Shown here: in pieces, positions 1 to 64,000 of the stretch
Layout of the letters: every line of letters begins with the position of its first letter
Position numbering within the stretch: the stretch's first letter is position 1
Assembly: GCA_903825255.1 (NCBI GenBank)
Contig: CAIJZZ010000030.1
Coordinates: 20,956-84,955, forward strand
DNA: 64,000 nt
Reading direction: 5' to 3'
Source of the DNA: an uncultured bacterium
GTDB lineage: Bacteria; Patescibacteriota; Minisyncoccia; Phycocordibacterales; UBA9973
Program-made: the position numbers and the translations under genes
Notes under the pieces: generated by a model
What the model was told of the DNA's origin: nothing
Database searches by the model: none
The model's input: the letters and a program-made list of their open reading frames with translations, nothing else

Positions 1-517
1 AAAACATTATATCCAAGAAAAAAAAGGTGAAGTTAGAAATGAAAATGAAGAAATTATAGGTTATCATGATGGCGCAGTTTTCCATACCTTAGGAGAACGT
101 CACGGCTTTACGATTACTAAAAAAAGTCCGACAGATGGAGCTTATTATATAATTGCGAAGGACATAGAGAAAAATATTTTATATGTGTCTCAAGACAAAA
201 ACTATCTTAAAAAGAGCACGGATATTTTTTTACTAAAAAATTCCTCGTGCTCGCGCCAGTCGCGTTTCCAAGTCTCTTTTCAAAATAATTTTTGTCTTTC
301 GTTAAAAGAGGTAAATTGGATTTCACAAGTTCCTAAAGAAAATAAAAAATATACTGCCCAAATTCGTTATCATGGGGAATTTTTAAAGTGCCAAATAAGA
401 AATTTTAAACCAGATTCTGTTCAGGTAATTTTTGAAAAACAAATTCTCGTCGATTCCGGTCAATCCTGTGTTTTATATGATAAAGATATTTGCTTAGGTG
501 GAGGAGTAATAATCTAG
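1..517 (+). CDS. mnmA: tRNA 2-thiouridylase MnmA, C-terminal part (5' truncated by the window), carrying an in-frame palindromic insertion
   Basis: Frame open from base 2: ...IGYHDGAVFHTLGERHG...AKDIEKNILYV...AQIRYHG...GQSCVLYDKDICLGGGVI, matching the MnmA middle and C-terminal motifs. Confidence 0.9.
   Translation, partial: KHYIQEKKGEVRNENEEIIGYHDGAVFHTLGERHGFTITKKSPTDGAYYIIAKDIEKNILYVSQDKNYLKKSTDIFLLKNSSCSRQSRFQVSFQNNFCLSLKEVNWISQVPKENKKYTAQIRYHGEFLKCQIRNFKPDSVQVIFEKQILVDSGQSCVLYDKDICLGGGVII
192..298. repeat. MITE-like palindromic element inside mnmA
   Basis: 24-nt imperfect terminal inverted repeats 193-216 and 274-297 (21/24 complementary); internal hairpin GAGCACG...CGTGCTC; reading frame preserved. 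Confidence 0.65.
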
Positions 518-553
518 CTTTGAAAAATTCTTACTACGAGTTATAATATCAAA

Positions 554-1030
554 ATGATACAAATTTTTACACAGAATAGTGAAGTTATTTTTAGATTATT
601 ACTAGCTGTAGTCTTAGGGATGTTGATTGGAGCAGAGCGTCTCTTAGTTCATAAGGAAGCTGGGATGAAAACTCATGCACTAGTTTCGATGGGTTCTGCG
701 CTTTTTATAATTATTTCTGAATATTTAGCCATAAAATATCAAGGTTTCGGTGGTTTTAATCCAGCTATAATTGCTGCTAATATTATTGTTGGTATTGGAT
801 TTTTAGGCGCTGGTTCTATTATTCACCAGGGTGATAAACCAATGGGGCTTACGACAGCCGCTGGTTTTTGGGTTACAGCAGCGATAGGTATGTCTGCCGG
901 GTTTGGTATGTTTAGCTTAGCAATTATTGCCACAATCCTTGTGCTTATTATTTTTATTGTGATGAATTTAATTGAAAAACCTATCAAAAAAATTTCTGAT
1001 AGAGCTTTAGCAAAAAATCAAAAAGAATAA
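554..1030 (+). CDS. MgtC/SapB family membrane protein
   Basis: RLLLA..LG..IG.ER...AGMKTH, GIGFLGAG, GLTTAA..W motifs. Confidence 0.9.
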   Translation: MIQIFTQNSEVIFRLLLAVVLGMLIGAERLLVHKEAGMKTHALVSMGSALFIIISEYLAIKYQGFGGFNPAIIAANIIVGIGFLGAGSIIHQGDKPMGLTTAAGFWVTAAIGMSAGFGMFSLAIIATILVLIIFIVMNLIEKPIKKISDRALAKNQKE

Positions 1031-1041
1031 AAAATAATTTT

Positions 1042-2685
1042 ATGCAATCGAATGAAATCAGGCAACGATTTTTAAATTTTTTTGAAAAAAGGGGACATAA
1101 AATAATTCCTTCTTCTTCTTTGGTTCCAGAGAATGATCCTTCAGTATTATTTACGACGGCTGGTATGCAACAATTCAAGCCATATTATTTAAATCATAAT
1201 TTAGCTCTAAAAGATTTTGGTGCAAAAAATATCACGACTGTGCAGAAATGCATTCGTACAGGCGACATTGAAGAAGTGGGTGACAATACACATCTTACTT
1301 TTTTTGAAATGTTAGGTAATTTTTCTTTTGGCGGATATGGTCGCAAAGAGGCCATAGAGTATGCTTATGAGTTTATTACTAAAGAAATGAAGTTGGAAAT
1401 TTCTTATGTGACTATTTTTGAAGGAGATAAAAATATGCCGAAAGACGAAGAATCAGAAAAAATTTGGAAAGAGCTCGGTATAAAAAATATAAAAGGAGAG
1501 TTAGAAGAAGTTTTCTGGGGACCGACGGGGGACAGTGGGCCTTGTGGACCAACCACGGAGATATATTGCAAAAATGCCGAAGGTATTGATGTGGAAATTT
1601 GGAATATAGTTTTTAATGAATATTTTTGTAATGGTTCGCGAGAACAATTAGATAAAGGAGAAGCAAAGCTTGAAAGATTGCCTGTAGTAGGAGTTGATAC
1701 AGGGATGGGACTTGAGAGATTAGTCACTATCGTACAAAAAAAGGAAAGTGTGTACGATACAGATTTATTTAGCGGAGAGAAAACAAAAGAGGAAAGAATT
1801 GTGGCTGATCATATTAAGGCGGCTCTTTTTATGATTTTTGATGGAGTGCATCCCTCAAACGTTGGACCAGGTTATGTTTTACGTAGATTGATTCGCCGGG
1901 CAGTGCGATTTTCTAAAAAACCTTTAGAAGAAATTATTAAAAAAAATAAAGATATTTACTCAGGTATTTACAATATTGATGATAAAGAAGAAATTAAAAA
2001 GGAAGAAAATAAATTTAGAGAAACTCTTGAGAAAGGAATGAAGGAATTTGAAAAAGGTATTGATCCATTTATACTTTTCACTACTTATGGTTTTCCTATA
2101 GAACTTACCTTGGAATTGGCCAAAGAAAAAGGAATAAAAATAGATTTAGAAGGTTTTAATCAGAAGATGACAGAACATCAGAAGCTCTCACAGACTGCTT
2201 CGGCTGGCATGTTTAAAGGTGGACTTGCGAATCATAATGAAAAAACAATAAGGCTACATACAGCGCATCATTTACTTTTAGCAGCTTTGCAGAAAATAGT
2301 CAGTCCTGAAATAAAACAAAAAGGCAGTAATATTACTGAAGAGCGTTTGAGAATGGATTTTACTTTCGAGCGTAAATTGACTGAAGAAGAAAAAAAGAAA
2401 GTGGAAGATTTAGTAAATGAAAAAATTAAGGAAGGTTTAAGTGTAATTAAAAAAGAAATGCCTTTAGCTGAGGCCGAAAAATTAGGCGCGCAAATGGAAT
2501 TTGGCGCTAAATACCCCGAAGTTGTTTCAGTTTATTTTGTAGAAGAGCCAGACGGTACTTATTTTTCTAAAGAATTTTGTGGCGGTCCACATGTGAACAA
2601 CACGGGTGAGCTAGGATATTTTAAAATTCAAAAAGAAGAAGCCAGTTCTCAAGGTGTCAGACGTATAAAAGCTGTACTTGAATAA
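1042..2685 (+). CDS. alaS: Alanine--tRNA ligase, compact form (catalytic plus editing domain, no C-Ala domain)
   Basis: LFTTAGMQQFK, HLTFFEMLGNFSFG, DTGMGLERL, editing motifs HTAHH and CGGPH. Confidence 0.95.
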   Translation: MQSNEIRQRFLNFFEKRGHKIIPSSSLVPENDPSVLFTTAGMQQFKPYYLNHNLALKDFGAKNITTVQKCIRTGDIEEVGDNTHLTFFEMLGNFSFGGYGRKEAIEYAYEFITKEMKLEISYVTIFEGDKNMPKDEESEKIWKELGIKNIKGELEEVFWGPTGDSGPCGPTTEIYCKNAEGIDVEIWNIVFNEYFCNGSREQLDKGEAKLERLPVVGVDTGMGLERLVTIVQKKESVYDTDLFSGEKTKEERIVADHIKAALFMIFDGVHPSNVGPGYVLRRLIRRAVRFSKKPLEEIIKKNKDIYSGIYNIDDKEEIKKEENKFRETLEKGMKEFEKGIDPFILFTTYGFPIELTLELAKEKGIKIDLEGFNQKMTEHQKLSQTASAGMFKGGLANHNEKTIRLHTAHHLLLAALQKIVSPEIKQKGSNITEERLRMDFTFERKLTEEEKKKVEDLVNEKIKEGLSVIKKEMPLAEAEKLGAQMEFGAKYPEVVSVYFVEEPDGTYFSKEFCGGPHVNNTGELGYFKIQKEEASSQGVRRIKAVLE

Positions 2686-2782
2686 CAACAACCGTGCTGT
2701 ATGGATTATCATATACCAATAGCTCTCGGACATTAAATAAATAAACTTGTTTATGTTCCTCGTTTATTGGTATAATTATTGT

Positions 2783-3958
2783 ATGGGAATTTTTTCAAAA
2801 AAGAAAAAAGAAGCTGAACTAACAGCTGTATTTGATATTGGTTCTTCTTCAGTGGGTGCAGCACTTTTTTATAAACAAAATACAGGAGTTCCTAAAATAA
2901 TTTTTTCTATTCGTGAACCTATCAAATTTGAAGAAAAAATAGAATTTGATAAATTTTTATCTTTGACTATGAAGTCACTAGACATTTTGGTAAAGAAAAT
3001 TTCTTTGGCAGGTTTTGGCGCACCTCTAAGTATTTTTTGTGTTTTATCTTCTCCGTGGTATGTTTCTCAGACTCGCCATATAACCTTACAGAAAAATGTC
3101 CCGTTTTTATTTACTTCTAAATTAGCTGACAATCTAACTCAAAGAGAAATTACTCTCTTTAAAGAAGAGCATTTATTAAAATATGCGAATACCTCTAATG
3201 AGATTAGACAAATTGAGATAAAAAATATAAAGACCATGTTGAATGGCTATGCCATTTTAGACCCATTAAATAAGCAAACTGAAGAGATCAAAATGTCCTT
3301 TTTTGTTTCTATGGCTGAAGAAAAAGTTTTAAAAAATATTGAGGAAGTAATAAGTAAACATTTTCATACAAAAAATATTAAATTTTCTTCTTTTTTAATG
3401 GCCTCTTTTGCTGTAGTACGTGATCTTTTCATAAATCAAGAAGATTTTCTTTTAATAGACATTAGTGGAGAAGTGACAGACATTTCAATTGTAAAAAAAG
3501 ATACTCTAAGTGAATCTATATCATATCCTTTAGGTCGCAATTTTATGATTCGTGGAATAGCCGGAGCCCTAGATTGTTCACTCGACGAAGCAAAATCATT
3601 TCTTTCATTATATAAAGACGGGCATGCCCTAGAATCTTTTGAGAAAAAACTCGAACCAGTTATTAATCAATTAAAAAATGAATGGTTAAAAGTATTTCAA
3701 GAATCATTAGTTAATCTTTCTAATGACATTTCCATTCCCGCGACTGTTTTTATTACCATTGATCAGGGCTTCGCTGATTTTTTCTCTGAAATTATAAAAA
3801 ATGAACAATTTAATCAATATGTTTTAAGTGAATCAAAATTCAAGATTACTTTCTTAGGTACAGAGGCACTTCATGGTATAGCTTCGTTTCAAGAAAATGT
3901 AATTCGTGATCCTTTTATGATTTTAGAGTCAGTTTATATTAATAGATTTTTACATTAA
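2783..3958 (+). CDS. FtsA/PilM-like actin-fold protein
   Basis: VFDIGSSSV and LIDISGEVTDI phosphate-loop-like motifs; start moved to ATG 2783, 6 nt after TATAAT. Confidence 0.6.
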   Translation: MGIFSKKKKEAELTAVFDIGSSSVGAALFYKQNTGVPKIIFSIREPIKFEEKIEFDKFLSLTMKSLDILVKKISLAGFGAPLSIFCVLSSPWYVSQTRHITLQKNVPFLFTSKLADNLTQREITLFKEEHLLKYANTSNEIRQIEIKNIKTMLNGYAILDPLNKQTEEIKMSFFVSMAEEKVLKNIEEVISKHFHTKNIKFSSFLMASFAVVRDLFINQEDFLLIDISGEVTDISIVKKDTLSESISYPLGRNFMIRGIAGALDCSLDEAKSFLSLYKDGHALESFEKKLEPVINQLKNEWLKVFQESLVNLSNDISIPATVFITIDQGFADFFSEIIKNEQFNQYVLSESKFKITFLGTEALHGIASFQENVIRDPFMILESVYINRFLH

Positions 3959-3965
3959 AATATTT

Positions 3966-5246
3966 ATGCCCAAAAATTCGTTTCAAGATTTTGTAAAAAT
4001 TAATAAAGCAGATAAAATAGAAAAGATAGAAAAAGAGCAAATTCTAAGGGATTTTAAGCGTCCTAAAGTAGAATCTAGTTTTAGCCAAGAAATATTAGAA
4101 GGAAGAAAAAGAGAAGGATCCAAATATACTATTTGGATAGTTGCTTTAGTTTCAATTATATTTTTATTTTTTGCCGTTTCTTTTTTATTTTCTAGTGCCA
4201 AAATTTTTGTTGACCCAAAAGTTCAAAACATTACTTTAGATCAGAATTTTTCGGCTGTGAAAAATGTCGGCACTTCTGATTTGACGTTTGATTTAATATC
4301 TCTCAATGGAGAAGAAAATATGACAGTGAAAGGTGGTGATGTACAAAATGTGGAAAGTAAAGCAGTGGGTACGGTTATTATTTACAATTCTTATAGCTCT
4401 TCACCTCAAACTCTTTCAATAAATACAAAATTAGAAGGTTCAAATGGAAAAATTTATAAAACCAAAACAAAAGTAATAGTCCCAGGGATGAAAAGTAAAG
4501 ATTTACCTGGGTCAGTCGAAGTAGATATTTATGCGTCGGAAGCAGGGGAAGAATATAATAACACTCCACAAGACTTTAAGATTCTTATATTTAAAGGAAC
4601 AGCAAAATATACTAAATTTTATGTCAGATCTAAAGGAGAAATTACTGGTGGACTAAAAGGTCAATTTAGCCAGATTTCTGATACTGATAAATCAAATGCA
4701 ATTGAGCAACTTAAAAATAATCTTCAAAATAAGTTATTAAAGAAAGCAACAGATCAAATTCCTAGTGGCTATATTCTCTTTAAAGACGGAGCATTTTTAG
4801 AGACAGATGGAGGTAATATCGGAGTAGCTACTCCTGATAACTTAATACCTGTAAGTGTTTCAGGTACTCTTTATGGATTCATTTTTAATGAGAAAGAATT
4901 AACCAAAAAAATAATAGCTGACAAAATACAAAATTATAATAATGATGATGTTTATATAGATAACCTTCAAAATTTAATTTTTTCACTTTCGAATCAAGAA
5001 AGTATTTCTTTTAAGGATATTGAAAATATTAATTTCAATTTAAATGGCAATGTTAAAATTATTTGGAATATAGATAAAATTAAATTAATTGCTGACCTTC
5101 TCGGTAAAAATAAAAGTGATTTTAGTCAAATCATGACTAACTATCCTAATATTAGCTCTGCAAGTTTATCGATTAAACCGATTTGGAAAAGTTCCTTACC
5201 AGACAAAAGTGATAAAATTGATATTATTATAAATACTCCAAAATAA
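3966..5246 (+). CDS. Single-TM protein with a baseplate-J-like extracellular domain
   Basis: One TM helix (IWIVALVSIIFLFFAVSFLF); KAVGTVIIYN, VPG...A.EAGEEYN and ITGG motifs resemble baseplate J/gp47-like CPR proteins. Confidence 0.55.
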   Translation: MPKNSFQDFVKINKADKIEKIEKEQILRDFKRPKVESSFSQEILEGRKREGSKYTIWIVALVSIIFLFFAVSFLFSSAKIFVDPKVQNITLDQNFSAVKNVGTSDLTFDLISLNGEENMTVKGGDVQNVESKAVGTVIIYNSYSSSPQTLSINTKLEGSNGKIYKTKTKVIVPGMKSKDLPGSVEVDIYASEAGEEYNNTPQDFKILIFKGTAKYTKFYVRSKGEITGGLKGQFSQISDTDKSNAIEQLKNNLQNKLLKKATDQIPSGYILFKDGAFLETDGGNIGVATPDNLIPVSVSGTLYGFIFNEKELTKKIIADKIQNYNNDDVYIDNLQNLIFSLSNQESISFKDIENINFNLNGNVKIIWNIDKIKLIADLLGKNKSDFSQIMTNYPNISSASLSIKPIWKSSLPDKSDKIDIIINTPK

Positions 5247-5303
5247 TTTTCCACTTTAATGTTTGACGATAATGTTTAATTTTGTTAGAATTAATAAACT
5301 TAA

Positions 5304-5525
5304 ATGAGTGATTCGAAAAATGATAAAATTTTGACGACTGTAGGTCTTGTGACCGAGGCACTACCCAACACTTTGTTTAGAGTTAAAACAAGAGATGAGA
5401 GTGAAATTTTAGCTTATCTTTCGGGAAAAATGAGAATGCATAGAATAAAAGTTTTGATCGGTGATTCAGTCGAAGTCGTGCTTGATCCCTACGGAGGAAA
5501 AGGGAGAATTGTAAAAAGGTTGTAA
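5304..5525 (+). CDS. infA: Translation initiation factor IF-1
   Basis: EALPNTLFRV...AYLSGKMRMHRIKVLIGD. Confidence 0.97.
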   Translation: MSDSKNDKILTTVGLVTEALPNTLFRVKTRDESEILAYLSGKMRMHRIKVLIGDSVEVVLDPYGGKGRIVKRL

Positions 5526-5582
5526 TTTTTTTAAGAATAGTGTATTATATTAATTGTAGTTTTTAAGAAGTTATAAACATTG

Positions 5583-5608
5583 AAAAATAAGGGTTTTCCC
5601 TTGTTTTT
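5583..5608. terminator. Hairpin between infA and rpmJ
   Basis: AAAAATAAGGG-TTTT-CCCTTGTTTTT. Confidence 0.45.
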
Positions 5609-5637
5609 GTCTTATTTTGAATAAAAGATATATTTAT

Positions 5638-5748
5638 ATGAAAATTAAATCAGCTGTAAAAAAAATTTGTGATAATTGTAAAATAGTAAGACGCCAGAGG
5701 CATTTACGAGTAATTTGTTCGAATCCGAAACATAAACAAAAACAATAA
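5638..5748 (+). CDS. rpmJ: 50S ribosomal protein L36 (not in the ORF track)
   Basis: Manual translation [36 protein letters not shown], located between infA and rpsM. Confidence 0.95.
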
Positions 5749-5752
5749 TTAT

Positions 5753-6133
5753 ATGAGAATTCTTGGAATCACAGTACCAAATGAAAAGAGACTTGAAATT
5801 GGTTTGACTTGCCTATATGGCATCGGTATTTCTTCTGCTCGTAAAATTTTAGATCAAGTAGAAATAGATTACGGAGTTAAAGCAAAAGATTTAACCCCCG
5901 ATCAAGAAAATAAAATCCGTGCGATTGTGGAAGGGATGAAAATAGAAGGAAATTTAAAAAGAGAAGTTTCTGCAAATATAAAAAGATTGAAAGATATTAA
6001 AGCTTATAGAGGAGTCAGACATATGAAAAGATTACCAGTCAGAGGACAGCGTACCAAGACTAACTCTCGAACAGTCCGGGGGAATGTACGAAAGACAATG
6101 GCCTCAGGTAGAAGAAAAGAAAGTAAGACATAA
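5753..6133 (+). CDS. rpsM: 30S ribosomal protein S13
   Basis: LYGIG, YRGVRH...LPVRGQRTKTNSRT. Confidence 0.97.
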   Translation: MRILGITVPNEKRLEIGLTCLYGIGISSARKILDQVEIDYGVKAKDLTPDQENKIRAIVEGMKIEGNLKREVSANIKRLKDIKAYRGVRHMKRLPVRGQRTKTNSRTVRGNVRKTMASGRRKESKT

Positions 6134-6144
6134 AATTAATTAAA

Positions 6145-6576
6145 ATGGGAAAAACAAAAATTACAACTGAAAATAATACTGAAGCTACTCCTGAGACAAA
6201 AGTAGCCACAGCTAAAACTCCAAAGAAAAAAATTACCTCTGGGATTTTATTTGTCGAAGCCACTTTTAACAATACGAAAGTCATTTTTGGAGACAAATCA
6301 GGAAATGTTTTATTTTGGTCTAGCGCCGGTAGTTTAGGTTTTCGTGGGGCTAAAAAGGGTACACCTTTTGCTGCATCCAAAGTCGGAGATTTGATCGGAG
6401 ATAAAGCTTTAACCCTAGGAATAAAAGATGCTGATGTTGTAGTTTGTGGAGTTGGGTCTGGACGTGAGCCAGCGATTAGAGCTTTTATGGCTCATAACAT
6501 AGAAATAACATCTATCAAAGATGCTACCCCAGTGCCACACAATGGTCCGAAACCTAAAAAGCCAAGACGAGTATAA
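6145..6576 (+). CDS. rpsK: 30S ribosomal protein S11
   Basis: ATFNNT, KKGTPFAA, DATPVPHNG. Confidence 0.97.
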   Translation: MGKTKITTENNTEATPETKVATAKTPKKKITSGILFVEATFNNTKVIFGDKSGNVLFWSSAGSLGFRGAKKGTPFAASKVGDLIGDKALTLGIKDADVVVCGVGSGREPAIRAFMAHNIEITSIKDATPVPHNGPKPKKPRRV

Positions 6577-6597
6577 TGAGAATTTAATTTAAATAAT

Positions 6598-7206
6598 ATG
6601 ATATCAAAACCAAAATTTAAAATTTGTAAAAGATTAGGTCCAGGAGTTTATGACAAATGTCAGACTTCAAAGTTTTCATCTTCCTCTGGCGCAAGTGGTA
6701 AAGCATTTGGAGGACGTCGTCCAAAAGCTCTTTCTGAATATGGAACTCAACTTATTGAAAAACAAAAAATACGTTTTTCTTACGGTATCACTGAGCGTCA
6801 GCTTTCAAACTATGTTAAGAAAGCTTCACATATAAAAGGTGCTGGTACTGCTGAGAAATTTTATGAAGGACTCGAGGCTAGATTAGATAACGTAGTTTAT
6901 CGAATGGGTTTAGCTAACAGTAGACGCGGTTCCAGACAGATGGTTTCCCATGGACATTTCATTGTTAATGATAAAAAAGTGACTATTCCTTCATTTGAAG
7001 TAAAACCTGGAGATATAATAAAAATTCGTGAAGGTTCAAAGACCAAGAAAATTTTTGATGATTTAGTTAACAGAATTAAAGATTATAACCCTCCAGTATG
7101 GCTCACTTTTGATGCAGTAAAGATGGAAGGTAAAATGCTAGACAAACCTAAAAATATTGAGACCTTTCTTGATCTTAATGCAGTGTTAGAGTTTTATAGT
7201 CGTTAA
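6598..7206 (+). CDS. rpsD: 30S ribosomal protein S4
   Basis: SEYG.QL.EKQK, LEARLDNVVYRMG, EFYSR. Confidence 0.97.
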   Translation: MISKPKFKICKRLGPGVYDKCQTSKFSSSSGASGKAFGGRRPKALSEYGTQLIEKQKIRFSYGITERQLSNYVKKASHIKGAGTAEKFYEGLEARLDNVVYRMGLANSRRGSRQMVSHGHFIVNDKKVTIPSFEVKPGDIIKIREGSKTKKIFDDLVNRIKDYNPPVWLTFDAVKMEGKMLDKPKNIETFLDLNAVLEFYSR

Positions 7207-7256
7207 TTTGTTTTTTGTTTATTATTAAAATTTATAAGTAACTTTTTTTAAAAAAA

Positions 7257-8231
7257 ATGCCTGAATATAAAATAATTATGCCTTCTAAGCCCCGTGTTGT
7301 TTTAGAAGAGGGGGACAAAGGAGTTTTTGAAATAGACGGTTTATATCCCGGTTATGGCCACACTCTTGGTAATAGTTTAAGAAGAATTATTCTTTCTTCA
7401 CTACCTGGTGCAAGTATTACATCTATAAAGATAGATGGAGTTTCTCATGAATTTCAGACAATGGATGGAATCAAGGAAGATGTTATAGTTATTATTTTGA
7501 ATCTTAAAAAGATTCGTTTTAAGATGGCATCAGACGAGCCTCAGACTGTGACTCTTTCCATTAAAGGACCAAAAGATGTGACGGCTGCAGATATAAAAAC
7601 TAGTGGACAAGTAGAAGTTTTAAACAAAGATGTTCATATTGCTGAAGTTACTGGGAAGGTTGATTTAAATATTGAAATGAAAATTGAGAAAGGTTTAGGC
7701 TTTATCTCAAAAGAAATGTTACAAAAAGAAAAGGTAGATATTGGTATGATTGCCGTTGATGCTATTTTTACTCCGATCCGTCGTGTTTTTTACGAAGTAG
7801 AAAATATGCGTGTAGGTGATAAGACGAACCACAATCGTTTAAGAATTTCGATTGAAACAGATGGCACCCTCACTCCACGTGAAGCTCTTTCAAAATCAAT
7901 TGAAATTATGATCAATCAATTAAAAGCGATTATTGATTTCAAAGAACCAGAAGTAGAAGTCATTAAGGAAAAGAAATCTGTCAGCAAAGAGGATGAATCA
8001 AAAGAAGAAAAAAAAGATGATGATTTTACAGATGTTTTAAAAACTAGAATTGACAGTTTAGATCTTTCGACTAGAACCTTAAATGCTTTAACGACTGCTA
8101 ATATCAGAACATTAGGAGGACTAGCAAGGAAAAAAAGAGAAGATTTATTAGAAGTTGAAGGAATTGGTGAAAAAGGAATAACTGAAATTAAAAAAGTATT
8201 AGGTAAATTTGGTCTTAATTTGAAAGAATAA
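7257..8231 (+). CDS. rpoA: RNA polymerase alpha subunit
   Basis: GYGHTLGNSLRRI, DAIFTPI, alpha-CTD LSTRTLNAL. Confidence 0.97.
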   Translation: MPEYKIIMPSKPRVVLEEGDKGVFEIDGLYPGYGHTLGNSLRRIILSSLPGASITSIKIDGVSHEFQTMDGIKEDVIVIILNLKKIRFKMASDEPQTVTLSIKGPKDVTAADIKTSGQVEVLNKDVHIAEVTGKVDLNIEMKIEKGLGFISKEMLQKEKVDIGMIAVDAIFTPIRRVFYEVENMRVGDKTNHNRLRISIETDGTLTPREALSKSIEIMINQLKAIIDFKEPEVEVIKEKKSVSKEDESKEEKKDDDFTDVLKTRIDSLDLSTRTLNALTTANIRTLGGLARKKREDLLEVEGIGEKGITEIKKVLGKFGLNLKE

Positions 8232-8240
8232 TTTAAATAT

Positions 8241-8594
8241 ATGCGACACCATAATAATAAAAGAAAATTCGGCAGAACCAAAAACGTGCGAAATGCATTA
8301 GTTAATTCTTTAGCCTTGAATTTGATTGTTCGTGAGAAAATAAAAACTACCGAGCCGAAAGCTAAAGAATTACGACCTTTTATTGAAAAGCTTGTAACTC
8401 GTGCTAAGAGAAAAGATTTAGCTTCACGTAAATTAGTTATTTCCAAACTTTCAAACAGAAGTAAAGAAGTGAAAAAGCTTTTTGAGGTGATCGCCCCAAG
8501 ATATACAGATAAGAAAGGTGGTTACACTCGAGTTTTGAAATTAGGAGCCCGTAAGTCCGACGGTGCTAAGATGGCCATTATTGAGTTTGTATAA
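8241..8594 (+). CDS. rplQ: 50S ribosomal protein L17
   Basis: MRH...KFGR, TTEPKAKELR, GGYTRV. Confidence 0.97.
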   Translation: MRHHNNKRKFGRTKNVRNALVNSLALNLIVREKIKTTEPKAKELRPFIEKLVTRAKRKDLASRKLVISKLSNRSKEVKKLFEVIAPRYTDKKGGYTRVLKLGARKSDGAKMAIIEFV

Positions 8595-8613
8595 TTTATA
8601 AAAATGATTTAAT

Positions 8614-8967
8614 ATGGAAAAGCAAATGAAAACAATTGATGCAAGTGGAAGAACATTAGGTAGAGTTGCCTCAGAGGTAGCCATGTCTTTAATGGGTAAA
8701 ACAAAACCTTCTTTTGAAAGAAACATTTATTCAGGATTTCCAGTAAAAGTAATAAATAGTTCCAAGATTAAAATAACCGCTAAGAAATTAGATACAATTG
8801 TGCATAAAAGATATTCTGGAATGCGTGGCGGTTTACGTATTATGAAAGGGACTGAAACATCAGAAAAAAAAGGAATGAAGGAGCTTGTGAAGCTTGCTGT
8901 TTACCAAATGTTACCAGACAATAAAATAAGACGTGAGATGATGAAAAATTTAAAGATTGAAGATTAA
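8614..8967 (+). CDS. rplM: 50S ribosomal protein L13 (short form)
   Basis: IDASGRTLGRVAS...LMGKTKP, AVYQMLP. Confidence 0.93.
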   Translation: MEKQMKTIDASGRTLGRVASEVAMSLMGKTKPSFERNIYSGFPVKVINSSKIKITAKKLDTIVHKRYSGMRGGLRIMKGTETSEKKGMKELVKLAVYQMLPDNKIRREMMKNLKIED

Positions 8968-8972
8968 TTATT

Positions 8973-9401
8973 ATGGATAAAGAAAAAAAGACAACTAAAA
9001 AAGGATATATTGAAGCAATAGGCCGACGTAAGACTTCTACTGCACGAGTTCGTATTAGTGAAGCTGCTAAGTTTAGTTTTATTGTAAACGGCGAAGACGC
9101 CAAAGAATATTTTAAGACTGAAGATCAAAAGCGTTTGATTTTAGATCCGATAGTCAAAGGTGCAGTTTCCAATAAACAAGATTCTAAATGGGCAATTGAG
9201 GCGAAAGTTATGGGTGGTGGTATTCATTCCCAAGCAGAAGCTATTAGACATGGTTTAGCTAGAGCACTAGTAGATCATGATATAGAACTTCGAGGAAAGT
9301 TGAAAACACTAGGTTTCTTAAAGCGAGATCAGAGGTCTAAAGAGCGTAGAAAATTCGGTTTGAAGAAAGCTCGCAAAGCCCCACAATGGTCTAAGCGTTA
9401 A
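8973..9401 (+). CDS. rpsI: 30S ribosomal protein S9
   Basis: GRRKTSTARV, GGG..SQAEAIRHG, KARKAPQWSKR. Confidence 0.97.
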   Translation: MDKEKKTTKKGYIEAIGRRKTSTARVRISEAAKFSFIVNGEDAKEYFKTEDQKRLILDPIVKGAVSNKQDSKWAIEAKVMGGGIHSQAEAIRHGLARALVDHDIELRGKLKTLGFLKRDQRSKERRKFGLKKARKAPQWSKR

Positions 9402-9420
9402 AATTTTAAATAAAATAATT

Positions 9421-9452
9421 ATAAAAAGAGAGTTGAAAAACTCTCTTTTTAT
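9421..9452 (+). terminator. Intrinsic terminator after rpsI
   Basis: ATAAAAAGAGAGTT-GAAA-AACTCTCTTTTTAT. Confidence 0.75.
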
Positions 9453-9466
9453 GTTAATATAAAGTT

Positions 9467-10081
9467 ATGAAAGATGAAGATTTAAAAAATAAAGAAGAAA
9501 GTGAAATTGAAGTTAAACCAATAGATATTCCAGAGGAGGATGATGTTGTTGAATTTGAGTTTAACGATGATGGGGAGGAAGATTTAAAGAAAACTCTTAA
9601 GAAATTAAGAGCTGATTTAAAAATATATAAGAAAGAAAAGGAAGAATATTTGACTGGTTGGCAGAAAGAGCGAGCGGATTTTATTAATTATAAAAAAGGA
9701 GAAGATGATCGCAAGGCTAATTTTTCAGAAGCGATGCGTGAAAGAATACTTATGCGTTTTTTGACCGTTTCTGATAGCTTTAATATGGCTTTTGCTAATA
9801 AAGAAGCTTGGGAAAAAGTAGATGAAAATTGGCGCAAAGGAGTGGAATATATTTATTCTCAAATGAATGTTATTTTTGAAGAATTTGGATTGAAGCCAGT
9901 AGGAGAAATCGGAGAAGCTTTTGATCCATCTCTTCATCAATCAATTGAAATGGTTGTCACCGATAAAAAAGAAGATGATCATAAGATTGCAGAAGTAGTC
10001 TTACGAGGTTACAAATTAACTGACCGGGTCATTCGAGCTGCGCGGGTAAACGTGTATGAATATAAAGAATCCGGAAAATAG
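9467..10081 (+). CDS. grpE: Nucleotide exchange factor GrpE
   Basis: RADFINYKK, GEAFDP.LHQ, GYKL.DRVIRAARV. Confidence 0.93.
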   Translation: MKDEDLKNKEESEIEVKPIDIPEEDDVVEFEFNDDGEEDLKKTLKKLRADLKIYKKEKEEYLTGWQKERADFINYKKGEDDRKANFSEAMRERILMRFLTVSDSFNMAFANKEAWEKVDENWRKGVEYIYSQMNVIFEEFGLKPVGEIGEAFDPSLHQSIEMVVTDKKEDDHKIAEVVLRGYKLTDRVIRAARVNVYEYKESGK

Positions 10082-11735
10082 AAATTGTCAGAATTGTCGC
10101 AAAAATTTCACTATTGAAATAGAGGATTTTAACTTTTATGAAAAGATAAAAGTACCGGCACCGACGTGGTGTCCGGAATGTCGTCAGCAAAGACGTTATG
10201 CTTGGCGCAATGAGCGCACTTTGTACAGGCGTGATTGTGATCTATGTGGTAAAAGTACCGTTACAATTTATTCACCAAATAAAGATTTAATAGTATATTG
10301 TTTGAAGTGTTGGTGGGGTGACGGATGGGATGCAAGTTTTTATGGACGAGATTTCGATTTCTCTCGAACATTTTTTGAACAATATAAAGAATTACAATCA
10401 AAAGTTCCGAGAATGGCTTTACTTTCAAAAAACAGTATAAATTCAGATTATACAAATCACTCAGGAGATAATAAAAATACTTATTTATCTTTTTGTTGTT
10501 TTGATACAGAAGACGTTTTTTATTCAACCTGGGTAATGAAATCCAGAAACTCAATGGAATGCAGTTATATTTATGATAGTGGTGAAAGACTTTATCAGTG
10601 CATTGATTCACGAAAAGTTTATCATTGTCAGTATAGTTTTTTATTAGAAAATTGTGTTGACAGTCTATATTGTTATGATTGTCACAATTGTAATAATTGT
10701 TTTATGTCTTCAAATTTGCGTAATAAAAGTTATGTTTTTAAAAATGAACAATATTCACGCGAAGGTTATTTAGAAAAAATTAAAGAATACGATCTTGGAT
10801 CCTATGAGACTCGTGAAAAATTGAGATTAGAATTTTTAGATTTAATGCTTCAGAATTCTATTCATCGTTATGCCATAATGGAACGCAATATAAATTCTAT
10901 TGGTAATCAACTATACAATAGTAAAAATTCAAAATATTGTTTTGATGCTGAGGTGCTTGAAGATACAAAATACCTTTACGCTTCACTGCAATTGAAGAAT
11001 TCAATGGATCTTTATCATATCGGCTGGAATACTGAGCTCGCTTATGAAATTCATGGCAGTCGAGGGCTTTATAATTCTCAATTTTGTCATCTTTGCTATG
11101 ACAATCAAGAATTACAATATTGCGATTCGTGTCAAAATTGTAAGAGTCTTTTTGGCTGTATTTCCGTGAAGAAAGGTAATTATATGATTTTAAATAAAAA
11201 ATATGAGAAAGTTGAATATGAAGCATTAAAAGGTAAAATTATCGAACATATGAAAAGCACCGGAGAATATGGAGAATTTTTTCCTCCTTCCATTGCACCG
11301 GTGTGTTATAACGAAACACAGGGTAATTATTATATGCCTGAAACTAGAGAAACAATTTTGGCTCGTGGCTGGACTTGGGAAGATCAAGTTTTGGGAACAT
11401 ATGGTAAAGAGACGATTAAAACAGAAGATATTCCAGATGATATAAAAAATATCACAGATGATTTTATTTTTAATATTTTAAAATGCGAAGATTGTAATAA
11501 AAATTTTAATATTATTCCTAATGAATTAAATTTTTATCGTCGCGAAGAAGTTCCGATACCACATAAATGCCCTGAATGTCGTTATAAGATGCGTTTCGCT
11601 ATTCGTTTACCTCGTCGTCTTTGGCATCGAAAATGCATGAATGAAGGCTGTCAAAATGAATTTGAAACTCCATATGCACCAGAAAGAAAAGAAATGGTTT
11701 TTTGTGAGTCGTGTTATAACAAAAAGATTTATTAA
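10056..11735 (+). CDS. Cys-rich multi-zinc-ribbon protein, paralog 1 (array A)
   Basis: N-terminal CQNC..F.IE..DF.FY...VP.PTWCPECR, CxxC-x17-CxxC, two Cys-rich repeat blocks, C-terminal CESCYNKKIY; overlaps grpE by 26 nt. Confidence 0.85.
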   Translation: MNIKNPENRNCQNCRKNFTIEIEDFNFYEKIKVPAPTWCPECRQQRRYAWRNERTLYRRDCDLCGKSTVTIYSPNKDLIVYCLKCWWGDGWDASFYGRDFDFSRTFFEQYKELQSKVPRMALLSKNSINSDYTNHSGDNKNTYLSFCCFDTEDVFYSTWVMKSRNSMECSYIYDSGERLYQCIDSRKVYHCQYSFLLENCVDSLYCYDCHNCNNCFMSSNLRNKSYVFKNEQYSREGYLEKIKEYDLGSYETREKLRLEFLDLMLQNSIHRYAIMERNINSIGNQLYNSKNSKYCFDAEVLEDTKYLYASLQLKNSMDLYHIGWNTELAYEIHGSRGLYNSQFCHLCYDNQELQYCDSCQNCKSLFGCISVKKGNYMILNKKYEKVEYEALKGKIIEHMKSTGEYGEFFPPSIAPVCYNETQGNYYMPETRETILARGWTWEDQVLGTYGKETIKTEDIPDDIKNITDDFIFNILKCEDCNKNFNIIPNELNFYRREEVPIPHKCPECRYKMRFAIRLPRRLWHRKCMNEGCQNEFETPYAPERKEMVFCESCYNKKIY

Positions 11736-11742
11736 AATTGAA

Positions 11743-13410
11743 ATGGAAAATAAAAGTGAAAACAAAATATGTCAAAACTGTCACACGGAATTCATAATTG
11801 AACCAGACGATTTCAATTTTTATGAAAAAATGCAGGTGCCAGCACCCGAAAAATGTCCAGATTGTAGACAGCAATTGCGAATGCTTTATCGGAATTTTAA
11901 AACTCTTTACAGAAGACCTTCTAGCCTATCTGGGAAAATGATTATTTCTATGTATGATTCTGATGTGTTATTTCCTGTTTATGATGTTGCCGAATGGTGG
12001 AGTGATGATTGGGAAGGGTTGTCCTATGGACAGGAAATTGATTGGGATAAGACGATTTTTGAGCAATTAGATTCCTTATTTAATATAGTTCCTCATATAT
12101 GTGTAATGAACACTAAGAGTGAAAATTGTGAGTATTCAAATATGGTAATTTCTAGTAGAAATTGTTATTTAAATTTTGGCTGTGTGGAAAATGAAAATTG
12201 TGATTATGGACATATTGTTTGGAATTCCAGAGATTCTATAGACAATCTTTATATATATAAATCTGAAGCTTGTTATGAATGTATTGATTGTATAAATTGT
12301 AATAACCTTCTCTTTTCTCAAGAATGCGAAAGTTGTGCTGAGAGTATTGGCCTTTTTGACTGCAAGGGTTGTGTGAATTGTATTGGTTGTGTTGGTCTTA
12401 TAAATAAGTCTTACTATATTTTTAATAAGCCAGCGAATAAACAAGAATATGATTCATATTTGAAATACAATCCGATCAGTGATAATAAAAATATTATTAA
12501 GATTTTAGAAGAAAGAGAAAAACTACGCAAAGAAATTCCCCAAAGATCCTTTTTTGGTTTTAGAAATAATAATGTTTCAGGTAATCATATATATAATGCT
12601 AGAAATGTTCACTATTCTTTTGATGTTAAAGGAGGAGAAAATTCTAAATTTTGTTTTACTACAAGAAAAGCCTTGGATAGTTATGATGCTTCTTTCAATC
12701 CTGATATTTCTGAATGCTATCAAATATTAAATTGTACTGGAAGCAATAAAGTGTTATTTTCGCAAGGGGTGATTGATTCCCACGATGCACATTATTCTGA
12801 CTTTTGTTACAATTGTGACAATATTTTTGGTTGTTGTGGGCTTCGCAAAAAATCTCATTGCATATTTAATAAGCAGTATTCAAAAGAAGAATATAAAGAT
12901 ATTTTATCTAAGATAATAAAAAAAATGAAAGAAGATAATGAATGGGGTCTTTTTCTTTCTGAAAAATTAAAAGTCTTTACTTATAATGAATCAATTGCAA
13001 ATGAATATATGCCACTTAGTAAAGAAGAGGCATTAAATAAGGGTTTTGGCTGGAAAGATACTATACCAAGTACTAGTGGTCAAGAAACTATTAATTTTGA
13101 GAAATTACCAAAAGATCCTAAAGAGTATGATGAAAATTTATTAAAAGAAGTTTTTGCTTGTGATGAATGTCATAAAAATTATCGCTTGATAAGCAGGGAA
13201 ATAGCTTTTTACAAAAGACAACATTTATCATTACCCCAAAAGTGTTTTAATTGTCGGCATGAAAATAGAATGAAATTACGAAACCCTAGGACTTTATTTG
13301 ATGCAATATGTACAAAGTGTGGCAAAGATATAAAAACTTCTTATGATCAAAATAAACAAAAAATTTATAAAATTTATTGCGAGGAATGTTATAACAAAGA
13401 AGTATATTAA
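11743..13410 (+). CDS. Cys-rich multi-zinc-ribbon protein, paralog 2 (array A)
   Basis: Same architecture; start reassigned to ATG 11743 (MENKSENKICQNC), 7 nt after the upstream stop. Confidence 0.85.
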   Translation: MENKSENKICQNCHTEFIIEPDDFNFYEKMQVPAPEKCPDCRQQLRMLYRNFKTLYRRPSSLSGKMIISMYDSDVLFPVYDVAEWWSDDWEGLSYGQEIDWDKTIFEQLDSLFNIVPHICVMNTKSENCEYSNMVISSRNCYLNFGCVENENCDYGHIVWNSRDSIDNLYIYKSEACYECIDCINCNNLLFSQECESCAESIGLFDCKGCVNCIGCVGLINKSYYIFNKPANKQEYDSYLKYNPISDNKNIIKILEEREKLRKEIPQRSFFGFRNNNVSGNHIYNARNVHYSFDVKGGENSKFCFTTRKALDSYDASFNPDISECYQILNCTGSNKVLFSQGVIDSHDAHYSDFCYNCDNIFGCCGLRKKSHCIFNKQYSKEEYKDILSKIIKKMKEDNEWGLFLSEKLKVFTYNESIANEYMPLSKEEALNKGFGWKDTIPSTSGQETINFEKLPKDPKEYDENLLKEVFACDECHKNYRLISREIAFYKRQHLSLPQKCFNCRHENRMKLRNPRTLFDAICTKCGKDIKTSYDQNKQKIYKIYCEECYNKEVY

Positions 13411-13413
13411 TTT

Positions 13414-15114
13414 ATGAAATCAGAAGTTAAACAATGCCAAAACTGCAAAAACGACTTTATTATTGAGCCAGATGATTTTTCTTTTTATGAAAAAATGAGA
13501 GTGTCAACACCGACGTTTTGCCCAGAATGCAGATTTATCCGACGACTTTGTTGGCGTAATGAAAGATCATTATATAAACGCATATGTGATTTATGTAAAA
13601 AAAATATTATTTCAATGTATGACAAAGATGTCACTTTTCCGGTTTATTGTCCGGATTGTTGGCGTAGTGATGCTTGGAATCCCATGGAATATGGAAAAGA
13701 ATATGATTTTTTAAAATCATTTTTTGATCAATTTAAAGAATTATTTTATAAAGTTCCACGTATTTCTGTTTGGTCACTTAGAAATAATATAAATGTTGAA
13801 TATGCCAATTTTGTTTATAATTCGAAAAATATTTACCTATCTTATTCAATAATTGATGATTCAGAAGATATCTTTTTTTCAAGTAACCTTGATGATTCAA
13901 AATCAATGATTGATGTATATAATGCATCAAAAAGTGAATTTGTTTACGAATCTATAGGATCTGTAAAAAACTATAATTGCAAATATACATATTGGTCATC
14001 AAGTTGTGTTGATTGTAGTTTTATCCTTGATTGCATAAATTGCTCGGATTGTTTTGCTTGTGTAAATTTAAGAAATCAAAAATATTGTATTTGGAATGTG
14101 GAATATTCGAAAGAAGAATATTTAAATAAAATTAAAAAAATTAATATAGGAAGCTATGAATCACTTCAAAAAAACATACGTGAGTTTTGGGATTTTTCTT
14201 TAAAATTTCCTAGAAAATATACTCGAATATTAAATAGTCATAATTCTAGTGGTGATGAACTTCGTGATTGTAAAAATGTTAATTATTCATTTAATTGTTT
14301 TAATTCAGAAAATGCAAAATATGGATATAGATCTCCTAGTATAAAAGATGCTATGGATATAAACCATTTTCATAATGCTGAATTAGCTTATGAACATTCG
14401 ACTGGAGGCTCATTCAATAGTTCTAATATTAAATTTATTATTAATGGTGGAGATGCAACAAATGGATTAGAATATAGTGATTTTTGTCATTCTTCAAATA
14501 ATCTCTTTGCGTGTATTGGTATAAAGTCAAAAAATTATTGTATTTTTAATAAGCAATATGGAAAAGCAGAATATTTTGAAATAGTAGAAAAAATTAAGAA
14601 GCAGATGAATAAAATGCCTTACATAGATAAAAAAGGTAATGAATATAAATATGGAGAATTTTTTCCTTCTGAGCTTTCACCCTTTGGTTATAATGAAACG
14701 GTTGCTAATGATCATTTTCCATTAGAAAAGGAAAAAATTTTAGAAGGAGGTTATAATTGGAAAAATAAAGAAGAAAACAAATATAAAATTACGAAAAAAG
14801 CAAAAGAATTACCAGACGATATAAAAGATGTTGACGATTCAATTTTAAATGAAGTGATAGAATGTGCTCAATCAAAAAAGGCTTTTAAAATAACACCCTT
14901 TGAACTTCAGTTTTATCGTAGAATGAATATTCCGATTCCTAGACTTCATCAAGACGAAAGATACAAAAAAAGGCTTACCTTGAGAAATCCAATGAAACTC
15001 TGGCATCGAAAGTGTATGCATAAAGATTGTGTGAATGAATTTGAAACTCCTTATGCGCCAGAACGGCAGGAGATAATTTATTGCGAACGTTGTTATCAGC
15101 AAGAAGTTTATTAA
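13414..15114 (+). CDS. Cys-rich multi-zinc-ribbon protein, paralog 3 (array A)
   Basis: MKSEVKQCQNC...CERCYQQEVY. Confidence 0.85.
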   Translation: MKSEVKQCQNCKNDFIIEPDDFSFYEKMRVSTPTFCPECRFIRRLCWRNERSLYKRICDLCKKNIISMYDKDVTFPVYCPDCWRSDAWNPMEYGKEYDFLKSFFDQFKELFYKVPRISVWSLRNNINVEYANFVYNSKNIYLSYSIIDDSEDIFFSSNLDDSKSMIDVYNASKSEFVYESIGSVKNYNCKYTYWSSSCVDCSFILDCINCSDCFACVNLRNQKYCIWNVEYSKEEYLNKIKKINIGSYESLQKNIREFWDFSLKFPRKYTRILNSHNSSGDELRDCKNVNYSFNCFNSENAKYGYRSPSIKDAMDINHFHNAELAYEHSTGGSFNSSNIKFIINGGDATNGLEYSDFCHSSNNLFACIGIKSKNYCIFNKQYGKAEYFEIVEKIKKQMNKMPYIDKKGNEYKYGEFFPSELSPFGYNETVANDHFPLEKEKILEGGYNWKNKEENKYKITKKAKELPDDIKDVDDSILNEVIECAQSKKAFKITPFELQFYRRMNIPIPRLHQDERYKKRLTLRNPMKLWHRKCMHKDCVNEFETPYAPERQEIIYCERCYQQEVY

Positions 15115-15177
15115 TTATTATTTTTTGAATTTGTGTGGTATAATATAGACGAGACATAGAAGTCTCGCTTTGTTTTT

Positions 15178-16953
15178 ATGGAAAAAGATTATTCAAATTT
15201 ACATCGAGGCTTAGTCCTCAAATATTTCTGGCAAGTTATTAAACAATATAAATTGTCCTTTTTTATTGTAATTATTTTTACTACCATTGCTTCAATTTTA
15301 GATGTATATATTCCACTCAAATATCTAAAACTCTGGAATGTTTTGAATGCGAATAATTTTGATCTAGTCAATACTGCTCGATCAATTGTTCTTTTGATTT
15401 TATTACTTAATTTCGTTAGATTTTTTGTTCGTAGAGTTTCAGGATTTTATCTTTCATACTTTGAAGCTTCGACTATGGCCGGTCTTCGTAAACAAGCCTT
15501 TGCTTATATGATTGGTCATTCACATTCCTTTTTTGCAAACAATTTTAGTGGTTCGCTAGTAAGAAAAATAAATAAATATGCCAATGCTTTTGAAAAATTG
15601 GCGGATCGGATGATAATTGATGGATTACCATTACTCATTCAAGGTGTAGGTACTGTCGTAGCCATATATTTTTTGCTTCCAAAATACTCTTATATAATGA
15701 TGGCATTTTTAGCAGTTACGTTATTCACGATTCTGATTGCTACAAAATATAAATTAAAATATGATGTTTTGTCAGCTGAGGCAGATACGAGGACCACTGG
15801 TGCTCTAGCGGATTCTATTGGTAACCATTCTTCTATTCAACTTTTTACTGGTGGTGAATATGAAAATAAAATAGTTGGTGAAACGATTGAAAAACAAAAG
15901 CGTGCTACATTTATTAATTGGTCCTTATGGGAAGGATTGAATACTGTTGTGAGTTTTTACATGCTCATTGTTGAATTTGTCATTTTTTGGATAGCAGTGG
16001 GGGATTGGAGACTAGGCCTTATAGGTTTGCCAGTAATGGTATTATTACAAAGTTATCTAATACGCCTAGTAGGTAATTTATTCAATTTTGGCGGAATTAT
16101 TCGCGCTTACTATGAAAGTTTTGCTGATGCTCAAGAAATGGCTGTGGTTATGGACACTCCGTATGAAATTTTAGATAAGCCAACTACAGAAATAAATAAA
16201 GTAAAAGGTGAAGTAATCTTTGAGGATGTTACTTATATTTATAAAAATAATAATATTAAAGTATTAGATAATTTTTTTGTCACAGTGCCAGCTGGACAAA
16301 AGATTGCTATCGTCGGTTCTTCTGGTGCAGGGAAGACCACTTTTGTTCGCTTACTTATGAGGATATTTAATTTAAATTCTGGAAGAATTTTGATTGATGG
16401 AATAAATATTAATGATATTACTCAAAAAAATCTTCGTGAACAAATAGCTTTTGTTCCACAGGATCCAATACTTTTCCATCGTACTTTAATGGAAAATATT
16501 CGTTACGGTAGGCGAGATGCTACTGATGAAGAAGTTCTAAAAGCTGCGCATCTAGCACATTGTGATGCCTTCATAGATAGTTTACCACAAGGTTATGATA
16601 CATATGTCGGTGAGCGTGGAGTGAAACTCTCTGGTGGAGAACGTCAGCGTGTCGCTATTGCTCGAGCTATTTTAAAAGATGCTCCGATTTTAGTCTTAGA
16701 CGAAGCGACTTCTTCACTTGACTCTCATTCTGAATTTTTAATTCAAGATGCCTTACATAATCTTATTCAAGGTAAAACTACGATTGTTATTGCACATAGA
16801 CTTTCTACTATTAGAGAAATGGATAGAATTATTGTTTTGGAAAAAGGAAAAATAATTGAAGACGGAACGCATGAAAAATTATCTAAAAAGAGAAATGGTT
16901 TATATAAAAAACTATGGGATTTACAAGCGGGAGGATTTAAAAATGAAATTTAG
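15178..16953 (+). CDS. ABC exporter, fused TMD-NBD
   Basis: N-terminal TM helices; GSSGAGKTT, LSGGERQR, ILVLDEATS, IAHRL. Confidence 0.95.
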   Translation: MEKDYSNLHRGLVLKYFWQVIKQYKLSFFIVIIFTTIASILDVYIPLKYLKLWNVLNANNFDLVNTARSIVLLILLLNFVRFFVRRVSGFYLSYFEASTMAGLRKQAFAYMIGHSHSFFANNFSGSLVRKINKYANAFEKLADRMIIDGLPLLIQGVGTVVAIYFLLPKYSYIMMAFLAVTLFTILIATKYKLKYDVLSAEADTRTTGALADSIGNHSSIQLFTGGEYENKIVGETIEKQKRATFINWSLWEGLNTVVSFYMLIVEFVIFWIAVGDWRLGLIGLPVMVLLQSYLIRLVGNLFNFGGIIRAYYESFADAQEMAVVMDTPYEILDKPTTEINKVKGEVIFEDVTYIYKNNNIKVLDNFFVTVPAGQKIAIVGSSGAGKTTFVRLLMRIFNLNSGRILIDGININDITQKNLREQIAFVPQDPILFHRTLMENIRYGRRDATDEEVLKAAHLAHCDAFIDSLPQGYDTYVGERGVKLSGGERQRVAIARAILKDAPILVLDEATSSLDSHSEFLIQDALHNLIQGKTTIVIAHRLSTIREMDRIIVLEKGKIIEDGTHEKLSKKRNGLYKKLWDLQAGGFKNEI

Positions 16954-16956
16954 AAA

Positions 16957-17511
16957 TTATTTTTTGAGACTTTCTAAAAATGCGAGATTAGTTTCTGGAT
17001 CGAGTTTGTCAGTGACGATGATCATGAGCTCTGTTCCAAGACCTAAATCTTTTTTAATATTTGTGAAAAGGTGTTCATATGGAAGTGGGGAGATCCAAAC
17101 AGTATTTTTTACGCAGACGAAGTTCGCTTTTTTTAATAAATAACGGATCGCTTCACGTTCACTTTTGCGTTCCTCTGGAATATCAATAATAATAATTCGC
17201 CAAAAGCCGTCCCAAGTATTCGGCACGAGGGCTTCACCACCCTCAAGCTGTATTGTATTTAATTTCTTTTTTCCTTCTTTAGTGAGGCGCGCATAATCGT
17301 TTTGGCCAGATGAAAGCTGTTCAATGAGCCCTGCTTCTCGAAGTCCTTTTAAAGAGCGGGTAAGGGCGTAGGAAGCGTTTTTAGAGCAATCTTGGGTGTT
17401 CACCTTATTATTCAGTTCTGATAGGGAAATGGCTGGTTTTTCGGCTAAAAGCTTCAAAATAGCCTTTTGAATATTGGGGTTTTTTTTGTTTGGGATATCC
17501 TTCTTATTCAT
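16957..17511 (-). CDS. PaaX-like transcriptional regulator (wHTH plus ferredoxin-like central domain)
   Basis: wHTH ...LREAGLI...RLTKEG followed by WDGFWRIIIIDIPE...VWISP. Confidence 0.75.
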   Translation of the reverse strand: MNKKDIPNKKNPNIQKAILKLLAEKPAISLSELNNKVNTQDCSKNASYALTRSLKGLREAGLIEQLSSGQNDYARLTKEGKKKLNTIQLEGGEALVPNTWDGFWRIIIIDIPEERKSEREAIRYLLKKANFVCVKNTVWISPLPYEHLFTNIKKDLGLGTELMIIVTDKLDPETNLAFLESLKK

Positions 17512-17612
17512 ATACTTGACATTGTATCATATATAAATATAATATCAACAAGTATTTTGCGGTCACGAAATACTTGTCAAAAATAATGAAGAGGTATATA
17601 ATAGAAAACATT

Positions 17613-17984
17613 ATGCAAGAAGGTGTCCCTAAAAATGAAGATAAGAAAATAAATTCAGTTAAAAGCATTGATCATCTCTTAAATGATTTTTCAAATGAAA
17701 TTCCAGAAAAAATGGCCCGTGAACTTATTGAAGGCGGGTCTAATTTTGGCAGTGAATATTATAAGTTAAAAGTAAGGATAAATTGGTTTCATGGAGTTTT
17801 AAGTACATTGGAAAGTGCATATTATAAAGGATTTTTACCTGAAGATTTTTGGAAAGAAATTACTGATTTTATAAAGAAATTTAAAGAAAGTCATATAAAA
17901 ACTTCTGATAGAACAACAAAAGAAGAAATTGAGAAAGCAGATGATTTATTAAGAAGGGCTAAAGAGTTTATTGAAAAAAAATAA
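17613..17984 (+). CDS. Hypothetical protein
   Basis: Open frame; likely start ATG 17613 downstream of TATAAT; no recognisable motif. Confidence 0.6.
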   Translation: MQEGVPKNEDKKINSVKSIDHLLNDFSNEIPEKMARELIEGGSNFGSEYYKLKVRINWFHGVLSTLESAYYKGFLPEDFWKEITDFIKKFKESHIKTSDRTTKEEIEKADDLLRRAKEFIEKK

Positions 17985-18057
17985 TTACAAACCCCGAAAG
18001 TCGAAGTCGGGAAATAAATAAAAAACAAAACATTATAAGTTTAATAAATAAAAAAAT

Positions 18058-19974
18058 ATGTCAAAAATAATAGGTATAGACTTAGGAACAACAAATTCGG
18101 CCGTGGCTATCATTGAAGGTGGCGCCCCGAAAATAGTCGAAAATGTGGAAGGCAATCGCACGACGCCTTCTGTGGTAGCGACAGCCAAGAATGGTGATCG
18201 TATTGCCGGTCTTTTAGCGAAGCGTCAAGCAGTGACAAATCCAGAAAATACAATTTCTGAGATTAAACGTTATATGGGTCATAGATTTGATGATCCAGGT
18301 GTACAAAAAGATAAAACTTCAGCTCCATTTAAAATTGAAGCTAGTGAAGATGGTGGTGTGAAGGTAAAAATGTCTGATAAATTTTATCGTCCAGAAGAAA
18401 TTTCTGCGATGATTTTACAGAAAATAAAAACAGATGTGGAAACTAAATTAGGTGAGAAAATTACTGAAGCTGTTATTACTGTGCCAGCTTATTTTAATGA
18501 TGCGCAAAGAAAAGCTACCAAAGATGCAGGTCTTATCGCTGGGCTTGATGTAAAACGCATTATTAACGAACCGACAGCCGCAGCTCTTGCTTACGGATTC
18601 GATAAAAAGAAAAATGAAAAAATAGTAGTATATGATTTCGGTGGCGGAACCTTTGATGTATCTGTACTTGAAATCGGAGATGATGTCATAGAAGTGAAGT
18701 CTACTGATGGTGATAGTCATATGGGTGGAGGTGATATTGATCGTAAGATGATTGCTTGGATTGCGGAAGAATATAAAAAGGAATCTGGTATGGACGTACG
18801 TAAAGATCCACTCGCTCATCAAAGATTAAAAGAAGCAGCCGAAAAAGCTAAACACGAACTTTCTACCACTATGGAAACAGAAATTAATATTCCATTTATT
18901 ACTTCTGATGCTTCAGGTCCAAAACATTTGTTAATGAAAATGTCTCGAGCTACTTTGGAATCTCTTGCAAAAGAATATATTGATCACTCTATTGAAATTA
19001 CTAAGAGGGCACTCGAAGCCTCACCATTTAAGATGAATGAAATTAATGAAATCATTATGGTGGGCGGACAGACTCGAATGCCGGCAATCGTAGAAGCTGT
19101 GAAAAATCTTTTTGGTAAAGCTCCAAATATGACGATTAATCCTGATGAAGTGGTTGCCTTAGGCGCAGCTGTGCAAGCTGGAGTCTTAGCTGGAGATGTA
19201 CGAGATGTTTTGCTTTTAGATGTTATACCGCTTTCGCTTGGTATTGAAACCTTGGGAGGAGTAGCCACAAAATTAATTGAACGCAATACCACTATTCCAT
19301 CTTCTAAATCTCAAATCTTTTCTACGGCTGCGGACAATCAAACTTCTGTAGAAATTCACATTGTGCAAGGAGAACGCCCAATGGCTACTGACAATAAGAG
19401 TCTCGGTAGATTTATTTTAGATGGCGTACCGCCAGCTCCAAGAGGCATTCCTCAAGTGGAAGTGACTTTTGATGTAGATGCGAATGGAATTTTAAATGTA
19501 AAGGCGCTAGAAAAAGCATCTGGTAAAGTGCAATCAATAAAGATTGAGGCAAGTTCTGGACTCAAAGATGAAGACATTAAGAAAATGCAACAAGATGCAG
19601 AAGTGCATGCAGAAGAAGATAAAAAGAAAAGGGAAGTTGCGGATGTTAAAAATACTGCTGAAATGATTATTTACACTGCAGAAAAAGCTTTGAAAGATAA
19701 TGAAGCAAAAATCGGAGCGGAATTAAAAGATGAAGTGAATAAAAAAATCACTACGCTTCGTACTGTAAAAGATGGTACTGATGCGGAGGCGATTAAAAAA
19801 GCAACTGAAGAGCTTTCAGCTGAAATGTCTAAGATAGGCGAAGCGATGAATAAAGCTAATGCCGAAGCCGGACAAACTCCACCAAACCCAGGAACTGGAA
19901 CGGAAGAGCAAGGTCCAGAAATTCATAATGCTGAATTCAAAGAAGGTGATAAACCTGAAGATGAAAAGAAATAA
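18058..19974 (+). CDS. dnaK: Chaperone DnaK
   Basis: [38 protein letters not shown]. Confidence 0.99.
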
Positions 19975-19989
19975 TAATTACTAATCTTT

Positions 19990-20024
19990 AAAATTAAAAA
20001 GCCCTAAAAGGGCTTTTTAATTTT
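19990..20024 (+). terminator. Intrinsic terminator after dnaK
   Basis: AAAATTAAAAAGCCC-TAAAA-GGGCTTTTTAATTTT. Confidence 0.8.
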
Positions 20025-20051
20025 ATTATCCAATGTTATAATTTAAACTAT

Positions 20052-22301
20052 ATGGATTTACCCCAAATACCTTTAAACAAAGATTTGACTTACATCGGAC
20101 TCACGACTTTTCGTGATAAAAATACTCTTTTCGGTATCAAGCGCAAAGATAGGCGTCAGCACGTATATTTACTTGGAAAGTCAGGTACTGGTAAATCAGT
20201 GTTGATGTTTAATATGGTTATTCAAAATATTATCAACGGTGAAGGTGTTTGCGTAGTTGATCCTCATGGAGAATTAGTCGAGGGAATTTTATCGGCTATA
20301 CCACCAAATCGTTTGAAGGATGTAGTATATTTTAATCCAGCTGATATTGATTATCATATTGGTTTTAATGTTTTGGAATTAATTGATCCACAATATAAAC
20401 ATTTGGTCGCCTCAGGACTCATGGGTATTTTTACGAAAATTTGGGCGAATGCTTGGAGTGCTCGTATGGAATACATTTTAAACAATGCGATTTTGGCATT
20501 ACTAGATACTCCTGGAACAACCTTGCTTGGAATTCCTCGAATGCTCGTGGACAAAGATTATCGTCAGAAAATAATTTCAAATTTAAAAGATCCAGTGATC
20601 AAGGCTTTTTGGGTGCATGAATATGAAGCTTGGCAAGATAAGTTTCGTAATGAAGCCATCGCCCCGATTCAAAATAAAGTCGGACAATTTCTTTCAACTT
20701 CCATTATTCGAAATGTTGTTGGTCAGTCAAAAAGTACGATAGATATTTTTGAAATTATGAACAGTGGAAAAATTTTTCTTGTAAACGTTTCAAAAGGGCG
20801 TATTGGTGAAGACAACTCTGCATTACTCGGAGGGATGATCATCACCAAAATTCAATTAGCAGCGATGGAACGTGTACGTATTCCTGAAGATGACCGTAAA
20901 GATTTTTATTTATATGTCGACGAATTCCAAAATTTCGTAACAGAATCTTTTGCTGGTATTTTATCTGAAGCTCGAAAATATCGTTTGAATCTTACAGTGG
21001 CGCACCAGTACACAGCCCAACTCGTTTCAGACAAAAGTTCAGCTGTGCGAGATGCAGTTTTTGGCAACGTCGGGACGATGATTGTTTTTCGAGTCGGCTC
21101 AGATGACGCAGAATTTTTAGAAAAAGAATTTGATCCAGAATTCACTCCATCGGACATTGTGAATTTACCAAACTATAAAATTTATCTAAAACTAATGATT
21201 GATGGGGTTACTTCAAGACCATTTTCTGCAAAGACGTTACCGCAGATGGTAAAATCAGGTAATATAGAAATCGAGCAAGAAGTTATTAAATCATCCCGTG
21301 CCCTTTATTGTAGATCCAGAGAAGATGTTGAACGTGAAATCAATAATTGGAGCGGAATGTCGCTTGGAGATGATATTACTAGTGCTGGTGATGTCGAAAT
21401 GTTTGCGGCAATTTGTTCTATTTGTCATAAAGAGACAAAGGTGCCATTTAAACCACAACCAGATAGACCAGTGTATTGTAAAGATTGTATTGCTAAAATG
21501 AAGACAGGAGAGTTGAAACCTCTTCGAGGCTCAATGAATCAAATTAAAGAAGATGAAATTAAATTTTTTAAACCATTAGCAGATTTGGGTATTGAATTTG
21601 AACCAAAAGAGAAACACACTGAGTCTGAAAGATATCCAGAAAGAACAAATGAAAATAAGCCGATTATGAGTAGTAATAAACCAAAAATTTTTGGAGCTCT
21701 TAAAAAAGTTTTTACCCCGTCACTCGCGAGCAACAGGGTTACACCATCATCTGCAAACAATACAGCTAATAAAAATATTCCACCTATAAATCCACAGCCG
21801 ATAAATAGGCCGAATCCTGTTTATGTAAAAAATGATTTTAAAAATCAAAATCAAAAATCAACTTTTGTAAATAAGGAAAAAACTAGAGACAACTCAGCCT
21901 TGCGAGATATTTTAAATAAGACTCTTTCTGAAAATAAAGTTTTTGAAGTCAAAAAGGAAGAACCAAAAATGGAAGAAATTAAAAAAGAGACTCCTCCACC
22001 GATCTCCTTGAGCGATTTAAAAGTTCAAAAACCAGCTAATATTTCAAATTTAAAGGATCGAGGAGCAAGTGTTGAAGATATGAGTAAATTAAAGAATTTA
22101 ATTTCAGAAACAAAAATTCCTATACCTGAACCTACTAAAGAAACTCCTGTTTTTGTTCCTGAGCCCATAAAAGAAATTCCAAAAGAAGAACCTAAAGAAG
22201 AAATAAAAAAAGAAGAAAAATCTGTTCCCATTCCTTCAGTTTCACCGTCTGGAAAGGTACGCGAAGTACCAGAAGATGTTTTAAGAAAAATTTTAGAATA
22301 A
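20052..22301 (+). CDS. TraD/VirD4/HerA-like P-loop ATPase with a CxxC-x17-CxxC domain and a low-complexity tail
   Basis: Walker A GKSGTGKS, DPHGE, Walker B LYVDEFQNF, EARKY; CSIC-x17-CKDC; P/E/K-rich C-terminus. Confidence 0.85.
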   Translation: MDLPQIPLNKDLTYIGLTTFRDKNTLFGIKRKDRRQHVYLLGKSGTGKSVLMFNMVIQNIINGEGVCVVDPHGELVEGILSAIPPNRLKDVVYFNPADIDYHIGFNVLELIDPQYKHLVASGLMGIFTKIWANAWSARMEYILNNAILALLDTPGTTLLGIPRMLVDKDYRQKIISNLKDPVIKAFWVHEYEAWQDKFRNEAIAPIQNKVGQFLSTSIIRNVVGQSKSTIDIFEIMNSGKIFLVNVSKGRIGEDNSALLGGMIITKIQLAAMERVRIPEDDRKDFYLYVDEFQNFVTESFAGILSEARKYRLNLTVAHQYTAQLVSDKSSAVRDAVFGNVGTMIVFRVGSDDAEFLEKEFDPEFTPSDIVNLPNYKIYLKLMIDGVTSRPFSAKTLPQMVKSGNIEIEQEVIKSSRALYCRSREDVEREINNWSGMSLGDDITSAGDVEMFAAICSICHKETKVPFKPQPDRPVYCKDCIAKMKTGELKPLRGSMNQIKEDEIKFFKPLADLGIEFEPKEKHTESERYPERTNENKPIMSSNKPKIFGALKKVFTPSLASNRVTPSSANNTANKNIPPINPQPINRPNPVYVKNDFKNQNQKSTFVNKEKTRDNSALRDILNKTLSENKVFEVKKEEPKMEEIKKETPPPISLSDLKVQKPANISNLKDRGASVEDMSKLKNLISETKIPIPEPTKETPVFVPEPIKEIPKEEPKEEIKKEEKSVPIPSVSPSGKVREVPEDVLRKILE
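21714..21739. repeat. Short palindromic element in the ATPase tail
   Basis: ACCCCGTCACTCGCGAGCAACAGGG, 22/25 identical to the reverse complement of 29341-29365. Confidence 0.7.
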
Positions 22302-22317
22302 CTCTATTTAAAGATTT

Positions 22318-24075
22318 ATGACAGAAAAAACAGAAACTCGGGTTTGCCAAAACTGTAAACAAAACTTCACTATAGAGTCTGAGGATTTTAGTTTTTATAA
22401 TAAAATCGGAGTACCAGCACCACTTTGGTGCCCTCGTTGTAGATTTTTACGAAAACTCACTTATTTAAATGACCGTTGTCTTTATAAAAGCAATTGTTCA
22501 AATTGTAAAGAAAATATTATTTCCAGATATCATCCAGATTCCAATGTACCAGCTTGGTGTATGAAATGTCATATTAGTGACACTTGGGATGGTAGAGATT
22601 ATGGTAGAGAATATGATTTTTCTAAAAATTTTTTTGAACAATTCAATGAGTTAAGAAGTGTTGTGCCTCAACGGGCACTTGATAAAAATGAAAGAAACGG
22701 CCCAGGTTGTGAATATTCGAATTACTGTTTTACTAGTAAAAATATTTATTTATCATATTGTGTGCATAAATCAGAAAATATTAAATACTGCAAACATACT
22801 TATTTGGATACTAAAAATTGTCTTGATTGTTTAAGGGTTAAAAAAAGTGATCGTTGTTATGAAATAGTCCAATCTAGTGATAGTTTCAGTTCTACTTTTT
22901 TAATTGAGAGCGAACAATGTATTTCATCACATTTTTTATTTGATTGTGTAAATTGTATTGATTGTTGTATGTCATCGGGACTTCGAAATAAAAGTAACGT
23001 TTTTCGAAATAAACAATATTCTAAAGAAGAATATCAAAAAGCGATTTCTGAGTTACGACTCGATACTTATTCAGGTCAAAAAATAGCCAAAGAAGAATTC
23101 GAAGAGCTGGCTCGAAATTCTATTCACCGATTTGCTCATATAAAAAATTCTATAAATTGTGCAGGTGATTTTATTGCGAATTCAAAGAATTGTGTTCATT
23201 GTTATGGTATAGAAACTGCAGAAAATTTGAAAAATTGCTTTCTTTCTATGGCACCCAATGTTCAAGATTCTCAAGATCTTATAATGACAGGAAGAGGAGA
23301 GGAGTGTTATGAAAGTACAAATGCAGGCCGAGGTATGAGCCGAGTACTTTTATCATTTAGCTGTGGTAGTGGTTGTAGAAATATACTCTATAGTGATGGT
23401 TGTCGAGGTTGTATAGATTGTTTTGGCTGCATTAGTTTAATAAATCAAAAGTATTGTATTTTAAATAAACAATATTCTAAAGAGGAATATTTTAAAACAG
23501 TTGAGGAAATAAAAAAACAAATGAACGAAGTACCCTATGTTGATAAAATCGGCAGGGTATATGGTTTTGGTGAATGTTTTCCACCAGAACTTTCTCCTTT
23601 TACATATAATGAGAGTTTTGCTTTTGAAGAACATCCTTTATCTCGCGAAGAAGCCTTGGCTAATGGCTATAAATGGAGAGAAAGGGAATCTAAGGCTTAT
23701 ACGTCTTCTATCCAAGTAAACGATATTCCTGAAAGTATACACGATGTTTCTGATTTAATTTGTGATGGAACTATTGAGTGTTTAAATAAAGGAAAAGTGG
23801 AGACTCTCTGTACTTCGGCTTTTAAAATATTACCTGATGAACTAGTTTTTTATAAACAAATGAATTTACCTATACCTAGATATTGTCCAAATTGTAGGTA
23901 TTATGATCGTATAAAATGGAGAAATCCTTTTAATTTTTATACCAGAGAATGTATGTGTGGTCTTTTAAATCATAATCATAAAGGGAAATGTTCAAATAAA
24001 TTTGAGACTATGTATGCGCCGGAAAAGCCAGAAATTATTTATTGCAAGGAGTGCTATCAGAGAGAAGTGTATTAG
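22318..24075 (+). CDS. Cys-rich multi-zinc-ribbon protein, paralog 4 (array B)
   Basis: MTEKTETRVCQNC...CKECYQREVY; lies between the two ATPases. Confidence 0.85.
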   Translation: MTEKTETRVCQNCKQNFTIESEDFSFYNKIGVPAPLWCPRCRFLRKLTYLNDRCLYKSNCSNCKENIISRYHPDSNVPAWCMKCHISDTWDGRDYGREYDFSKNFFEQFNELRSVVPQRALDKNERNGPGCEYSNYCFTSKNIYLSYCVHKSENIKYCKHTYLDTKNCLDCLRVKKSDRCYEIVQSSDSFSSTFLIESEQCISSHFLFDCVNCIDCCMSSGLRNKSNVFRNKQYSKEEYQKAISELRLDTYSGQKIAKEEFEELARNSIHRFAHIKNSINCAGDFIANSKNCVHCYGIETAENLKNCFLSMAPNVQDSQDLIMTGRGEECYESTNAGRGMSRVLLSFSCGSGCRNILYSDGCRGCIDCFGCISLINQKYCILNKQYSKEEYFKTVEEIKKQMNEVPYVDKIGRVYGFGECFPPELSPFTYNESFAFEEHPLSREEALANGYKWRERESKAYTSSIQVNDIPESIHDVSDLICDGTIECLNKGKVETLCTSAFKILPDELVFYKQMNLPIPRYCPNCRYYDRIKWRNPFNFYTRECMCGLLNHNHKGKCSNKFETMYAPEKPEIIYCKECYQREVY

Positions 24076-24116
24076 GTTGGAAATTATTGAAAAAAGTAGT
24101 AAAATAAGCATATATT

Positions 24117-25607
24117 ATGCCCAAACCAAATCGAGTTCAAATAATAAAATATGGTCCACCACCACCAGAGCTGCCTGTTTTCGGCAAAGTAAATCCAGAA
24201 GAAGCTTCTTTTATTGGACGTACAAATTATGTTGCAGCCCTAGAGGAAAAAAAATTTGTTTTCGGAATTAAGCGTGTAGACCGTCGAAGACATTTATATA
24301 TTATTGGAAAGTCAGGCGTCGGAAAGTCTAAATTACTTGAGCTTCTTATTCGTCAGGATATTCAATATGGGCATGGCCTATGTTTGATAGATCCTCACGG
24401 TGACGAATTTAAAAATATTTTAGATTTTGTTCCAAAAGAGCGCATTGAAGATGTTTGTATTATTGATCCTACGGATGTAGATTTTCCTGCATCTTTCAAT
24501 CCGTTGGCCAATGTTGACCCTGCTTTTAAATTTATTTTAACTCAAGGTTTGATTGAAGTTTTTCAAAAACAATTCGGAGCCAACTGGACTCCACGTCTCG
24601 AACACGTTTTTCGTTTTACCTGTTTAGCCTTACTCGATTATCCGCATGCCACGATGCGCGGAATGATTTCAATGTTGACGGACAGAAATTATCGACAGAA
24701 AGTCGTTGAATATATTACGGACGATATGGTGAAAAGATTCTTCGCTATTGAATTCGCGGATTGGTCTGAAAAATTTGATACTGACGCTATCATTCCACTC
24801 GTAAACAAACTAGGGCAATTTCTTTCAGATCCATTACTTCGAAATATTTTCGGACAAAAAGAAAACAAAATTGATGTTGGTAAGCTTATGAATGAGAAGA
24901 AAATAATTTTGATTAACATTTCTAAAGGCCGTCTAGGTGAAGAGAATTCTTCTTTCTTGGGTTCAATGTTTTTGACTAAAATCAAACAGGCTGGAATGGA
25001 GAGAGCAAGTCTTCCGGAGAGTGCTCGAACCGATTTTTATTTATATGTCGATGAGTTTCAAAATGTCGTGACTCAGACATTTGAAAATATTTTATCAGAA
25101 GCTCGTAAATACGGTTTAAATCTTACAGTAGCGCATCAATATGTGGGTCAAATCATCACAAAAGTGCACCAAGCTGTGCTTGGTAATTGTGGAAGTATTA
25201 TTACTTTTCGTATTGGTGGTGAAGATGCCGTAAAAATGAAACCAGAATTTGCTCCACTTTTCGATGTGAAAGATATGATTAACCTTGCGGTAGCTGAGTT
25301 TTATATCAAAATGACTATCGATGGTGAATCATATGATCCTTTTTCCGCGGAGACTTTAAGAGTTTTACCTCCGACTCATATTTCTTATCAAAAAGAAATT
25401 ATTGCAGCTTCTCATCGAAAATATACAATTTCCAAAGACGCAGCAGCTGAACTTATTGCAAAAGAAGAAGCGACAATTATCCGAAGTGCTGAAGAAAAAG
25501 CGATAATTGAAGGTAAGGGTAAAAAAAATAAAAAAGAAAATAATGAAGACGAAGAAGAGGCTACCACATCTAAAAAAGCTTCACAAGAAGCAGAGCCTAT
25601 GATATAG
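24117..25607 (+). CDS. TraD/VirD4/HerA-like P-loop ATPase (second paralog)
   Basis: GKSGVGKS, DPHGD, LYVDEFQN, EARKY. Confidence 0.85.
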   Translation: MPKPNRVQIIKYGPPPPELPVFGKVNPEEASFIGRTNYVAALEEKKFVFGIKRVDRRRHLYIIGKSGVGKSKLLELLIRQDIQYGHGLCLIDPHGDEFKNILDFVPKERIEDVCIIDPTDVDFPASFNPLANVDPAFKFILTQGLIEVFQKQFGANWTPRLEHVFRFTCLALLDYPHATMRGMISMLTDRNYRQKVVEYITDDMVKRFFAIEFADWSEKFDTDAIIPLVNKLGQFLSDPLLRNIFGQKENKIDVGKLMNEKKIILINISKGRLGEENSSFLGSMFLTKIKQAGMERASLPESARTDFYLYVDEFQNVVTQTFENILSEARKYGLNLTVAHQYVGQIITKVHQAVLGNCGSIITFRIGGEDAVKMKPEFAPLFDVKDMINLAVAEFYIKMTIDGESYDPFSAETLRVLPPTHISYQKEIIAASHRKYTISKDAAAELIAKEEATIIRSAEEKAIIEGKGKKNKKENNEDEEEATTSKKASQEAEPMI

Positions 25608-25622
25608 TCTTCAAATAAATTT

Positions 25623-26279
25623 ATGCAAAAAGACTACTACAAAACATTAGGGGTTGAGAAAGGCGCTTCAAAGGATGAAATCAAGAAGGCTTTTTATAAG
25701 TTGGCTCATAAACATCATCCAGATAAAAAAGGCGGTGATGAAAAGAAATTTAAAGAAGTAAACGAGGCTTATCAAGTTCTTTCAGATGACGCTAAACGTT
25801 CAAAATATGACCAATTTGGCTCTGGTTATGAGAATATGGCTGGTGGAGGCGGAAATTATGGAGCTTATCAACAAGGTGGTTTTGGAGGTTTTGATTTTTC
25901 TGGCTTTCAACAAGGTGGCGGGCAAGAGTTTGATTTTGGGAATTTAAATGATATTTTTAGTGATTTTTTTGGTGGTGGAGGAGGTTTTTATGCACGTACT
26001 CCTCATGGACGGGATATGCAGACTGAAATACAAATTTCTTTAACTGATTCTATTTTAGGTGTAGAAAAAAAGTTAGTGATCGGTGGGAATAAAGAATTAA
26101 AAATAAAAATTCCAGCAGGAATTCAAAATGGTCAAACTTTAAAAATGACCGGAGAGGGTGAACAAATAAAAAATGGTAAAGCGGGGGATTTGTATATAAA
26201 GATTAATATAAAAATATCAAGTAAGCTTTCTAAGCGCGCCCGCGAGCTCCTAGAAGAACTTAAAAAAGAAGGAATTTAA
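25623..26279 (+). CDS. dnaJ: Compact DnaJ-family co-chaperone (J domain, G/F region, single C-terminal domain, no Zn finger)
   Basis: DYYKTLGV...HPD, G/F-rich linker with [14 protein letters not shown]...GDLY. Confidence 0.85.
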
Positions 26280-26284
26280 TTTTT

Positions 26285-26884
26285 ATGATATCTTCACAAT
26301 TTATATATCTTGTAATACTTTCAACTATAGTTGGATATTATTTTTATTTTAAAGATTTTCTTTTTGGTAAAACTAGACCCAATTTAGTCTCTTGGTTTAT
26401 TTGGATGTTAGCACCTTTTATCGGAGTTTATTTTCAATTAAAAGCGGGAGCAGGACTTTCTGTATTACCTGTATTTATTGCAGGCTTTGGTCCACTTTTA
26501 GTATTAATTTTTTCTTTGTTTAGAAAAAATGGATATTGGAAACTTACGATGTTTGATTTAATCTGTGGATTATTATCATTAATGGCACTTACTGTTTATA
26601 TTCTAACTAGAAATTTAGGGGCCTCAATAATTTTTGCTATTTTGAGTGATGGCTTAGCTGCTTTTCCAACTATTATAAAATCATGGAAATTTCCAGAAAC
26701 AGAGACAGGAATTTTATATTTTTCAGGAATTATAAATAATATTATAGGATTACTGATTATAAAAGAATGGATTTTTTCAATCTATTCTTTCGGTATTTAT
26801 TTTATAATAGTAAATACAGTATTAGTATTTTGTATTTATCGAAAAAGAATTTCTGGATTTTTTGGTAAAAAATGCTATATTTAG
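26285..26884 (+). CDS. Multi-pass membrane protein of unknown function
   Basis: About 6-7 hydrophobic segments; G.TRPN..SW and PTI.KSW..PETE repeats, PQ-loop-like. Confidence 0.65.
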   Translation: MISSQFIYLVILSTIVGYYFYFKDFLFGKTRPNLVSWFIWMLAPFIGVYFQLKAGAGLSVLPVFIAGFGPLLVLIFSLFRKNGYWKLTMFDLICGLLSLMALTVYILTRNLGASIIFAILSDGLAAFPTIIKSWKFPETETGILYFSGIINNIIGLLIIKEWIFSIYSFGIYFIIVNTVLVFCIYRKRISGFFGKKCYI

Positions 26885-26887
26885 GCT

Positions 26888-27748
26888 ATGTTAAAAAATA
26901 AATTTGTGACAGTTGGAGCTGTGCAAAATGCAGTCTCTACTAATCAAGAAAACAATTTAAAAAAAACGGCTAAACTTGTTGAGCAGGCAGCTAAAAAAGG
27001 TTCCCAAATTATTTGTTTACAGGAGCTTTATAAGACTCGTTATTTTCCACAATATCCAAAATTAGAAAAAAAACAATTTTCTGAAACTATTCCTGGTGAA
27101 TCAACTAAGGTTTTTGCAGAAATTGCGAAGAAATATAAAGTGGTGATAATCGTACCGATATTTGAACGAGATGCAGAAGGTAAATATCATAATTCTGCTG
27201 TAGTTATTGATGCAAACGGAAAATTATTGTCGACGTATCGAAAGATTCATATTCCACAAGACCCACTTTTTTATGAAAAAAATTATTTTGAAGAAGGGGA
27301 CACTGGTTATAAAATATATAAAACAAAATATGGCACTTTTGCCGTGTTAATTTGCTATGACCAGTGGTTTCCAGAAGCAGCTAGGGCTGTGAAGCTTGCT
27401 GGGGCAGATATTGTTTTTTATCCTACAGCCATTGGCACCATTTCTGGAGAGAAGCAATCTGAGGGTGATTGGCATGATGCTTGGGAGACAATTATGCGCG
27501 CGCACTCTATAGCGAATAGTTTATACGTGGTAGCGGTGAATCGTGTAGGTATTGAAGAAAAATTGAATTTTTGGGGGCAGTCCTTTATTTGCGATGCATT
27601 CGGGAAAGTAATCAAAAGAGCTTCTAAAAATAAAGATGAAATTATAATGTCCAAAATTGATTTAGCTAAGAATAAAATAATAACCGACGAATGGGGTTTT
27701 ATGCGCAATCGTCGTACGGATACTTATGGATCTCTTGGTGTAAAATAA
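26888..27748 (+). CDS. aguB: N-carbamoylputrescine amidase (C-N hydrolase)
   Basis: E-K-C triad motifs LQEL, YRKIHIP, ICYDQWFPE; adjacent to agmatine deiminase. Confidence 0.85.
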   Translation: MLKNKFVTVGAVQNAVSTNQENNLKKTAKLVEQAAKKGSQIICLQELYKTRYFPQYPKLEKKQFSETIPGESTKVFAEIAKKYKVVIIVPIFERDAEGKYHNSAVVIDANGKLLSTYRKIHIPQDPLFYEKNYFEEGDTGYKIYKTKYGTFAVLICYDQWFPEAARAVKLAGADIVFYPTAIGTISGEKQSEGDWHDAWETIMRAHSIANSLYVVAVNRVGIEEKLNFWGQSFICDAFGKVIKRASKNKDEIIMSKIDLAKNKIITDEWGFMRNRRTDTYGSLGVK

Positions 27749-27749
27749 T

Positions 27750-28799
27750 ATGTCAGAAGAAGATTTAAAAGAAAATAATTTTCGAATGCCGGCTGAATGG
27801 GAAGAACATGAGGCTACTTGGCTTGCTTGGCCGAATGACCCTGATTATTTCGGGGAGAGAATAAAAAATATCGAAAAAATATATTTACAAATGATTTTTG
27901 CTTTACATAAGGACGAAAGAGTAAAGCTTTTGGTTTTAAATGAAGAGATGGAGATTAGGGTAAAAAAAATGATCAGTGATTTTGGTGTTGATTTATCCAG
28001 GGTTATTTTTTACCAAACAGAGTACGTGGACGTTTGGGTCCGAGATTATGGACCGACTTATGTTAAAAATATGAATAAAAAGGCCTGGGTTAAGTGGCAT
28101 TATGACGCTTATGGAAAAAAATTTCCAGAATTATTTAAAGACAATGAAATATTTTTGAATTTAAAAGAAATGGTTGGTTTTGAAATGTTTTCAGTTGATT
28201 TAGCAATGGAAGGTGGAGCAATTGATTCAAACGGACTAGGAATTATTTTAACCACTGAAGAATGTTTAATAAAAAATCGTAATTTAAAAAAAGGTAAAGA
28301 ATATACGGAAAATATTTTTAAAAAATATCTTGGAGCTCAAAAAATTATTTGGTTAAAGAATGGATTATTGAATGATCATACGGATGGGCATATTGATGAA
28401 GTCGCACGATTTATTGGTCCATCAAAAATAGTTTGTGCTTATGAGGATGATAAGAATGATGAAAATTATACTAGATTATCTGAAGATTATGAGATTTTAA
28501 AAAATGCTATTGATCAGGATGGTAATACTTTTGAAGTTATTAAGTTACCAATGCCCCATATGTATTTTGATGAAGGTGATAAAGAGTTTAATGGTAAAAA
28601 GGCACCTGTTTCCTATGCAAATTTTTATATTGGAAATGAAACTGTTTTAATGTCTTTATATGGTGACGAGAATGATGCTAGGGCTTTATCTATAATTCAA
28701 TCTTGTTTTCCTGATAAAAAAGTCATAGGCATAGATTGTCGAGATCTTGTCTATGGTGGTGGGGCGATTCATTGTATTACTCAACAAGAACAAAAATAA
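27750..28799 (+). CDS. aguA: Agmatine deiminase
   Basis: RMPAEWE, WVRDYGP, EGG, DHTDGHID, GGGAIHCITQQ. Confidence 0.92.
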   Translation: MSEEDLKENNFRMPAEWEEHEATWLAWPNDPDYFGERIKNIEKIYLQMIFALHKDERVKLLVLNEEMEIRVKKMISDFGVDLSRVIFYQTEYVDVWVRDYGPTYVKNMNKKAWVKWHYDAYGKKFPELFKDNEIFLNLKEMVGFEMFSVDLAMEGGAIDSNGLGIILTTEECLIKNRNLKKGKEYTENIFKKYLGAQKIIWLKNGLLNDHTDGHIDEVARFIGPSKIVCAYEDDKNDENYTRLSEDYEILKNAIDQDGNTFEVIKLPMPHMYFDEGDKEFNGKKAPVSYANFYIGNETVLMSLYGDENDARALSIIQSCFPDKKVIGIDCRDLVYGGGAIHCITQQEQK

Positions 28800-28811
28800 T
28801 TTTTTATATAT

Positions 28812-29789
28812 ATGCAAACCAAAACAGCTGAATTTGTGAGTCCAGGTCATCCAGACAAAATCTGTGATTTTATTGCAGATTCTATTTTAGATGCTTATTT
28901 GGCGGAAGATAAAGAAAGTCGAGTCGCTATTGAAGTGATGGGTGGACATAAGTTGATTACGATCAACGGAGAAGTGACGAGTACAAGTAAACCGAGCCTA
29001 GAATTTATAGTAAAAAAGATAGTTGGAGAAGATTATAAAATAGTTGTGAATATTGCTGAGCAAAGTCAGAGTATCGCGCAAGGAGTAGATACTGGAGGTG
29101 CTGGTGATCAAGGCATAATGAAAGGCTATGCAATAGCAGAGACAGAGACGATGATGCCCCGTGAATACGAATTAGCACGAGATTTATGTCAGAAAATTTA
29201 TGCGAAATATCCATATGATGGAAAAACACAAGTAACTATAGAAGGAAATAAAATAAAAACAGTGGTCGCTAGTTTTCAAAATACTAAAAATATAGAATTA
29301 TTGGAATTAGTAAAAAGTATAATTACGCAGTCTGAGATCGCCCTGTCGCTCTCGAGCGACGGGGTTCAATATTTAATTAATCCGGCAGGTGAGTGGACGC
29401 AAGGAGGTTTTGAAGCAGACGCAGGCTTGTCTGGTCGCAAATTAATTGTGGACAATTATGGACCAGAAATTCCGATCGGTGGTGGTTCTTTTTCTGGAAA
29501 AGATTATACAAAAGTTGATCGTAGCGGAGCGTATGTCGCTCGTAAAATTGCAGTTGATTATATAAAAAGTGGTAAAGCCAAAGAAGTATTTGTGAAGTTG
29601 GCCTATGCGATAGGAAAATCAGAACCTGTAATGGCCGTGGCTATTCTAGATGGTAAAGAAAAAAAAATTGAAGGTTATGATTTGAGTCCAACTGGTATCA
29701 GAAAATTACTAAATCTAGACCAAGTTCAATTTGCCAAAACTTGTCAGTGGGGCCACTTCGGCCATTCTGAATTTCCTTGGGAAAAATAA
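28812..29789 (+). CDS. metK: S-adenosylmethionine synthetase (compact)
   Basis: EFVSPGHPDKICD, GAGDQG, GRKLIVDNYG, GGGSFSGKD.TKVDRS. Confidence 0.95.
   Translation: MQTKTAEFVSPGHPDKICDFIADSILDAYLAEDKESRVAIEVMGGHKLITINGEVTSTSKPSLEFIVKKIVGEDYKIVVNIAEQSQSIAQGVDTGGAGDQGIMKGYAIAETETMMPREYELARDLCQKIYAKYPYDGKTQVTIEGNKIKTVVASFQNTKNIELLELVKSIITQSEIALSLSSDGVQYLINPAGEWTQGGFEADAGLSGRKLIVDNYGPEIPIGGGSFSGKDYTKVDRSGAYVARKIAVDYIKSGKAKEVFVKLAYAIGKSEPVMAVAILDGKEKKIEGYDLSPTGIRKLLNLDQVQFAKTCQWGHFGHSEFPWEK
29341..29365. repeat. Short GC-rich palindromic element inside metK
   Basis: CCCTGTCGCTC-TC-GAGCGACGGGG hairpin, in frame (..ALSLSSDGV..). Confidence 0.7.
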
Positions 29790-29791
29790 AT

Positions 29792-31165
29792 TTAGATTTT
29801 AGAAATTACTACTCCTAGAGGCGTATCTTTGATTTCATAACCGAGTGAATTTATTTGTACGCGAAGTTCGTCAGATTTTTTGAAATCTTTATTTTTGCGA
29901 GCGAGAGCTCTAGCTTCAACCAATTTATTTATTTCTTTTGGAATTTTATCTTCTTTCAGATCTTTAAAACCCAAACCTAAAACTTTATCAAAATCTAAAA
30001 TAGTCGCTTTTTTATCAGCATTGGAAATTTTTTCATCTTTTATTAAATCCCATAGTAGGGTCAGAGCTAGAGGGGTATCTAAGTCGTCTCCAATATATTC
30101 TTTAAATTTAACTTGGTAATCATTATTAATTTTTCCTATAGGCTTCCCGAGCCCTTTATATAACCCATAAAGACGTTTTAAGGCGATTTCCGAGCCCTCA
30201 AGAGCTTCCCAGTTGAAGTTTACTTTTGTTCTGTAATTAGCCATTAAAAGCCAAAAACGATAGGCGAGTGGGCTGATATTTTTTGATTTCAAACTTTCAA
30301 GTCTTAAAAATTCACCAGAAGATTTAGCCATTTTTTCTCCACCAATGTCGACGAATTCATTATGCATCCAAAATCTGACAAAAGGTTTTTTGCCAGTTGC
30401 ACATTCTGATTGAGCGATTTCATTAGTATGATGCACGGGTATATGATCGATGCCTCCAGTATGAATATCAAATTGTTCACCCAAAAATTTTATTCCCATT
30501 GCGGAACATTCGATATGCCAACCTGGGAAGCCAATACCCCAAGGAGATTTGAAACCAATTTTTTGATCAAATTTCCAAAGTGCAAAATCTTCAGGATTTT
30601 TCTTTTCAGAATTTTCGGCAATTCTTGCGCCAGATTCTCCCCAGACTCTTTTTCCACCCCAAAGTATTCCATAGTCTGGCATTTTTGAAACATTAAAATA
30701 TATTCCATCATTGGTTTTATATGTATAGCCTTTTTGTTGTAATTTCTTTATTAAAGCGATATCTTCTTTGACATAATCACTGGCAAAAAGCATTTTTTGT
30801 GGCATTTCAATATTCAGATTTTTTAGATCCATTTTGAAATTTTTAGCATAAAATTCTGCGAGCACACGCATATTTTTAAGTGTTAATTTTTTTCCTTCAC
30901 GCAAGAGTCCTTTGGTCATTTTATCTTCACCCAGATCTGCATCACTCGTTAGGTGTCCGATGTCAGTAATATTCATTATTTGTTTTACTTTGAAACCATT
31001 ATATTTTAAGGTTCGGCATAAAATATCCGCAAAAATATAAGCGCGTAAATTACCGATATGAGCATAATAATAAACAGTCGGACCGCATGTATACATCCGT
31101 ACCTTTTTAGGTTCAATTGAGGAAAATTCTTCTTTTTGTTTAGTTAAAGTATTATAAAACTTCAT
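29792..31165 (-). CDS. cysS: Cysteine--tRNA ligase
   Basis: YTCGPTVY, HIGN, PGWHIECSAM, KMAKS; start reassigned to MKFYNTLT at 31165. Confidence 0.97.
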   Translation of the reverse strand: MKFYNTLTKQKEEFSSIEPKKVRMYTCGPTVYYYAHIGNLRAYIFADILCRTLKYNGFKVKQIMNITDIGHLTSDADLGEDKMTKGLLREGKKLTLKNMRVLAEFYAKNFKMDLKNLNIEMPQKMLFASDYVKEDIALIKKLQQKGYTYKTNDGIYFNVSKMPDYGILWGGKRVWGESGARIAENSEKKNPEDFALWKFDQKIGFKSPWGIGFPGWHIECSAMGIKFLGEQFDIHTGGIDHIPVHHTNEIAQSECATGKKPFVRFWMHNEFVDIGGEKMAKSSGEFLRLESLKSKNISPLAYRFWLLMANYRTKVNFNWEALEGSEIALKRLYGLYKGLGKPIGKINNDYQVKFKEYIGDDLDTPLALTLLWDLIKDEKISNADKKATILDFDKVLGLGFKDLKEDKIPKEINKLVEARALARKNKDFKKSDELRVQINSLGYEIKDTPLGVVISKI

Positions 31166-32174
31166 TTTGTTTAAACTCATTTCGATAAATTGAGATAAGA
31201 GCATAGAGTAAGCTGACTGCTAGTGGACCGATCAATATTCCGACAGGTCCTAATAAGGCAATGGCTCCAATGATTGCAAAGAGAATTAAAAAAGATGAAA
31301 CATCTACTTTTTTTCCAATTAAAACAGGAGCTAAAAAATTATTTACTAATATGGAGGTTATAACTGACCAAAGTAATAAACAAATTGCGCCCAATACATT
31401 TCCTGTGAAATAAAGGAAAATCATACCTGGAACAGAAATAAATGCTGTGCCAAAAACAGGGATAATTGATACCACGACGGCTACCAACCCCCAAAGTGCT
31501 CCATTCGGTACTCCAAAAAGAGCAAAACCAATTCCGGTGATGATACCTTGAATCAAAGCAATCAAAGCAACACCCTTTAACATACCGTCTATTGTTTTTG
31601 AAAGTCTTGAAAGAATTTTTTGATCATCAGTTTCTGATAAAGGAATCAATAAAGATAATTTCCTTTTCCATTCATCTCCATCTTTCAAAAAATAAAAAAT
31701 AGCGATAAGTAAAAGAATAAATGAAAAGAAAGTAGAAACCGCACTACTAAAGATATCAGTAATATTATTTGAAATAAATGAAATAAAAGCAGAAGCTTTT
31801 TCTTCTATATTAAAATTAATACCAGCTGGTAAAAGATGATTTATTTTAGCTCCAATAATGCTTATAAAAGAATTTGTATTTCCATTTATTACCACAGAAT
31901 GATAAACAATTTGAGACTGATTGAGAATAATGACTCCAATTGCTAAAAGAGGACCGCAAACTATTATGGCAAAGATTATAACGGTTAAAATAGAGGATAA
32001 CCAATTAGGAAACTTTATTTTTTTAAACCATTTAAAGATAGGATAAAGCACTACGGCTAGACAAGCACCAAGTATTATCACAATCCAAAAAGGACGAAAA
32101 ATCAAAAAAGTAAAAATGAACGTAGCTAATAAAAGTCCAAAGAAAAAGTACCTTTCCATTATTTTTGTTTGCAT
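31152..32174 (-). CDS. AI-2E family transporter
   Basis: Multi-TM; FYFLKDG, IPVFGT, G..GILIGP. Confidence 0.88.
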   Translation of the reverse strand: MQTKIMERYFFFGLLLATFIFTFLIFRPFWIVIILGACLAVVLYPIFKWFKKIKFPNWLSSILTVIIFAIIVCGPLLAIGVIILNQSQIVYHSVVINGNTNSFISIIGAKINHLLPAGINFNIEEKASAFISFISNNITDIFSSAVSTFFSFILLLIAIFYFLKDGDEWKRKLSLLIPLSETDDQKILSRLSKTIDGMLKGVALIALIQGIITGIGFALFGVPNGALWGLVAVVVSIIPVFGTAFISVPGMIFLYFTGNVLGAICLLLWSVITSILVNNFLAPVLIGKKVDVSSFLILFAIIGAIALLGPVGILIGPLAVSLLYALISIYRNEFKQNEVL

Positions 32175-32274
32175 ATATGTCTAAAGTATAGCAAATATTT
32201 GCCTCGCTTCAAAATACTTATGTTTATAAGAAGTGGGGTTGCAATTTTCTCAAATTTAATATAAGATAAAAACT

Positions 32275-32592
32275 ATGGAATTTGCCGTTATAAAAACAGG
32301 TGGAAAGCAGTATAAGGTCTCCGAAGGGGGTCTTGTTTCCATTGAGAAAATAAAAGGAGAATATAAAAAAGGGGATAAAGTTTCCTTTGACAAGGTTCTC
32401 TTAGTTGATGATGGAAAAGATACCACTATTGGCACTCCTTATATTACTGGCGCTAAAGTTGAAGCTGAAATTGTATTAATCGGTAGAGCTCGTAAGATTT
32501 TGGTGGTCAAATATAAGCAAAAGTCTCGATATTTACGACGTAATGGCCACCGTCAGCCTTTCTTTAAAGTAAAAATCCTTTCAATCGCATAA
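32275..32592 (+). CDS. rplU: 50S ribosomal protein L21
   Basis: FAVIKTGGKQYKV, GHRQ. Confidence 0.97.
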   Translation: MEFAVIKTGGKQYKVSEGGLVSIEKIKGEYKKGDKVSFDKVLLVDDGKDTTIGTPYITGAKVEAEIVLIGRARKILVVKYKQKSRYLRRNGHRQPFFKVKILSIA

Positions 32593-32621
32593 AAAAACTT
32601 AATCAATGATTAGGTTTTTTT
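32591..32621. terminator. Bidirectional terminator between rplU and recR
   Basis: AAAAAAACTTAATC-AAT-GATTAGGTTTTTTT between convergent genes. Confidence 0.6.
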
Positions 32622-33234
32622 ATTGCCTATTTTTGAGGGCATTTTTGAGGGTTTCGTTGTCAGAATACTCAAGTTCAGTGCCAGTGGAGAGTCCGCGGCC
32701 GAGAGAGGAGACTTTTATATTGAGTGATTCAGTAATTTCTTTTATTTGTCCACGTATATAGAAATCAGTATGATCACCTTGAGGGGAGAGAGAAAAAGCG
32801 AGAATTATTTCTTTAATTTCATTTTTATTTTTTTTAATTTTTTCTTTCAATTCTTCTACTCTGATCCTATTTTTAGTATTTTTCTCGACGATAGGTACGA
32901 GTCCACCCAAGACAAAATATTTTCCATGATAGGTGCGACTTTTTTTAATACTTTCTAAATCAGAATCTTTCTCGACTACCATGAGCATCGTTGTGTCGGT
33001 GTGAGGGTTGGCACAAATATCGCAAAGAGTTTTTTGTTCTCTATCGAAGATAAAAAACCGAAAGCATTCTTTACATTGAGCTACCTCTTTTTTTAAATCT
33101 AAAATCAAACTAGCTAAATTTTGAGAGTATGCTCCACTTCGAGACATAAGAAAATATACAAAACGTCTTGCTTGACGTTCACCAATACCAGGAAATTCTT
33201 TAAAAACCTCAGTTAATTTTTCAATAATATCCAT
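32620..33234 (-). CDS. recR: Recombination mediator RecR
   Basis: FPGIGERQARR, C4 zinc finger, TOPRIM region, ELEYSD. Confidence 0.92.
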   Translation of the reverse strand: MDIIEKLTEVFKEFPGIGERQARRFVYFLMSRSGAYSQNLASLILDLKKEVAQCKECFRFFIFDREQKTLCDICANPHTDTTMLMVVEKDSDLESIKKSRTYHGKYFVLGGLVPIVEKNTKNRIRVEELKEKIKKNKNEIKEIILAFSLSPQGDHTDFYIRGQIKEITESLNIKVSSLGRGLSTGTELEYSDNETLKNALKNRQ

Positions 33235-33251
33235 TTATAAAAATTAATTTA

Positions 33252-34643
33252 TTAAAATTCATCTAACTCATCTTTAAGTTTAGAAGGGGAAAATTCACTC
33301 AAACTACTTTTTTCTAAGTTTAAGAAAGTAGTAGTTTTTTCATCAAAGTAAAGATCCACTTTGCCGGTCGGTCCGTTACGGTGTTTTTCTATTAATATTT
33401 CAGCAATATTAGTTTTTTCTGATTCATCTTTTCCTTTATCTTCTCTATGTATAAACATCACGACATCCGCATCTTGTTCAATAGAGCCTGAATCACGGAG
33501 GTCAGATAGTCTTGGCTTACCTCCGCGAGCCTCTACTGCACGAGAAAGCTGTGAAAGAGCTAAAACTGGTACATCTAGTTCTTTTGCTAAACTCTTTAAG
33601 GACCTAGAAATTTCTGTCACTTGATTGACCATAGAATCATAATTTTTAGAAGTAGTCATGAGTTGTAAGTAATCGACTACAATTAAGTCCAATCCTTTTT
33701 CTGCTTTGAGTCGGCGAGAAACGGCTTTCATTCGGACGATTGAATTACCTGGTTGATCATCAATATAAATTCTTGCTTTAGATAGTTTATCTAACGAGTC
33801 TCGAAGCTGAGAGAATTCTTTATCAGCGGAAAGACGACCAGTTCGTAGATTCCAAGCATTCACTCGTGATTCAGCGGAAAGCATACGGTCCACTAATTGT
33901 TGTGAAGACATTTCAAGTGAAAATATACCAACTGATTTATTATGTAAAATTGCGGACATACGAGCGATATCTAGTGCGAGAGTGGTTTTACCCATTGAAG
34001 GTCTAGCAGCTAGAATAATTAAATCTGATTTTTGTAAGCCAGAGAGAATATTATCTAGATCTCTAAAACCAGTCGGTAGTCCGCGTAAAGCATCTTTATG
34101 TTCATGTAATTTTTCTAGTCGTTCCCAAGCTTCTGGTAGGGCGTCTTTCAAGCTTGTAAATTTTTGATTCTTTGGAGAAGAAACGACACTGAAAATCCTT
34201 TTTTCTGCTAAATCTAAAATATCATCCATGTGATCATCTCCTTCTTCGAAAGCGAGTTCAGAGACATAGTCAGCGGCTTCAATCAAGCTTCTTAAAATAT
34301 ATTTTTTTTGTACTATTTCAGCATAATGTTTTACGTTAGTAGAAGAGGGGACGATTGAGACGATCTCAGCTAGATATTTATTACCACCAATATTTTCTAG
34401 TAATTTTTGTTCACCTAGTTTAGTAGAAAGAGAAAGCATATCGATCGGTTCATTCTTCAAAAATAAATCAAGCATCGCTTGGAAAATTATTTTATGTTTT
34501 TCCGCATAAAAAGAATCTGGGTTAACCACATCTTCTATTTCATGGAGAGCGTCCTTGCGAAGCATAATAGAGCCCAGTACTGCTTTTTCTGAATCGATAC
34601 TTTGAGGTGGCACGCGTAATTCATTTTTTCTTTTATTTACCAT
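33252..34643 (-). CDS. dnaB: Replicative DNA helicase
   Basis: AARPSMGKT, DYLQLM, SQLSR, LRDSGSIEQDAD, KHRNGPTG; no intein. Confidence 0.98.
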   Translation of the reverse strand: MVNKRKNELRVPPQSIDSEKAVLGSIMLRKDALHEIEDVVNPDSFYAEKHKIIFQAMLDLFLKNEPIDMLSLSTKLGEQKLLENIGGNKYLAEIVSIVPSSTNVKHYAEIVQKKYILRSLIEAADYVSELAFEEGDDHMDDILDLAEKRIFSVVSSPKNQKFTSLKDALPEAWERLEKLHEHKDALRGLPTGFRDLDNILSGLQKSDLIILAARPSMGKTTLALDIARMSAILHNKSVGIFSLEMSSQQLVDRMLSAESRVNAWNLRTGRLSADKEFSQLRDSLDKLSKARIYIDDQPGNSIVRMKAVSRRLKAEKGLDLIVVDYLQLMTTSKNYDSMVNQVTEISRSLKSLAKELDVPVLALSQLSRAVEARGGKPRLSDLRDSGSIEQDADVVMFIHREDKGKDESEKTNIAEILIEKHRNGPTGKVDLYFDEKTTTFLNLEKSSLSEFSPSKLKDELDEF

Positions 34644-34735
34644 TACAGCTATTCTAGCACGATAGAAAAATTGTCAAAATTGAAAAGTTAGCAAAGATGT
34701 TATTAAAATGGGGAAAAATATGATAAAATATTTAT

Positions 34736-35812
34736 ATGTCTAAAAAGATATTATTATCAGGGGTGCAGCCGTCAGGCCGGCCACATATTGGGAACTATTT
34801 TGGGGCAATGAAGCAATTCGTTGACCTACAAGATGATTATAAAGCCTATATTTTTATTGCTGACTATCATGCACTCCATTCATTACAGAATCCGAAAGAA
34901 ATGAAGGAAAATATTATCAATATTTTACTTGATTATTTAGCGATTGGTTTAGATCCTAAAAAAGTTACAATTTTTAAACAATCTGATATTTCTGAACATA
35001 CTGAACTTGCTTGGATTTTTGATACGATTACCACAATGCCGAAATTAATGGAAGCTCATGCTTTCAAGGCTCGTGTATCTAAGATTGGTGCAGATGATTT
35101 TTTAAAAAAAATGAACGAAAGTAATGTTGAAGAAGAAAAAGGATGGGAGACATATAAAGATTTTATTAATAGAGTCTTTAAAGATATTGACGTCGGAACT
35201 TTTAATTATCCTGTTTTAATGGCAGCTGATATTTTAATGTATGATGCTGATGTTGTTCCTGTGGGTGCTGATCAAAAACAACACGTAGAAATTGCACGTG
35301 ACATAGCTAAAAAGTTTAATCATATTTTTGGCCAAACTTTTAAACTTCCGAAGGAAAAGATTGTTGAGGATGTTTTTACTGAAAAAGGTTCAATGATAGG
35401 AATAGATGGAAGAAAAATGAGTAAGAGTTATAAAAATACTATTCCGCTTTTTGCCTCTGACGAAGAAATTAAAAAAATTACTATGAGTATAGTAACTGAT
35501 TCAGGTGAGGACGGTGCTATTAATGTTCGCCATATTCATTATCCAATTCGTAAATTATTATATCCTAATGAATTAACAGGCGATTATTTTGATAAGCTTT
35601 ATAGTGAAAATAAACGAAACTATAAAGCCCTTAAGGAAGCCTTGATTACAGATTTAATATCCTTTATTGCACCACTACGTGAACGTCGAAAGGAATTGGA
35701 AAAAGATATTCCGAAAGTATTGAAAATTCTAAAAGCCGGGGGTGAAGAAGCAAAAAAAATCGCTACCAAAAAAATGACTGAAGTACGGGAGAAAATCGGA
35801 GTGAATTTATAG
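34736..35812 (+). CDS. trpS: Tryptophan--tRNA ligase
   Basis: SGVQPSG..HIGN, YPVLMAADIL, VPVG.DQ.QH, KMSKS. Confidence 0.96.
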   Translation: MSKKILLSGVQPSGRPHIGNYFGAMKQFVDLQDDYKAYIFIADYHALHSLQNPKEMKENIINILLDYLAIGLDPKKVTIFKQSDISEHTELAWIFDTITTMPKLMEAHAFKARVSKIGADDFLKKMNESNVEEEKGWETYKDFINRVFKDIDVGTFNYPVLMAADILMYDADVVPVGADQKQHVEIARDIAKKFNHIFGQTFKLPKEKIVEDVFTEKGSMIGIDGRKMSKSYKNTIPLFASDEEIKKITMSIVTDSGEDGAINVRHIHYPIRKLLYPNELTGDYFDKLYSENKRNYKALKEALITDLISFIAPLRERRKELEKDIPKVLKILKAGGEEAKKIATKKMTEVREKIGVNL

Positions 35813-35837
35813 TACCAAAATGCTTTTTGACACTAAT

Positions 35838-35866
35838 TTGACAAAGTGTCATTTTTTATATATTAT
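35838..35866 (+). promoter_or_regulatory. Sigma70 promoter of prs, overlapping the trpS terminator hairpin
   Basis: TTGACA-17nt-TATTAT; hairpin TGACACT...AGTGTCA followed by a T-run (35828-35857). Confidence 0.65.
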
Positions 35867-35935
35867 GTGGGTGGAAAATAATTTTTTTGTTTTACTTGAA
35901 ATTTTAATAGTTTAAACTTTATACTAAATAAATCT

Positions 35936-36874
35936 ATGAAAAACTTTGCTATCTTATCGGGTTCAGATCCAAACTCAAAAAAATTTGCAAAAAAAATTGC
36001 AAAAATTCTTAAGACCAGTGTTACTTATGTTAAAATGACTGATTTCTCTGATGGAGAATTTAAGCCAAAAATAACAAAAAGTGTACGTGGAAAAATTGTA
36101 TTTATAGTACAATCCACAAACATTCCATTAAGAAATTTATTTGAAATACTTTTATTGGGAGATGCATGCATGAGGGCATCTGCTTTATCTATTATTGCCG
36201 TAATACCATATTATGGTTTTGCTAGGCAGGACAGAAAAGATGAAGCAAGAGTCCCTATTACTGCAAAAGTAATAGCAAATTTGCTTCAAGCTACATTTTT
36301 TAACAGAGTAATCTGTATGGATTTACACTCAGATCAAATTCAAGGATTTTTTAATATTCCAGTGGATCACTTATACGCATCAAGCGTTTTTGTGAAATAT
36401 ATTAAAAAACTTAAATTAAAGAATCTAATTATGGCTTCTGCTGACGCTGGTGGTGCAAAGCGAGCTGGGAGTTATGCAAAATTTCTTAACACAGATTTTG
36501 TTATCTGTCATAAGCAAAGAAGTGGACCCAATAAAGTTGAGAAAATAATTATTATTGGAGACGTAAAAGGGAAGGACGTTGTTTTTATTGACGATCTTGC
36601 TGATACAACAAATACTATAATAAAAGCTACAGAAGAAGCCTATGCACAGGGAGCAAATAGTGTGAGGGCATTATGTTCACATCCTGTTTTGTCTGGAGGA
36701 GCTTATTCTAAAATTGAAAAAAGTCAGTTAGTAGAATTTATTGTAACTACAACACTTCCTTTAAAAGAAAATATTAAAAAAATCAATGTACTTTCGGTTG
36801 AGGAAGAATTTGCTCATGCAATTAGTTGTGTAGTGAATAATAGATCAATAAGTTCAAGGTATAAAGTTTCCTAA
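35936..36874 (+). CDS. prs: Ribose-phosphate pyrophosphokinase-like protein (Bacteroidota-like; altered R5P loop)
   Basis: FSDGE, PYYGFARQDRKD, MDLHSDQIQGFF; DDLADTTNT in place of DDxxDTGGT. Confidence 0.85.
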   Translation: MKNFAILSGSDPNSKKFAKKIAKILKTSVTYVKMTDFSDGEFKPKITKSVRGKIVFIVQSTNIPLRNLFEILLLGDACMRASALSIIAVIPYYGFARQDRKDEARVPITAKVIANLLQATFFNRVICMDLHSDQIQGFFNIPVDHLYASSVFVKYIKKLKLKNLIMASADAGGAKRAGSYAKFLNTDFVICHKQRSGPNKVEKIIIIGDVKGKDVVFIDDLADTTNTIIKATEEAYAQGANSVRALCSHPVLSGGAYSKIEKSQLVEFIVTTTLPLKENIKKINVLSVEEEFAHAISCVVNNRSISSRYKVS

Positions 36875-36894
36875 AAGATTGTTTTTAAAATAAT

Positions 36895-36931
36895 AAGAGC
36901 ATCAATAGTTAATGTTGACGCTCTTTTTTTA
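36895..36931 (+). terminator. Intrinsic terminator after prs
   Basis: AAGAGCATCAA...TTGACGCTCTT followed by a T-run. Confidence 0.7.
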
Positions 36932-36958
36932 TTGCCAATTTTATGATATATTTTAAGA

Positions 36959-38299
36959 ATGCAAAACAGAATTTATATTAAAGACTTAAAAGATAATATT
37001 GGCAAAGAAATTATTATTGCCGGCTGGGTGGATGTGCGTCGTGATCAAGGTAAGATGGTCTTCTTTGATATGCGGGATGTGACAGGAAAGGTTCAATGCG
37101 TGGCTTTGCCGATGCATGAACAAGCGACCGATCAAGCAAAATTAATTCGTCCAGAATGGGTTTTAAAAATTAGTGGAATGGTAAATAAAAGACCAGAAAA
37201 AAATATTAAGGCTGGTGTTTTAAATGGTGAGGTTGAGCTCGAAGTAAAATATATTGAAGTCTTAAATGAAGCCAGAGAATTACCATTTGCAAATGATGCA
37301 GAATTAAATATTGATACACTTTTGGATTATCGACCGCTCACTTTACGCCGCGCCCGAGAAGAAGCAATTTTTAAAGTGCAAAGTGTCATTTTAAGTTCTT
37401 TCAAGGATTTTTTAAATAGTGAAGGTTTTACAGAATTTCGTGCTCCTTCGCTCGTGGGTGGAGATGCGGAGGGTGGTACAGAAGTTTTTAAAGTTCCATA
37501 TTTTTATGATCAGACTGCTTACCTTGCCACGAGTCCGCAACTTTATAAACAAATGATGGTAGGAGTCTTTGAAAGAGTTTTCACCGTGGTCAATGTCTTT
37601 CGGGCTGAGAAACATTCTACGACAAGACATTTAAATGAATATACATCACTCGATTTAGAAATGGGCTTTATTGAAGGTCCGGAAGATGTGATGAAATTAG
37701 AAAGTCGTTTATTAAAATATGTTACCGAAAAATTAAAAGAAAAATGTACGCATGAATTTAAATTATTAAATGTAGAATTTCCATTAATACCAGATGGGGA
37801 AATGTTCCCAAGTATGAAGCTGACCGATGCACAGAAATTAATTTCTGATTCAACCGGGGTAGATTGTACACAAGAGCCTGATCTAGAACCCGAACACGAA
37901 CGCTGGCTTTCGGAATATGCTAAAAAAGAATTTAATTCTGATTTTATTTTTATTACCAACTATCCTAGGACTAAAAGGCCATTTTACGCGATGGATGATG
38001 AAAAATTAGAAGGTAGAACTAAATGTTACGATTTATTGTTTAAAGGCCTTGAATTGCTTTCTGGTAGCCAACGAGAGCATCGTTATGATGTTTTAATAGA
38101 TAAAATGAAATGGAAAGGTTTGAATCCAGAAAAATTTAGTTTTTATTTACAGGCCTTTAAATATGGTATGCCTCCACATGGTGGACTCGCTATGGGCCTC
38201 GAACGTTTGACGGCTCGATTCTTGAATATCCCAAACATTAAAGAAGCGACACTTTTCCCTCGTGATATCAATCGTATTGATAAAAGGCTTTCGGAATAA
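36959..38299 (+). CDS. aspS: Aspartate--tRNA ligase, archaeal/non-discriminating type
   Basis: OB-fold N-terminus, SPQLYKQ, FRAE...RHLNE, GMPPHGG.AMGLERL; no GAD insertion. Confidence 0.9.
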   Translation: MQNRIYIKDLKDNIGKEIIIAGWVDVRRDQGKMVFFDMRDVTGKVQCVALPMHEQATDQAKLIRPEWVLKISGMVNKRPEKNIKAGVLNGEVELEVKYIEVLNEARELPFANDAELNIDTLLDYRPLTLRRAREEAIFKVQSVILSSFKDFLNSEGFTEFRAPSLVGGDAEGGTEVFKVPYFYDQTAYLATSPQLYKQMMVGVFERVFTVVNVFRAEKHSTTRHLNEYTSLDLEMGFIEGPEDVMKLESRLLKYVTEKLKEKCTHEFKLLNVEFPLIPDGEMFPSMKLTDAQKLISDSTGVDCTQEPDLEPEHERWLSEYAKKEFNSDFIFITNYPRTKRPFYAMDDEKLEGRTKCYDLLFKGLELLSGSQREHRYDVLIDKMKWKGLNPEKFSFYLQAFKYGMPPHGGLAMGLERLTARFLNIPNIKEATLFPRDINRIDKRLSE

Positions 38300-38302
38300 A
38301 TT

Positions 38303-38998
38303 ATGGAATTAAAAAATAAAATTGTTGTTATAACAGGAGGAAGTAAAGGCCTTGGAAAGTTCTTAGCAATTTTGTTTTTAAAAGAAGGTTCTACTGTGAT
38401 TATTTCTTCACATGATAAAAATGAGTTAGAAAAAACAGCTCAAGAGATAAACGCTATAGCTATAGTCGCAGATGTTACTAAAGAAAATGAAGTTCAAAAT
38501 CTAGCAAAAAAAGTTATGATTGATTTTGGCAAAATAGATATTTGGGTAAATAATGCTGGAATTTTATTTAAATTTCCAAAAGGAGAATTAATTGATATAG
38601 AAAAAGTTCATAAAATATTTGATGTAAATTTTTTAGGTACAGTTTTTGGTTGTAGGGCTGCGTTGGAAAATATGAAAAATAATGATAGCGGACTTATTTT
38701 AAATATAGTTTCAAAAGCAGCTATCGATGCAACTCGAGCTGTAAATTTTAAAATTTATGTTGCAAGTAAGTGGGCAGTAAGAGGATTTATGCAAGCATTT
38801 AAATTTGAAAATATTGGTTCTAAATTAAAAATTGTTTCAGTTTATCCAGGTGGAATTATGACAGATCTTTGGAAAGGTTTGGATATTAAAGATTTTGATA
38901 GATATTTAAAACCTGAAAATGTAGCAGAAGAAATTATTGAAAATCTAAAAAAAGAAAATCCCGAAGAAGAACAGGTGATAAAAAGAACCATAATCTAA
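38303..38998 (+). CDS. SDR family oxidoreductase
   Basis: TGGSKGLG, NNAG, YVASK. Confidence 0.92.
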   Translation: MELKNKIVVITGGSKGLGKFLAILFLKEGSTVIISSHDKNELEKTAQEINAIAIVADVTKENEVQNLAKKVMIDFGKIDIWVNNAGILFKFPKGELIDIEKVHKIFDVNFLGTVFGCRAALENMKNNDSGLILNIVSKAAIDATRAVNFKIYVASKWAVRGFMQAFKFENIGSKLKIVSVYPGGIMTDLWKGLDIKDFDRYLKPENVAEEIIENLKKENPEEEQVIKRTII

Positions 38999-39002
38999 AT
39001 CA

Positions 39003-39356
39003 ATGTATACGATTAAAGGTAAAGTAATCAAGGGTGATGGATATGGTAGAAAGATTGGTTATCCTACAATAAATCTAGATAGAAAATATTTTTTAAGAAT
39101 GAAAGATAAAACACCTTTTGGTGTGTATAGTGGTGTTGTATTTTTAAAAAATAAAAAATATAAAGCTGGAATAATCATTGGTCCACTTGATAAAAAAAGC
39201 TTGCCGAAAATAGAAGCACATTTAATTAACTTTAATAAAAATATTTATGGTGAAAAAGTTACGCTTGAAATTCATAAATTTATTAGAAAGTTTAAAGAAT
39301 TTAAAACAGAAAAAGAATTAATTTTACAAATAAAAAAAGATTTAAAAAAATGTTAG
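39003..39356 (+). CDS. Monofunctional riboflavin kinase
   Basis: G.V..G...GRKIGYPTIN, GVY, IEAHL, F.....L..QI..D. Confidence 0.85.
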   Translation: MYTIKGKVIKGDGYGRKIGYPTINLDRKYFLRMKDKTPFGVYSGVVFLKNKKYKAGIIIGPLDKKSLPKIEAHLINFNKNIYGEKVTLEIHKFIRKFKEFKTEKELILQIKKDLKKC

Positions 39357-40270
39357 AAAAAATAAAAGAAAAAAAATCATATTGGGGGCCTATTTTAATA
39401 ATTATTGCCGCATTACTCTGGGCATTTGATGGAGTCATCCGTCGGAATTTATATTCACTTCCACCGATTACGATAATTTTCTTTGAGCATTTAATCGGAC
39501 TTGTAATATTATTTCCATTTGTAGCTAAATATGTTTTTAAAACACATTTTACGAAACATGAATGGTTTTTAATAATTTTAATTTCTGTTTTGAGTGGACT
39601 TTTAGGAACACTCTGGTTTACCACGGCTCTTTTAAAAGTACACTTTATTTCTTTTTCTGTAGTATTTCTTTTACAAAAACTTCAACCAATATTTGCGATA
39701 GGTACAGCCTCTATATTCTTAAAAGAAAAATTTGATAAAAGATATATTGTTTGGGCTGTTGTAGCGCTTCTATCAGCTTATTTTGTTACATTTAAAGATG
39801 GCTTAGTTGATTTTAAAACCGGTGAGGGGACTATTATAGCAGCACTTTATGCATTTGGAGCGGCTGTGGCCTGGGGATCTTCCACGACATTTTCGAAAAT
39901 GCTTTTGAATAAAGTTCGAGCGGAAGTCAGTACCTTTTACCGTTTTTTGTTTACCGTTTTAATTGCTTTGCCAATATTATTGATATTTGGTTACGGTTCA
40001 AGTTTAAATACGATTACATTAGTTCAAGCAGGGTATTTTATACTTATTGCTGTTTCGACAGGCATGGTAGCATTATTGATTTATTATAAAGGATTAGCTA
40101 AAACACCTGTACATATTTCTACGATTTTAGAATTGACTTTCCCTTTTATTGCAATTTTTGTAGATATGAAGTTATATCATACAAGATTATCTGTGATGCA
40201 GTGGATAGCTTCCCTTGTACTTGTCTTTAGTATTTACAAAATTGCTCAATTGCGTGGAGCTAATGTATAA
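39350..40270 (+). CDS. DMT/EamA family transporter
   Basis: About 10 TM segments arranged in two repeats. Confidence 0.85.
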   Translation: MLEKIKEKKSYWGPILIIIAALLWAFDGVIRRNLYSLPPITIIFFEHLIGLVILFPFVAKYVFKTHFTKHEWFLIILISVLSGLLGTLWFTTALLKVHFISFSVVFLLQKLQPIFAIGTASIFLKEKFDKRYIVWAVVALLSAYFVTFKDGLVDFKTGEGTIIAALYAFGAAVAWGSSTTFSKMLLNKVRAEVSTFYRFLFTVLIALPILLIFGYGSSLNTITLVQAGYFILIAVSTGMVALLIYYKGLAKTPVHISTILELTFPFIAIFVDMKLYHTRLSVMQWIASLVLVFSIYKIAQLRGANV

Positions 40271-40312
40271 GATATATTGGTCAGTGTTAATTAATAGTAA
40301 AATATACAAATT

Positions 40313-40603
40313 ATGAAAGACATTAAACGATTTGATAAAGTTACAGCTTTAAAATACAACAAACAAATTTCTGGTTGGAATCTTGATGAAAAATATAAAA
40401 CCATTTCCCACGAATTTAACTTTAAAGATTTTAAAGGTTCAATAAATTTTGTAAAAAAAGTAGCCAAAATAGCTGAGAGGGAAGATCATCATCCTGACAT
40501 TCATATTTTTTACAATAAAGTTTTAATTGAGCTTTCTACTCATTCTCTAGGTGGGCTATCTGCTAAAGATTTCTTAGTTGCTTCACAAATAGATACAGTT
40601 TAA
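40313..40603 (+). CDS. Pterin-4-alpha-carbinolamine dehydratase
   Basis: F.FKDF, AE..DHHPDI, L.TH..GGLS..DF. Confidence 0.9.
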   Translation: MKDIKRFDKVTALKYNKQISGWNLDEKYKTISHEFNFKDFKGSINFVKKVAKIAEREDHHPDIHIFYNKVLIELSTHSLGGLSAKDFLVASQIDTV

Positions 40604-41182
40604 TTAGCCTACAAATTTTCCTTTAAAAATTATTTCAGAAAGAGGTTTGCGATCGTTCGGTGTTTCTCCAGCTCGCATATTTTCTGGAAGGTCTTCAATT
40701 TTACCGTGTTTACCTACGGCTATTGCCATTTCAACTTTATATTCATCAGGAATATTGAGCTCTGTTTTTGCTCTTTCATAATCAAAGCCTGACATACCAT
40801 GGGCAATAATATCCATATCTGTTGCCTGTAAGGCTAGATTTTCCCAAGCTGCACCTGTGTCTGAAGAATGAGTATTATATTCATGACCGTCGCCACGAAT
40901 TTTGGAAATGACTATTATTAAGACACTAGCTTTTGCACACCAGACTTGATTCCAATCTGATAATAAAGAAATAAATTTTTTAAAATCCTCGGTACCATTT
41001 TCAGCATAGATAAATCTCCAAGGTTGGATATTAAAAGCAGAAGGCGCCCAGCGAGCAGCATCAAAAAGGGTCATGAGTTCTTCCTCGGATATAGTCTCCC
41101 CAGACATGGCCCGAGGAGAATAACGTTTTAAAAATACATCATCAATTGGATAATTAGTATTTCTATTATTTAATATTTTCAT
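40604..41182 (-). CDS. Nitroreductase family protein
   Basis: RYSPR, AARWAPSAFN.QPWRF, DTGAAW; start reassigned to ATG 41182, 6 nt after TATAAT. Confidence 0.92.
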   Translation of the reverse strand: MKILNNRNTNYPIDDVFLKRYSPRAMSGETISEEELMTLFDAARWAPSAFNIQPWRFIYAENGTEDFKKFISLLSDWNQVWCAKASVLIIVISKIRGDGHEYNTHSSDTGAAWENLALQATDMDIIAHGMSGFDYERAKTELNIPDEYKVEMAIAVGKHGKIEDLPENMRAGETPNDRKPLSEIIFKGKFVG

Positions 41183-41219
41183 GTTTTGATTATAACATTT
41201 TTTAGTGTAAAATAATAAT

Positions 41220-42629
41220 ATGAAAATAACATTTAAAAACAACATAAAAGATATAAAGGAGGAGATACTTTTTGTTTCAGTTGATCCTAAAAATAAGGAT
41301 GAAATTATTAAAGAAAATGGTGTGAAAACTCTTTATTTGAAATGCGATGAAACAATGAATTTAAGAAAACTTTATTTACTTATTCGTAAAATGGTAGTAA
41401 TGGTAAAAGGTGTAAAAGCTGAAAAATTTGCTTTTGATTTTAACGATTTTAAATTTAAAGCTTTGAAAGTTTCAGACATTGAATTAGGTGAATTAATTGG
41501 AACTCAGCTCGATTTCGCCAATTATGAATTCAATATTTACAAAACAAAACCCAAAGAGGGTTTTCCGAATATTTCTGAAATTTTTATTTTAGGAACAGAA
41601 AAGCCTGCCCGAACTGCGAAGCAGGGCGCGGAAATTCAAAATGCAATATTTAAAGGAAATATTATTACAGGAGAAGTGAACAAGACACGTACGCTTTCAA
41701 ATATTCCGGGAGGAGATATGACACCAAAGATTTTAGCTGACAAAGCAAAAGTAGCAGTCAAAGGAATGCCAGTGAAAGTAACTGTGCTAGGAGAAAAAGA
41801 AATGGAAAAGCAAAAAATGCAAGCAATACTTTCTGTTGGTCGCGGATCGATTGAAGAGTCAAAATTTATTATTATGGAATACAGCGGAGGAAATAAAGGA
41901 GAGAAACCAATTGTACTTGTCGGCAAAGGTGTGACTTTTGATACAGGTGGAATAAATTTAAAACCTTCATCGGCTTTACTTGGAATGAATATGGATATGT
42001 CCGGTGGTGCATCTGTAATCCATACTTTAGCACTTGTGGCAAAAATGAAATTAAAAAAGAATGTTGTAGGGCTTATTCCATCAGTTGAAAATATGGCTTC
42101 TGGTAATGCTTATCGTCCTGGGGATGTGATTCGTTCAATGTCTGGTCAAACTATTGAAGTTTTAAATACAGATGCTGAAGGGCGAGTGATTTTAGCTGAT
42201 GCACTGACTTATGCTCAAAAATATAATCCTGAAGTTGTGATCGACGTGGCGACGTTGACTGGAGCGGCATGTGTGGCTTTGGGCGAACGGGCATCAGCTA
42301 TTTTTACAGACAATGATCAGCTGGCAAAAAAATTAGAAGAAGTTGGTGAAAAAACAGGAGATTATGTCTGGCGATTACCTATGTGGGAGGAATATGAAAA
42401 TGAAATAAAAGGGAGCTTAGGGGACTGGACCAATGTACATAATAAAGATTCGCGTTACGGCGGGGCGACTTATGGTGCAATTTTTTTACATCAATTTATC
42501 AAAGGCTATAAATGGGCTCATATTGATATGGCTCCACGAATGACCGCTATGGCTGGAGAAAACCTCGCTTCAGGTGCATTAGGGACACCAGTAAGGCTAT
42601 TATATAAGTTTATTGAAGAATATAAATAA
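41220..42629 (+). CDS. pepA: Leucyl aminopeptidase (M17)
   Basis: VGKGVTFDTGG..LKP, DM.G, NTDAEGR, ATLTGA. Confidence 0.93.
   Translation: MKITFKNNIKDIKEEILFVSVDPKNKDEIIKENGVKTLYLKCDETMNLRKLYLLIRKMVVMVKGVKAEKFAFDFNDFKFKALKVSDIELGELIGTQLDFANYEFNIYKTKPKEGFPNISEIFILGTEKPARTAKQGAEIQNAIFKGNIITGEVNKTRTLSNIPGGDMTPKILADKAKVAVKGMPVKVTVLGEKEMEKQKMQAILSVGRGSIEESKFIIMEYSGGNKGEKPIVLVGKGVTFDTGGINLKPSSALLGMNMDMSGGASVIHTLALVAKMKLKKNVVGLIPSVENMASGNAYRPGDVIRSMSGQTIEVLNTDAEGRVILADALTYAQKYNPEVVIDVATLTGAACVALGERASAIFTDNDQLAKKLEEVGEKTGDYVWRLPMWEEYENEIKGSLGDWTNVHNKDSRYGGATYGAIFLHQFIKGYKWAHIDMAPRMTAMAGENLASGALGTPVRLLYKFIEEYK
41603..41631. repeat. GC-rich hairpin element inside pepA
   Basis: GCCTGCCCGAACTGCGAAGCAGGGCGCGG in AT-rich context; ends resemble 47993-48023. 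Confidence 0.55.
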
Positions 42630-42635
42630 AAAATT

Positions 42636-42914
42636 ATGAACAATGAAGTAGATTTATTAAGAAAAGTTGAAGAATTGACTGCCAAACTCAATCAAGTATT
42701 TGGTGAGAAAGGAAGACATTTTTTTGTTCGATATCCTTTGACTTTTGCTATTTTGATTGTGTTTGGGGTAGTAATGGTGACTGAAGGGATAAAGCTTTGG
42801 CTTTTAGAAATCCCATTTTTTAAGGATAAACCATATATGATGCTTTTGGGTGGTTTATTGGTTCTAATAATTACTGGTAGTTTGTATAAAAAACTTAGAA
42901 AGATAAAAGAATAG
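42636..42914 (+). CDS. Small 2-TM hypothetical protein
   Basis: Two hydrophobic helices; follows pepA closely. Confidence 0.7.
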   Translation: MNNEVDLLRKVEELTAKLNQVFGEKGRHFFVRYPLTFAILIVFGVVMVTEGIKLWLLEIPFFKDKPYMMLLGGLLVLIITGSLYKKLRKIKE

Positions 42915-42920
42915 AATTGA

Positions 42921-42949
42921 TTGACATTTGGTTTAAATACTTCTAAAAT
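42921..42949 (+). promoter_or_regulatory. Sigma70 promoter
   Basis: TTGACA-17nt-TAAAAT. Confidence 0.7.
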
Positions 42950-42995
42950 CAATTTTAGATATTTTTGATTTTTAACTTAAATAAATATATAAGCC

Positions 42996-43511
42996 ATGAA
43001 TAGAATACCTATAACCCAGAAAATGTTCTTCGAAAGAATAGAAGAAGAAGAGTGGAATAAATTGATAAATGGTGAAATCAATGAAATTAGAATGACCGCC
43101 TTCATTCTAATAAATGAATTTGAAAGAAAAAAAGTCAATTTAGTAATTGAAAAAATTACCCCTCCAATTATTATAGATAATGAAGAAGAAAATATTGAAG
43201 ATTTTATTGATGAAGAAGGTTCAGATATAACTGATTTATTAATAAGTGATCAACAAAAAGAAGATTTCTTCACATTCATGAGAATACAAGATTGTAAGGA
43301 GAAAGATGAAAAAAAAACGTTATGGACTTTTACTGGATATATTTCTGAAGAAGATAATGAAAAAATACCTATTCATATTAATTTTTATCAAGAAATTAAT
43401 ATGATTTATTATGGTGTTATATTACCTTTACCAGAAAAAAATAATATAGTGCAGGTTCTAAATCAAGGAAAAACTAATTTTGATGTCAGTAATCTTTTGA
43501 CTGAAAATTAA
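42996..43511 (+). CDS. Acidic hypothetical protein (stand-alone unit)
   Basis: E/D-rich ORF with its own promoter and terminator. Confidence 0.7.
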   Translation: MNRIPITQKMFFERIEEEEWNKLINGEINEIRMTAFILINEFERKKVNLVIEKITPPIIIDNEEENIEDFIDEEGSDITDLLISDQQKEDFFTFMRIQDCKEKDEKKTLWTFTGYISEEDNEKIPIHINFYQEINMIYYGVILPLPEKNNIVQVLNQGKTNFDVSNLLTEN

Positions 43512-43524
43512 TTTGTTAAAATAT

Positions 43525-43551
43525 AAAACGGGAATTTAAACCCGTTTTTTT
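43525..43551 (+). terminator. Intrinsic terminator
   Basis: AAAACGGG-AATTTAAA-CCCGTTTT followed by a T-run. Confidence 0.75.
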
Positions 43552-43572
43552 ATTTTATGTTATAGTTTTGGG

Positions 43573-44001
43573 ATGTATAATAGATTGTTTATTTTCAGAA
43601 AGGTTAAAATTAAATATAAAAAAGTTAGAATAAAAAGAAAGCGGAAAGCAGGAAATAAAACAGAATATTTAAAATATAAAAAACGAGCGAGAGCTTTAGT
43701 CTTAGAAAGGCTTGAGCACTATAATAAATTTTATGGTTTTGTTTATCATAAAATAGCTATCCGAAATCAAAGGTCACGTTGGGGAAGCTGTTCAAAAAAG
43801 GGAAACCTGAATTTTAATTATAAAATAGTTTTGCTTCCACAAAATATGTCGGACTACGTGATCGTACATGAGCTTTGTCATTTAGGAGAATTTAATCATT
43901 CACACAATTTTTGGGCATTAGTGGTGAAAACGGTTCCGGATTATAAACAAATCCGTAAAGCGATGAAATCAATAAATAGCCCAAAATATGATGCATCTTA
44001 G
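43573..44001 (+). CDS. YgjP/DUF45-like zinc metallopeptidase-fold protein
   Basis: IRNQRSRWGSCS, DYVIVHELCHL...NHS..FW. Confidence 0.88.
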   Translation: MYNRLFIFRKVKIKYKKVRIKRKRKAGNKTEYLKYKKRARALVLERLEHYNKFYGFVYHKIAIRNQRSRWGSCSKKGNLNFNYKIVLLPQNMSDYVIVHELCHLGEFNHSHNFWALVVKTVPDYKQIRKAMKSINSPKYDAS

Positions 44002-44038
44002 GAATGAAAAAAAATATTAAATATGCTATATTATATAA

Positions 44039-44776
44039 GTGGAAAATGAAGTTTATAAGATAAAAACGTTGAATTTCGAAGGGCCATTCGGGCTACTTTT
44101 GAATTTAGTTGAGGAGCGGAAGCTTTTTATAAATGAGATTTCACTTGCCGAGGTAACAGAAGACTATTTAAAATATGTAAATGAATTAGGTAATTTAAAT
44201 TCACTTGAAATTTCTAGTTTTGTAGTGGTAGCTGCTACCTTAATTTTAATCAAATCTAAATCATTATTACCTAATTTAAATTTAACTACTGAAGAAGAAG
44301 GGGATATTCGAAATTTAGAAGATCGTTTAAAATTATATGAACTCTATACTCGTCTTGGGGAAGGTGTAAAAAATAATTTTGGAAAAAAAATTATCTTTGG
44401 AACCGGAGAGAGAAAAAGTGAAATTTTAGTATTTTTGCCTGATGATCAAATAACTAAAGAATCTATGATGACTTTTGCTCGGGATGCGCTCGGTAGAATT
44501 CCAAAGAAGATTTTCTTACCAGAAGTAGAAGTAAAAAAAGTTATTAGTATTGAAGAGATGATCGATAAATTGACTGAAAGAATTCAAAATTCTTTAAAAA
44601 TGAATTTTAAAGAATTTGCTGGAAATTCTAGGACGAAAGAAGAGCGTGTAGTTGTAATTGTCGGATTTCTTGCTATGCTAGAATTAGTACGTAATGGGAT
44701 TTTAAATGCAGTACAAGAAGAGAATTTTAAAGATATTATAATTGAAAAACAAGAAATAATTTTAGAAATTGAATAA
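44039..44776 (+). CDS. scpA: Segregation/condensation protein A
   Basis: FEGP..LLL.L, FLAMLELV. Confidence 0.92.
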   Translation: MENEVYKIKTLNFEGPFGLLLNLVEERKLFINEISLAEVTEDYLKYVNELGNLNSLEISSFVVVAATLILIKSKSLLPNLNLTTEEEGDIRNLEDRLKLYELYTRLGEGVKNNFGKKIIFGTGERKSEILVFLPDDQITKESMMTFARDALGRIPKKIFLPEVEVKKVISIEEMIDKLTERIQNSLKMNFKEFAGNSRTKEERVVVIVGFLAMLELVRNGILNAVQEENFKDIIIEKQEIILEIE

Positions 44777-44777
44777 T

Positions 44778-45332
44778 ATGAATTTAGAACAAAAAATTGA
44801 AGCGATATTATTTTGGAAAGGAGAACCATTTTCTCGCAAAAAGCTTGCGGAAATTTTAAACGTGGGGCAAATAGAAGTGAATGAAAGTATTGAAAAACTC
44901 AAGGAGAATCTTAAAGACCGAGGAATCGTTTTACAAGAGAAGGAAAATGATATTTTACTTGGAACTAATAGAGAGGTAGGTGAATTGATTGAAGCTTTAC
45001 AAAGAGAAGAATTAAATAAAGATTTATCGAAAGCAAGCTTAGAAACTCTTTCAATTATTTTATATAAAAATGGGGCTAGTCGAGCAGAGATTGATTATAT
45101 CCGAGGAGTAAATTCTAGCTTTATATTGAGAGCTTTAGCTATCCGAGGACTTGTGGAAAAAGAAATAGACAAAGAAGATAATCGTCGTTTTATCTATAAA
45201 CCTACTTTTCAATTATTATCTTTTATGGGTGTAAAAAATGTGGAGGAACTGCCTGATTATAATGAAGTGAATCGTTCTATAGAAACAGCTGCAGAAGAGC
45301 TGGAAAAAGAGTTAAATGAAAATATTCAGTAA
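44778..45332 (+). CDS. scpB: Segregation/condensation protein B
   Basis: IEAILF, LSKASLETLSII.Y, EIDYIRGVNS; ATG 44778 preferred over the upstream TTG. Confidence 0.93.
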   Translation: MNLEQKIEAILFWKGEPFSRKKLAEILNVGQIEVNESIEKLKENLKDRGIVLQEKENDILLGTNREVGELIEALQREELNKDLSKASLETLSIILYKNGASRAEIDYIRGVNSSFILRALAIRGLVEKEIDKEDNRRFIYKPTFQLLSFMGVKNVEELPDYNEVNRSIETAAEELEKELNENIQ

Positions 45333-46200
45333 AAATAAAAACAAATTTTTATTTTTAGTCTTAATTATCCTTATCATAGTGACAATTTTATTTTCTGCAG
45401 CCAATCATAAACGAAATGTTATTTTACAAGAGGCAGAGAATAAAAAAATTGAGTTGCAAAATATTATTACGAGTGTCCCCGTCGAGGCGAAAGCTGTTTC
45501 TATTTACGACCTTACTGATAACAGAAAAATTTATGGAAAAAATGATACTTTGGCTATGCCACTCGCCTCTCTGACAAAAACAATGACAATAATTGTTGTT
45601 TTAAATAACCATAATTCAGATGATATAGTTTCTCTTTCAAGTGAGGCAATTAAACAAAACGGAGATGCTGGGTTTAAGTCAGATGAAAAATGGAAAGTAG
45701 GGGACCTAGCCAAGGCAACTCTCGTTGGTTCCTTAAACGATGGTGCATATAGTTTAGCAGAAAATGTCCCTAATTTTTTGTATAAAATGAGGGAAGAGGC
45801 CTCGCTGATTGGGATGAAAAATGCTATTTTTATGAATCCAGCTGGTCTAGACCTTGACGTCGGAAACAATAAAGCTGGTGCGTATGCTACAGCAGAGGGT
45901 GCGAACCAAATGGCTATTTTTGCTTTTAAAACATATCCAGAAATTTTTGGAGCTACCATCCTACCTGAATTAAATTTGAAGTCTGAGTCCGGTTTTACTC
46001 ACGACATAAAAAATACAAATATTATTATAGGCCAAATTCCGAATTTATTATTTTCTAAAACCGGGTTTACTGATCTGGCTGGAGGCAATTTGACGATTGT
46101 TTTTAAAAACAAAAACGACCATAAAATAGCAATTACAGTGCTGGGTTCAACTCTCGCGGGACGTTTTTCAGATATGCAAAAGCTCATAAATGTGTTATAG
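45316..46200 (+). CDS. D-Ala-D-Ala carboxypeptidase (S11)
   Basis: N-terminal TM; SLTK, SLN and KTG motifs. Confidence 0.88.
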   Translation: MKIFSKNKNKFLFLVLIILIIVTILFSAANHKRNVILQEAENKKIELQNIITSVPVEAKAVSIYDLTDNRKIYGKNDTLAMPLASLTKTMTIIVVLNNHNSDDIVSLSSEAIKQNGDAGFKSDEKWKVGDLAKATLVGSLNDGAYSLAENVPNFLYKMREEASLIGMKNAIFMNPAGLDLDVGNNKAGAYATAEGANQMAIFAFKTYPEIFGATILPELNLKSESGFTHDIKNTNIIIGQIPNLLFSKTGFTDLAGGNLTIVFKNKNDHKIAITVLGSTLAGRFSDMQKLINVL

Positions 46201-46208
46201 TTTTAAAT

Positions 46209-47957
46209 ATGAATTCTGAGAAAAAAGTTTGCCAAAACTGTCAGAAAAATTTTATTATTGAGTCAAACGATTTTTCTTTTTACGAAAAAATCAAAGTACC
46301 TCCACCGACTTGGTGTCCGGATTGTCGTTGTGCCAGGCGCATGGTTCACAGAAATGAAAAGAATTTACATAAAAGAACTTGTGACATAACTGGTAAAAAT
46401 ATTATTTCAATTTATCGTCCAGATTGTCCATATACTATTTGTGATAAAGATTATTATTTTTCGGATGATTTTGATCCATTAAAATATGGTCAAGAATATA
46501 ATACGAATATTAAATTCTTTGAACAATTTTATGAGTTTGCTAAAAAAGTTCCTTTTCCGTCTCTCTTCGTTAGAAATTCTCTAAACTGTGAATATAATCA
46601 AGATATGGGTGGAGCTTCTAACTGCTATCTTTGTTTTCGAACACATGACTCACAAAATATGCTCTACACCTATCGAGGAAATCATTCAGCTTACTGTACT
46701 GACTGTTTTCAAGCAGTTGTGCAATCAGAGTTTTTATACGAATGTGTAAATGTCATTACCTGTAGTAATAGTAAATTTTTACATAATTGTGAAAAATGTT
46801 CTGATTCAGCTTTCTTATACAATTGTTCTGGTTGTGTAGATTGCTTTATGTGTATAAATATACGAAACAAGCAGTGCTGTTTTAAGAATGAACAATATTC
46901 TCGCGAAGATTATAAAAAAATATTAGATTCATATAATCTTTCTACATACGAAGGACAACAAAAAGCACTAACTGAATTTGAAGAATATATTAAAGAAAAT
47001 CCTAAAAGAAATTTATCAATTTTTAGGTCAAACAATGTTGTCGGTGATAATATTTTTGACTCTAAAGATAGTAAGAATGTTTGGAATGTGCGAGATTTAG
47101 AAAACTGTTCATATATCTGGGATTCTTTTAATTTTAAAGATTGCATGGATACATATTCTGGAGCTAAAGCAGAACTTATTTATGAGTCTACAGCCACTAC
47201 CAAGGGCAGTAGTAATTGTCATTTTTGTGTGAGGGTGCATAGTGGGTCACGAGATTGTGAATATAGTTGGTTTTTACAAAATTGTTCAAACTGTTTCGGT
47301 TGTGTTGGACTTCGAAATAAAGAATACTGTATTTTTAATATTCAGTATGAAAAAAATGAATATGAAAAACTTTTGTCAGAAATAAAATCAAAAATGCTCG
47401 AAGATAAAGAATATGGAGAATTTTTCCCGTTTTACACTTCACCTTTTCCATACAATGATACTGTTGCGAATGAATATTTTCCTGAAAGTGAGGAATGGGC
47501 TAAAGAGAGGGGGATGAAGTGGGGGAGTTTCGAGGAAAAAAATTATAAATCTACAATCTCTTCAGAAAATTTACCGAATGATATAAAAGATGTACAGGAC
47601 TCAATTTTAAATGAAATAATTACTTGTGCACACAATGGTGAATGTGCTCATAACTGCACAAAGGCTTATAGAATAGTTGCCGATGAATTAGCTTTTTATC
47701 GAAGAAGAAATTTACCATTACCCCGAGAATGTCCTAATTGTCGATATTATCGTAGGTTGGATTATCGTAATCCGACTGTCTTGCGGGAAACCGTCTGCAT
47801 GTGTGAAGGTGAAGGCATAAGTAATGGTGTATATAAAAATACAGTACTACATCAGCATGGAGCAGGGTTTTGTGGAAAAAATATTAATACTACTATAAGA
47901 GATGATTCAGGTTTTTTGATTTATTGTGAGGAATGTTATAAAAAAGAAGTTTTTTAA
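46209..47957 (+). CDS. Cys-rich multi-zinc-ribbon protein, paralog 5 (array C)
   Basis: MNSEKKVCQNC...CEECYKKEVF. Confidence 0.85.
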   Translation: MNSEKKVCQNCQKNFIIESNDFSFYEKIKVPPPTWCPDCRCARRMVHRNEKNLHKRTCDITGKNIISIYRPDCPYTICDKDYYFSDDFDPLKYGQEYNTNIKFFEQFYEFAKKVPFPSLFVRNSLNCEYNQDMGGASNCYLCFRTHDSQNMLYTYRGNHSAYCTDCFQAVVQSEFLYECVNVITCSNSKFLHNCEKCSDSAFLYNCSGCVDCFMCINIRNKQCCFKNEQYSREDYKKILDSYNLSTYEGQQKALTEFEEYIKENPKRNLSIFRSNNVVGDNIFDSKDSKNVWNVRDLENCSYIWDSFNFKDCMDTYSGAKAELIYESTATTKGSSNCHFCVRVHSGSRDCEYSWFLQNCSNCFGCVGLRNKEYCIFNIQYEKNEYEKLLSEIKSKMLEDKEYGEFFPFYTSPFPYNDTVANEYFPESEEWAKERGMKWGSFEEKNYKSTISSENLPNDIKDVQDSILNEIITCAHNGECAHNCTKAYRIVADELAFYRRRNLPLPRECPNCRYYRRLDYRNPTVLRETVCMCEGEGISNGVYKNTVLHQHGAGFCGKNINTTIRDDSGFLIYCEECYKKEVF

Positions 47958-47963
47958 TTCTTT

Positions 47964-48036
47964 ATGGAGACAGAAACAAAAATATGCCAAAACCCGCCCG
48001 TACCGAATGTACGTTCGGGCGGGCTATAAACAAGAT
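47964..48036 (+). pseudogene. Relic 5' end of a further paralog, interrupted by a palindrome
   Basis: ATG GAG ACA GAA ACA AAA ATA TGC CAA AAC (METETKICQN), then a 31-nt insert, then TAT AAA CAA GAT (compare CQNCKQD). Confidence 0.7.
47993..48023. repeat. GC-rich palindromic element
   Basis: CCCGCCCG-TACCGAATGTACGTT-CGGGCGGG. Confidence 0.75.
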
Positions 48037-49785
48037 ATGAATATTAATAGTGAAAATCAAATATGTCAGAACTGTCATGGTGAATTTATAATCGAGCCGG
48101 AAGATTTTAATTTTTATGAAAAGATAAAAGTACCTCTTCCAACTTTTTGTCCGGAGTGTAGAATTAAAGTGCGTTTAGCAGCTTTAAATCACGGTGTTTT
48201 ATTTATGAGTAATTGCTCTAAATGTAAAAAAGAAATGCCTTCTATGTATCAAAAAAATACAGATTTTATCGTTTATTGCACAGAATGTTATTTTAAAGAT
48301 GATTGGGATGCTTCAAGTTATCAACAAGATTATGATTCTTCAAAGAATTTTTTTATTCAAATTTATGAACTTATAAAAAAAATTCCACAATTACACATTG
48401 AACATACTAATAATAATACCGAGGATATTATTTTTTCAAACTATGTTTATAGAAGTAAATCAGTTTATTTGTCTTATGGCGTAGTGCGTAGCGAAAATAT
48501 ATTTTATTCATGGGGATCACACAATCTAAATAAAAATTGTTTTGATTGTATGGAATTTTCAGAGAATGAATCTTGTTATGAAATATTAGATTCTAATCAT
48601 AATTATGGATGTTTATATTTAAATCGTTCAATTAACTGCCTAGATAGTCAATATCTTTTTGATTGTTCAAATTGCACAAATTGTTTTATGTCTTCTAATT
48701 TAAGGAATAAGTCTTGTGTATTTAAAAACATTCAATATTCTAGAGAAAAATATTTTGAATTAATTGAAAAGGAGAATTTAAAAAATTTTGAAAATCGAAA
48801 AAAACTTGAAGAAGAATATGTTGAATTATCAAAAAATGCCATACATAAATATACTATAGTACACAGTACAATTAATTGTACTGGAGATGAAATAATTAAT
48901 TCAAAAAATATTAAGTCAGGTTTTTCTGTTCAAGATTCAGAAGATAGTGCTTATATTCAAATTACAACTAATAAAATAATGAATTGTATGGATATGTCTT
49001 TATCTGGTAGGGCTGAGTTTTGTTATAATTTGGCTGTGTGTGGTAGAGGAAATTATAATGCTCTATGTTCTAATAATGTTGGTGATACAAGAGATATTTT
49101 TTACTGTGATAGTAGTAATCATATTAAAGATTGCTTTGGTTGTGTAGGTGTAAAACACAAAGAATTTTGTATTTTAAATAAACAGTATTCAAAAGAAGAA
49201 TATTTTAAGTTAGTTGAAGTTATTAAAAAAGATATGTCACAAAATCCATATATTGATTCTATGGGACGAAAGTTTTCTTTCGGAGATTTTTTTCCATTTG
49301 ATTTTTCTAGATTTGCCTATAATCAAAGTATGGCTTATGAAATGTTTACAGAAACAGAATCTGAGATTAAAAAACAAGGGTTATCTTGGATTTCTTTAAA
49401 TAAAGGCAATCATGAACACACTTGTGAATTTAAGGAAATCCAAGAAGATTTAAAAAAAGATTATCAAAAAATTATTGAAAGTAAATTTCCCTGTGATAAT
49501 CGAGGCGAAACGCATCTTTGTACAAAGTCTTTTAAAATAACAAAATCAGAATTGGATTTTTATATTAAATATAATTTACCCCTACCTCGAAAGTGTCCAA
49601 ATTGTCGTTACTTTAAAAGAAAAAATAAAAAATTACCTTGGAGACTCTGGCATAGAACTTGTATGTGTGATAAAGCTAATCATGAGCATTCTGGGAAGTG
49701 TAAAGTAGAATTTGAAACAAGTTATTCACCTGAAAGGACGGAGAAAGTTTATTGTGATAAATGTTATAAACTAGAAGTTTATTAA
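48037..49785 (+). CDS. Cys-rich multi-zinc-ribbon protein, paralog 6 (array C)
   Basis: Start reassigned to ATG 48037 (MNINSENQICQNC); ends CDKCYKLEVY. Confidence 0.85.
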   Translation: MNINSENQICQNCHGEFIIEPEDFNFYEKIKVPLPTFCPECRIKVRLAALNHGVLFMSNCSKCKKEMPSMYQKNTDFIVYCTECYFKDDWDASSYQQDYDSSKNFFIQIYELIKKIPQLHIEHTNNNTEDIIFSNYVYRSKSVYLSYGVVRSENIFYSWGSHNLNKNCFDCMEFSENESCYEILDSNHNYGCLYLNRSINCLDSQYLFDCSNCTNCFMSSNLRNKSCVFKNIQYSREKYFELIEKENLKNFENRKKLEEEYVELSKNAIHKYTIVHSTINCTGDEIINSKNIKSGFSVQDSEDSAYIQITTNKIMNCMDMSLSGRAEFCYNLAVCGRGNYNALCSNNVGDTRDIFYCDSSNHIKDCFGCVGVKHKEFCILNKQYSKEEYFKLVEVIKKDMSQNPYIDSMGRKFSFGDFFPFDFSRFAYNQSMAYEMFTETESEIKKQGLSWISLNKGNHEHTCEFKEIQEDLKKDYQKIIESKFPCDNRGETHLCTKSFKITKSELDFYIKYNLPLPRKCPNCRYFKRKNKKLPWRLWHRTCMCDKANHEHSGKCKVEFETSYSPERTEKVYCDKCYKLEVY

Positions 49786-49787
49786 TT

Positions 49788-51521
49788 ATGCAAAGCGAAA
49801 TCAAACAATGCCAGAATTGTAAACAAGACTTTACTATCGAGCCAGAAGATTTTAATTTTTATGAAAAGATAAATGTCCCGGCACCGACCTGGTGTCCGGA
49901 GTGCCGAATGGTAAGGCGAATGCTCTTTAGAAATGAAAGATCTTTATATAAACAGAATTGTGGTCTCTGCGGTAAATCTGCGATTTCAATGTATGATCCA
50001 GAAAAAAATTATATGGTATATTGTCTCGATTGTTACAATTCTGATAAATGGGATCCGAAAGATTGTGGCGTAGATTATGATTTTTCAAAATCATTTTTTA
50101 GTCAACTTGAAGATCTATATAAAAAAATTCCTAGAAAAGTACTTTATCAAGATTTTGCAATTAATAGTGAATATACAAATCAAATTGTTTACATAAAAAA
50201 TAGTTATCTTTGTTTTGGTGGACATCATTACGAAGATTGTGCTTATTGTGCCCAGAATTTCTTTTTAAAAAATTGCTTAGATGTTGATTTTTCTAGTAAA
50301 AGTGAATTTTGTTTTGATTCTTTTCATTTGAGAAATTGTTTTCGAATACGATTCGGATATTATTCAGAAGATTGTATGGATTCTTGGTTTATCTATGATT
50401 GTCGTAATTGTTCTAATTGTGTTGGATGCACTAATTTACGTAATAAAAGTTATTGTATTTTTAATGAGCAATATGAGAAGGGAGAATATGAAAATAAACT
50501 AAAAGAATTAAATTTATCCAATCCTGATAATTTAGAACAAGTGAATAAGACTTTTTGGCAACACTCATTAAATTATCCTCGAAAATATGCCAATATAAAA
50601 AATATTACTAATTCGACGGGGGATGATATGGAACAAGTGAGAAATTGTCGACATTCATTTTCGGTCACTGAAGATGAAAATGTGAATTATTCTTTTTTTG
50701 TGCCGACTGGAGGAAAAGATTGTTTTGATATTGATCATGTGGGATTGGGTACGACAGAAACATATGAATTGCATAGTGGTTTTGGGGATAACAGAGTTTT
50801 CTTTTCCAATCGAGTATATTTTTCACATAGTGTAGAATATTCTGACGATTGCTATAATTGTGAAAATCTTTTTGCTTGCGCAGGATTACGTAAAAAGCAA
50901 TATTGTATCTTTAATAAAGAATATTCTAAAGAAGAATATATTGAATTAGTTTCTAAAATTAAAAAGCAGATGGATGAAATGCCTTATGTAGATTCTAAAG
51001 GTAGAATTTATAAATATGGTGAATTTTTCCCGATAGATATAATGCCTTTTGCTTATAATGATTCAGTTATACATGAATACTTTCCATTAACTAAAGAAGA
51101 AATTTTAAACAAGGGATATAAATATAAAGAACCTGAAATAAAAAATTATAAACCTACAATGTTAGCGCATCAATTACCTGGAATTGAAAAAGCAGATGAG
51201 AACGTCTTAAAAGAAATTATTCAATGTGAGCATATGGGGCATTGTAATGATAAATGCACGATTGCATTTCGAATCATTCAAAATGAATTAAATATCTGTA
51301 AAATGTTGGGAGTTCCATTACCTAGACTTTGTCCAAACTGCCGGCATATGGAAAGAATGAAATTATTAAATCCACCGAAGCTTTATCATAGGGAGTGCAT
51401 GTGTGATAAGACTGGACATATGCATAATGGTAAATGTACTATTGAATTTGAGACACCGTATTCTACAAAAAGACCAGAAATTATTTATTGTGAAAAATGT
51501 TATCAACAAGAGGTGTATTAA
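49788..51521 (+). CDS. Cys-rich multi-zinc-ribbon protein, paralog 7 (array C)
   Basis: MQSEIKQCQNCKQD...CEKCYQQEVY. Confidence 0.85.
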   Translation: MQSEIKQCQNCKQDFTIEPEDFNFYEKINVPAPTWCPECRMVRRMLFRNERSLYKQNCGLCGKSAISMYDPEKNYMVYCLDCYNSDKWDPKDCGVDYDFSKSFFSQLEDLYKKIPRKVLYQDFAINSEYTNQIVYIKNSYLCFGGHHYEDCAYCAQNFFLKNCLDVDFSSKSEFCFDSFHLRNCFRIRFGYYSEDCMDSWFIYDCRNCSNCVGCTNLRNKSYCIFNEQYEKGEYENKLKELNLSNPDNLEQVNKTFWQHSLNYPRKYANIKNITNSTGDDMEQVRNCRHSFSVTEDENVNYSFFVPTGGKDCFDIDHVGLGTTETYELHSGFGDNRVFFSNRVYFSHSVEYSDDCYNCENLFACAGLRKKQYCIFNKEYSKEEYIELVSKIKKQMDEMPYVDSKGRIYKYGEFFPIDIMPFAYNDSVIHEYFPLTKEEILNKGYKYKEPEIKNYKPTMLAHQLPGIEKADENVLKEIIQCEHMGHCNDKCTIAFRIIQNELNICKMLGVPLPRLCPNCRHMERMKLLNPPKLYHRECMCDKTGHMHNGKCTIEFETPYSTKRPEIIYCEKCYQQEVY

Positions 51522-51577
51522 AAATTTAACTAAAACATCGATTTTGAAAAAATAACATTACAGGGTATAATCTTTTT

Positions 51578-52633
51578 ATGCTAGCGAATTTATTAAAAAT
51601 CTTTATACCGACTGTACTTTCTTTTATTATCGGGCTCGCGATTACACCTATTGCCACACATTTTTTCTATAAATACAAGATGTGGAAGAAAGTTTCTAGA
51701 AATATAACTACTGGTTCAGAATTTCAAAAAATTCACAATGAAGCTGAGGAGCTCAAGACTCCAAGAGTGGGGGGAATTATTATTTGGGTTTCAGTTTTAT
51801 TTACAACAGTTATTTTTTATTTAATTTCAATCATTTTACCGAATTCGCCACTCGCTTTAAAAATGAATTTTTTAAGTCGTAATCAAACCCTAATTCCATT
51901 TTTTACTTTATTAGCTGGTTCGCTTATTGGTCTTTGGGATGATCTAATTCAAATTTTCGGTCATGGAAAATTTGCCCACGATGACAAAAAATGGCGCATA
52001 TGGAAATCTTTACTTATCGTTATACTTTCTTTTTTGATAGCCATATGGTTTTTTTACAAGCTAGGTATGAATTCTATTCATATTCCTTTTGGAGGATATT
52101 TAAATTTAGGTATTCTTTTTATTCCTTTTTTTATAATGGTAGCACTTGCGACTTTTTCTGGGGGAGTGATCGATGGGATAGATGGGCTTTCAGGTGGAGT
52201 GCTCGGGGCTATTTTTACTGCTTATGCTGTTATCGCTTTTACAAGTAATCAAATAGACATAGCGACTTTCTCTGGTGTTATTGCTGGAGCCACTCTTGCA
52301 TTTTTATGGTTCAATATTCCGCCTGCGAGATTTTATATGGGAGAGACAGGGATGATGGGTCTTACTTTAACACTAGCAACGATAGCCTTTCTTACTGATT
52401 CAGTTCTCATTTTACCTATTGTGGCATTTCCTTTAGTCATCAGTTCAGCTTCAGTTATTTTACAACTTTTATCTAAAAAATGGAGAGGTGGTAAAAAAAT
52501 ATTTAAACTTTCTCCAATTCATCATCATTTTGAAGCACTTGGTTGGCCTTCTTATAAAGTCACAATGCGTTTTTGGGTTTTATCGATTATGTTCGCTATT
52601 ATTGGAATAATTTTGGCAGTTATTAGTCATTAG
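51578..52633 (+). CDS. mraY: Phospho-N-acetylmuramoyl-pentapeptide transferase
   Basis: TPRVGG, G.WDD, DGIDGL, FLWFN..PA..YMG..G, PIHHHFE. Confidence 0.92.
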   Translation: MLANLLKIFIPTVLSFIIGLAITPIATHFFYKYKMWKKVSRNITTGSEFQKIHNEAEELKTPRVGGIIIWVSVLFTTVIFYLISIILPNSPLALKMNFLSRNQTLIPFFTLLAGSLIGLWDDLIQIFGHGKFAHDDKKWRIWKSLLIVILSFLIAIWFFYKLGMNSIHIPFGGYLNLGILFIPFFIMVALATFSGGVIDGIDGLSGGVLGAIFTAYAVIAFTSNQIDIATFSGVIAGATLAFLWFNIPPARFYMGETGMMGLTLTLATIAFLTDSVLILPIVAFPLVISSASVILQLLSKKWRGGKKIFKLSPIHHHFEALGWPSYKVTMRFWVLSIMFAIIGIILAVISH

Positions 52634-52644
52634 TAAAAAATAAA

Positions 52645-53751
52645 TTGAAAGAAAAAAAAGTAGATAAATTTTTTTTAATTACAGTATTCTTACTTATTAT
52701 TATAGGGATAGGGATGTTTGTATCTGCCTCTCTTGGAATTTTAAATAAAAATGAAAAAACTTTTTATTCTGTACTTTTTAGTCAATTAATTCTTGGCTTT
52801 GGTTTTGGTTTAGTTGGTATGTATTTTTGTTTTAGAATTAATTATAAATTTTGGCGTAAAACTTCTTTTTATATATTTTTAGCTAGTATTATTTTAACAG
52901 CTGCCGTTTTCATTCCACAATTAGGATGGAGTCACGGGGGAGCAGAAAGATGGATTAAATTAGGTCCACTCGGTACATTTCAACCAGTAGAATTTTTAAA
53001 ATTTGGTTTTATTATATATTTTGCAGCTTGGCTTTCTTGGGCGAAAAAAAGAGTTCAAGGTTTTAAATTTGGTATTTTACCGTTTTGTATAATGCTTACG
53101 GTTATTGCTTTTATTTTATTAAAACAACCAGACACAAAAAGTTTTATATTAATTACAATTACTGGTATTTCTATGCTTTTTATTTCCGGAGTTCCATTAA
53201 AATACCTAATAGGTATTATTTTAGGTGCCGTAATAATTTTTAGCTCATTAGTAGCTTTTACACCATATTTGCAAAAAAGGGTAGAAACCTTTATTGATCC
53301 ATCTGCAAATGCTCAGGGCTCATCATATCAAATACAGCAATCTCTTATTGCTATCGGCTCAGGTGGAGTGTTTGGTAGAGGTTATGGACAAAGTATTCAG
53401 AAATTTAGCTATTTACCAGAACCACAAGGAGATTCTATTTTTGCTGTTATTGGTGAAGAGTTAGGATTTGCTGGTTCTGTTTCAATTATTATTCTTTATG
53501 TGCTTTTTGCATTGAGAGGATTACGAATTGCCAATCATTCACCAGATTTATTTAGTAGACTTTTGGTTTCTGGAATTGTTATAATGATTACAGCTCAATC
53601 GTTTATGAATATTGCTTCGATTACCGGAGTTTTTCCTTTGACCGGAGTTCCACTGGTCTTTATGAGCCACGGTGGCACATCGCTCATGATTTATTTAATG
53701 GCGATGGGTGTTGTGCTTCAGATATCTAAATTTCAACAAAAAAATAATTAA
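52645..53751 (+). CDS. ftsW: SEDS peptidoglycan glycosyltransferase FtsW
   Basis: GAERWI, FQPVEF.K, YLPE...DSIFAVIGEELG, P.TGVPL..MS.GGTS; located between mraY and murG. Confidence 0.92.
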   Translation: MKEKKVDKFFLITVFLLIIIGIGMFVSASLGILNKNEKTFYSVLFSQLILGFGFGLVGMYFCFRINYKFWRKTSFYIFLASIILTAAVFIPQLGWSHGGAERWIKLGPLGTFQPVEFLKFGFIIYFAAWLSWAKKRVQGFKFGILPFCIMLTVIAFILLKQPDTKSFILITITGISMLFISGVPLKYLIGIILGAVIIFSSLVAFTPYLQKRVETFIDPSANAQGSSYQIQQSLIAIGSGGVFGRGYGQSIQKFSYLPEPQGDSIFAVIGEELGFAGSVSIIILYVLFALRGLRIANHSPDLFSRLLVSGIVIMITAQSFMNIASITGVFPLTGVPLVFMSHGGTSLMIYLMAMGVVLQISKFQQKNN

Positions 53752-53760
53752 TTTAAATTT

Positions 53761-54891
53761 ATGAAAATAGTATTTACAGGTGGAGGAACAGGCGGACATT
53801 TTTATCCTATAATCGCTGTTGCCCAAAAAGTTAATAAAATTATCATTGAGGAAAAAATAGTTGGAGTAAAACTATATTATATTTCTGATAACCCTTATGA
53901 TAAACAGGCTCTTTTTGAAAATAATCTTTCATTTGAGCAAGTAAATGCTGGAAAAATGCGTACATATTTTTCTATTAAGAATTTTTTTGATATTTTTAAA
54001 ATGTTTTTTGGAGTAATTGGTGCTATCATAAAACTTTTTTCAATATATCCAGATGTAGTTTTTGGTAAAGGTGGATACGCCAGCTTTCCGACTCTTTTTG
54101 CTGCTAGAATTTTAAATATTCCTGTTTTTATTCACGAATCAGATTCAGCTCCAGGTAGAGTAAATAAATGGGCAGGACATTTTGCTAAAAGAATCGCAGT
54201 TTCTTTTGAAGAAGCCGGTGAATTTTTTCCATCTAAAAATATTGCTTGGACTGGCCAACCTATTAGAAGTGAGATTGAACATCCCGCTCCGCACGATAAA
54301 GCACTAGAATATTTTAAATTAGAATCAAGTTTGCCAACTATTTTTGTAATAGGTGGGTCACAAGGAGCAGAACTGATTAATAATACAGTGCTTGATGCTT
54401 TACCTAGACTTTTAGAAAAATATCAAGTTATTCACCAAACAGGAGTAAGAAATTTTAAAATAGTTAATGGAAGAGCTGAAGTAATTTTAGTTGATAATAA
54501 AAATAAATCAAGATATATACCTATTGATTTTCTAAATCCCTTACAAGTAAAAATGGCTGCAGGAGCAGCTACGATGGTTATTTCTAGAGCCGGTTCAACT
54601 TTGTTTGAAATAGCTTCCTGGGGACTACCTTCAATTTTAGTGCCTTTTAAAGAGTCGAATGCAGATCATTCACAAAAAAATGCTTTCAATTATGCTCGAG
54701 CCGGTGCTTGTAGTGTTATCGAGGAAGAGAATATGAAAGCTAATATTTTAATTTCTGAAATCGAAAAAATTATCGAAAATAAAAAAAATCTAGAACATAT
54801 GTCAAAATGTGCAGAAATTTTTAGTAAGCCTGATGCGGCTACAAAAATAGCTCGAGAATTGATAAATATGGCTCTAAGCCATGAAAAATAA
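53761..54891 (+). CDS. murG: MurG glycosyltransferase
   Basis: GGGTGGH, GGYAS, HESD, GGSQG, SRAG, Q..NA. Confidence 0.96.
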   Translation: MKIVFTGGGTGGHFYPIIAVAQKVNKIIIEEKIVGVKLYYISDNPYDKQALFENNLSFEQVNAGKMRTYFSIKNFFDIFKMFFGVIGAIIKLFSIYPDVVFGKGGYASFPTLFAARILNIPVFIHESDSAPGRVNKWAGHFAKRIAVSFEEAGEFFPSKNIAWTGQPIRSEIEHPAPHDKALEYFKLESSLPTIFVIGGSQGAELINNTVLDALPRLLEKYQVIHQTGVRNFKIVNGRAEVILVDNKNKSRYIPIDFLNPLQVKMAAGAATMVISRAGSTLFEIASWGLPSILVPFKESNADHSQKNAFNYARAGACSVIEEENMKANILISEIEKIIENKKNLEHMSKCAEIFSKPDAATKIARELINMALSHEK

Positions 54892-55080
54892 AAAACAAGA
54901 ATAATTTTATTTTATGGGTTTGTAATAATATTTGACTTATTTTTATATATATGCTATTCTAAAACTAGAAAATATAGTGTAAGTAAAATTTTTGGAGTCT
55001 TCTGATTTCTAAAATTTTTTTATTTTATAAAAATATGTTATACTGTATTTAATTAGTACTTTGAAAAATATTATATTTAT

Positions 55081-55180
55081 TTTTTGCCCTTTATTGCCGA
55101 GTCTGTTAAAAATTAATTTTTAATTGGTTTAGCAATAAAGGGAAAACGCGGATGCCGAAAAGCGAACAGAGTAGGCAAAA
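55081..55180 (+). ncRNA. Candidate structured RNA leader or ncRNA
   Basis: CCCTTTATTGC (55087-97) pairs with GCAATAAAGGG (55132-42); second stem TGCC-GAA...AGTA-GGCA has a loop-E/bulged-G signature. Confidence 0.45.
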
Positions 55181-55197
55181 TCTTAAATTAATTAAAC

Positions 55198-55530
55198 ATG
55201 AGTAAAAAAATGATTGCCGGAATTGCGCTTTGGGCATTTTCTGTTTTGGTTTCTTGTAGTAGTAATGTTAAACAACATGAGTTTGATGTTGTTAAATTTA
55301 GGAGAATTGATACCGGCACTATGGATAGTGCTAAGATTAATCCTCCCGAAGCGAGAATTAAAATTGATTCAGGAAGGCCCATTCAACCAATTCAAACAAG
55401 TATTTTTGGTTTAGTTGCTAGTGTTGTTTTTGACGGTAAGGATCATAGAAATGATCCTGAAATTTCTTCTACATTAGGTGGAATTATTGAAAAACAAAAA
55501 ATTGACGCAATAGCTGTTGAAAAACGGTAA
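55198..55530 (+). CDS. Putative lipoprotein
   Basis: MSKK, then a hydrophobic stretch, then the LVS-C lipobox. Confidence 0.6.
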   Translation: MSKKMIAGIALWAFSVLVSCSSNVKQHEFDVVKFRRIDTGTMDSAKINPPEARIKIDSGRPIQPIQTSIFGLVASVVFDGKDHRNDPEISSTLGGIIEKQKIDAIAVEKR

Positions 55531-55556
55531 GTTTTTTTAATTTAATTGGTAACCTT

Positions 55557-55591
55557 ATCCCGGACACAAATTGTGTTCCGGGATTTTTTTT
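55557..55591 (+). terminator. Intrinsic terminator
   Basis: ATCCCGGACACAA-A-TTGTGTTCCGGGAT followed by a T-run. Confidence 0.8.
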
Positions 55592-55619
55592 ATTTATAAA
55601 AAAATGTTAGAATTAAAAG

Positions 55620-57035
55620 ATGCAACAAAAAGTAGTCACAAGATTTGCCCCTTCACCAACTGGTTTTATGCACGTTGGTGGTGTTCGTACTGCTTTATAT
55701 GCATATTTATGGGCTAAAAAGAACCTAGGTTCTTTTATTTTAAGAATTGAGGATACAGATAAAGAAAGAGAAGTTGAAGGTTCAATAGAGCATATTCTTG
55801 AATCATTAAAATGGCTAAATATTAATTGGGATGAGGGCCCAGGAATCGGAGGCCTAAATGCGCCTTATCTTCAATCAGAAAGATTAAATTTATATAAAAA
55901 ATATGCCCAAATTTTAATAGATAAAGGATTGGCCTATCCAGATCCATATACTGAAAAAGAATTAGAAGAATTTCGTAATAAAGCAGAAGTAGATAAAAAA
56001 CCATTTTTATTTAGAGAACACCGCCCGGAAAAATTTGATATATGGGATGGAACGAAACCACTTCGTTTTAAAACGCCTGAAATAAAAAGTTATCATTGGC
56101 ATGACTTAGTGTATGGAGATTTATCTGCAGGACCAGAAGCACTAGATGACTTTATTTTAATTAAGAGTGATGGATATCCGACATATAATTTTGCTCATAT
56201 TGTCGATGACATAGAAATGGGAGTGACCTATATCATGCGTGGACAAGAGTTCATTTCTTCAACTCCAAAATTCTTATCTGTTTATGAAGCATTAGATATT
56301 AAACCGCCATTATTTGTGACCTTACCACCAATCATGGGAGACGATGGAAAGAAAAAACTAGGAAAAAGAGATGGGGCAAAAGATGTTTTAGAATATAAAA
56401 AAGAAGGATATTTACCTGAAGCTATGATAAATTTCTTAGCTCTTTTGGGTTGGAACCCTGGAAATGATCAGGAAATTTTCACTATCGATGAATTAATGAG
56501 TGCTTTTGATCTTTCTCGTATTGGGCATTCTGGGGCTCAAATGAATCTGGAAAAATTAGATTGGATTAATAAAGAACATATAAAAAAATTAGGAATAAAA
56601 GAATTAGAAAAAAATATTTTTGAATGGTTACCGGAAAATTTAAAAATTTCTAAAATTATACCTATTCTTACTGAAAGAATTTCAAAATTTGGAGACATAA
56701 AAGAAATGGTTGAAAAAGGAGAATTAGATTTCTTTTACAAACAACCGGAATATAAAAAAGAAAAATTAATTTTTAAAAATGTTTCAGCTGAAAAAATTTC
56801 AGAAAATATTACTAAAGCAATAAATACTTTAAAAGAAATACCAGAAAATAATTTTAATCAAGAAAATATTAAAAATACTTTAATGCAAATAGCTGATACG
56901 CTAGAAAGTAGGGGAGAAATCCTACATCCAATACGATATGCTCTTTCAGGTCTTGACAAATCACCAGACCCTTTCATAATAGCAGAAATTTTAGGTAAAA
57001 ATGAAACCTTATTACGTTTACAGAAAGCAATTTAA
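55620..57035 (+). CDS. gltX: Glutamate--tRNA ligase
   Basis: RFAPSPTG.MHVGG, LRIEDTD, KKLGKR. Confidence 0.96.
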   Translation: MQQKVVTRFAPSPTGFMHVGGVRTALYAYLWAKKNLGSFILRIEDTDKEREVEGSIEHILESLKWLNINWDEGPGIGGLNAPYLQSERLNLYKKYAQILIDKGLAYPDPYTEKELEEFRNKAEVDKKPFLFREHRPEKFDIWDGTKPLRFKTPEIKSYHWHDLVYGDLSAGPEALDDFILIKSDGYPTYNFAHIVDDIEMGVTYIMRGQEFISSTPKFLSVYEALDIKPPLFVTLPPIMGDDGKKKLGKRDGAKDVLEYKKEGYLPEAMINFLALLGWNPGNDQEIFTIDELMSAFDLSRIGHSGAQMNLEKLDWINKEHIKKLGIKELEKNIFEWLPENLKISKIIPILTERISKFGDIKEMVEKGELDFFYKQPEYKKEKLIFKNVSAEKISENITKAINTLKEIPENNFNQENIKNTLMQIADTLESRGEILHPIRYALSGLDKSPDPFIIAEILGKNETLLRLQKAI

Positions 57036-58290
57036 TATATTTTTTTTAGGAATTTTATTATTTATTCCTTTTGCTTTTTCTTATGCACAAACAGCGACAG
57101 ATTTACAAAGTAAAATTAGCCAAAGAAATATTGATATAAATAAACTCGAACAAGAAATTGCTCAATATCAAAATCAATTAAATAATTTAGGTAAGCAAAA
57201 AAGTTCTTTAAATGTATCACTTAGTCAACTTGATTTGACTAGAAAAAAATTAGTGGCTGATATTGCTGTAACTCAAAATAAAATTGAAAAAACTAATTTA
57301 ACTATCCAAGGTTTGAGTTCTCAAATAAATACTAAACAAAAATCAATTTATAATAATGCAGAAGTTATACAATTAGGTATTAGAGAAATAAATGAACTAG
57401 AACTCGGTTCTCTAACTGAAACTCTCTTATCAGAAAATAAATTTTCAGACATTTGGAATGACATTGATAATATTAGTACCCTTAGGAATAAAATAAATAT
57501 ACAGATAGGGGAATTAAAACAAGCTAAAAGTAGCCTAGAAAGTACTAAGAAACAAACGACTATAGCTCGAAGTGAATTAATAGCGCTTCAATCAGAATTA
57601 GCTGATCAGAAAAAAATTGTTGACCAAAATACAGCAGAAAAGAAAAAACTTTTAGCTCAAACAAAAAATAACGAATCAAATTATCAAAAATTATTAAAAG
57701 ATCGACAAGCGAAAAAGGATGCTTTTGAAAACGAATTACGTAATTATGAATCTCAATTAAAATTTATTATAGATCCTTCTAAACTCCCAGGCGGTGGAGT
57801 ATTGAGTTGGCCACTTGATAATATTTACATTACTCAATTATTTGGCAAAACTGAGGCTGGGAAGCGTTTATATGCTAATGGAACGCACAATGGTGTCGAT
57901 TTTAGAGCTTCGATTGGCACACCGGTTATGGCTATGGCTGATGGTATTGTGTTAGGTACTGGTGATACGGATTTAACATGTTCTGGTGCTTCATTTGGAA
58001 AATTTGTATTTATACAATACAATAATGGTCTTTCGAGTACCTATGGTCATTTTTCACTGATAAAAGTATTTAAAGGACAAAAAGTATCAAGGGGTGAAAT
58101 TGTAGGCTATTCTGGTAATACAGGCTATTCTACTGGTCCACATCTTCATGTCTCAGTATATGTATCTCAGGCTGTAAAAATGGAATCTAGACCAAGCCAG
58201 GCTTGCGGTGGACATACTTATACTATGCCTATAGCTCCGATAAATGCATATTTAGACCCAATGTACTATTTACCACCTTACCAAAAATAA
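57001..58290 (+). CDS. Coiled-coil M23 peptidase (EnvC/CwlO-like)
   Basis: Signal peptide, long coiled coil, HNGVD, YGH, STGPHLH. Confidence 0.9.
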   Translation: MKPYYVYRKQFNIFFLGILLFIPFAFSYAQTATDLQSKISQRNIDINKLEQEIAQYQNQLNNLGKQKSSLNVSLSQLDLTRKKLVADIAVTQNKIEKTNLTIQGLSSQINTKQKSIYNNAEVIQLGIREINELELGSLTETLLSENKFSDIWNDIDNISTLRNKINIQIGELKQAKSSLESTKKQTTIARSELIALQSELADQKKIVDQNTAEKKKLLAQTKNNESNYQKLLKDRQAKKDAFENELRNYESQLKFIIDPSKLPGGGVLSWPLDNIYITQLFGKTEAGKRLYANGTHNGVDFRASIGTPVMAMADGIVLGTGDTDLTCSGASFGKFVFIQYNNGLSSTYGHFSLIKVFKGQKVSRGEIVGYSGNTGYSTGPHLHVSVYVSQAVKMESRPSQACGGHTYTMPIAPINAYLDPMYYLPPYQK

Positions 58291-58314
58291 TATTTATGCT
58301 AAAATATAAGATAT

Positions 58315-58518
58315 ATGAATAACTATACAAAAAGTAAAAAGAGCGGTTTTTTGCAAATAATAATTTTAATTATTATTGCTTTAGTAATAATGAGATATTT
58401 AGGAATTACTTTTAGCGGGGTAGTTGATTGGCTCGCAAATTTATTAAAATATTTTGGTTTAACTTTTAGTGGAATATTTAATTGGTTTATAGATCTATTT
58501 AAAAGTGTGGCTAAATAG
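58315..58518 (+). CDS. Small membrane protein
   Basis: KKSGF followed by a hydrophobic helix; repeated LGITFSG/FGLTFSG. Confidence 0.6.
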   Translation: MNNYTKSKKSGFLQIIILIIIALVIMRYLGITFSGVVDWLANLLKYFGLTFSGIFNWFIDLFKSVAK

Positions 58519-58557
58519 GCTTTATTAGGTTTTACTATTAGTAATATACTAAGTTAC

Positions 58558-58658
58558 TATGTCGGAGAAGCGATTATGCGACATTATTACTAATGTGCGC
58601 ATAATCGCGCCATGTTTCCGGTAGCATACCCTACCGGAAACATATATTGTGCGACGTA
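58558..58658. other. Multi-hairpin intergenic element with dif-like half-sites
   Basis: Hairpins 58570-58608 and 58612-58643 enclosed by TATGTCG/CGACGTA; TGTGCGCATAAT at 58594-58605. Confidence 0.5.
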
Positions 58659-58713
58659 CTATCAAATCATATATACTTTGTTTTTAGCCACTTCCCTTTA
58701 AAAATATGGTTGA

Positions 58714-59115
58714 TTATTTACAACCGCTAGATAATGAGTATCCAGCAGTTTCTGCTTGAGCAGCTGAAGAAAAATAAACTCTATTTTCTTGTTTGATTGT
58801 TTTTCCAGCAGAACAACTTATTGAATAATATTTATGACCCATTTTTGAGGCAAAATAGCTTCCCTCGGTATTTACTTGGTTTTTACCTAAAAAAGGCTGT
58901 TTTAGGCTATTTTGAGAGTTTAATTGGCTTATAGCGTTTAGAGCGTTGGCTTCTTGATTAGTTTGATCAGGATATTCTATCTTTATACCAGATTTTAAGT
59001 CACTCTTTGAGAGTCTGCCTAATTCAAAAGAAATCAATCCGACCAAGATGACAATGATTATGATTAAAATATCTTTTCCCTGTTCGCTCCCTATAAATGA
59101 CTTGATTTTTTCCAT
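58714..59115 (-). CDS. Membrane-anchored protein with a C-terminal Ada-metal-binding-like domain
   Basis: TM helix; ASK.GHKYY..SC...IK.ENRVYF.S...AE.AGY.....C. Confidence 0.7.
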   Translation of the reverse strand: MEKIKSFIGSEQGKDILIIIIVILVGLISFELGRLSKSDLKSGIKIEYPDQTNQEANALNAISQLNSQNSLKQPFLGKNQVNTEGSYFASKMGHKYYSISCSAGKTIKQENRVYFSSAAQAETAGYSLSSGCK

Positions 59116-59185
59116 ATAATTGTTTATACTCTCTTTATCTAAATTTATATATAGATTTTAACATTTAATATAATATAAAAACAAT

Positions 59186-59458
59186 ATGGCACATAGAAAG
59201 GCTGGCGGAACCGCGAAAAATTTAAGAGACTCTAATCCAAAGTATTTAGGTACGAAATTAGCTGATGGTCAAAAAGCTCAAGCTGGTTCAATCATTATTC
59301 GTCAAAGAGGTACACCGATCATGGCTGGTAAGAATGTTTCTGTCGGTAAAGATCATACCCTTTTTGCTCTTAAGGATGGTACTGTAAAATTTTCATCAAA
59401 ACGTAAAGTTTCCTTTAATGGAAAAACTCTTGTAAAAAAAGTTGTAAATGTAATTTAA
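59186..59458 (+). CDS. rpmA: 50S ribosomal protein L27
   Basis: [29 protein letters not shown]. Confidence 0.97.
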
Positions 59459-59468
59459 ATAAACTTTA

Positions 59469-59503
59469 AAATAAAAAATCCCCGTTATGGGGATTTTTTA
59501 TTT
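59469..59503. terminator. Bidirectional terminator between rpmA and rplI
   Basis: AAATAAAAAATCCCC-GTTAT-GGGGATTTTTTATTT. Confidence 0.8.
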
Positions 59504-59504
59504 A

Positions 59505-59948
59505 TTAAAGCTTTTCAATCTTAAGTTTAAAGGAAGATTTTTTGTTTTTAATTTCGATTGGGATTTCGAATTCCCCTGTTTCTTTGATGGGTTTATCAAG
59601 CTTAATGACTTCCTCACTGAGTTCAACTTTATTTTCTTTTTGCATTAATTCTATAATTTCTTTTTTATGAATGGCAGAAAAAAGATGCCCCTTGTCATTG
59701 GCTTTAGCTTTTACAGTAATGATTTTATTTTTTATTTCTTCTAAATTTTTAATCAAAAGTCCTTCTTGTACTTCCCTTTTGACGACGATTTCCTTTTGAC
59801 TTCTTTCGAGCTCTGCTAGGTTTTGAGTATTCGCTAATTTAGCCAAACCTCGTGGAAATAAAAAATTCCGCGCGTAACCATCATTGATTTCTTTCACATC
59901 ATGTCTTTTACCTACTCGGGGCACATCTTTTAAGAAAATTACTTGCAT
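59505..59948 (-). CDS. rplI: 50S ribosomal protein L9
   Basis: MQVIFLKDV..VG, GYARNFLFP.GLA, PIK..G. Confidence 0.96.
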   Translation of the reverse strand: MQVIFLKDVPRVGKRHDVKEINDGYARNFLFPRGLAKLANTQNLAELERSQKEIVVKREVQEGLLIKNLEEIKNKIITVKAKANDKGHLFSAIHKKEIIELMQKENKVELSEEVIKLDKPIKETGEFEIPIEIKNKKSSFKLKIEKL

Positions 59949-59953
59949 AGATT

Positions 59954-61165
59954 TTATTTTAGTAATAATTCAATAGCCTTGTCTAATTGAGGATCTTTTT
60001 TTGCATCAAAATCTTTTTGGGAAATTTCAACTTTATAATCAGGAGTTAAACCTTTGAGGGAGATAGAAGTACCTTTAGGAGTTAACCATTTTGCAATAGT
60101 TATTTTCAATACGGTATCAGGAGTGACATTTACTACTTCTTGAACTGAACCTTTTCCATAACTTTGATCACCTACTAATTTTGCTTTTCCATAATCTTGC
60201 ATCGCTCCAGCTAGAATTTCGGAAGCAGAGGCTGAACCACTATCTATCAAAATAACAAACTTTAATTTGTCGTTAAAAACGTTATAACCTTGACTACGGT
60301 ATATTTTTTGCGCAGTATTTGTACCATAGTCTTCTAAAACAATAGGTTTACCTTCAGGTAAGAACCAACTAGCCATACTTACAGCTGAATCTAAATATCC
60401 ACCAGGGTTACCACGTAAATCAAGAAGAAGTTTATCACTACCAGATTGGGAGAATTTCAAGACAGCTTGATGAAAAAGTTCAGCTGAATTAGCAGAAAAA
60501 CTATAAAGTTTTATAACAAAAACACCATCTTTCCGAAGTTCAGTATCTAAAGTGGGAGTATTGATTATATCTCTTGTAATTTTAATTTCTCTTGGCTCTT
60601 TTTCCCCATCTCTAAAAATAGTAAGTGTGACGACTGTTCCCTTCTCTCCCCTAATTAATTTTATTGCTTGATCAATGGTTAAATTAGAAGTAAGAGTTTT
60701 ATCAATTTTTAAAATTATATCACCTGATTTTATACCTGCCTTATAACCAGGTGTATCTTTGAGTGGAGCGATAACTGTTAGAATTTTATCTTTAATCCCG
60801 ACTTCTACTCCAATTCCACTAAAAGATCCAGCTATATCATCTTCAAACATCTTGGTCTCATCTGGATTAAAGAATACGCTATATGGATCATTTAATGAAC
60901 CAACGAGTCCAGAAATAGCTCCATTTACTCTATCTTGGTCAGTTATTTTTTTTGCTTCAGGGTATTTTTCATTTATTAAATTCCAAACCTTCCAAAAAGA
61001 TTCAAAGTCAGCTGATATTTCAGTCGGAGTATTTTTATTAGTAATATTTGTGATTTTATCTATGGCTGGTCTATTGTGAATTCCTAAATATATACCAAAA
61101 ATAAAAAAAGCAGCCACAATAAATATGACTAAAGCAATTAATTTTATTTTTTTAAATTTTTGCAT
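59954..61165 (-). CDS. S41 C-terminal processing protease with PDZ domain
   Basis: DPYS, PDZ, DLRGNPGG, SASASEI, YGKGSVQ. Confidence 0.94.
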   Translation of the reverse strand: MQKFKKIKLIALVIFIVAAFFIFGIYLGIHNRPAIDKITNITNKNTPTEISADFESFWKVWNLINEKYPEAKKITDQDRVNGAISGLVGSLNDPYSVFFNPDETKMFEDDIAGSFSGIGVEVGIKDKILTVIAPLKDTPGYKAGIKSGDIILKIDKTLTSNLTIDQAIKLIRGEKGTVVTLTIFRDGEKEPREIKITRDIINTPTLDTELRKDGVFVIKLYSFSANSAELFHQAVLKFSQSGSDKLLLDLRGNPGGYLDSAVSMASWFLPEGKPIVLEDYGTNTAQKIYRSQGYNVFNDKLKFVILIDSGSASASEILAGAMQDYGKAKLVGDQSYGKGSVQEVVNVTPDTVLKITIAKWLTPKGTSISLKGLTPDYKVEISQKDFDAKKDPQLDKAIELLLK

Positions 61166-61181
61166 TATTATATGGTAATAA

Positions 61182-61403
61182 TTATTTATTATTCAAATCA
61201 TTTCCAAAATCACTGTTTTCAGAAAAATTTTCAAATCTCTTTTTTTTATTTGCTTTGATTGCTCTATAAATATCATAACTTAAGTAAATAAAGATTAGAC
61301 CGGAAAGAGTAAAAAAAACACTTTTCCAATTACCTGGAAAACCTAAATATGGTAATATTGCTACCCAAATACCAAGTATTAAAATCACTCTGGCTCTACG
61401 CAT
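61182..61403 (-). CDS. Small 2-TM protein
   Basis: LG.W...LPYLGFP..WK pattern; preceded by TATAAT. Confidence 0.7.
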   Translation of the reverse strand: MRRARVILILGIWVAILPYLGFPGNWKSVFFTLSGLIFIYLSYDIYRAIKANKKKRFENFSENSDFGNDLNNK

Positions 61404-61446
61404 ATTTTTCTATTATAAACCTCAAATAGATAAAAGTAAATAAAAA

Positions 61447-63147
61447 TTATTGTTTAAAATATTCTGGCGTATTTGTCGACATCCAATCTATCAATTGTCG
61501 CATAACAAAAGGTGCACCTACTCCGTTTGTGGATGGGCCAGCCTCCATCATTATAATGAAAGAATATTTAGGATTTTGATAGGGAAAAAATCCCATAATC
61601 CAAGAGTTAACTTTATTTTTTGACACACCGAGCTGAGCCGTACCAGTTTTTGAGGCCATTTGCACATAAGGAACATTAATAGCAATAGAAGTACCACTTG
61701 TGACACTACCTCGCATTCCTTGATGAATTATATCAAAATAATTTTTACTTAAATTAACATTCGAAACTTTAGCTTCAGCCACTTTATCATTTAAAATAAA
61801 ATGTGGAGTTACTAATTTACCATAGTTGGCAAGTGCTCCAGCTGCTCGGACCATTTGAAGTGGCGTCACTTGAAAACCATATTGGCCAATGGCAGTGTGG
61901 TAAGTATCTCCAATACGCCATGGATCTCCTGGAAAATTTTTCTCTTTCCATTCTGGACTTGGTATAGTACCAGCTACTTCATCTGGTAGATCGACACCTG
62001 TTTTTGTACCAATATCAAAAAGTTTTGCATATTTTTCAAGATTTGCTATACCCAAACCTTTTTGATCTTGATAGCCTCCTCCGATTTCATAAAAATAAAC
62101 GTCACAAGAGACAGTGATTGCTTGAATCATATCTACCCAGCCATTGACTCGCCAGTCTTTGAAAACAGTTTTTTTAGTAGGATCATATGGATTAGGAATA
62201 GAAATTGAGCCAGTGGATAGAATTTTTTTTGTGGGATCAATCACGCCTTCGTTTAGTGCACCGAGGGCAAAGAAAGGTTTGACGATTGAACCCGGAGTAT
62301 AAAGCCCAGATAGAGTTCTGTCCATAAATATTTTTCGACTATCATTAAAATAATTTTTAATAGTTGTAGCATCTTTACCGTCAGATAAAATATTTGAATC
62401 ATATTCAGGATAACTTACGGAAGTTATTATTTCTCCAGTATTTACGTCCATTATTATTCCAGCACCACCTTTAAAAGAATAAGTGTTGGAAATTTTTTTA
62501 ATCTGATTAAATAATTGTGTTTGAATACGGGAATCAAGTGTGGTAACTAAGTCAGTACCTCTTTTTGGAATATTAGTTGTATTTTCAGATTGGATTTTTT
62601 TATGGGCATCAATCTCAACAATCTTCATTCCATTTATACCTTTTAATTGATCATTGTATTGTTTTTCTAGGCCATCTTTGCCTATAAATTCACTTTGCCA
62701 ATAATTTCCAGATTTATCTTGTTTAGGATAACTTATATACCCTAGTACATGTGAAAAACCATTTAATAAATAAGTACGAATTGGAAAACCGTCTACTATA
62801 TCACCTTTTTTATTCCAAACAAGTTCTTTTTTGTTTCGATCATAGATTATTCCCCTATCAGCAAAAATTATTTGTTTTTGAAGAGTATTATTCTGACTTT
62901 TTGTAAAATAGGCTTCTCCTTTTTGTATTTGCAAGTATCCAAGTCTGGCTGAAAAAGTTAATATAAAGAATAAAAAAGAAATACCTAAAAATAAAATTGT
63001 TCTTTTGGAAATAGGTTTTTCGATTCTGCCTTCGAATTGTTGAGTATCAAAATTTTCTAAATTTTTTGAATCCAAAAAAATCTCGTCTGCTTCTACAAAA
63101 AAGTTGGCATTTTTTATTTTATTTTTTCTTAATATTTTTTTAAACAT
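61447..63147 (-). CDS. mrdA: Class B penicillin-binding protein 2
   Basis: RG.IYDR, PGSIVKP (SxxK), SCD (SxN position), KTGTAQ. Confidence 0.88.
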   Translation of the reverse strand: MFKKILRKNKIKNANFFVEADEIFLDSKNLENFDTQQFEGRIEKPISKRTILFLGISFLFFILTFSARLGYLQIQKGEAYFTKSQNNTLQKQIIFADRGIIYDRNKKELVWNKKGDIVDGFPIRTYLLNGFSHVLGYISYPKQDKSGNYWQSEFIGKDGLEKQYNDQLKGINGMKIVEIDAHKKIQSENTTNIPKRGTDLVTTLDSRIQTQLFNQIKKISNTYSFKGGAGIIMDVNTGEIITSVSYPEYDSNILSDGKDATTIKNYFNDSRKIFMDRTLSGLYTPGSIVKPFFALGALNEGVIDPTKKILSTGSISIPNPYDPTKKTVFKDWRVNGWVDMIQAITVSCDVYFYEIGGGYQDQKGLGIANLEKYAKLFDIGTKTGVDLPDEVAGTIPSPEWKEKNFPGDPWRIGDTYHTAIGQYGFQVTPLQMVRAAGALANYGKLVTPHFILNDKVAEAKVSNVNLSKNYFDIIHQGMRGSVTSGTSIAINVPYVQMASKTGTAQLGVSKNKVNSWIMGFFPYQNPKYSFIIMMEAGPSTNGVGAPFVMRQLIDWMSTNTPEYFKQ

Positions 63148-63160
63148 TTAATACTTGAAT

Positions 63161-63433
63161 TTATTTATTATTTGCATAAAATTTTAATTTCTTCTTAATC
63201 AATTCTAGCGCAATTAACACTAAAATAGAAGCAAGAAAGTAAATAAAAAATATATTGAAAAATCTAGCCTCTTTTACTCCATAAAGCAGATCTGTTAAAA
63301 GGAATATGATGACTGCTTCCCAAAAAATAGAAAAAATTACCATACCGATTAAAGCTAAAATTATTGATATCCAAAAAGGCATAAACAGTATAGAAAATAA
63401 CAATATTATTGTGAATAAAATTCTTTTTACCAT
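63161..63433 (-). CDS. Small multi-TM protein upstream of pbp2 (MreD-like position)
   Basis: Highly hydrophobic 90 aa protein; directly upstream of mrdA. Confidence 0.6.
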   Translation of the reverse strand: MVKRILFTIILLFSILFMPFWISIILALIGMVIFSIFWEAVIIFLLTDLLYGVKEARFFNIFFIYFLASILVLIALELIKKKLKFYANNK

Positions 63434-63571
63434 AAATTTATCTTACACCTTTTATTTTAAATTTGTTCTTTACAAAATAACATTCTTATGTTAGTATATT
63501 AAACAGAAATAGTGCGTATTTTGTTATTTAAAAAATAATTTTAGTTAATAATAACTTTAAATTTATATACA

Positions 63572-64000
63572 ATGAGACAATTAAAAATTACAAAAAAAAT
63601 TACTAGTAGAGAAATCGCTAGTTTGGACAATTACCTTCAGGATATTGGTAAAATCGATTTAATCACTGCAGAAGAAGAGGTTGTTTTGGCTCAGAGAATT
63701 AAACAAGGCGACAAGGAGGCTTTGGATAAACTAACTAAAGCCAATCTAAGATTCGTGGTATCTGTTGCAAAACAGTATCAAAATCAAGGTTTAACACTAC
63801 CAGACCTAATCAATGAAGGAAATCTTGGGCTTATCAAGGCGGCACAACGTTTTGATGAAACCAGAGGTTTCAAATTCATATCCTATGCAGTTTGGTGGAT
63901 ACGTCAATCAATTCTACAAGGTATTGCAGAAAGTTCAAGGATTGTGAGATTACCCTTAAATAAAGTAGGCTCCTTGAATAAAATAACAAAAGAAACCAAT
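63572..64000 (+). CDS. RNA polymerase sigma-70 factor, Bacteroidota-type (3' truncated by the window; not in the ORF track)
   Basis: Manual translation [36 protein letters not shown]...[60 protein letters not shown]. Confidence 0.92.

Follow-up and report, generated by a model that had tools for sequence, protein, structure and literature searches.

Soluble VirD4-like ATPases co-occur with a large family of finger-capped solenoid proteins in Patescibacteria

Introduction

What does a bacterium with a genome of less than 1 Mb do with 17 genes, about 29 kb in all, from a single protein family that has no name? The question was raised by seven of these genes in the window, the whole stretch of 64,000 nucleotides analyzed here, which an earlier note had read as a diversified repertoire placed in arrays within housekeeping neighborhoods. 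Much of bacterial diversity belongs to the Patescibacteria (CPR), and their interactions with hosts are mostly obscure. The family's distribution ties it to near-universal "orphan" VirD4-like ATPases, which merges two puzzles into a single module that can be tested, and this co-distribution with coupling-type ATPases is a first handle on the possible role of both.

Results

Within the window, the seven intact paralogous reading frames of about 12 kb described in the earlier note were all found on the plus strand, with a total of 12,039 nt (Table 1). Each protein scores E 5e-240 to 3e-276 against a profile built from the seven, far beyond chance, and identity to copy 1 is 35 to 43% in an alignment of the seven. 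As a full count, however, seven falls short: a profile search of the 980-kb assembly returned 17 matches on eight contigs, including a 318-aa fragment that contains a TAA, and because the assembly is rated 6.3% contaminated (and 96% complete), the total of 17 may be slightly inflated. Tight head-to-tail packing holds for gaps of 7, 3, and 2 nt but not for copies 5 and 6, which lie 79 nt apart, and copy 1 overlaps the 3' end of grpE by 26 nt. The longest open reading frames of copies 2 and 6 begin upstream (ATG at 11641 and GTG at 47926, respectively), and the alignment favors the starts chosen earlier.

Table 1. Features of the window discussed in the text
Feature	Position (nt)	Strand	Remarks
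grpE	9467-10081	+	PF01025, E 4e-33; heads transcription unit of first array; order same in four congeners
Family copy 1	10056-11735	+	559 aa; all four fingers intact
Family copy 2	11743-13410	+	555 aa; cysteines of second N-terminal finger lost
Family copy 3	13414-15114	+	566 aa, 27 Cys; three ligands of first C-terminal finger lost
Terminator-like hairpin	15150-15167	+	3' of copy 3; consensus scan only
PaaX/ArsR-like HTH regulator	16957-17511	-	Divergent from dnaK; position kept in genus
Sigma-70 promoter-like site	17516-17543	+	Upstream of dnaK; 12/12 consensus; consensus scan only
dnaK	18058-19974	+	PF00012, E 4e-241
ATPase1	20052-22301	+	Soluble VirD4/TraD/TrwB-like P-loop ATPase; zf_Tbcl_2 finger; long low-complexity tail
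ATPase1 zf_Tbcl_2 finger	21396-21503	+	aa 449-484; 53.7 bits (cut-off 27); TIGR04272 56.1 bits
Family copy 4	22318-24075	+	585 aa, 44 Cys; between ATPase1 and ATPase2
ATPase2	24117-25607	+	Paralog of ATPase1, 44% identical, without finger
dnaJ	25623-26279	+	218 aa; matches to J and C-terminal domains
Family copy 5	46209-47957	+	582 aa; second N-terminal finger lost in part
Family copy 6	48037-49785	+	582 aa
Family copy 7	49788-51521	+	577 aa; copy used for structure model

The constant ends and diverged centers that first drew attention to these proteins are real. The N-terminal motif (C11, Q12, N13, C14, F18, I20, E21, D24, F25, F27, Y28, K30, V33, P36, C39, P40, C42, and R43) and the C-terminal C..CY motif are invariant in all seven, and the solenoids that form the central part are 32 to 35% identical compared with 65% for the first finger. 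In order, the parts are a zf_Tbcl plus zf_Tbcl_2 pair, a narrow beta-solenoid, a duplicate solenoid, a small alpha/beta domain, and the finger pair again. Both solenoids are seen in an AF2 model of copy 7 (pLDDT 82, pTM 0.84; pLDDT 57 to 83 in the solenoid parts), and hhalign finds them homologous (probability 99.9%, E 3e-35). Their coils are 12 residues long, with column entropy autocorrelation at lag 12 of 0.57 and 0.48 and with Cys-Cys spacings enriched at multiples of 3 only. Every coil combines one constant stripe ([K/E]-x-C-Y-x) with about seven paralog-variable residues, a register that gives substance to the constant scaffold and paralog-specific surface suggested earlier. The proteins hold 27 to 44 cysteines each. 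Ser, Val, Ile, and Leu stand in for the ladder cysteines of the solenoids without restriction, which marks most of these as packing residues of the core, not ligands.

Conservation is highest in the outermost fingers and at the very C terminus. Among 86 copies from six genomes, the ligand columns of the C-terminal finger (Czf2) contain Cys in 86, and those of the inner N-terminal finger contain it in 54 to 71. The four-Cys CxxC ... CxxC ligand set of zf_Tbcl_2 and TIGR04272 is present, and the family's fingers would, judging from sequence, be occupied by zinc. In Methanosarcina mazei, zinc binding by small CxxC-x17-CxxC proteins is reported from ICP-MS (PMC12704099). Against curated models, most fingers of the window fall short of the cut-offs. 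For PF13451 (zf_Tbcl, cut-off 24 bits), none of the seven window proteins reaches the cut-off in a protein scan (best, 20.9 bits), and a six-frame genome search gave 14 matches, two above the cut-off and all inside family genes. The best scores of window copies are 26.9 bits for PF23477 (zf_Tbcl_2, cut-off 27) and 23 bits for NCBIfam TIGR04272 (CxxC-x17-CxxC, cut-off 36). Of 12 zf_Tbcl_2 matches genome-wide, 11 fall in family genes, one of which (on contig C67) is above the cut-off, and the remaining match is in ATPase1. The terminal modules of every copy resemble small treble-clef zinc proteins, but here two finger pairs cap a core of about 380 aa that lies outside all of these models.

The family to which these soluble proteins belong is very large, has no name, and is restricted to Patescibacteria. 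A core-domain profile has 4176 matches among 1.84 billion 50%-identity representatives, and a family match at E<=1e-3 was found in 7165 of 8000 scored candidates. Hydropathy of 16 copies revealed neither a signal peptide nor a TM segment, with a maximum 19-residue Kyte-Doolittle mean of <=1.57, in agreement with the earlier note. Relatives are absent from INPHARED phages, PLSDB plasmids, and IMG/VR contigs, all three of which were searched. The core domain is unnamed in databases, the Atlas holds unnamed clusters only, titles and abstract openings in the literature disclosed no paper on the family, and the terms cysteine, zinc, and paralog do not occur in the text that a term search covered of a 2026 Minisyncoccota review. 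Fold searches with the 577-residue model gave nothing at Z 5 or at a Foldseek E of 1e-3 (best Foldseek match in the PDB, E 0.24; best VIA match, Z 3.0 in a wide search and 3.4 in a second look), and a search of PDB sequences using the family profile yielded a LIM-like match only (E 0.71).

Family size varies widely, from 1 to 26 matches per genome in 24 congeners (profile count), as expected of a repertoire whose size is not constant. The paralogs are nevertheless old, with each species keeping a different subset (birth and death) in a few conserved genomic slots. In a tree of the 86 copies, genomes interleave, the 16 rows from this genome need 13 label changes, and many orthogroups span two to six genomes. 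Orthologs in five congeners were found for copy 1 (56 to 64% identity, three congeners), copy 2 (60%, one), copy 3 (62%, one), copy 4 (58 to 60%, two), and copy 5 (69%, one); copy 6 has no ortholog there, with nothing above 42%, and copy 7 has orthologs in metagenomes at 70 to 78%. Overall, orthologs are 56 to 77% identical, and housekeeping proteins of the same genomes are 49 to 89% identical. At the variable solenoid positions, identity is 13% among window paralogs but 74% among orthologs of copy 7 and 55 to 57% in two six-genome orthogroups, so the repertoire is old and under purifying selection rather than actively diversifying. The ongoing diversification implied by the earlier note was therefore not borne out: purifying selection is uniform, and no near-identical DNA blocks are shared between window copies.

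Two mechanisms of recent change were tried and rejected. For gene conversion within the window, shared DNA blocks reach 123 nt at most, and the longest are 60 to 90% identical. For targeting by a DGR, the one RT of the genome lies on contig C40, its flanks have no similarity to family genes, and a 91-nt repeat pair near it has no adenine-specific mismatch bias.

The housekeeping setting of the arrays is as the earlier note described, but it was understated: the genus keeps these slots, and one grpE-dnaK-ATPase-ATPase-dnaJ block houses two of the three arrays. Genus-wide, the order is grpE, one to six copies, dnaK, ATPase1, one to six copies, ATPase2, and dnaJ. The dnaK-operon part of this setting is specific to the genus and was not seen in six loci of other taxonomic families. 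Within this genome, one of the 17 copies sits between the two ATPases and three more are about 5 kb away, and most copies are not ATPase-adjacent.

Both ATPases match TrwB_AAD_bind (E 1.9e-9), TraG-D_C, and T4SS-DNA_transf, have visible Walker A and B motifs (GKSG(T/V)GKS and YLYVDEF), and match TraD/VirD4 models at E 1e-10 to 1e-15, far below every equivalog cut-off. The sole solved relative found by sequence is TrwB (E 0.0045). Neither ATPase has an N-terminal TM anchor, as the 19-residue hydropathy mean stays below 1.6 along both proteins.

A homolog of ATPase1 is found in 396 of 401 genomes of the class, and being near universal it has no need of the family. Across 400 class genomes, the family and ATPase2 occur together in 44, the family only in 8, ATPase2 only in 8, and neither in 340, a table that overstates the association because related genomes are non-independent. 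Four of the eight genomes with the family and no detected ATPase2 are <=90% complete, and two of the eight with ATPase2 and no family member are congeners (G187 and G252). Covariation is also seen inside single taxonomic families; one (f71) has seven genomes with both and five with neither. Gene order agrees with these counts. At all six family-bearing loci from four other taxonomic families, ATPase2 and family genes adjoin ATPase1, and at all six family-less loci ATPase1 is alone. In other classes, a VirD4-like ATPase lies <=3.4 kb from family genes in four of five genomes. The ATPase1 proteins of family-bearing genomes from other orders are 65 to 66% identical to that of the window, compared with 55 to 56% for two family-less genomes of the same order; DnaK in this comparison follows taxonomy.

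Discussion

We propose that the family proteins are partners of an ATPase motor, preferably as interchangeable specificity adaptors or else as its cargo, and we regard the chances for and against such a partnership as about even. According to this model, family proteins would work with the soluble VirD4/TraD-like pair ATPase1 and ATPase2 and would bind through their constant finger modules, one of which is carried by ATPase1 itself. The docked protein would then present its solenoid surface, in which each paralog subfamily has its own coil residues outside the stripe and conserves them among its members.

Type IV coupling proteins such as TrwB of R388, VirD4, and TraD offer the closest comparison, since ATPase1 and ATPase2 match the same models and the partner genes adjoin an ATPase. 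They differ in that the ATPases here have no TM domain, score far below equivalog cut-offs, and occur where VirB4 was not found, and known type IV systems contain nothing comparable to the partner family. The Legionella DotL complex includes a small zinc-binding subunit, DotN. In type VII secretion, FtsK/SpoIIIE-type EssC/EccC ATPases accompany arrays of paralogous substrates. By analogy, the present loci may be likened to these, as tandem paralogs whose ends are conserved stand next to a HerA/FtsK-superfamily ATPase, in bacteria that probably have a single membrane, although these ATPases belong to the VirD4/TraD branch.

Cargo is the strongest rival to the adaptor role, and we consider it unlikely. 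The proteins would be an exported effector or surface repertoire, recognized by VirD4-like ATPases via the constant termini and passed to a minimal membrane machine around a single-pass protein. A candidate for the latter exists: a protein of about 440 aa with one N-terminal TM helix adjoins ATPase1 at all 12 loci, six family-bearing and six family-less, a third ATPase paralog carries the soluble part of this protein as a fusion, and a second copy of the protein adjoins family genes on contig C49. Coupling-type ATPases of type IV and type VII systems select substrates, the ends of the family proteins are their best-conserved parts, with Czf2 intact throughout, and the repertoire differs between species, all of which would suit cargo. 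Against it, the family proteins have no export signal or membrane segment, their four fingers are more in keeping with a place in the cytoplasm than with a need to unfold for export, and their orthologs diverge at a rate no higher than that of mid-range housekeeping proteins, which would be unusual for exposed effectors. VirB4 (PF03135) had no match in the 96%-complete genome, in a check of type IV secretion that covered VirB4 only and whose control search matched 1 of 14 named genomes. In a broader form, which seems to us similarly doubtful, soluble VirD4-like ATPases and the single-pass protein would form a hitherto undescribed translocation machine at the membrane of these ultra-small bacteria, with no canonical type IV secretion channel, and the family would supply its cargo or a set of exchangeable substrate receptors. 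Such a machine, if real, would add a new system for secretion or uptake, with clients that make up 3 to 5% of some genomes.

A defense or conflict module, in which paralogs act as sensors with differing target surfaces and signal to NTPases through a shared adaptor finger, is improbable. A domain common to an NTPase and neighboring variable proteins recalls the effector-associated domains of NTPase conflict systems, copy number is variable, the phyletic pattern is patchy, and the ATPases give weak HerA/mad8 matches in PADLOC (E 1e-12). However, none of three scanned family proteins matches PADLOC-DB 2.0 at E<=0.01, the module contains no recognizable effector such as a nuclease, a protease, or a TIR protein, the slots are in housekeeping operons rather than defense islands, ATPase1 is a core gene, and purifying selection extends over the whole length of the proteins.

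We attach equally little probability to structural rods or metal/thiol proteins tied to the Hsp70 system as clients, co-chaperones, or zinc buffers, with the ATPase neighborhood incidental. The two arrays within grpE-dnaK-dnaJ, the many cysteines, a ZIP zinc transporter gene two genes from a family copy on contig C10, and a DnaJ whose usual zinc-finger domain is unmatched at E<=1e-5 fit such a link, but dnaK was not seen near the family in the six loci of other taxonomic families, most ladder cysteines pack the core, and the ATPase association holds across taxonomic families and classes. An enzyme reading was rejected because there is no family or fold match; the earlier view that the family has no assigned function or characterized relatives, enzymes included, stands after sequence, defense, and fold searches.

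Whatever the proteins bind, the solenoid is a clean natural case in which the scaffold stays fixed and the register sets which face varies, and it may interest protein engineers. The best structural matches of the model (Z 3.0 to 3.4 over 113 to 118 residues, rmsd 2.6 to 4.2) are left-handed hexapeptide-repeat helices (GlmU and LpxD), which are likewise short-coil solenoids, but conservation in the family has a period of 12 rather than the 18 of the LpxA/GlmU beta-helix, with no Hexapep match at E<=1. Insect antifreeze proteins such as TmAFP have 12-residue coils. The family shares that period together with an inward Cys/Ser ladder, but its members, predicted to be cytoplasmic, lack a TxT-type ice-binding face.

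Seven window genes and their neighborhood

Seven intact plus-strand ORFs of 555 to 585 aa lie at the coordinates given by the earlier note, and in an alignment the N- and C-terminal motifs it described are invariant across all seven copies, which align over their full length at 35 to 43% identity to copy 1. Its report of missing TM segments extends to 16 copies in the genome (pI 5.3 to 7.8), none with a TM-like segment. The tight packing holds inside the arrays (gaps of 7, 3, and 2 nt) but not between copies 5 and 6, which are 79 nt apart, and copy 1 overlaps the end of grpE by 26 nt. None of the seven proteins reached a curated cutoff in a Pfam and NCBIfam scan, the sole matches being subthreshold fingers of the treble-clef type (zf_Tbcl, zf_Tbcl_2, and TIGR04272) at each end.

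Gene order runs grpE, three copies, an ABC transporter, a minus-strand PaaX-like regulator, dnaK, a VirD4-like ATPase (ATPase1), one copy, a second ATPase (ATPase2), and dnaJ; the third array is flanked by scpB/D-Ala-D-Ala carboxypeptidase and mraY. Congeners fill the same slots with 1 to 6 copies each. By consensus scan only, a terminator-like hairpin follows copy 3. The PaaX/ArsR-like HTH gene keeps its position in congeners and may be the heat-shock regulator here. The DnaJ of the operon has just 218 aa; it matches the J domain and C-terminal domain, but the CxxCxGxG zinc-finger domain went unmatched at E ≤ 1e-5.

Coordinates of features in the window, in contigs (C) and loci (L) of its genome, and in the AF2 model of copy 7
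Feature	Position	Remark
PaaX/ArsR-like HTH gene	window 16957-17602	divergent from dnaK; span includes the intergenic region
Promoter-like site, 12-of-12 sigma-70 consensus	window 17516-17543	before dnaK; consensus scan only
Promoter-like site, 11-of-12	window 17574-17602	PaaX/ArsR-like gene-dnaK intergenic; consensus scan only
242-nt stretch in ATPase1	window 20769-21010	70% identical to ATPase2 stretch
242-nt stretch in ATPase2	window 24900-25141
dnaJ	window 25623-26279
ZIP-family zinc transporter gene	C10:23636-24358 (L032:5636-6358)
~340-aa/~440-aa gene pair	C30:16335-18792	just upstream of window
Reverse transcriptase gene	C40:22884-26396	PF00078, E 3e-19
Family fragment	C49:10437-11396 (L030)	318 aa, in-frame TAA
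Third VirD4-like ATPase paralog	C60:27676-30477 (L082:7676-10477)	933 aa
Copy 7 finger	residues 1-45	AF2 model
Copy 7 finger	residues 54-85	AF2 model
Copy 7 helix	residues 103-113	AF2 model
Copy 7 solenoid 1	residues 120-225	AF2 model
Copy 7 helices	residues 231-260	AF2 model
Copy 7 solenoid 2	residues 265-378	AF2 model
Copy 7 helix	residues 381-397	AF2 model
Copy 7 alpha/beta part	residues 400-470	AF2 model
Copy 7 finger	residues 478-524	AF2 model
Copy 7 finger	residues 533-577	AF2 model

Protein anatomy

Copy 7 was modeled by AF2 from a 56-row alignment (pLDDT 82.2, pTM 0.84), with the lowest confidence in the solenoids (pLDDT 57 to 83). The two solenoids are homologs of each other (hhalign probability 99.9%, E 3e-35, 126 columns), and the DNA of the N-terminal fingers also matches that of the C-terminal fingers (repeat family D5 in the window self-comparison). 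In 86 copies drawn from six genomes, both solenoids show column-entropy autocorrelation at lag 12 (0.57 and 0.48), each 12-residue coil combining a conserved stripe, [K/E]-x-C-Y-x, with about seven high-entropy positions. Cys-Cys spacings that are multiples of 3 are enriched 2.2- to 5.1-fold in a 47-row core alignment, and other spacings are depleted. Ser, Val, Ile, and Leu replace ladder cysteines among the 86 copies, so most of these cysteines are core-packing residues; the only near-constant solenoid cysteines are the cap cluster C205/C208/C211/C214 (74 to 82 of 86) and C364 (84 of 86).

Ligands of the outermost fingers are near invariant (83 to 84 of 86 copies and 86 of 86), and some family members have lost the inner ones (54 to 71 and 68 to 85 of 86), window copies 2, 5, and 3 being examples. 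This ligand pattern, and the zinc found by ICP-MS in Methanosarcina CxxC-x17-CxxC proteins (PMC12704099), suggest by analogy that the family binds zinc. Structural searches with the copy 7 model gave no significant match, the nearest structures being the GlmU and LpxD beta-helix domains (Z 3.0 to 3.4).

Copy number and distribution

A profile built from the window seven finds 17 matches on 8 contigs of the genome (980 kb in 78 contigs, 96% complete, 6.3% contamination). One is a fragment with a stop, covering model positions 256 to 578 and adjoining an intact copy, and is probably a decaying family member. The ten matches outside the window adjoin ordinary genes (rseP/frr, pseudouridine synthase, RNase Y, map, ddl, CCA-adding enzyme, and argS/ileS); two genes from the C10 copy lies a ZIP-family zinc transporter gene.

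Copy number varies, as a repertoire of the kind the earlier note proposed would have it, with 1 to 26 matches per genome in 24 of 24 congeners searched. The profile found the family in none of 16 genomes that each represent another family of the same order, in 53 of 401 genomes drawn from the class, and in 18 of 301 drawn from the phylum; 16 of these 18 are labeled only as same phylum, that is, other classes, and occurrence outside the class is new here. In a word-indexed search 7,165 of 8,000 scored candidates matched, and the names among candidates listed were all "hypothetical protein" except one "CxxC-x17-CxxC domain-containing protein." A core-only profile gave 4,176 matches in 1.84 billion 50%-identity representatives (1,794 at E ≤ 1e-30), with the core at the same position in all 150 matches listed. 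No relatives were found in the phage, plasmid, and viral-contig collections searched, and no description of the family in the literature searched, a search of articles excluding supplements.

Age and selection

A FastTree phylogeny of 86 full-length copies, taken from this genome plus five congeners, interleaves the genomes: the 16 rows of this genome require 13 label changes, copies of two to six genomes are united by many branches with support of 95% or more, and only one well-supported sister pair falls within the genome. For eight of its 16 copies, one or more of the five congeners have an ortholog at ≥56% identity, and for two copies all five do; copy 7 has none there and has 70 to 78% orthologs in metagenomes. 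Ortholog identity (56 to 77%) lies inside the 49 to 89% range of 21 neighboring housekeeping proteins from the same genomes, and no near-identical DNA links the window copies.

Solenoid positions with a family entropy of at least 3 bits are 13% identical among the window seven, 74% identical among 12 copy-7 orthologs, and 55 to 57% identical in two six-genome orthogroups. By region, copy-7 orthologs share 75 to 76% of solenoid residues versus 57 to 80% of finger residues, so their solenoids are as conserved as their fingers. High ortholog identity against low paralog identity, along with the interleaved tree, shows the "variable core" to be an old surface, specific to each subfamily and kept by purifying selection, in a repertoire that turns over by gain and loss. 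The diversified repertoire of the earlier note thus survives as paralog-specific positions, but these positions are conserved between orthologs. New in the present analysis is the 12-residue register, with its conserved stripe and with variable faces that orthologs conserve.

The genome has a single reverse transcriptase gene, beside which two 91-nt repeats (85% identity) lie 2 kb apart; their mismatches are not adenine specific, and a typical DGR was rejected for this reason.

ATPases linked to the family

ATPase1 is a soluble VirD4/TraD/TrwB-like P-loop ATPase whose zf_Tbcl_2 finger is a confident match and whose tail is long and of low complexity. Its paralog ATPase2 is 44% identical and lacks the finger; a 242-nt stretch keeps a DNA trace of the paralogy. 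ATPase1 is a core gene, since 396 of 401 class genomes have homologs; 53 of these 401 carry an ATPase2 ortholog (E ≤ 1e-150), and this split between a universal and a family-linked ATPase is new. When lists were compared by hand for the other 400 genomes, 44 had both the family and ATPase2, 340 had neither found, 8 had only the family, and 8 had only ATPase2, counts that describe an association rather than a statistic because relatives are not independent. The family-only genomes are G057, G081, G138, G194, G298, G339, G411, and G435 (four of eight ≤90% complete); the ATPase2-only genomes comprise two congeners, G187 and G252; G045, G243, and G304, at only 50 to 51% identity; and G049, G092, and G365. 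The two also covary inside single families, as in f71, with seven genomes having both and five neither.

ATPase1 stands alone in six family-less loci from six families. In four other families, six family-bearing loci read ~440-aa protein, (small TM protein), ATPase2, family gene(s), ATPase1, and have no dnaK near the family, so the dnaK setting is genus specific and the ATPase setting general. Of five genomes from other classes, four have a VirD4-like ATPase near family genes, at distances of 87 nt to 3.4 kb. In the window's genome, ATPase1 accounts for 1 of the 12 zf_Tbcl_2 matches and family genes for the other 11, and none of the 14 zf_Tbcl matches falls outside family genes. ATPase1 is 65 to 66% identical to the window's in two family-bearing genomes of other orders versus 55 to 56% in two family-less genomes of the same order, and DnaK identity follows taxonomy (75 and 68% versus 67 to 69%); this pattern, from five genomes, only hints at coevolution or joint transfer of a cassette.

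Codistribution, adjacency, and the shared domain lead us to infer that family proteins are partners of an ATPase1/ATPase2 motor, docking through their constant finger modules and offering a subfamily-specific solenoid face. Such partners could be cargo or adaptors; we give more weight to an adaptor role, because the proteins look cytoplasmic, zinc bound, and slowly evolving.

A membrane protein beside ATPase1

Unlike true coupling proteins, ATPase1 and ATPase2 fail the TM-anchor and T4SS-partner features, which makes "VirD4-like" the right label; VirB4 was sought in the genome and not found. Beside ATPase1 is encoded a ~440-aa protein that matches no known family and has a single TM helix at its N terminus; the genome has two copies of it, one adjoining family genes on C49. 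The third ATPase paralog has an N-terminal half homologous to the soluble part of this protein, and this fusion on C60 implies a functional link between the membrane protein and ATPase genes. The N-terminal half of the paralog has no predicted TM helix.

A conserved pair, seen just upstream of the window and in loci L073, L074, L076, L077, and L079, begins with a ~340-aa protein that carries Sigma70_r4 and HARE-HTH domains; next comes a ~440-aa membrane protein, single-pass and without a known family. Most of the Paceibacteria genomes examined have the pair immediately upstream of ATPase1 and between secDF and pgk.

Follow-up and report, generated by a model that had tools for sequence, protein, structure and literature searches.

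Why should two unrelated genes of one small bacterial genome contain nearly the same palindrome, in frame and in opposite orientations? The question is raised by a stretch of 64,000 nucleotides (here called the window) in which an ATPase gene and metK each hold such a sequence. An earlier note on this DNA had read the pair as members of a very short mobile hairpin family. The two genes and the two palindromes, which we assign to a family designated A, are as follows.

20052..22301, + strand: host gene 1, an ATPase resembling type IV secretion system (T4SS) coupling proteins (TrwB/TraG/VirD4-type)
21714..21739, + strand: family A copy 1, in frame, 3 mismatches to the consensus
28812..29789, + strand: host gene 2, metK, encoding S-adenosylmethionine synthetase in a short 325-aa form
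29340..29365, - strand: family A copy 2, in frame in metK

The plus strand reads ACCCCGTCACTCGCGAGCAACAGGGT at 21714-21739 and GCCCTGTCGCTCTCGAGCGACGGGGT at 29340-29365. The related palindromes that the earlier note had placed at 21714 and at 29341-29365 are thus both present, the 22/25 identity that it gave for the two 25-mers was reproduced, and both copies keep the reading frame as it had stated, encoding TPSLASNRV in the ATPase and ALSLSSDGV in MetK. Its 25-nt length needs correction, as the true unit is one base longer (26 nt). Its "looser relative" at 32202-32239 was rejected as a family A member because the local alignment score of 5 lies at background level (mean, 4.5; 95th percentile, 7); this sequence is a separate hairpin (RNA dG, -12.2). 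The mobile-family reading itself is favored by further copies in the genome and by an indel in metK, both described below.

A dispersed 26-nt palindrome

The family A consensus, ACCCCGTCGCTCGCGAGCGACGGGGT, is a perfect 26-nt palindrome consisting of an 11-bp GC stem and a 4-nt CGCG loop (RNA dG, -21.1), and its orientation can be read from a single asymmetric position, 5/22. When the pattern proposed in the earlier note was searched across the 0.98-Mb host genome, whose relatives are named Candidatus Nomurabacteria, further copies were found (6 loci). A mismatch scan without indels, which may have overlooked indel-bearing copies, brought the number to 14 at ≤8 mismatches to the consensus; ten shuffled genomes gave 0 matches at ≤7 mismatches and 1 at 8, and a reversed-pattern control scan gave 0. 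Within the window, a degenerate pattern spanning both copies matched exactly 2 sites, versus 0 in 100 shuffles.

Eleven of the 14 copies are intergenic, many of them 20 to 40 nt past the end of a gene, and the remaining three lie in frame inside ORFs of 325 to 749 aa; the nearest-spaced copies are 1.2 kb apart. Stem pairing is retained in 89.7% of 572 stem cells, and double-sided changes account for 22 cells, mostly at pairs 9-18 and 10-17. The symmetry of the stem is therefore maintained through compensatory changes. An Rfam scan of the window found no family at either palindrome copy. The sole Rfam match in the window was a DUF805b RNA at 55145-55177.

Among other genomes, family A was found in 12 of 24 further members of the genus that were sampled (0 to about 11 copies each, with copy number differing widely among related genomes) and in only 3 of 400 genomes sampled across the rest of the phylum. 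One intergenic copy occupies the same syntenic position in three species. Metagenomes yielded more than 120 stretches with family A, ranging in GC content from 26 to 61%; among the 80 of these that were fetched for locus analyses, only 3 had two copies within 500 nt. The window stretch itself was present in four lake-water metagenome runs of one study, the contigs of which run through both copies without a gap, a joint, or a changed base; this result is uninformative on mobility because these contigs are of low depth and possibly come from the window's own source.

Filled and empty sites in protein-coding genes

Besides a treble-clef zinc finger, the ATPase has a tail of low complexity, and copy 1 comes directly after the conserved ...IKKVF, where the variable C-terminal tail begins. 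This copy is decayed: it carries three G>A changes, every one at a CpG, and its hairpin is weak (RNA dG, -5.3). The palindrome is missing from 16 of 18 ATPase orthologs, whereas the ortholog in genome G022 has a decayed orthologous copy that matches at 18/27 positions and encodes TPPFARDRF. As the ATPase copy and its G022 ortholog illustrate, coding family A copies can decay by G/C>A/T changes.

Copy 2, the hairpin of which is intact (RNA dG, -19.2), lies immediately ahead of YLINPAG in MetK, within an insert of +33 nt, or 11 residues, relative to empty orthologs. Alignment of MetK orthologs, a check suggested in the earlier note, showed a clean indel at the palindrome position, with the insert missing from 16 of 19 orthologs in a first set and 62 of 68 parsed loci empty in a wider set. 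In canonical MetK structures, the linker that contains this site is longer. In other lineages, two different GC palindromes occupy the same place, and in locus L133 the site holds a palindrome with a RAYT-type GCCTTGCC loop. Three species with MetK proteins only ~74 to 76% identical share one and the same 19-nt core of the metK palindrome, which is not expected of a neutral relic; a quick MetK tree was largely unresolved and is compatible with one family A insertion or several.

The third coding copy in the genome lies in the C15 protein and is missing from 14 of 15 orthologs. All three coding copies sit in length-tolerant segments: one in a linker on the MetK surface and the other two where variable C-terminal tails begin. 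In ligA, we found an exact, in-frame solo copy of hairpin B, which flanks a RAYT-like gene. Another ligA hairpin, at residue 572 (C22:11978), was rejected as an insertion, since orthologs differ in length by only 3 to 4 residues there and the segment is widely conserved.

Family A is thus dispersed at unrelated loci, and its orthologous sites are empty in most relatives. We consider it probable that the two window sequences are copies of an orphan, non-autonomous, REP/RPE-like mobile palindrome. No transposition event was seen in the sequences compared. New copies would arise by a trans-catalyzed cut-and-copy reaction on folded single-stranded DNA.

tRNA-Trp cassettes and rival readings

Family A also splits tRNA-Trp loops beside a small GIY-YIG gene (PF01541, 57 bits), an arrangement found with the ORF ~10 to 65 nt from the palindrome in 13 of the 80 metagenome loci and in genomes G015 and G008. 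The order is constant: a displaced tRNA-Trp copy with the palindrome in its loop, the GIY-YIG ORF, and then an intact tRNA-Trp; tRNA-Trp was present in 14 of the 18 regions examined. The displaced copy reads CTCC-palindrome-CCAAA, versus CTCCAAA in the neighboring intact tRNA-Trp, and an insertion in a D-loop reads AGTTT-palindrome-TTAGTGG. The insert in tRNA contexts is therefore 26 nt plus a 2-nt duplication (CC, TT), although the tRNA duplications may stem from one or two events and thus support that length thinly. An insert of 26 + 2 nt implies that coding survivors must have regained frame, which would explain the restriction of the coding copies seen to tolerant loops and to the reading frame. 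A functional, intron-containing tRNA was rejected as an explanation for the palindrome-bearing tRNA-Trp, since the intact tRNA-Trp next to it is the only one called by ARAGORN and Rfam; given that the insert splits the anticodon and that an intact copy always lies alongside, we treat the split tRNA-Trp as displaced and dead. The cassette probably carries the palindrome between lineages.

This constant architecture invites a reading in which family A is the cis-site of the small GIY-YIG cassettes: the nuclease would cut the extruded hairpin or close to it, repair from a filled allele would copy the palindrome along with the gene or without it, and solo copies would be homing footprints rather than traces of transposition. 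A tRNA-Gln cassette in genome G000, in which another GC palindrome takes the corresponding position, and the presence of GIY-YIG genes in 34 of 41 genomes are in keeping with such homing. Nevertheless, we judge it unlikely, as an inserted palindrome occurs only in the Trp cassettes and this one Gln cassette, 67 of the 80 metagenome loci have no GIY-YIG gene nearby, and genomes rich in family A (G000, G006, and G023) have no close Trp-type GIY-YIG protein, proteins at least 79% identical being found only in G015 and G008. Among relatives, 9 of 25 GIY-YIG loci have a tRNA just downstream, and the upstream hairpins of the others resemble parts of a duplicated tRNA. The pattern suits a single old insertion into the dead tRNA copy of the cassette, which was then carried along. 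Selection on the host side would be another way to account for the family, with the palindrome serving as a strong bidirectional intrinsic terminator and/or as the operator of a dimeric DNA-binding protein and the coding copies being accidental. The many copies just past gene ends, the orthologous intergenic copy in three species, the compensatory stem changes, and the conservation of the metK core at synonymous positions all speak for this possibility. So do a T-rich tail (≥6 T in the next 9 nt) at 18 of 51 family A sites (background, 16.5%), present on both sides at 8 of 51, and an abutting -35/-10-like motif at 7 of 51 (background, 1.2%), although both enrichments are overstated because the background was drawn from random genome positions rather than from intergenic positions only. 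The abutting promoters resemble T-TGACA-17-TATACT, and two of them share the whole spacer; TATACT boxes adjoin C3:15296, C3:16591, and C9:15974. Yet a T-rich tail is missing at 33 of 51 copies and a promoter at 44 of 51; independent terminators would not be expected to have one common 26-nt sequence; and the palindrome is also found within three protein genes, where it keeps the frame, as well as in rRNA-operon spacers and in the D and anticodon loops of tRNAs. Given also that occupancy of orthologous sites varies, that coding copies decay, and that neither window copy matches Rfam, we regard a host cis-element as quite improbable.

All three coding copies in the genome are translated in the same frame, as might be expected if the encoded peptide, TPSLASDGV, were a linker module selected as protein and spread between genes. 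This proposal is very hard to reconcile with the 11 of 14 copies that are non-coding, with the decay of the peptide (to TPSLASNRV here and to TPPFARDRF in G022), and with the 12 ORF-spanning metagenome copies, which distribute over the frames as 5, 6, and 1; moreover, none of the three frames has a stop codon, so the use of a frame requires no selection at the protein level. A more far-reaching, and doubtful, possibility is that family A and the other GC palindromes of these genomes insert specifically into the loops of pre-existing DNA or RNA hairpins with a 2-nt duplication, by a single-strand reaction of an undescribed type with no transposase encoded by or linked to the element. The anticodon loop and D-loop of tRNAs and the center of another copy would be instances of such targets, and the tRNA-Trp/GIY-YIG cassette would be the vehicle between CPR lineages. 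Were this the case, the metK linker, a hot-spot for at least three different palindromes, would reflect targeting and not tolerance alone, and the palindromes would rank among the smallest DNA units known to propagate themselves, steadily supplying essential proteins of ultra-small bacteria with new peptide loops. Under the mobile-palindrome reading that we prefer, the host has probably recruited some of the intergenic copies, either as terminators or as elements beside promoters.

Candidate enzymes and known systems

The earlier note had seen no mobilizing enzyme in the window, and indeed none of the genome's four PF01797 (Y1) matches lies on the window's contig. Hairpin-flanked HUH/Y1 genes, for which it suggested looking elsewhere, do exist in this genome, each intact gene having its own hairpin on both sides, but these hairpins are of families other than A. 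A RAYT-like protein scored 41 bits against PF01797 (cut-off, 23), and all 30 of 30 homologs keep H81-F-H83 and Y141; at 8 of 30 RAYT-like loci, one and the same hairpin stands on either side of the gene. The NF047646 scores of 48 and 24 bits fell short of the cut-off of 80, and no PDB sequence matched the RAYT-like protein. The proteins thus appear to belong to the Y1 superfamily and may or may not be equivalogs of RayT. RAYT-like genes were found in 32 of 41 genomes.

A cognate enzyme for family A was sought by coordinate cross-check and in 30 RAYT loci, 10 loci from A-rich genomes, and 80 metagenome loci. An A-like hairpin was present at 0 of 43 RAYT-like loci; at least 11 mismatches separated family A from even the best match among the 10 additional loci of A-rich genomes; and 0 of 80 metagenome loci had a RAYT-like gene within 1.5 kb. 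A gene bracketed by family A may have been missed in this genome, the assembly of which has 78 contigs. By coordinate comparison, the closest family A site to any RAYT match is about 7 kb away. Copy number does not track RAYT count either: genome G003 has 12 RAYT-like matches and 1 family A copy, and G014 has 11 and 0. We tentatively name one of the genome's RAYT-like HUH/Y1 transposases as the likeliest enzyme, a choice somewhat more apt to be wrong than right. The hairpins that bracket these transposase genes are built like family A, and at least one of them has reached ligA, where it stands alone and in frame.

Few known genomes are as small and streamlined as those of CPR/Patescibacteria; nevertheless, this genus has several palindromic repeat families, and palindromes remodel the essential proteins MetK and LigA at recurrent hot-spots. 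In full-text literature searches, no paper was found that connects CPR bacteria with REP/RAYT or RPE-like elements, the matches being CPR-only or REP-only. If the elements are active, they would provide a natural record of insertion-tolerant protein loops and, for uncultivated lineages, markers for strain typing. They would also allow a study of how orphan palindromes spread without a transposase of their own, a question that CGTC-tagged REPs (PMC3733652) raise as well. For annotation, the palindromes account for unusual GC-rich "islands" in CPR housekeeping genes and for differences in the length of these genes.

Several known systems resemble family A in part. Rickettsia palindromic elements (RPEs) are reportedly selfish sequences of about 100 to 150 bp that lie in frame in housekeeping genes, at surface-exposed, tolerant positions, in a small AT-rich genome. 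Family A likewise inserts in frame in protein genes of a small genome, but it is 26 nt long, has no sequence relation to RPEs, and resides in a CPR bacterium rather than an alphaproteobacterium. The small dispersed repeats (SDR) of Nostoc, 21 to 27 nt long, and the GC clusters of yeast mitochondria resemble family A as very small, hairpin-forming mobile repeats of AT-rich genomes that can insert into coding genes and RNA genes, and no enzyme is known to mobilize them. Their hosts are unrelated. The strong consensus hairpin recalls an intrinsic terminator, yet a T-run follows it at only 18 of 51 sites. Compared with a MITE, the whole family A unit is one inverted repeat, its 2-nt duplication derives from perhaps one or two events, and no parent IS was found.

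The closest parallels are with REP/REPIN elements and their RAYTs ("REPtrons"). Like these, family A is short (20- to 40-nt class), GC-rich, dispersed, mostly extragenic, and downstream of genes; its copy number is lineage specific; and the same genomes have hairpin-bracketed RAYT-like genes. In contrast to REPs, family A and its flanks lack the conserved GTAG head at which RAYTs cleave, and its palindrome is perfect rather than imperfect. Its copies are singlets, at most about 14 per genome, whereas REPINs are inverted dimers present in the hundreds, and, unlike in a REPtron, it adjoins none of the RAYT-like genes examined. RAYTs are described as single-copy in one preprint (bioRxiv 10.1101/2022.05.22.493013), whereas the RAYT-like genes here are multi-copy, with up to 12 in a 0.6-Mb genome. 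According to Di Nocera et al. 2013 (PMC3733652), CGTC-tagged REPs, which include Rickettsia RPE-4 and RPE-6, have a terminal CGTC tag, an 8- to 9-bp stem beginning with A/T, a 4- to 5-nt loop, and a CCA-like tail; some are intragenic, different REPs occur at about the same recB site, and no dedicated transposase was found although RAYT/IS200 genes are present. Family A differs in that its CGTC is internal and base-paired, its 11-bp stem is G+C, it has no conserved or CCA tail, and its host belongs to another phylum. It agrees with the CGTC REPs in having intragenic members, palindromes at the same site, no paired transposase, and a CGTC/GACG motif. Taken together, these comparisons place family A as a probable orphan REP/RPE-like mobile palindrome, a variant of a kind already described elsewhere.

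Copies and structure of family A

The window (contig C30, 20956-84955) belongs to an assembly of 980,388 bases in 78 contigs with 32% G+C, whose relatives by MetK are in most cases named Candidatus Nomurabacteria (Parcubacteria/Paceibacterota, CPR). The two palindrome sequences described in the earlier note were borne out. Their joint pattern matches exactly these two window sites and none in 100 shuffles. The hosts of these two copies of the 26-nt GC palindrome (family A) are as follows.

20052-22301, ORF for a T4SS coupling-protein-like ATPase with a zinc finger (copy 1, 21714-21739)
28812-29789, metK (copy 2, 29340-29365)

Further copies, which the note had proposed to look for, were found across the genome. 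A mismatch scan with the consensus, the perfect palindrome ACCCCGTCGCTCGCGAGCGACGGGGT, returned 14 copies at ≤8 mismatches (one identical to the consensus), whereas ten shuffled genomes gave no match at ≤7 mismatches and one at 8. Of the 14, three are in long ORFs, namely both window copies and C15:7660, whose host gene encodes a protein of 535 aa that has a squalene-hopene-cyclase-like domain; the remaining 11 are intergenic or within ORFs of ≤74 aa only, often 22 to 76 nt past a gene end. When 52 copies from the genome and its relatives were compared, the stem was paired in 89.7% of 572 cells, double-sided changes occurred in 22 stem cells (chiefly pairs 9-18 and 10-17), and position 5/22 was asymmetric (C.A or T.G) in 22 copies. 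RNA fold energies were -21.1 kcal/mol for the consensus, -19.2 for the metK copy and just -5.3 for the ATPase copy, which carries three G>A changes, every one at CpG.

The copies at C9:1230-1380 and C10:40160-40300 have longer flanks in common, and these constitute an outer inverted repeat (GAACGRAGTGAA ... TTCACT..). At one fetched locus (L290), downstream of a GIY-YIG ORF, a family-A unit is apparently nested in the centre of another, and at a second (L219), downstream of tRNA-Trp, half-palindromes form a tandem array with a 37-nt period. The looser relative that the note placed at 32202-32239 proved to be unrelated to family A. This stretch forms a hairpin of its own, with 9-nt arms around an AT-rich 20-nt loop (RNA dG -12.2). 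It lies where the AI-2E transporter gene and ORF 32275-32592 diverge, and a promoter-like motif, TTGCAA...TATAAG, comes after it.

The genome also carries a second metK (C34:1873-2802) that lacks the insert and is 75% identical to the window gene. Given this gene, a contamination estimate of 6.3% and a genome size that is the largest of the genus, the assembly appears to mix two related organisms. In 22301-23858, within ORF 22318-24075 (585 aa, no Pfam match), many joints in the contigs of four metagenome runs skip 77 to 1151 bases, and depth is 5- to 10-fold higher at 23408-23708; the segment 22301-23858 is either repeated or common to many organisms. An Rfam match to DUF805b RNA (RF02914) lies at 55145-55177 (+), scoring 46.1 bits (gathering score, 35.6).

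Occupied and empty sites in orthologs

MetK orthologs do show an indel at the palindrome. In a first sample, 16 of 19 sequences had the empty site, II-x-A-E-E|YLINPAG; among 80 further loci, 62 of the 68 parsable ones were empty. The insert measures +33 nt in the window metK and +30 nt in G006, a relative with the same CTCTCGAG core variant; another relative, G016, has a different, AT-rich insert of +30 nt. Family A also occupies metK in loci L121 and L127, the latter encoding a MetK identical to that of G006. Two different GC palindromes fill this position in L133 and L135, and the loop of the former, GCCTTGCC, is typical of RAYT-flanking hairpins. The MetK of L190 has +2 residues at the site. 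Resolution of the MetK tree is too low for insertion events to be counted. In solved MetK structures, the site falls in a linker ~10 residues longer than the empty Nomurabacteria form.

The ATPase palindrome directly follows the conserved ...IKKVF, and unrelated tails occupy this position in 16 of 18 orthologs; the closest ortholog (G022) has ACACCGCCTTTTGCAAGAGACAGGTTT, in which 18 of 27 positions match and most differences are G/C>A/T. The copy in the C15 protein comes at the end of the conserved domain (...MQKFE|) and is absent from 14 of 15 aligned orthologs. Further copies and the empty sites in all three proteins fit a mobile palindrome, as the note had proposed, and the coding copies are probably in-frame survivors within tolerant segments.

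The ligA gene holds an exact copy of hairpin B, one of the RAYT-flanking hairpins, in frame and coding VVRQGLTT, and in the LigA of relatives these variable sites hold different GC-coded inserts. Several such in-frame inserts at variable sites are seen in C22:10263-12365 (ligA) and loci L370-L395. Two species carry the peptide module GFRAGL.GVRGPG.PRTREN in LigA, each at a different site (site 1 in G013, site 2 in G018), which suggests a second mobile in-frame element.

Distribution and tRNA cassettes

Among other genomes of the genus, 12 of 24 carry family A at ≤2 mismatches in the 22-nt core, as does 1 of 16 genomes from the order's other genera. Copy numbers range from 0 to about 11 per genome, and a reversed-pattern control gave no matches. 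Phylum-wide, 3 of 400 other sampled genomes, from three different families, had one copy each. Metagenomes yielded at least 120 stretches with family A, and in the 80 loci fetched (G+C 26-61%), 72 copies were intergenic and 12 lay in ORFs of ≥120 aa (frames 5/6/1). One intergenic copy, between genes for 193 and 230 aa, has the same syntenic place in the window's genome, G015 and G006. Relative to random genome positions, intergenic or otherwise, a T-rich tail adjoins at least one side of 18 of 51 sites (background, 16.5%), and a T|TGACA-17-TATACT-like motif abuts 7 of 51 (background, 1.2%). Copies near rRNA genes (L111:5397 and L114:1999 of G015; L120:1999 of G039) lie about 140-170 nt upstream of 16S and 23S or in the 16S-tRNA-Ile spacer.

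Family A splits a copy of tRNA-Trp in G015, G008 and 13 of 80 metagenome loci, either in the anticodon loop (CTCC|pal|CCAAA) or in the D-loop, and an 85-aa GIY-YIG ORF and then an intact tRNA-Trp follow. Such GIY-YIG genes occur in 34 of 41 genomes, often directly upstream of other tRNA genes; in a search of the 41, the genomes richest in family A had none of the Trp type. We read the presence of family A in these cassettes as hitchhiking.

L113:1948-2480 (G015), GIY-YIG/tRNA cassette
L108:1620-2120 (G008), GIY-YIG/tRNA cassette
C14:500-920 (window's genome), GIY-YIG/tRNA cassette
C30:11479-12036 (window's genome), GIY-YIG/tRNA cassette

Small GIY-YIG nuclease genes precede genes for tRNA-Trp, -Gln, -Tyr, -Ser or -Val by ~40 nt, and upstream of the nuclease gene is a displaced copy, partial or whole, of the same tRNA. 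The unit looks like a free-standing homing-endonuclease cassette targeting tRNA genes.

RAYT-like transposases and the nature of family A

The PF01797 profile matched the genome at four places, two above the cut-off, all outside the window.

C8:1061-1788, RAYT-like Y1 transposase gene
C38:34937-35680, RAYT-like Y1 transposase gene
C73:1-582, RAYT-like Y1 transposase, gene half at contig end
C62:1-429, RAYT-like Y1 transposase, gene half at contig end

Every gene or half is flanked by a 21-nt GC hairpin of its own; these hairpins make up families B (3 copies), C (5 copies) and D (2 copies). The products are 217-231 aa long and score 48 and 24 bits with the RayT equivalog model, below its cut-off of 80. 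Homologs are encoded by 32 of 41 genomes, with up to 12 in one genome of roughly 0.6 Mb; such multiplicity is unusual for RAYTs. All 30 homologs compared keep the HUH and Tyr motifs, and at their loci, the same hairpin on both sides was seen in 8 cases and a one-sided hairpin in 9; the remaining 13 had none at the threshold used. The hairpin-bracketed transposases that the note had suggested seeking do exist, but the family-A hairpin was found at 0 of 43 RAYT-like loci, and 0 of 80 metagenome loci had a RAYT-like gene within 1.5 kb of the palindrome. The mobilising enzyme of family A, for which both the Y1/HUH transposases and the GIY-YIG nucleases were considered as candidates, is inferred.

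These results are consistent with an orphan REP/RPE-like mobile palindrome, amplified in the genus and sporadic elsewhere. Such an orphan palindrome leaves unexplained why three species share an identical 19-nt metK core, why different palindromes recur at a single metK site and why a subset of copies abuts promoter-like motifs. Known repeats of a comparable kind include RPE, SDR and the GC clusters of mitochondria. A full-text literature search found no paper joining CPR bacteria with REP/RAYT- or RPE-like repeats. Precedents do appear in PMC3733652, which describes intragenic REPs, REPs at the same site and CGTC REPs without a transposase.

Follow-up and report, generated by a model that had tools for sequence, protein, structure and literature searches.

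How does a gene for a primary sigma factor of the Bacteroidota type come to lie in a Parcubacteria genome, and what might its product do there? Sigma factors of the primary type belong to the core genes of information processing and seldom cross phylum borders. The question was raised by an open reading frame at the end of the window, i.e., the whole stretch of 64,000 nucleotides that was analyzed (G000:C30:20956-84955, in which G000 denotes the source genome and C30 the source contig). An earlier inspection of the letters, here called the sequence-only reading, had taken this frame for a Bacteroidota-type sigma factor acquired from a Bacteroidota host and serving either as an alternative sigma factor or as an effector that competes with or redirects the RNA polymerase of its host. 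The frame in question is the following:

63572..64000, plus strand: first 143 of the 288 codons of a short sigma-70 gene (product P0001), with the ATG at 63572 and the frame open to the window end.

The full gene occupies C30:84527-85393 (positions 1501-2367 of L001 and L005), and its end is equivalent to window position 64438. All peptides previously quoted from the frame, including its start MRQLKITK, were found in the translation, and the reported lack of region 1.1 was borne out. Pfam assigned Sigma70_r1_2 to residues 17-49, r2 to residues 56-122, r3 to residues 135-201, and r4 to residues 223-274, each above cut-off (E values of 4e-14 to 2e-17), with no Pfam match to r1_1 and 16 residues preceding region 1.2. 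None of the NCBIfam equivalog models reached its cut-off on P0001, the best partial matches being to the RpoD and RpoS models. Among the sequences of solved structures, a search with P0001 did not find a Bacteroidota sigma A; its best hits were the SigA chains 8x6f, 7ckq, and 7l7b. As seen in the alignment, P0001 keeps the core-binding region 2.1-2.2 and the aromatic melting residues of region 2.3. Its region 2.4/3.0 is of the Bacteroidota type (SILQ and LPLNK), and the TRERVRQI helix of region 4.2 is also kept. A difference in region 2.4 that the sequence-only reading had pointed out (QGIAESSR versus QALAEQSR) proved to be real: QALAEQSR is present in at least 97% of the 73 named Bacteroidota sigma A sequences compared, and P0001 departs from it by A117G, L118I, and Q121S. 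In addition, the conserved SGRHVSMDAP of Bacteroidota region 3.2 reads SKKSVSLSSL in P0001 (G177K, R178K, H179S, D183S, A184S, and P185L), a replacement which, judged from sequence, could reflect either adaptation or relaxed constraint.

In a collection of 5.8 billion proteins, P0001 was matched best by primary sigma factors of 287 amino acids (66 to 68% identity at 100% coverage), whose organism names, where given, were Bacteroidales, Bacteroidetes, or Chlorobi. Nothing in this collection exceeded ∼68% identity, and G000 is therefore the one genome from which the P0001 gene is known. With the C-terminal half alone, the best identity was 53%, and at this level sigma factors of Ignavibacteria, Kapaibacteria, and Chlorobiota were as near as those of Bacteroidales, so that the family is best called FCB-type. 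A search with one genome per species yielded at least 599 relatives of P0001, one in all but a single stretch of the 600 pattern-matching stretches listed. Within the best 80 named loci, 73 were from Bacteroidota (Flavobacteriales, 38; Cytophagales, 18; and others), all 63 to 66% identical to P0001; the other seven comprised six bins labeled as other phyla (contigs of 4 to 27 kb) and one unclassified bin. Of 10 clusters of otherwise unnamed representatives, one bears an organism name, Chitinophagaceae/Taibaiella. Since Bacteroidota sigma A proteins are 69 to 100% identical among themselves (median, 78%), P0001 lies just outside their identity range. Nevertheless, of the 168 columns with a conservation of at least 97% across the 73 Bacteroidota sequences, 146 are preserved in P0001 and 90 in the native RpoD of G000. 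At the 78 conserved columns in which native RpoD differs, P0001 has the Bacteroidota residue 63 times, the RpoD residue once, and another residue 14 times. Pfam architecture, best matches, and conserved columns thus uphold the identification as a Bacteroidota-type short sigma A.

P0001 is an extra copy. As the sequence-only reading had anticipated, a separate rpoD is present elsewhere in G000 (980 kb in 78 contigs; estimated completeness, 95.95%; estimated contamination, 6.34%): directly downstream of dnaG on contig C60 lies the gene for a canonical native RpoD of 410 amino acids (P0003), in which region 1.1 (r1_1) is present. The two proteins share 42% identity. Native RpoD is 91 to 95% identical to RpoD proteins named Candidatus Paceibacterota, Nomurabacteria, Parcubacteria group, or Patescibacteria, so that the earlier description of the genome as Parcubacteria-like holds, and a long RpoD-type match (38 to 44% identical to P0001) was found in 40 of 40 relatives searched. 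Contig C35 bears a second short sigma gene, whose product (P0002; 289 amino acids) is more diverged than P0001. With P0001, P0002 shares 77% identity in the N-terminal 143 residues and 54 to 55% overall; its region 4.2 has been rewritten (SENSVKGR) with loss of the recognition helix, and region 4 barely reaches the Pfam cut-off. Because C35 also bears SerRS, TopA, RelA/SpoT, and ParB, all of which occur once in G000, this contig belongs to the same organism and not to a co-binned strain. Further sigma-related proteins of G000 are a divergent 339-amino-acid sigma-like protein on C35 and a protein with region 4 and a HARE-HTH domain on C30. The sequencing runs listed for the source comprise four DNA runs of one lake-water study, with no RNA run among them.

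The P0001 gene sits 4 kb within C30, which is the longest contig of G000 (89,289 bp, 32% GC). To its left stands a conserved Parcubacteria core block (FtsW, MurG, GltX, M23 peptidase, L27, L9, CtpA, and PBP2). The insertion is bordered by these features:

61447..63147, minus strand: gene for a PBP2-type transpeptidase, the end of the core block at the insertion, with orthologues 63 to 75% identical in nine of the 10 same-genus genomes searched.
63161..63433, minus strand: gene for a 90-amino-acid membrane protein, the left flank of the insertion, with orthologues in G019 and G017.
C30:85438-86319, beyond the window: gene for a 293-amino-acid membrane protein, the right flank, with orthologues in G019 and G017.

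The orthologues of the flanking genes in G019 and G017 lie 36 to 37 bp apart, without an intervening sigma gene, and orthologues of genes on the right side of P0001 are also found near them. P0001 has been inserted as a single gene into a conserved Parcubacteria gene order, and a chimeric join, which the sequence-only reading had named as the possible undoing of its proposal, is therefore excluded for practical purposes. With 34% GC and a GC3 of 25%, the gene matches its surroundings and the genome. A single 21-nucleotide direct repeat of 81% identity flanks the insertion; it was rejected as a target-site duplication, being too weak in AT-rich DNA. The neighboring CDF transporter was likewise rejected as a second Bacteroidota-derived gene, its nearest Atlas clusters being commonest in Planctomycetota, Bdellovibrionota, and Myxococcota.

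The distribution of short sigma genes is patchy: they were found in seven of 201 same-genus genomes, one of them being G000, and in one of 400 other genomes of the phylum. In the genus count, eight of the 201 genomes matched at an E value of ≤1e-70, and G137 was removed, its match being a 363-amino-acid frame that groups with the long RpoDs. The phylum sample of 401 genomes gave 23 matches, which were short only in G000 and G363; the other 21 were frames of 359 to 533 amino acids with 41 to 45% identity. G000 (two copies), G019, G136, G169, and G171 are well-supported carriers within the genus. G209 and G198 are doubtful, since the former has 52 to 56% GC and the latter copy resides on a 2.3-kb contig of 41% GC; the copy of G363 resides on a 2.4-kb contig. 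The loci differ in every genome examined: beside trxB/ftsZ in G019, where the contig measures 274 kb; between a LysRS-like gene and mraZ in G136, where the copy shares its contig with PBP2; beside fusA in G169; and among small unknown genes in G171. Intact copies of adapted composition in clean Parcubacteria contigs, at different loci and twice in G000, suggest repeated capture, with genes passing recurrently from FCB bacteria or their phages into these ultra-small cells. A search of full-text literature, supplementary gene tables lying outside its scope, found no description of such sigma factors in CPR/Patescibacteria.

Four trees were inferred: 134 rows (quick, LG+G4); 119 rows, 73 of them phage sequences (quick, LG+G4); 50 rows (careful, LG+C20 PMSF); and 48 rows with Ignavibacteriota, Kapaibacteria, and Chlorobiota (quick, PMSF). 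The careful tree does without G137, the fragment from G198, and the majority of both the unnamed representatives and the phage sequences; it still includes nine long-branch phage rows and both G209 copies, which the 48-row tree no longer contains. In all four trees, short sigma factors and Parcubacteria RpoDs were separated by a split of maximal support (100/100 in the 50-row tree). P0001 thus groups with Bacteroidota sigma factors and not with vertically inherited Parcubacteria ones, as had been expected of it. Within the short sigma factors the backbone is a star, on which the cellular FCB branches are very short and the phage and Parcubacteria branches long (end branches of 0.46 for P0001 and 0.76 for P0002, compared to 0.01 to 0.13 for Bacteroidota). 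No supported sister of P0001, phage clades included, appeared in the trees with phage, Parcubacteria, and FCB rows. In approximately unbiased (AU) tests, forcing P0001 and P0002 to be sisters was not rejected (1.46 lnL better, p-AU 0.525), and forcing the seven low-GC Parcubacteria copies into one clade cost 35.8 lnL (p-AU 0.076). As neither constraint was rejected, anything from one to several acquisitions is possible. Judged by sequence, architecture, and phylogeny, P0001 is a member of the FCB family of short primary sigma A factors.

Transfer from an FCB lineage or from its phages is very probably the origin of P0001. We favor, with a probability of roughly 0.65, the reading that P0001 is an FCB-type xenologue which would act as an accessory sigma factor, under RpoD control, on the cell's own core enzyme. 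A short, region-1.1-less sigma A of FCB bacteria (Bacteroidota, Ignavibacteriota, and Chlorobiota) would have reached a Paceibacteria/Nomurabacteria-like lineage by horizontal transfer, entered as a single-gene insertion between two neighboring chromosomal genes, and later taken on the base composition of the genome. The native RpoD holoenzyme would transcribe the gene from an extended −10 promoter, and its product, through its putative core-binding surface, would compete with RpoD for the cell's own core RNA polymerase and steer that enzyme to a small set of promoters, as expected of an accessory, group-2-like sigma factor. Of the two roles offered earlier, that of an alternative sigma factor is the most economical. 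The proposed acquisition from a Bacteroidota host fared less evenly: horizontal transfer of an FCB-type gene stands, but a Bacteroidota host is no more than a possible donor, as no link to a host was found and the donor could not be placed within the FCB radiation. The gene could have come from Bacteroidota or from their phages, since phages with the same sigma type are equally possible donors.

Two papers (PMC12632263 and PMC9723704) describe the Bacteroidota/FCB primary sigma factor as lacking region 1.1, as reading −33/−7 (TAnnTTTG) promoters, and as noted for promoters unlike those of other bacteria. The sequence-only reading had ascribed TTGACA/TATAAT promoters to the window, and this holds genome-wide: in 430 upstream regions of G000 (54 kb), TGnTATAAT occurred 46 times in forward and 12 times in reverse orientation, and TTGACA 45 and 24 times. 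The suggested scan for TAnnTTTG promoters was negative genome-wide, with 52 forward and 42 reverse matches, seven of the 52 being TAnnTTTGAC and overlapping a TTGAC box; Bacteroidota control loci gave 62 and 30 matches (TGnTATAAT, 1 and 2). Since the extended −10 motif is strongly strand-biased and TAnnTTTG barely so, the general promoter grammar of G000 is classical. If P0001 still reads −7/−33 promoters, its regulon would therefore be small; otherwise, its specificity would have drifted. Two sites lie upstream of the gene:

63469..63497, plus strand: predicted promoter of the P0001 gene from a consensus scan, TTTACA-17 nt-TAGTAT, the second hexamer being preceded by TG (extended −10).
63458..63465, plus strand: TAAATTTG, a match to TAnnTTTG, 114 nt upstream of the start codon and probably due to chance.

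The consensus scan found seven promoter-like sites against 5.4 expected, which is weak taken alone, and no TTTG stands at −33 spacing to TAAATTTG. A terminator composed of a hairpin and a T run is predicted right after the stop codon (three terminator-like sites against 0.4 expected). For P0002, too, a sigma-70-type promoter-like site and a terminator hairpin 3′ of the stop codon are predicted. Autoregulation through TAnnTTTG was considered and rejected: the motif lies upstream of three of the seven Parcubacteria short-sigma genes, and in two of these three it abuts a TTGACA box.

A phage may have been the immediate donor, with P0001 being a phage-type sigma A homologue that was left in the chromosome or was brought by a phage of Parcubacteria or Bacteroidota; it may then serve, or once have served, the expression of phage genes instead of a cellular regulon. 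At least 595 IMG/VR stretches code for full-length short sigma factors of the P0001 type, the best 80 of which are 42 to 60% identical to P0001, many starting with MRQLKIT, and two of the contigs examined, L133 and L154, have clear phage neighbors (exonuclease VIII, a primase/helicase, and a tail protein with an endolysin domain). Upstream of the 80 IMG/VR loci, TAnnTTTG was matched 75 times forward and 33 times reverse, and TGnTATAAT not once in either orientation; these are therefore phages with the Bacteroidota promoter grammar and a copy of the host-type primary sigma factor, and such phages are a plausible vehicle for its transfer. Moreover, in the 50-row tree P0002 formed a group with L133 and L154 (97/91), as did the copy of G363 with L130 (96/85). 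However, a tree with P0001 and P0002 as sisters was not rejected in the AU test, so the phage link of P0002 may be a long-branch effect, and no phage clade was supported as sister of P0001 itself. Between P0001, as a single-gene insertion, and the two conserved Parcubacteria genes that flank it there is no other gene, hence none of phage origin. Of the Bacteroidota-conserved columns, 87% are intact in P0001, whereas the 73 phage copies keep a median of 62% (range, 52 to 89%), and the best match among GenBank phages was only 45% identical, with no close phage donor on record there. We consider a phage as immediate donor possible, though doubtful. The SGRH motif of region 3.2 was also considered as a test for the core enzyme and rejected as nondiscriminating, since it is lost in the Parcubacteria copies but phage copies, too, keep it in only 12 to 27% of cases.

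A bolder proposal, which we rate as rather improbable, is that the genus has repeatedly captured an FCB or phage primary sigma factor that still reads −7/−33 promoters and expresses DNA acquired from a Bacteroidota partner. If true, the captured sigma factor would let a tiny cell use foreign genes whose promoters its own RpoD cannot read, and it would be a molecular pointer to the host. To our knowledge, almost no Parcubacteria have a known host, and FCB-type sigma transfers are for this reason a possible lead to their partners. Apart from this, a natural variant series of an unusual sigma type is provided by P0002, whose region 4.2 has been rewritten, together with the phage copies, which number in the hundreds.

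P0001 could also be a recently stranded gene without function that is now decaying. This would agree with its being known from G000 only, with the high turnover implied by a different locus in each genome, and with the motif counts upstream of G000 genes, in which no regulon was detected. Its frame of 288 codons is nevertheless intact in a genome of 32% GC, its composition has ameliorated completely, a process that requires long residence, the 146 conserved columns kept include the core-binding and DNA-binding helices, and the gene has its own predicted promoter-like site and terminator. Decay is thus unlikely to account for the locus.

Still less probable is that the short sigma factors descend from an old Parcubacteria or Patescibacteria paralogue, vertically inherited and mostly lost, whose likeness to Bacteroidota would be due to shared ancestry or convergence. 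Formally, the AU test tolerates the clade of seven copies, and L118I/M as well as losses of the SGRH motif are common to several of them. Loss of SGRH is not a shared derived mark, however, since phage copies lose it too, and a clade of the Parcubacteria copies occurred in 0% of the bootstrap trees of the 50-row analysis. Each copy resembles Bacteroidota sigma A (63 to 66% identity for P0001) more closely than it does the other Parcubacteria copies (54 to 64%). The low counts in genus and phylum, the different locus in each genome examined, and the empty site in two relatives of G000 likewise argue against vertical descent.

The sequence-only reading had also considered an effector, which would be exported to a Bacteroidota host cell to compete with its sigma A and redirect its RNA polymerase. 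The attachment of many Patescibacteria to host bacteria, the retention of most Bacteroidota-conserved residues, and the lack of general Bacteroidota-type promoter use in G000 would fit. Yet no hydrophobic, signal-like stretch was seen when the N terminus of P0001 was read from the sequence, no secretion-system genes adjoin the gene, its predicted promoter is of the ordinary extended −10 type of G000, no host is on record, and P0002 is without the recognition helix of region 4.2. Replacement of the SGRH motif also speaks against it, if weakly, because phage copies that presumably work on Bacteroidota core enzyme lose the motif too. We regard such export as highly improbable. Finally, a chimeric assembly or a misbinned Bacteroidota fragment—a suspicion fed by the contamination estimate, by Bacteroidota sigma A on the short contigs of bins labeled, for example, Syntrophothermus, Bifidobacterium, and Akkermansia, and by the suspect copies in G209, G198, and G363 (the latter two on contigs of 2.3 to 2.4 kb)—is scarcely credible for a gene with Parcubacteria genes on both sides within an 89-kb contig and with GC and GC3 values of its genome, which cannot be a stray Bacteroidota read set, being only 63 to 68% identical to any Bacteroidota sequence, and which is accompanied by P0002 next to single-copy genes on C35 and by copies on long contigs of clean relatives (G019 and, alongside PBP2, G136).

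Returning to the accessory, FCB-type sigma factor that we favor, P0001 represents a known family in an unexpected place, i.e., an intact and compositionally adapted FCB-type sigma factor in clean Parcubacteria contigs. Its closest known counterpart in sequence is the sigma A of Bacteroidota, with which it shares a length of ∼287 amino acids, the absence of an acidic region 1.1, the N terminus MRQLKIT, and 63 to 68% identity over the full length. Both have SILQ in region 2.4 and LPLNK in region 3.0, where ordinary RpoD has AITR and IPVHM. The primary sigma factor of Bacteroides fragilis, sigma A-Bfr, is reportedly the subject of work by Vingadassalom et al. from 2005 and 2007. Unlike Bacteroidota sigma A, which is the primary sigma factor of its organism, P0001 coresides with a canonical dnaG-rpoD; it has the SGRH..DAP of region 3.2 replaced and carries the three substitutions in region 2.4. 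Bacteroidota genomes use TAnnTTTG promoters, whereas the genome of P0001 makes no general use of them.

Phage sigma-70 homologues (PHROG 351; phage sigma factors are treated in PMC9429907) are likewise members of this short sigma A-like family, with the same length, 42 to 60% identity to P0001, and often the start MRQLKIT. In contrast to these phage-encoded copies, P0001 stands outside a phage context and is the more conservative in sequence (87% of conserved columns versus a median of 62%).

Group 2 sigma-70 factors are primary-like and nonessential; they include RpoS and the SigB-type factors of cyanobacteria and actinobacteria. P0001 resembles them in occurring beside a group 1 sigma factor and in having regions 1.2 to 4 without region 1.1. 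Group 2 factors presumably compete with the group 1 factor for the same core enzyme, and P0001 presumably does likewise. They are, however, paralogues of the RpoD of their own cell, whereas P0001 is a xenologue, 42% identical to the RpoD beside it and placed in a separate clade at 100/100.

Besides P0001, the 288-aa short sigma factor of Bacteroidota sigma A type on contig C30, the genome carries a second short sigma gene on contig C35, outside the window.

C35:20353-21222 (L002, 1501-2370): P0002, short sigma factor of 289 aa

Alignment revealed that P0002 retained 133 of the 168 columns conserved in Bacteroidota, and that the recognition helix of its region 4.2 was altered from TRERVRQI to SENSVKGR. 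In the careful tree, it grouped with two phage sigma factors (support, 97/91), and a sister relationship of P0001 and P0002 was not rejected in a constrained-tree test.

Two further sigma-related proteins are encoded in the same genome, both again outside the window.

C35:4639-5658, minus strand (L004, 781-1797): divergent sigma-like protein of 339 aa
C30:16335-17363 (L048, 1480-2508): protein of 342 aa carrying sigma-70 region 4 at its N terminus and a HARE-HTH domain at its C terminus

Within the 339-aa protein, Pfam recognized region 4 only, and the RpoD_Cterm model covered positions 3 to 237 (95 bits). Since its match to P0001 (E value, 8e-20) was far better than those of the ∼350-aa region 4 proteins present in nearly all 40 relatives (E values of about 1e-6 to 1e-10), it may be another accessory sigma factor of this genome. 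Of the 40 relatives searched, nearly all contained frames close in size to the 342-aa protein (343 to 372 aa) that matched region 4 only. Among the C35 genes, a single duplicate was seen.

C35:10123-10950 and C52:3226-4077: 275-aa protein, two copies

The two copies are 75% identical, and the protein has a P-loop-like motif at its N terminus; the duplicate possibly belongs to the 6% contamination estimated for this genome.

On C30, the inserted sigma gene is flanked by a direct repeat and followed, two genes downstream and just beyond the window, by a transporter gene.

Window 63425-63445 and past the window end (L005, 1354-1374 and 2420-2440): direct repeat of 21 nt, 81% identity
C30:86277-87284 (L212, 884-1891): CDF (cation-efflux) transporter gene

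The repeat may be left over from the insertion of the gene, or it may have arisen by chance, the DNA being AT rich. The transporter gene was not found in five same-genus genomes, and the relative G017 carries another gene, of 269 aa, at its position, indicating a variable spot to the right of the sigma gene.

Several sigma A copies in other genomes are of doubtful assignment, among them a pair in the same-genus genome G209.

G209:C3:34839-36710 (L019 and L021): two tandem short sigma genes

GC content around this pair was 52 to 56%, compared with about 30 to 35% in the rest of the genus, and both copies adjoined Chitinophagaceae in the tree; C3 is probably a mis-binned contig. Likewise, the Bacteroidota-type sigma A genes found on contigs of 4 to 27 kb in six public genome bins, labeled Syntrophothermus, Erythrobacter, Dinoroseobacter, Bifidobacterium, Akkermansia, and Polynucleobacter (L049, L086, L100, L118, L122, and L127), are likely binning contaminants.

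Full-length primary sigma factors of the Bacteroidota type were also encoded, among the matches listed, on hundreds of IMG/VR viral contigs. Clear phage replication and lysis genes adjoined the sigma gene in two such stretches (L133 and L154). In the best 80 of at least 595 IMG/VR stretches with a short sigma gene, loci L129 to L208, intergenic regions contained the Bacteroidota -7 motif TAnnTTTG 75 times in forward and 33 times in reverse orientation, a strand bias resembling that of Bacteroidota.
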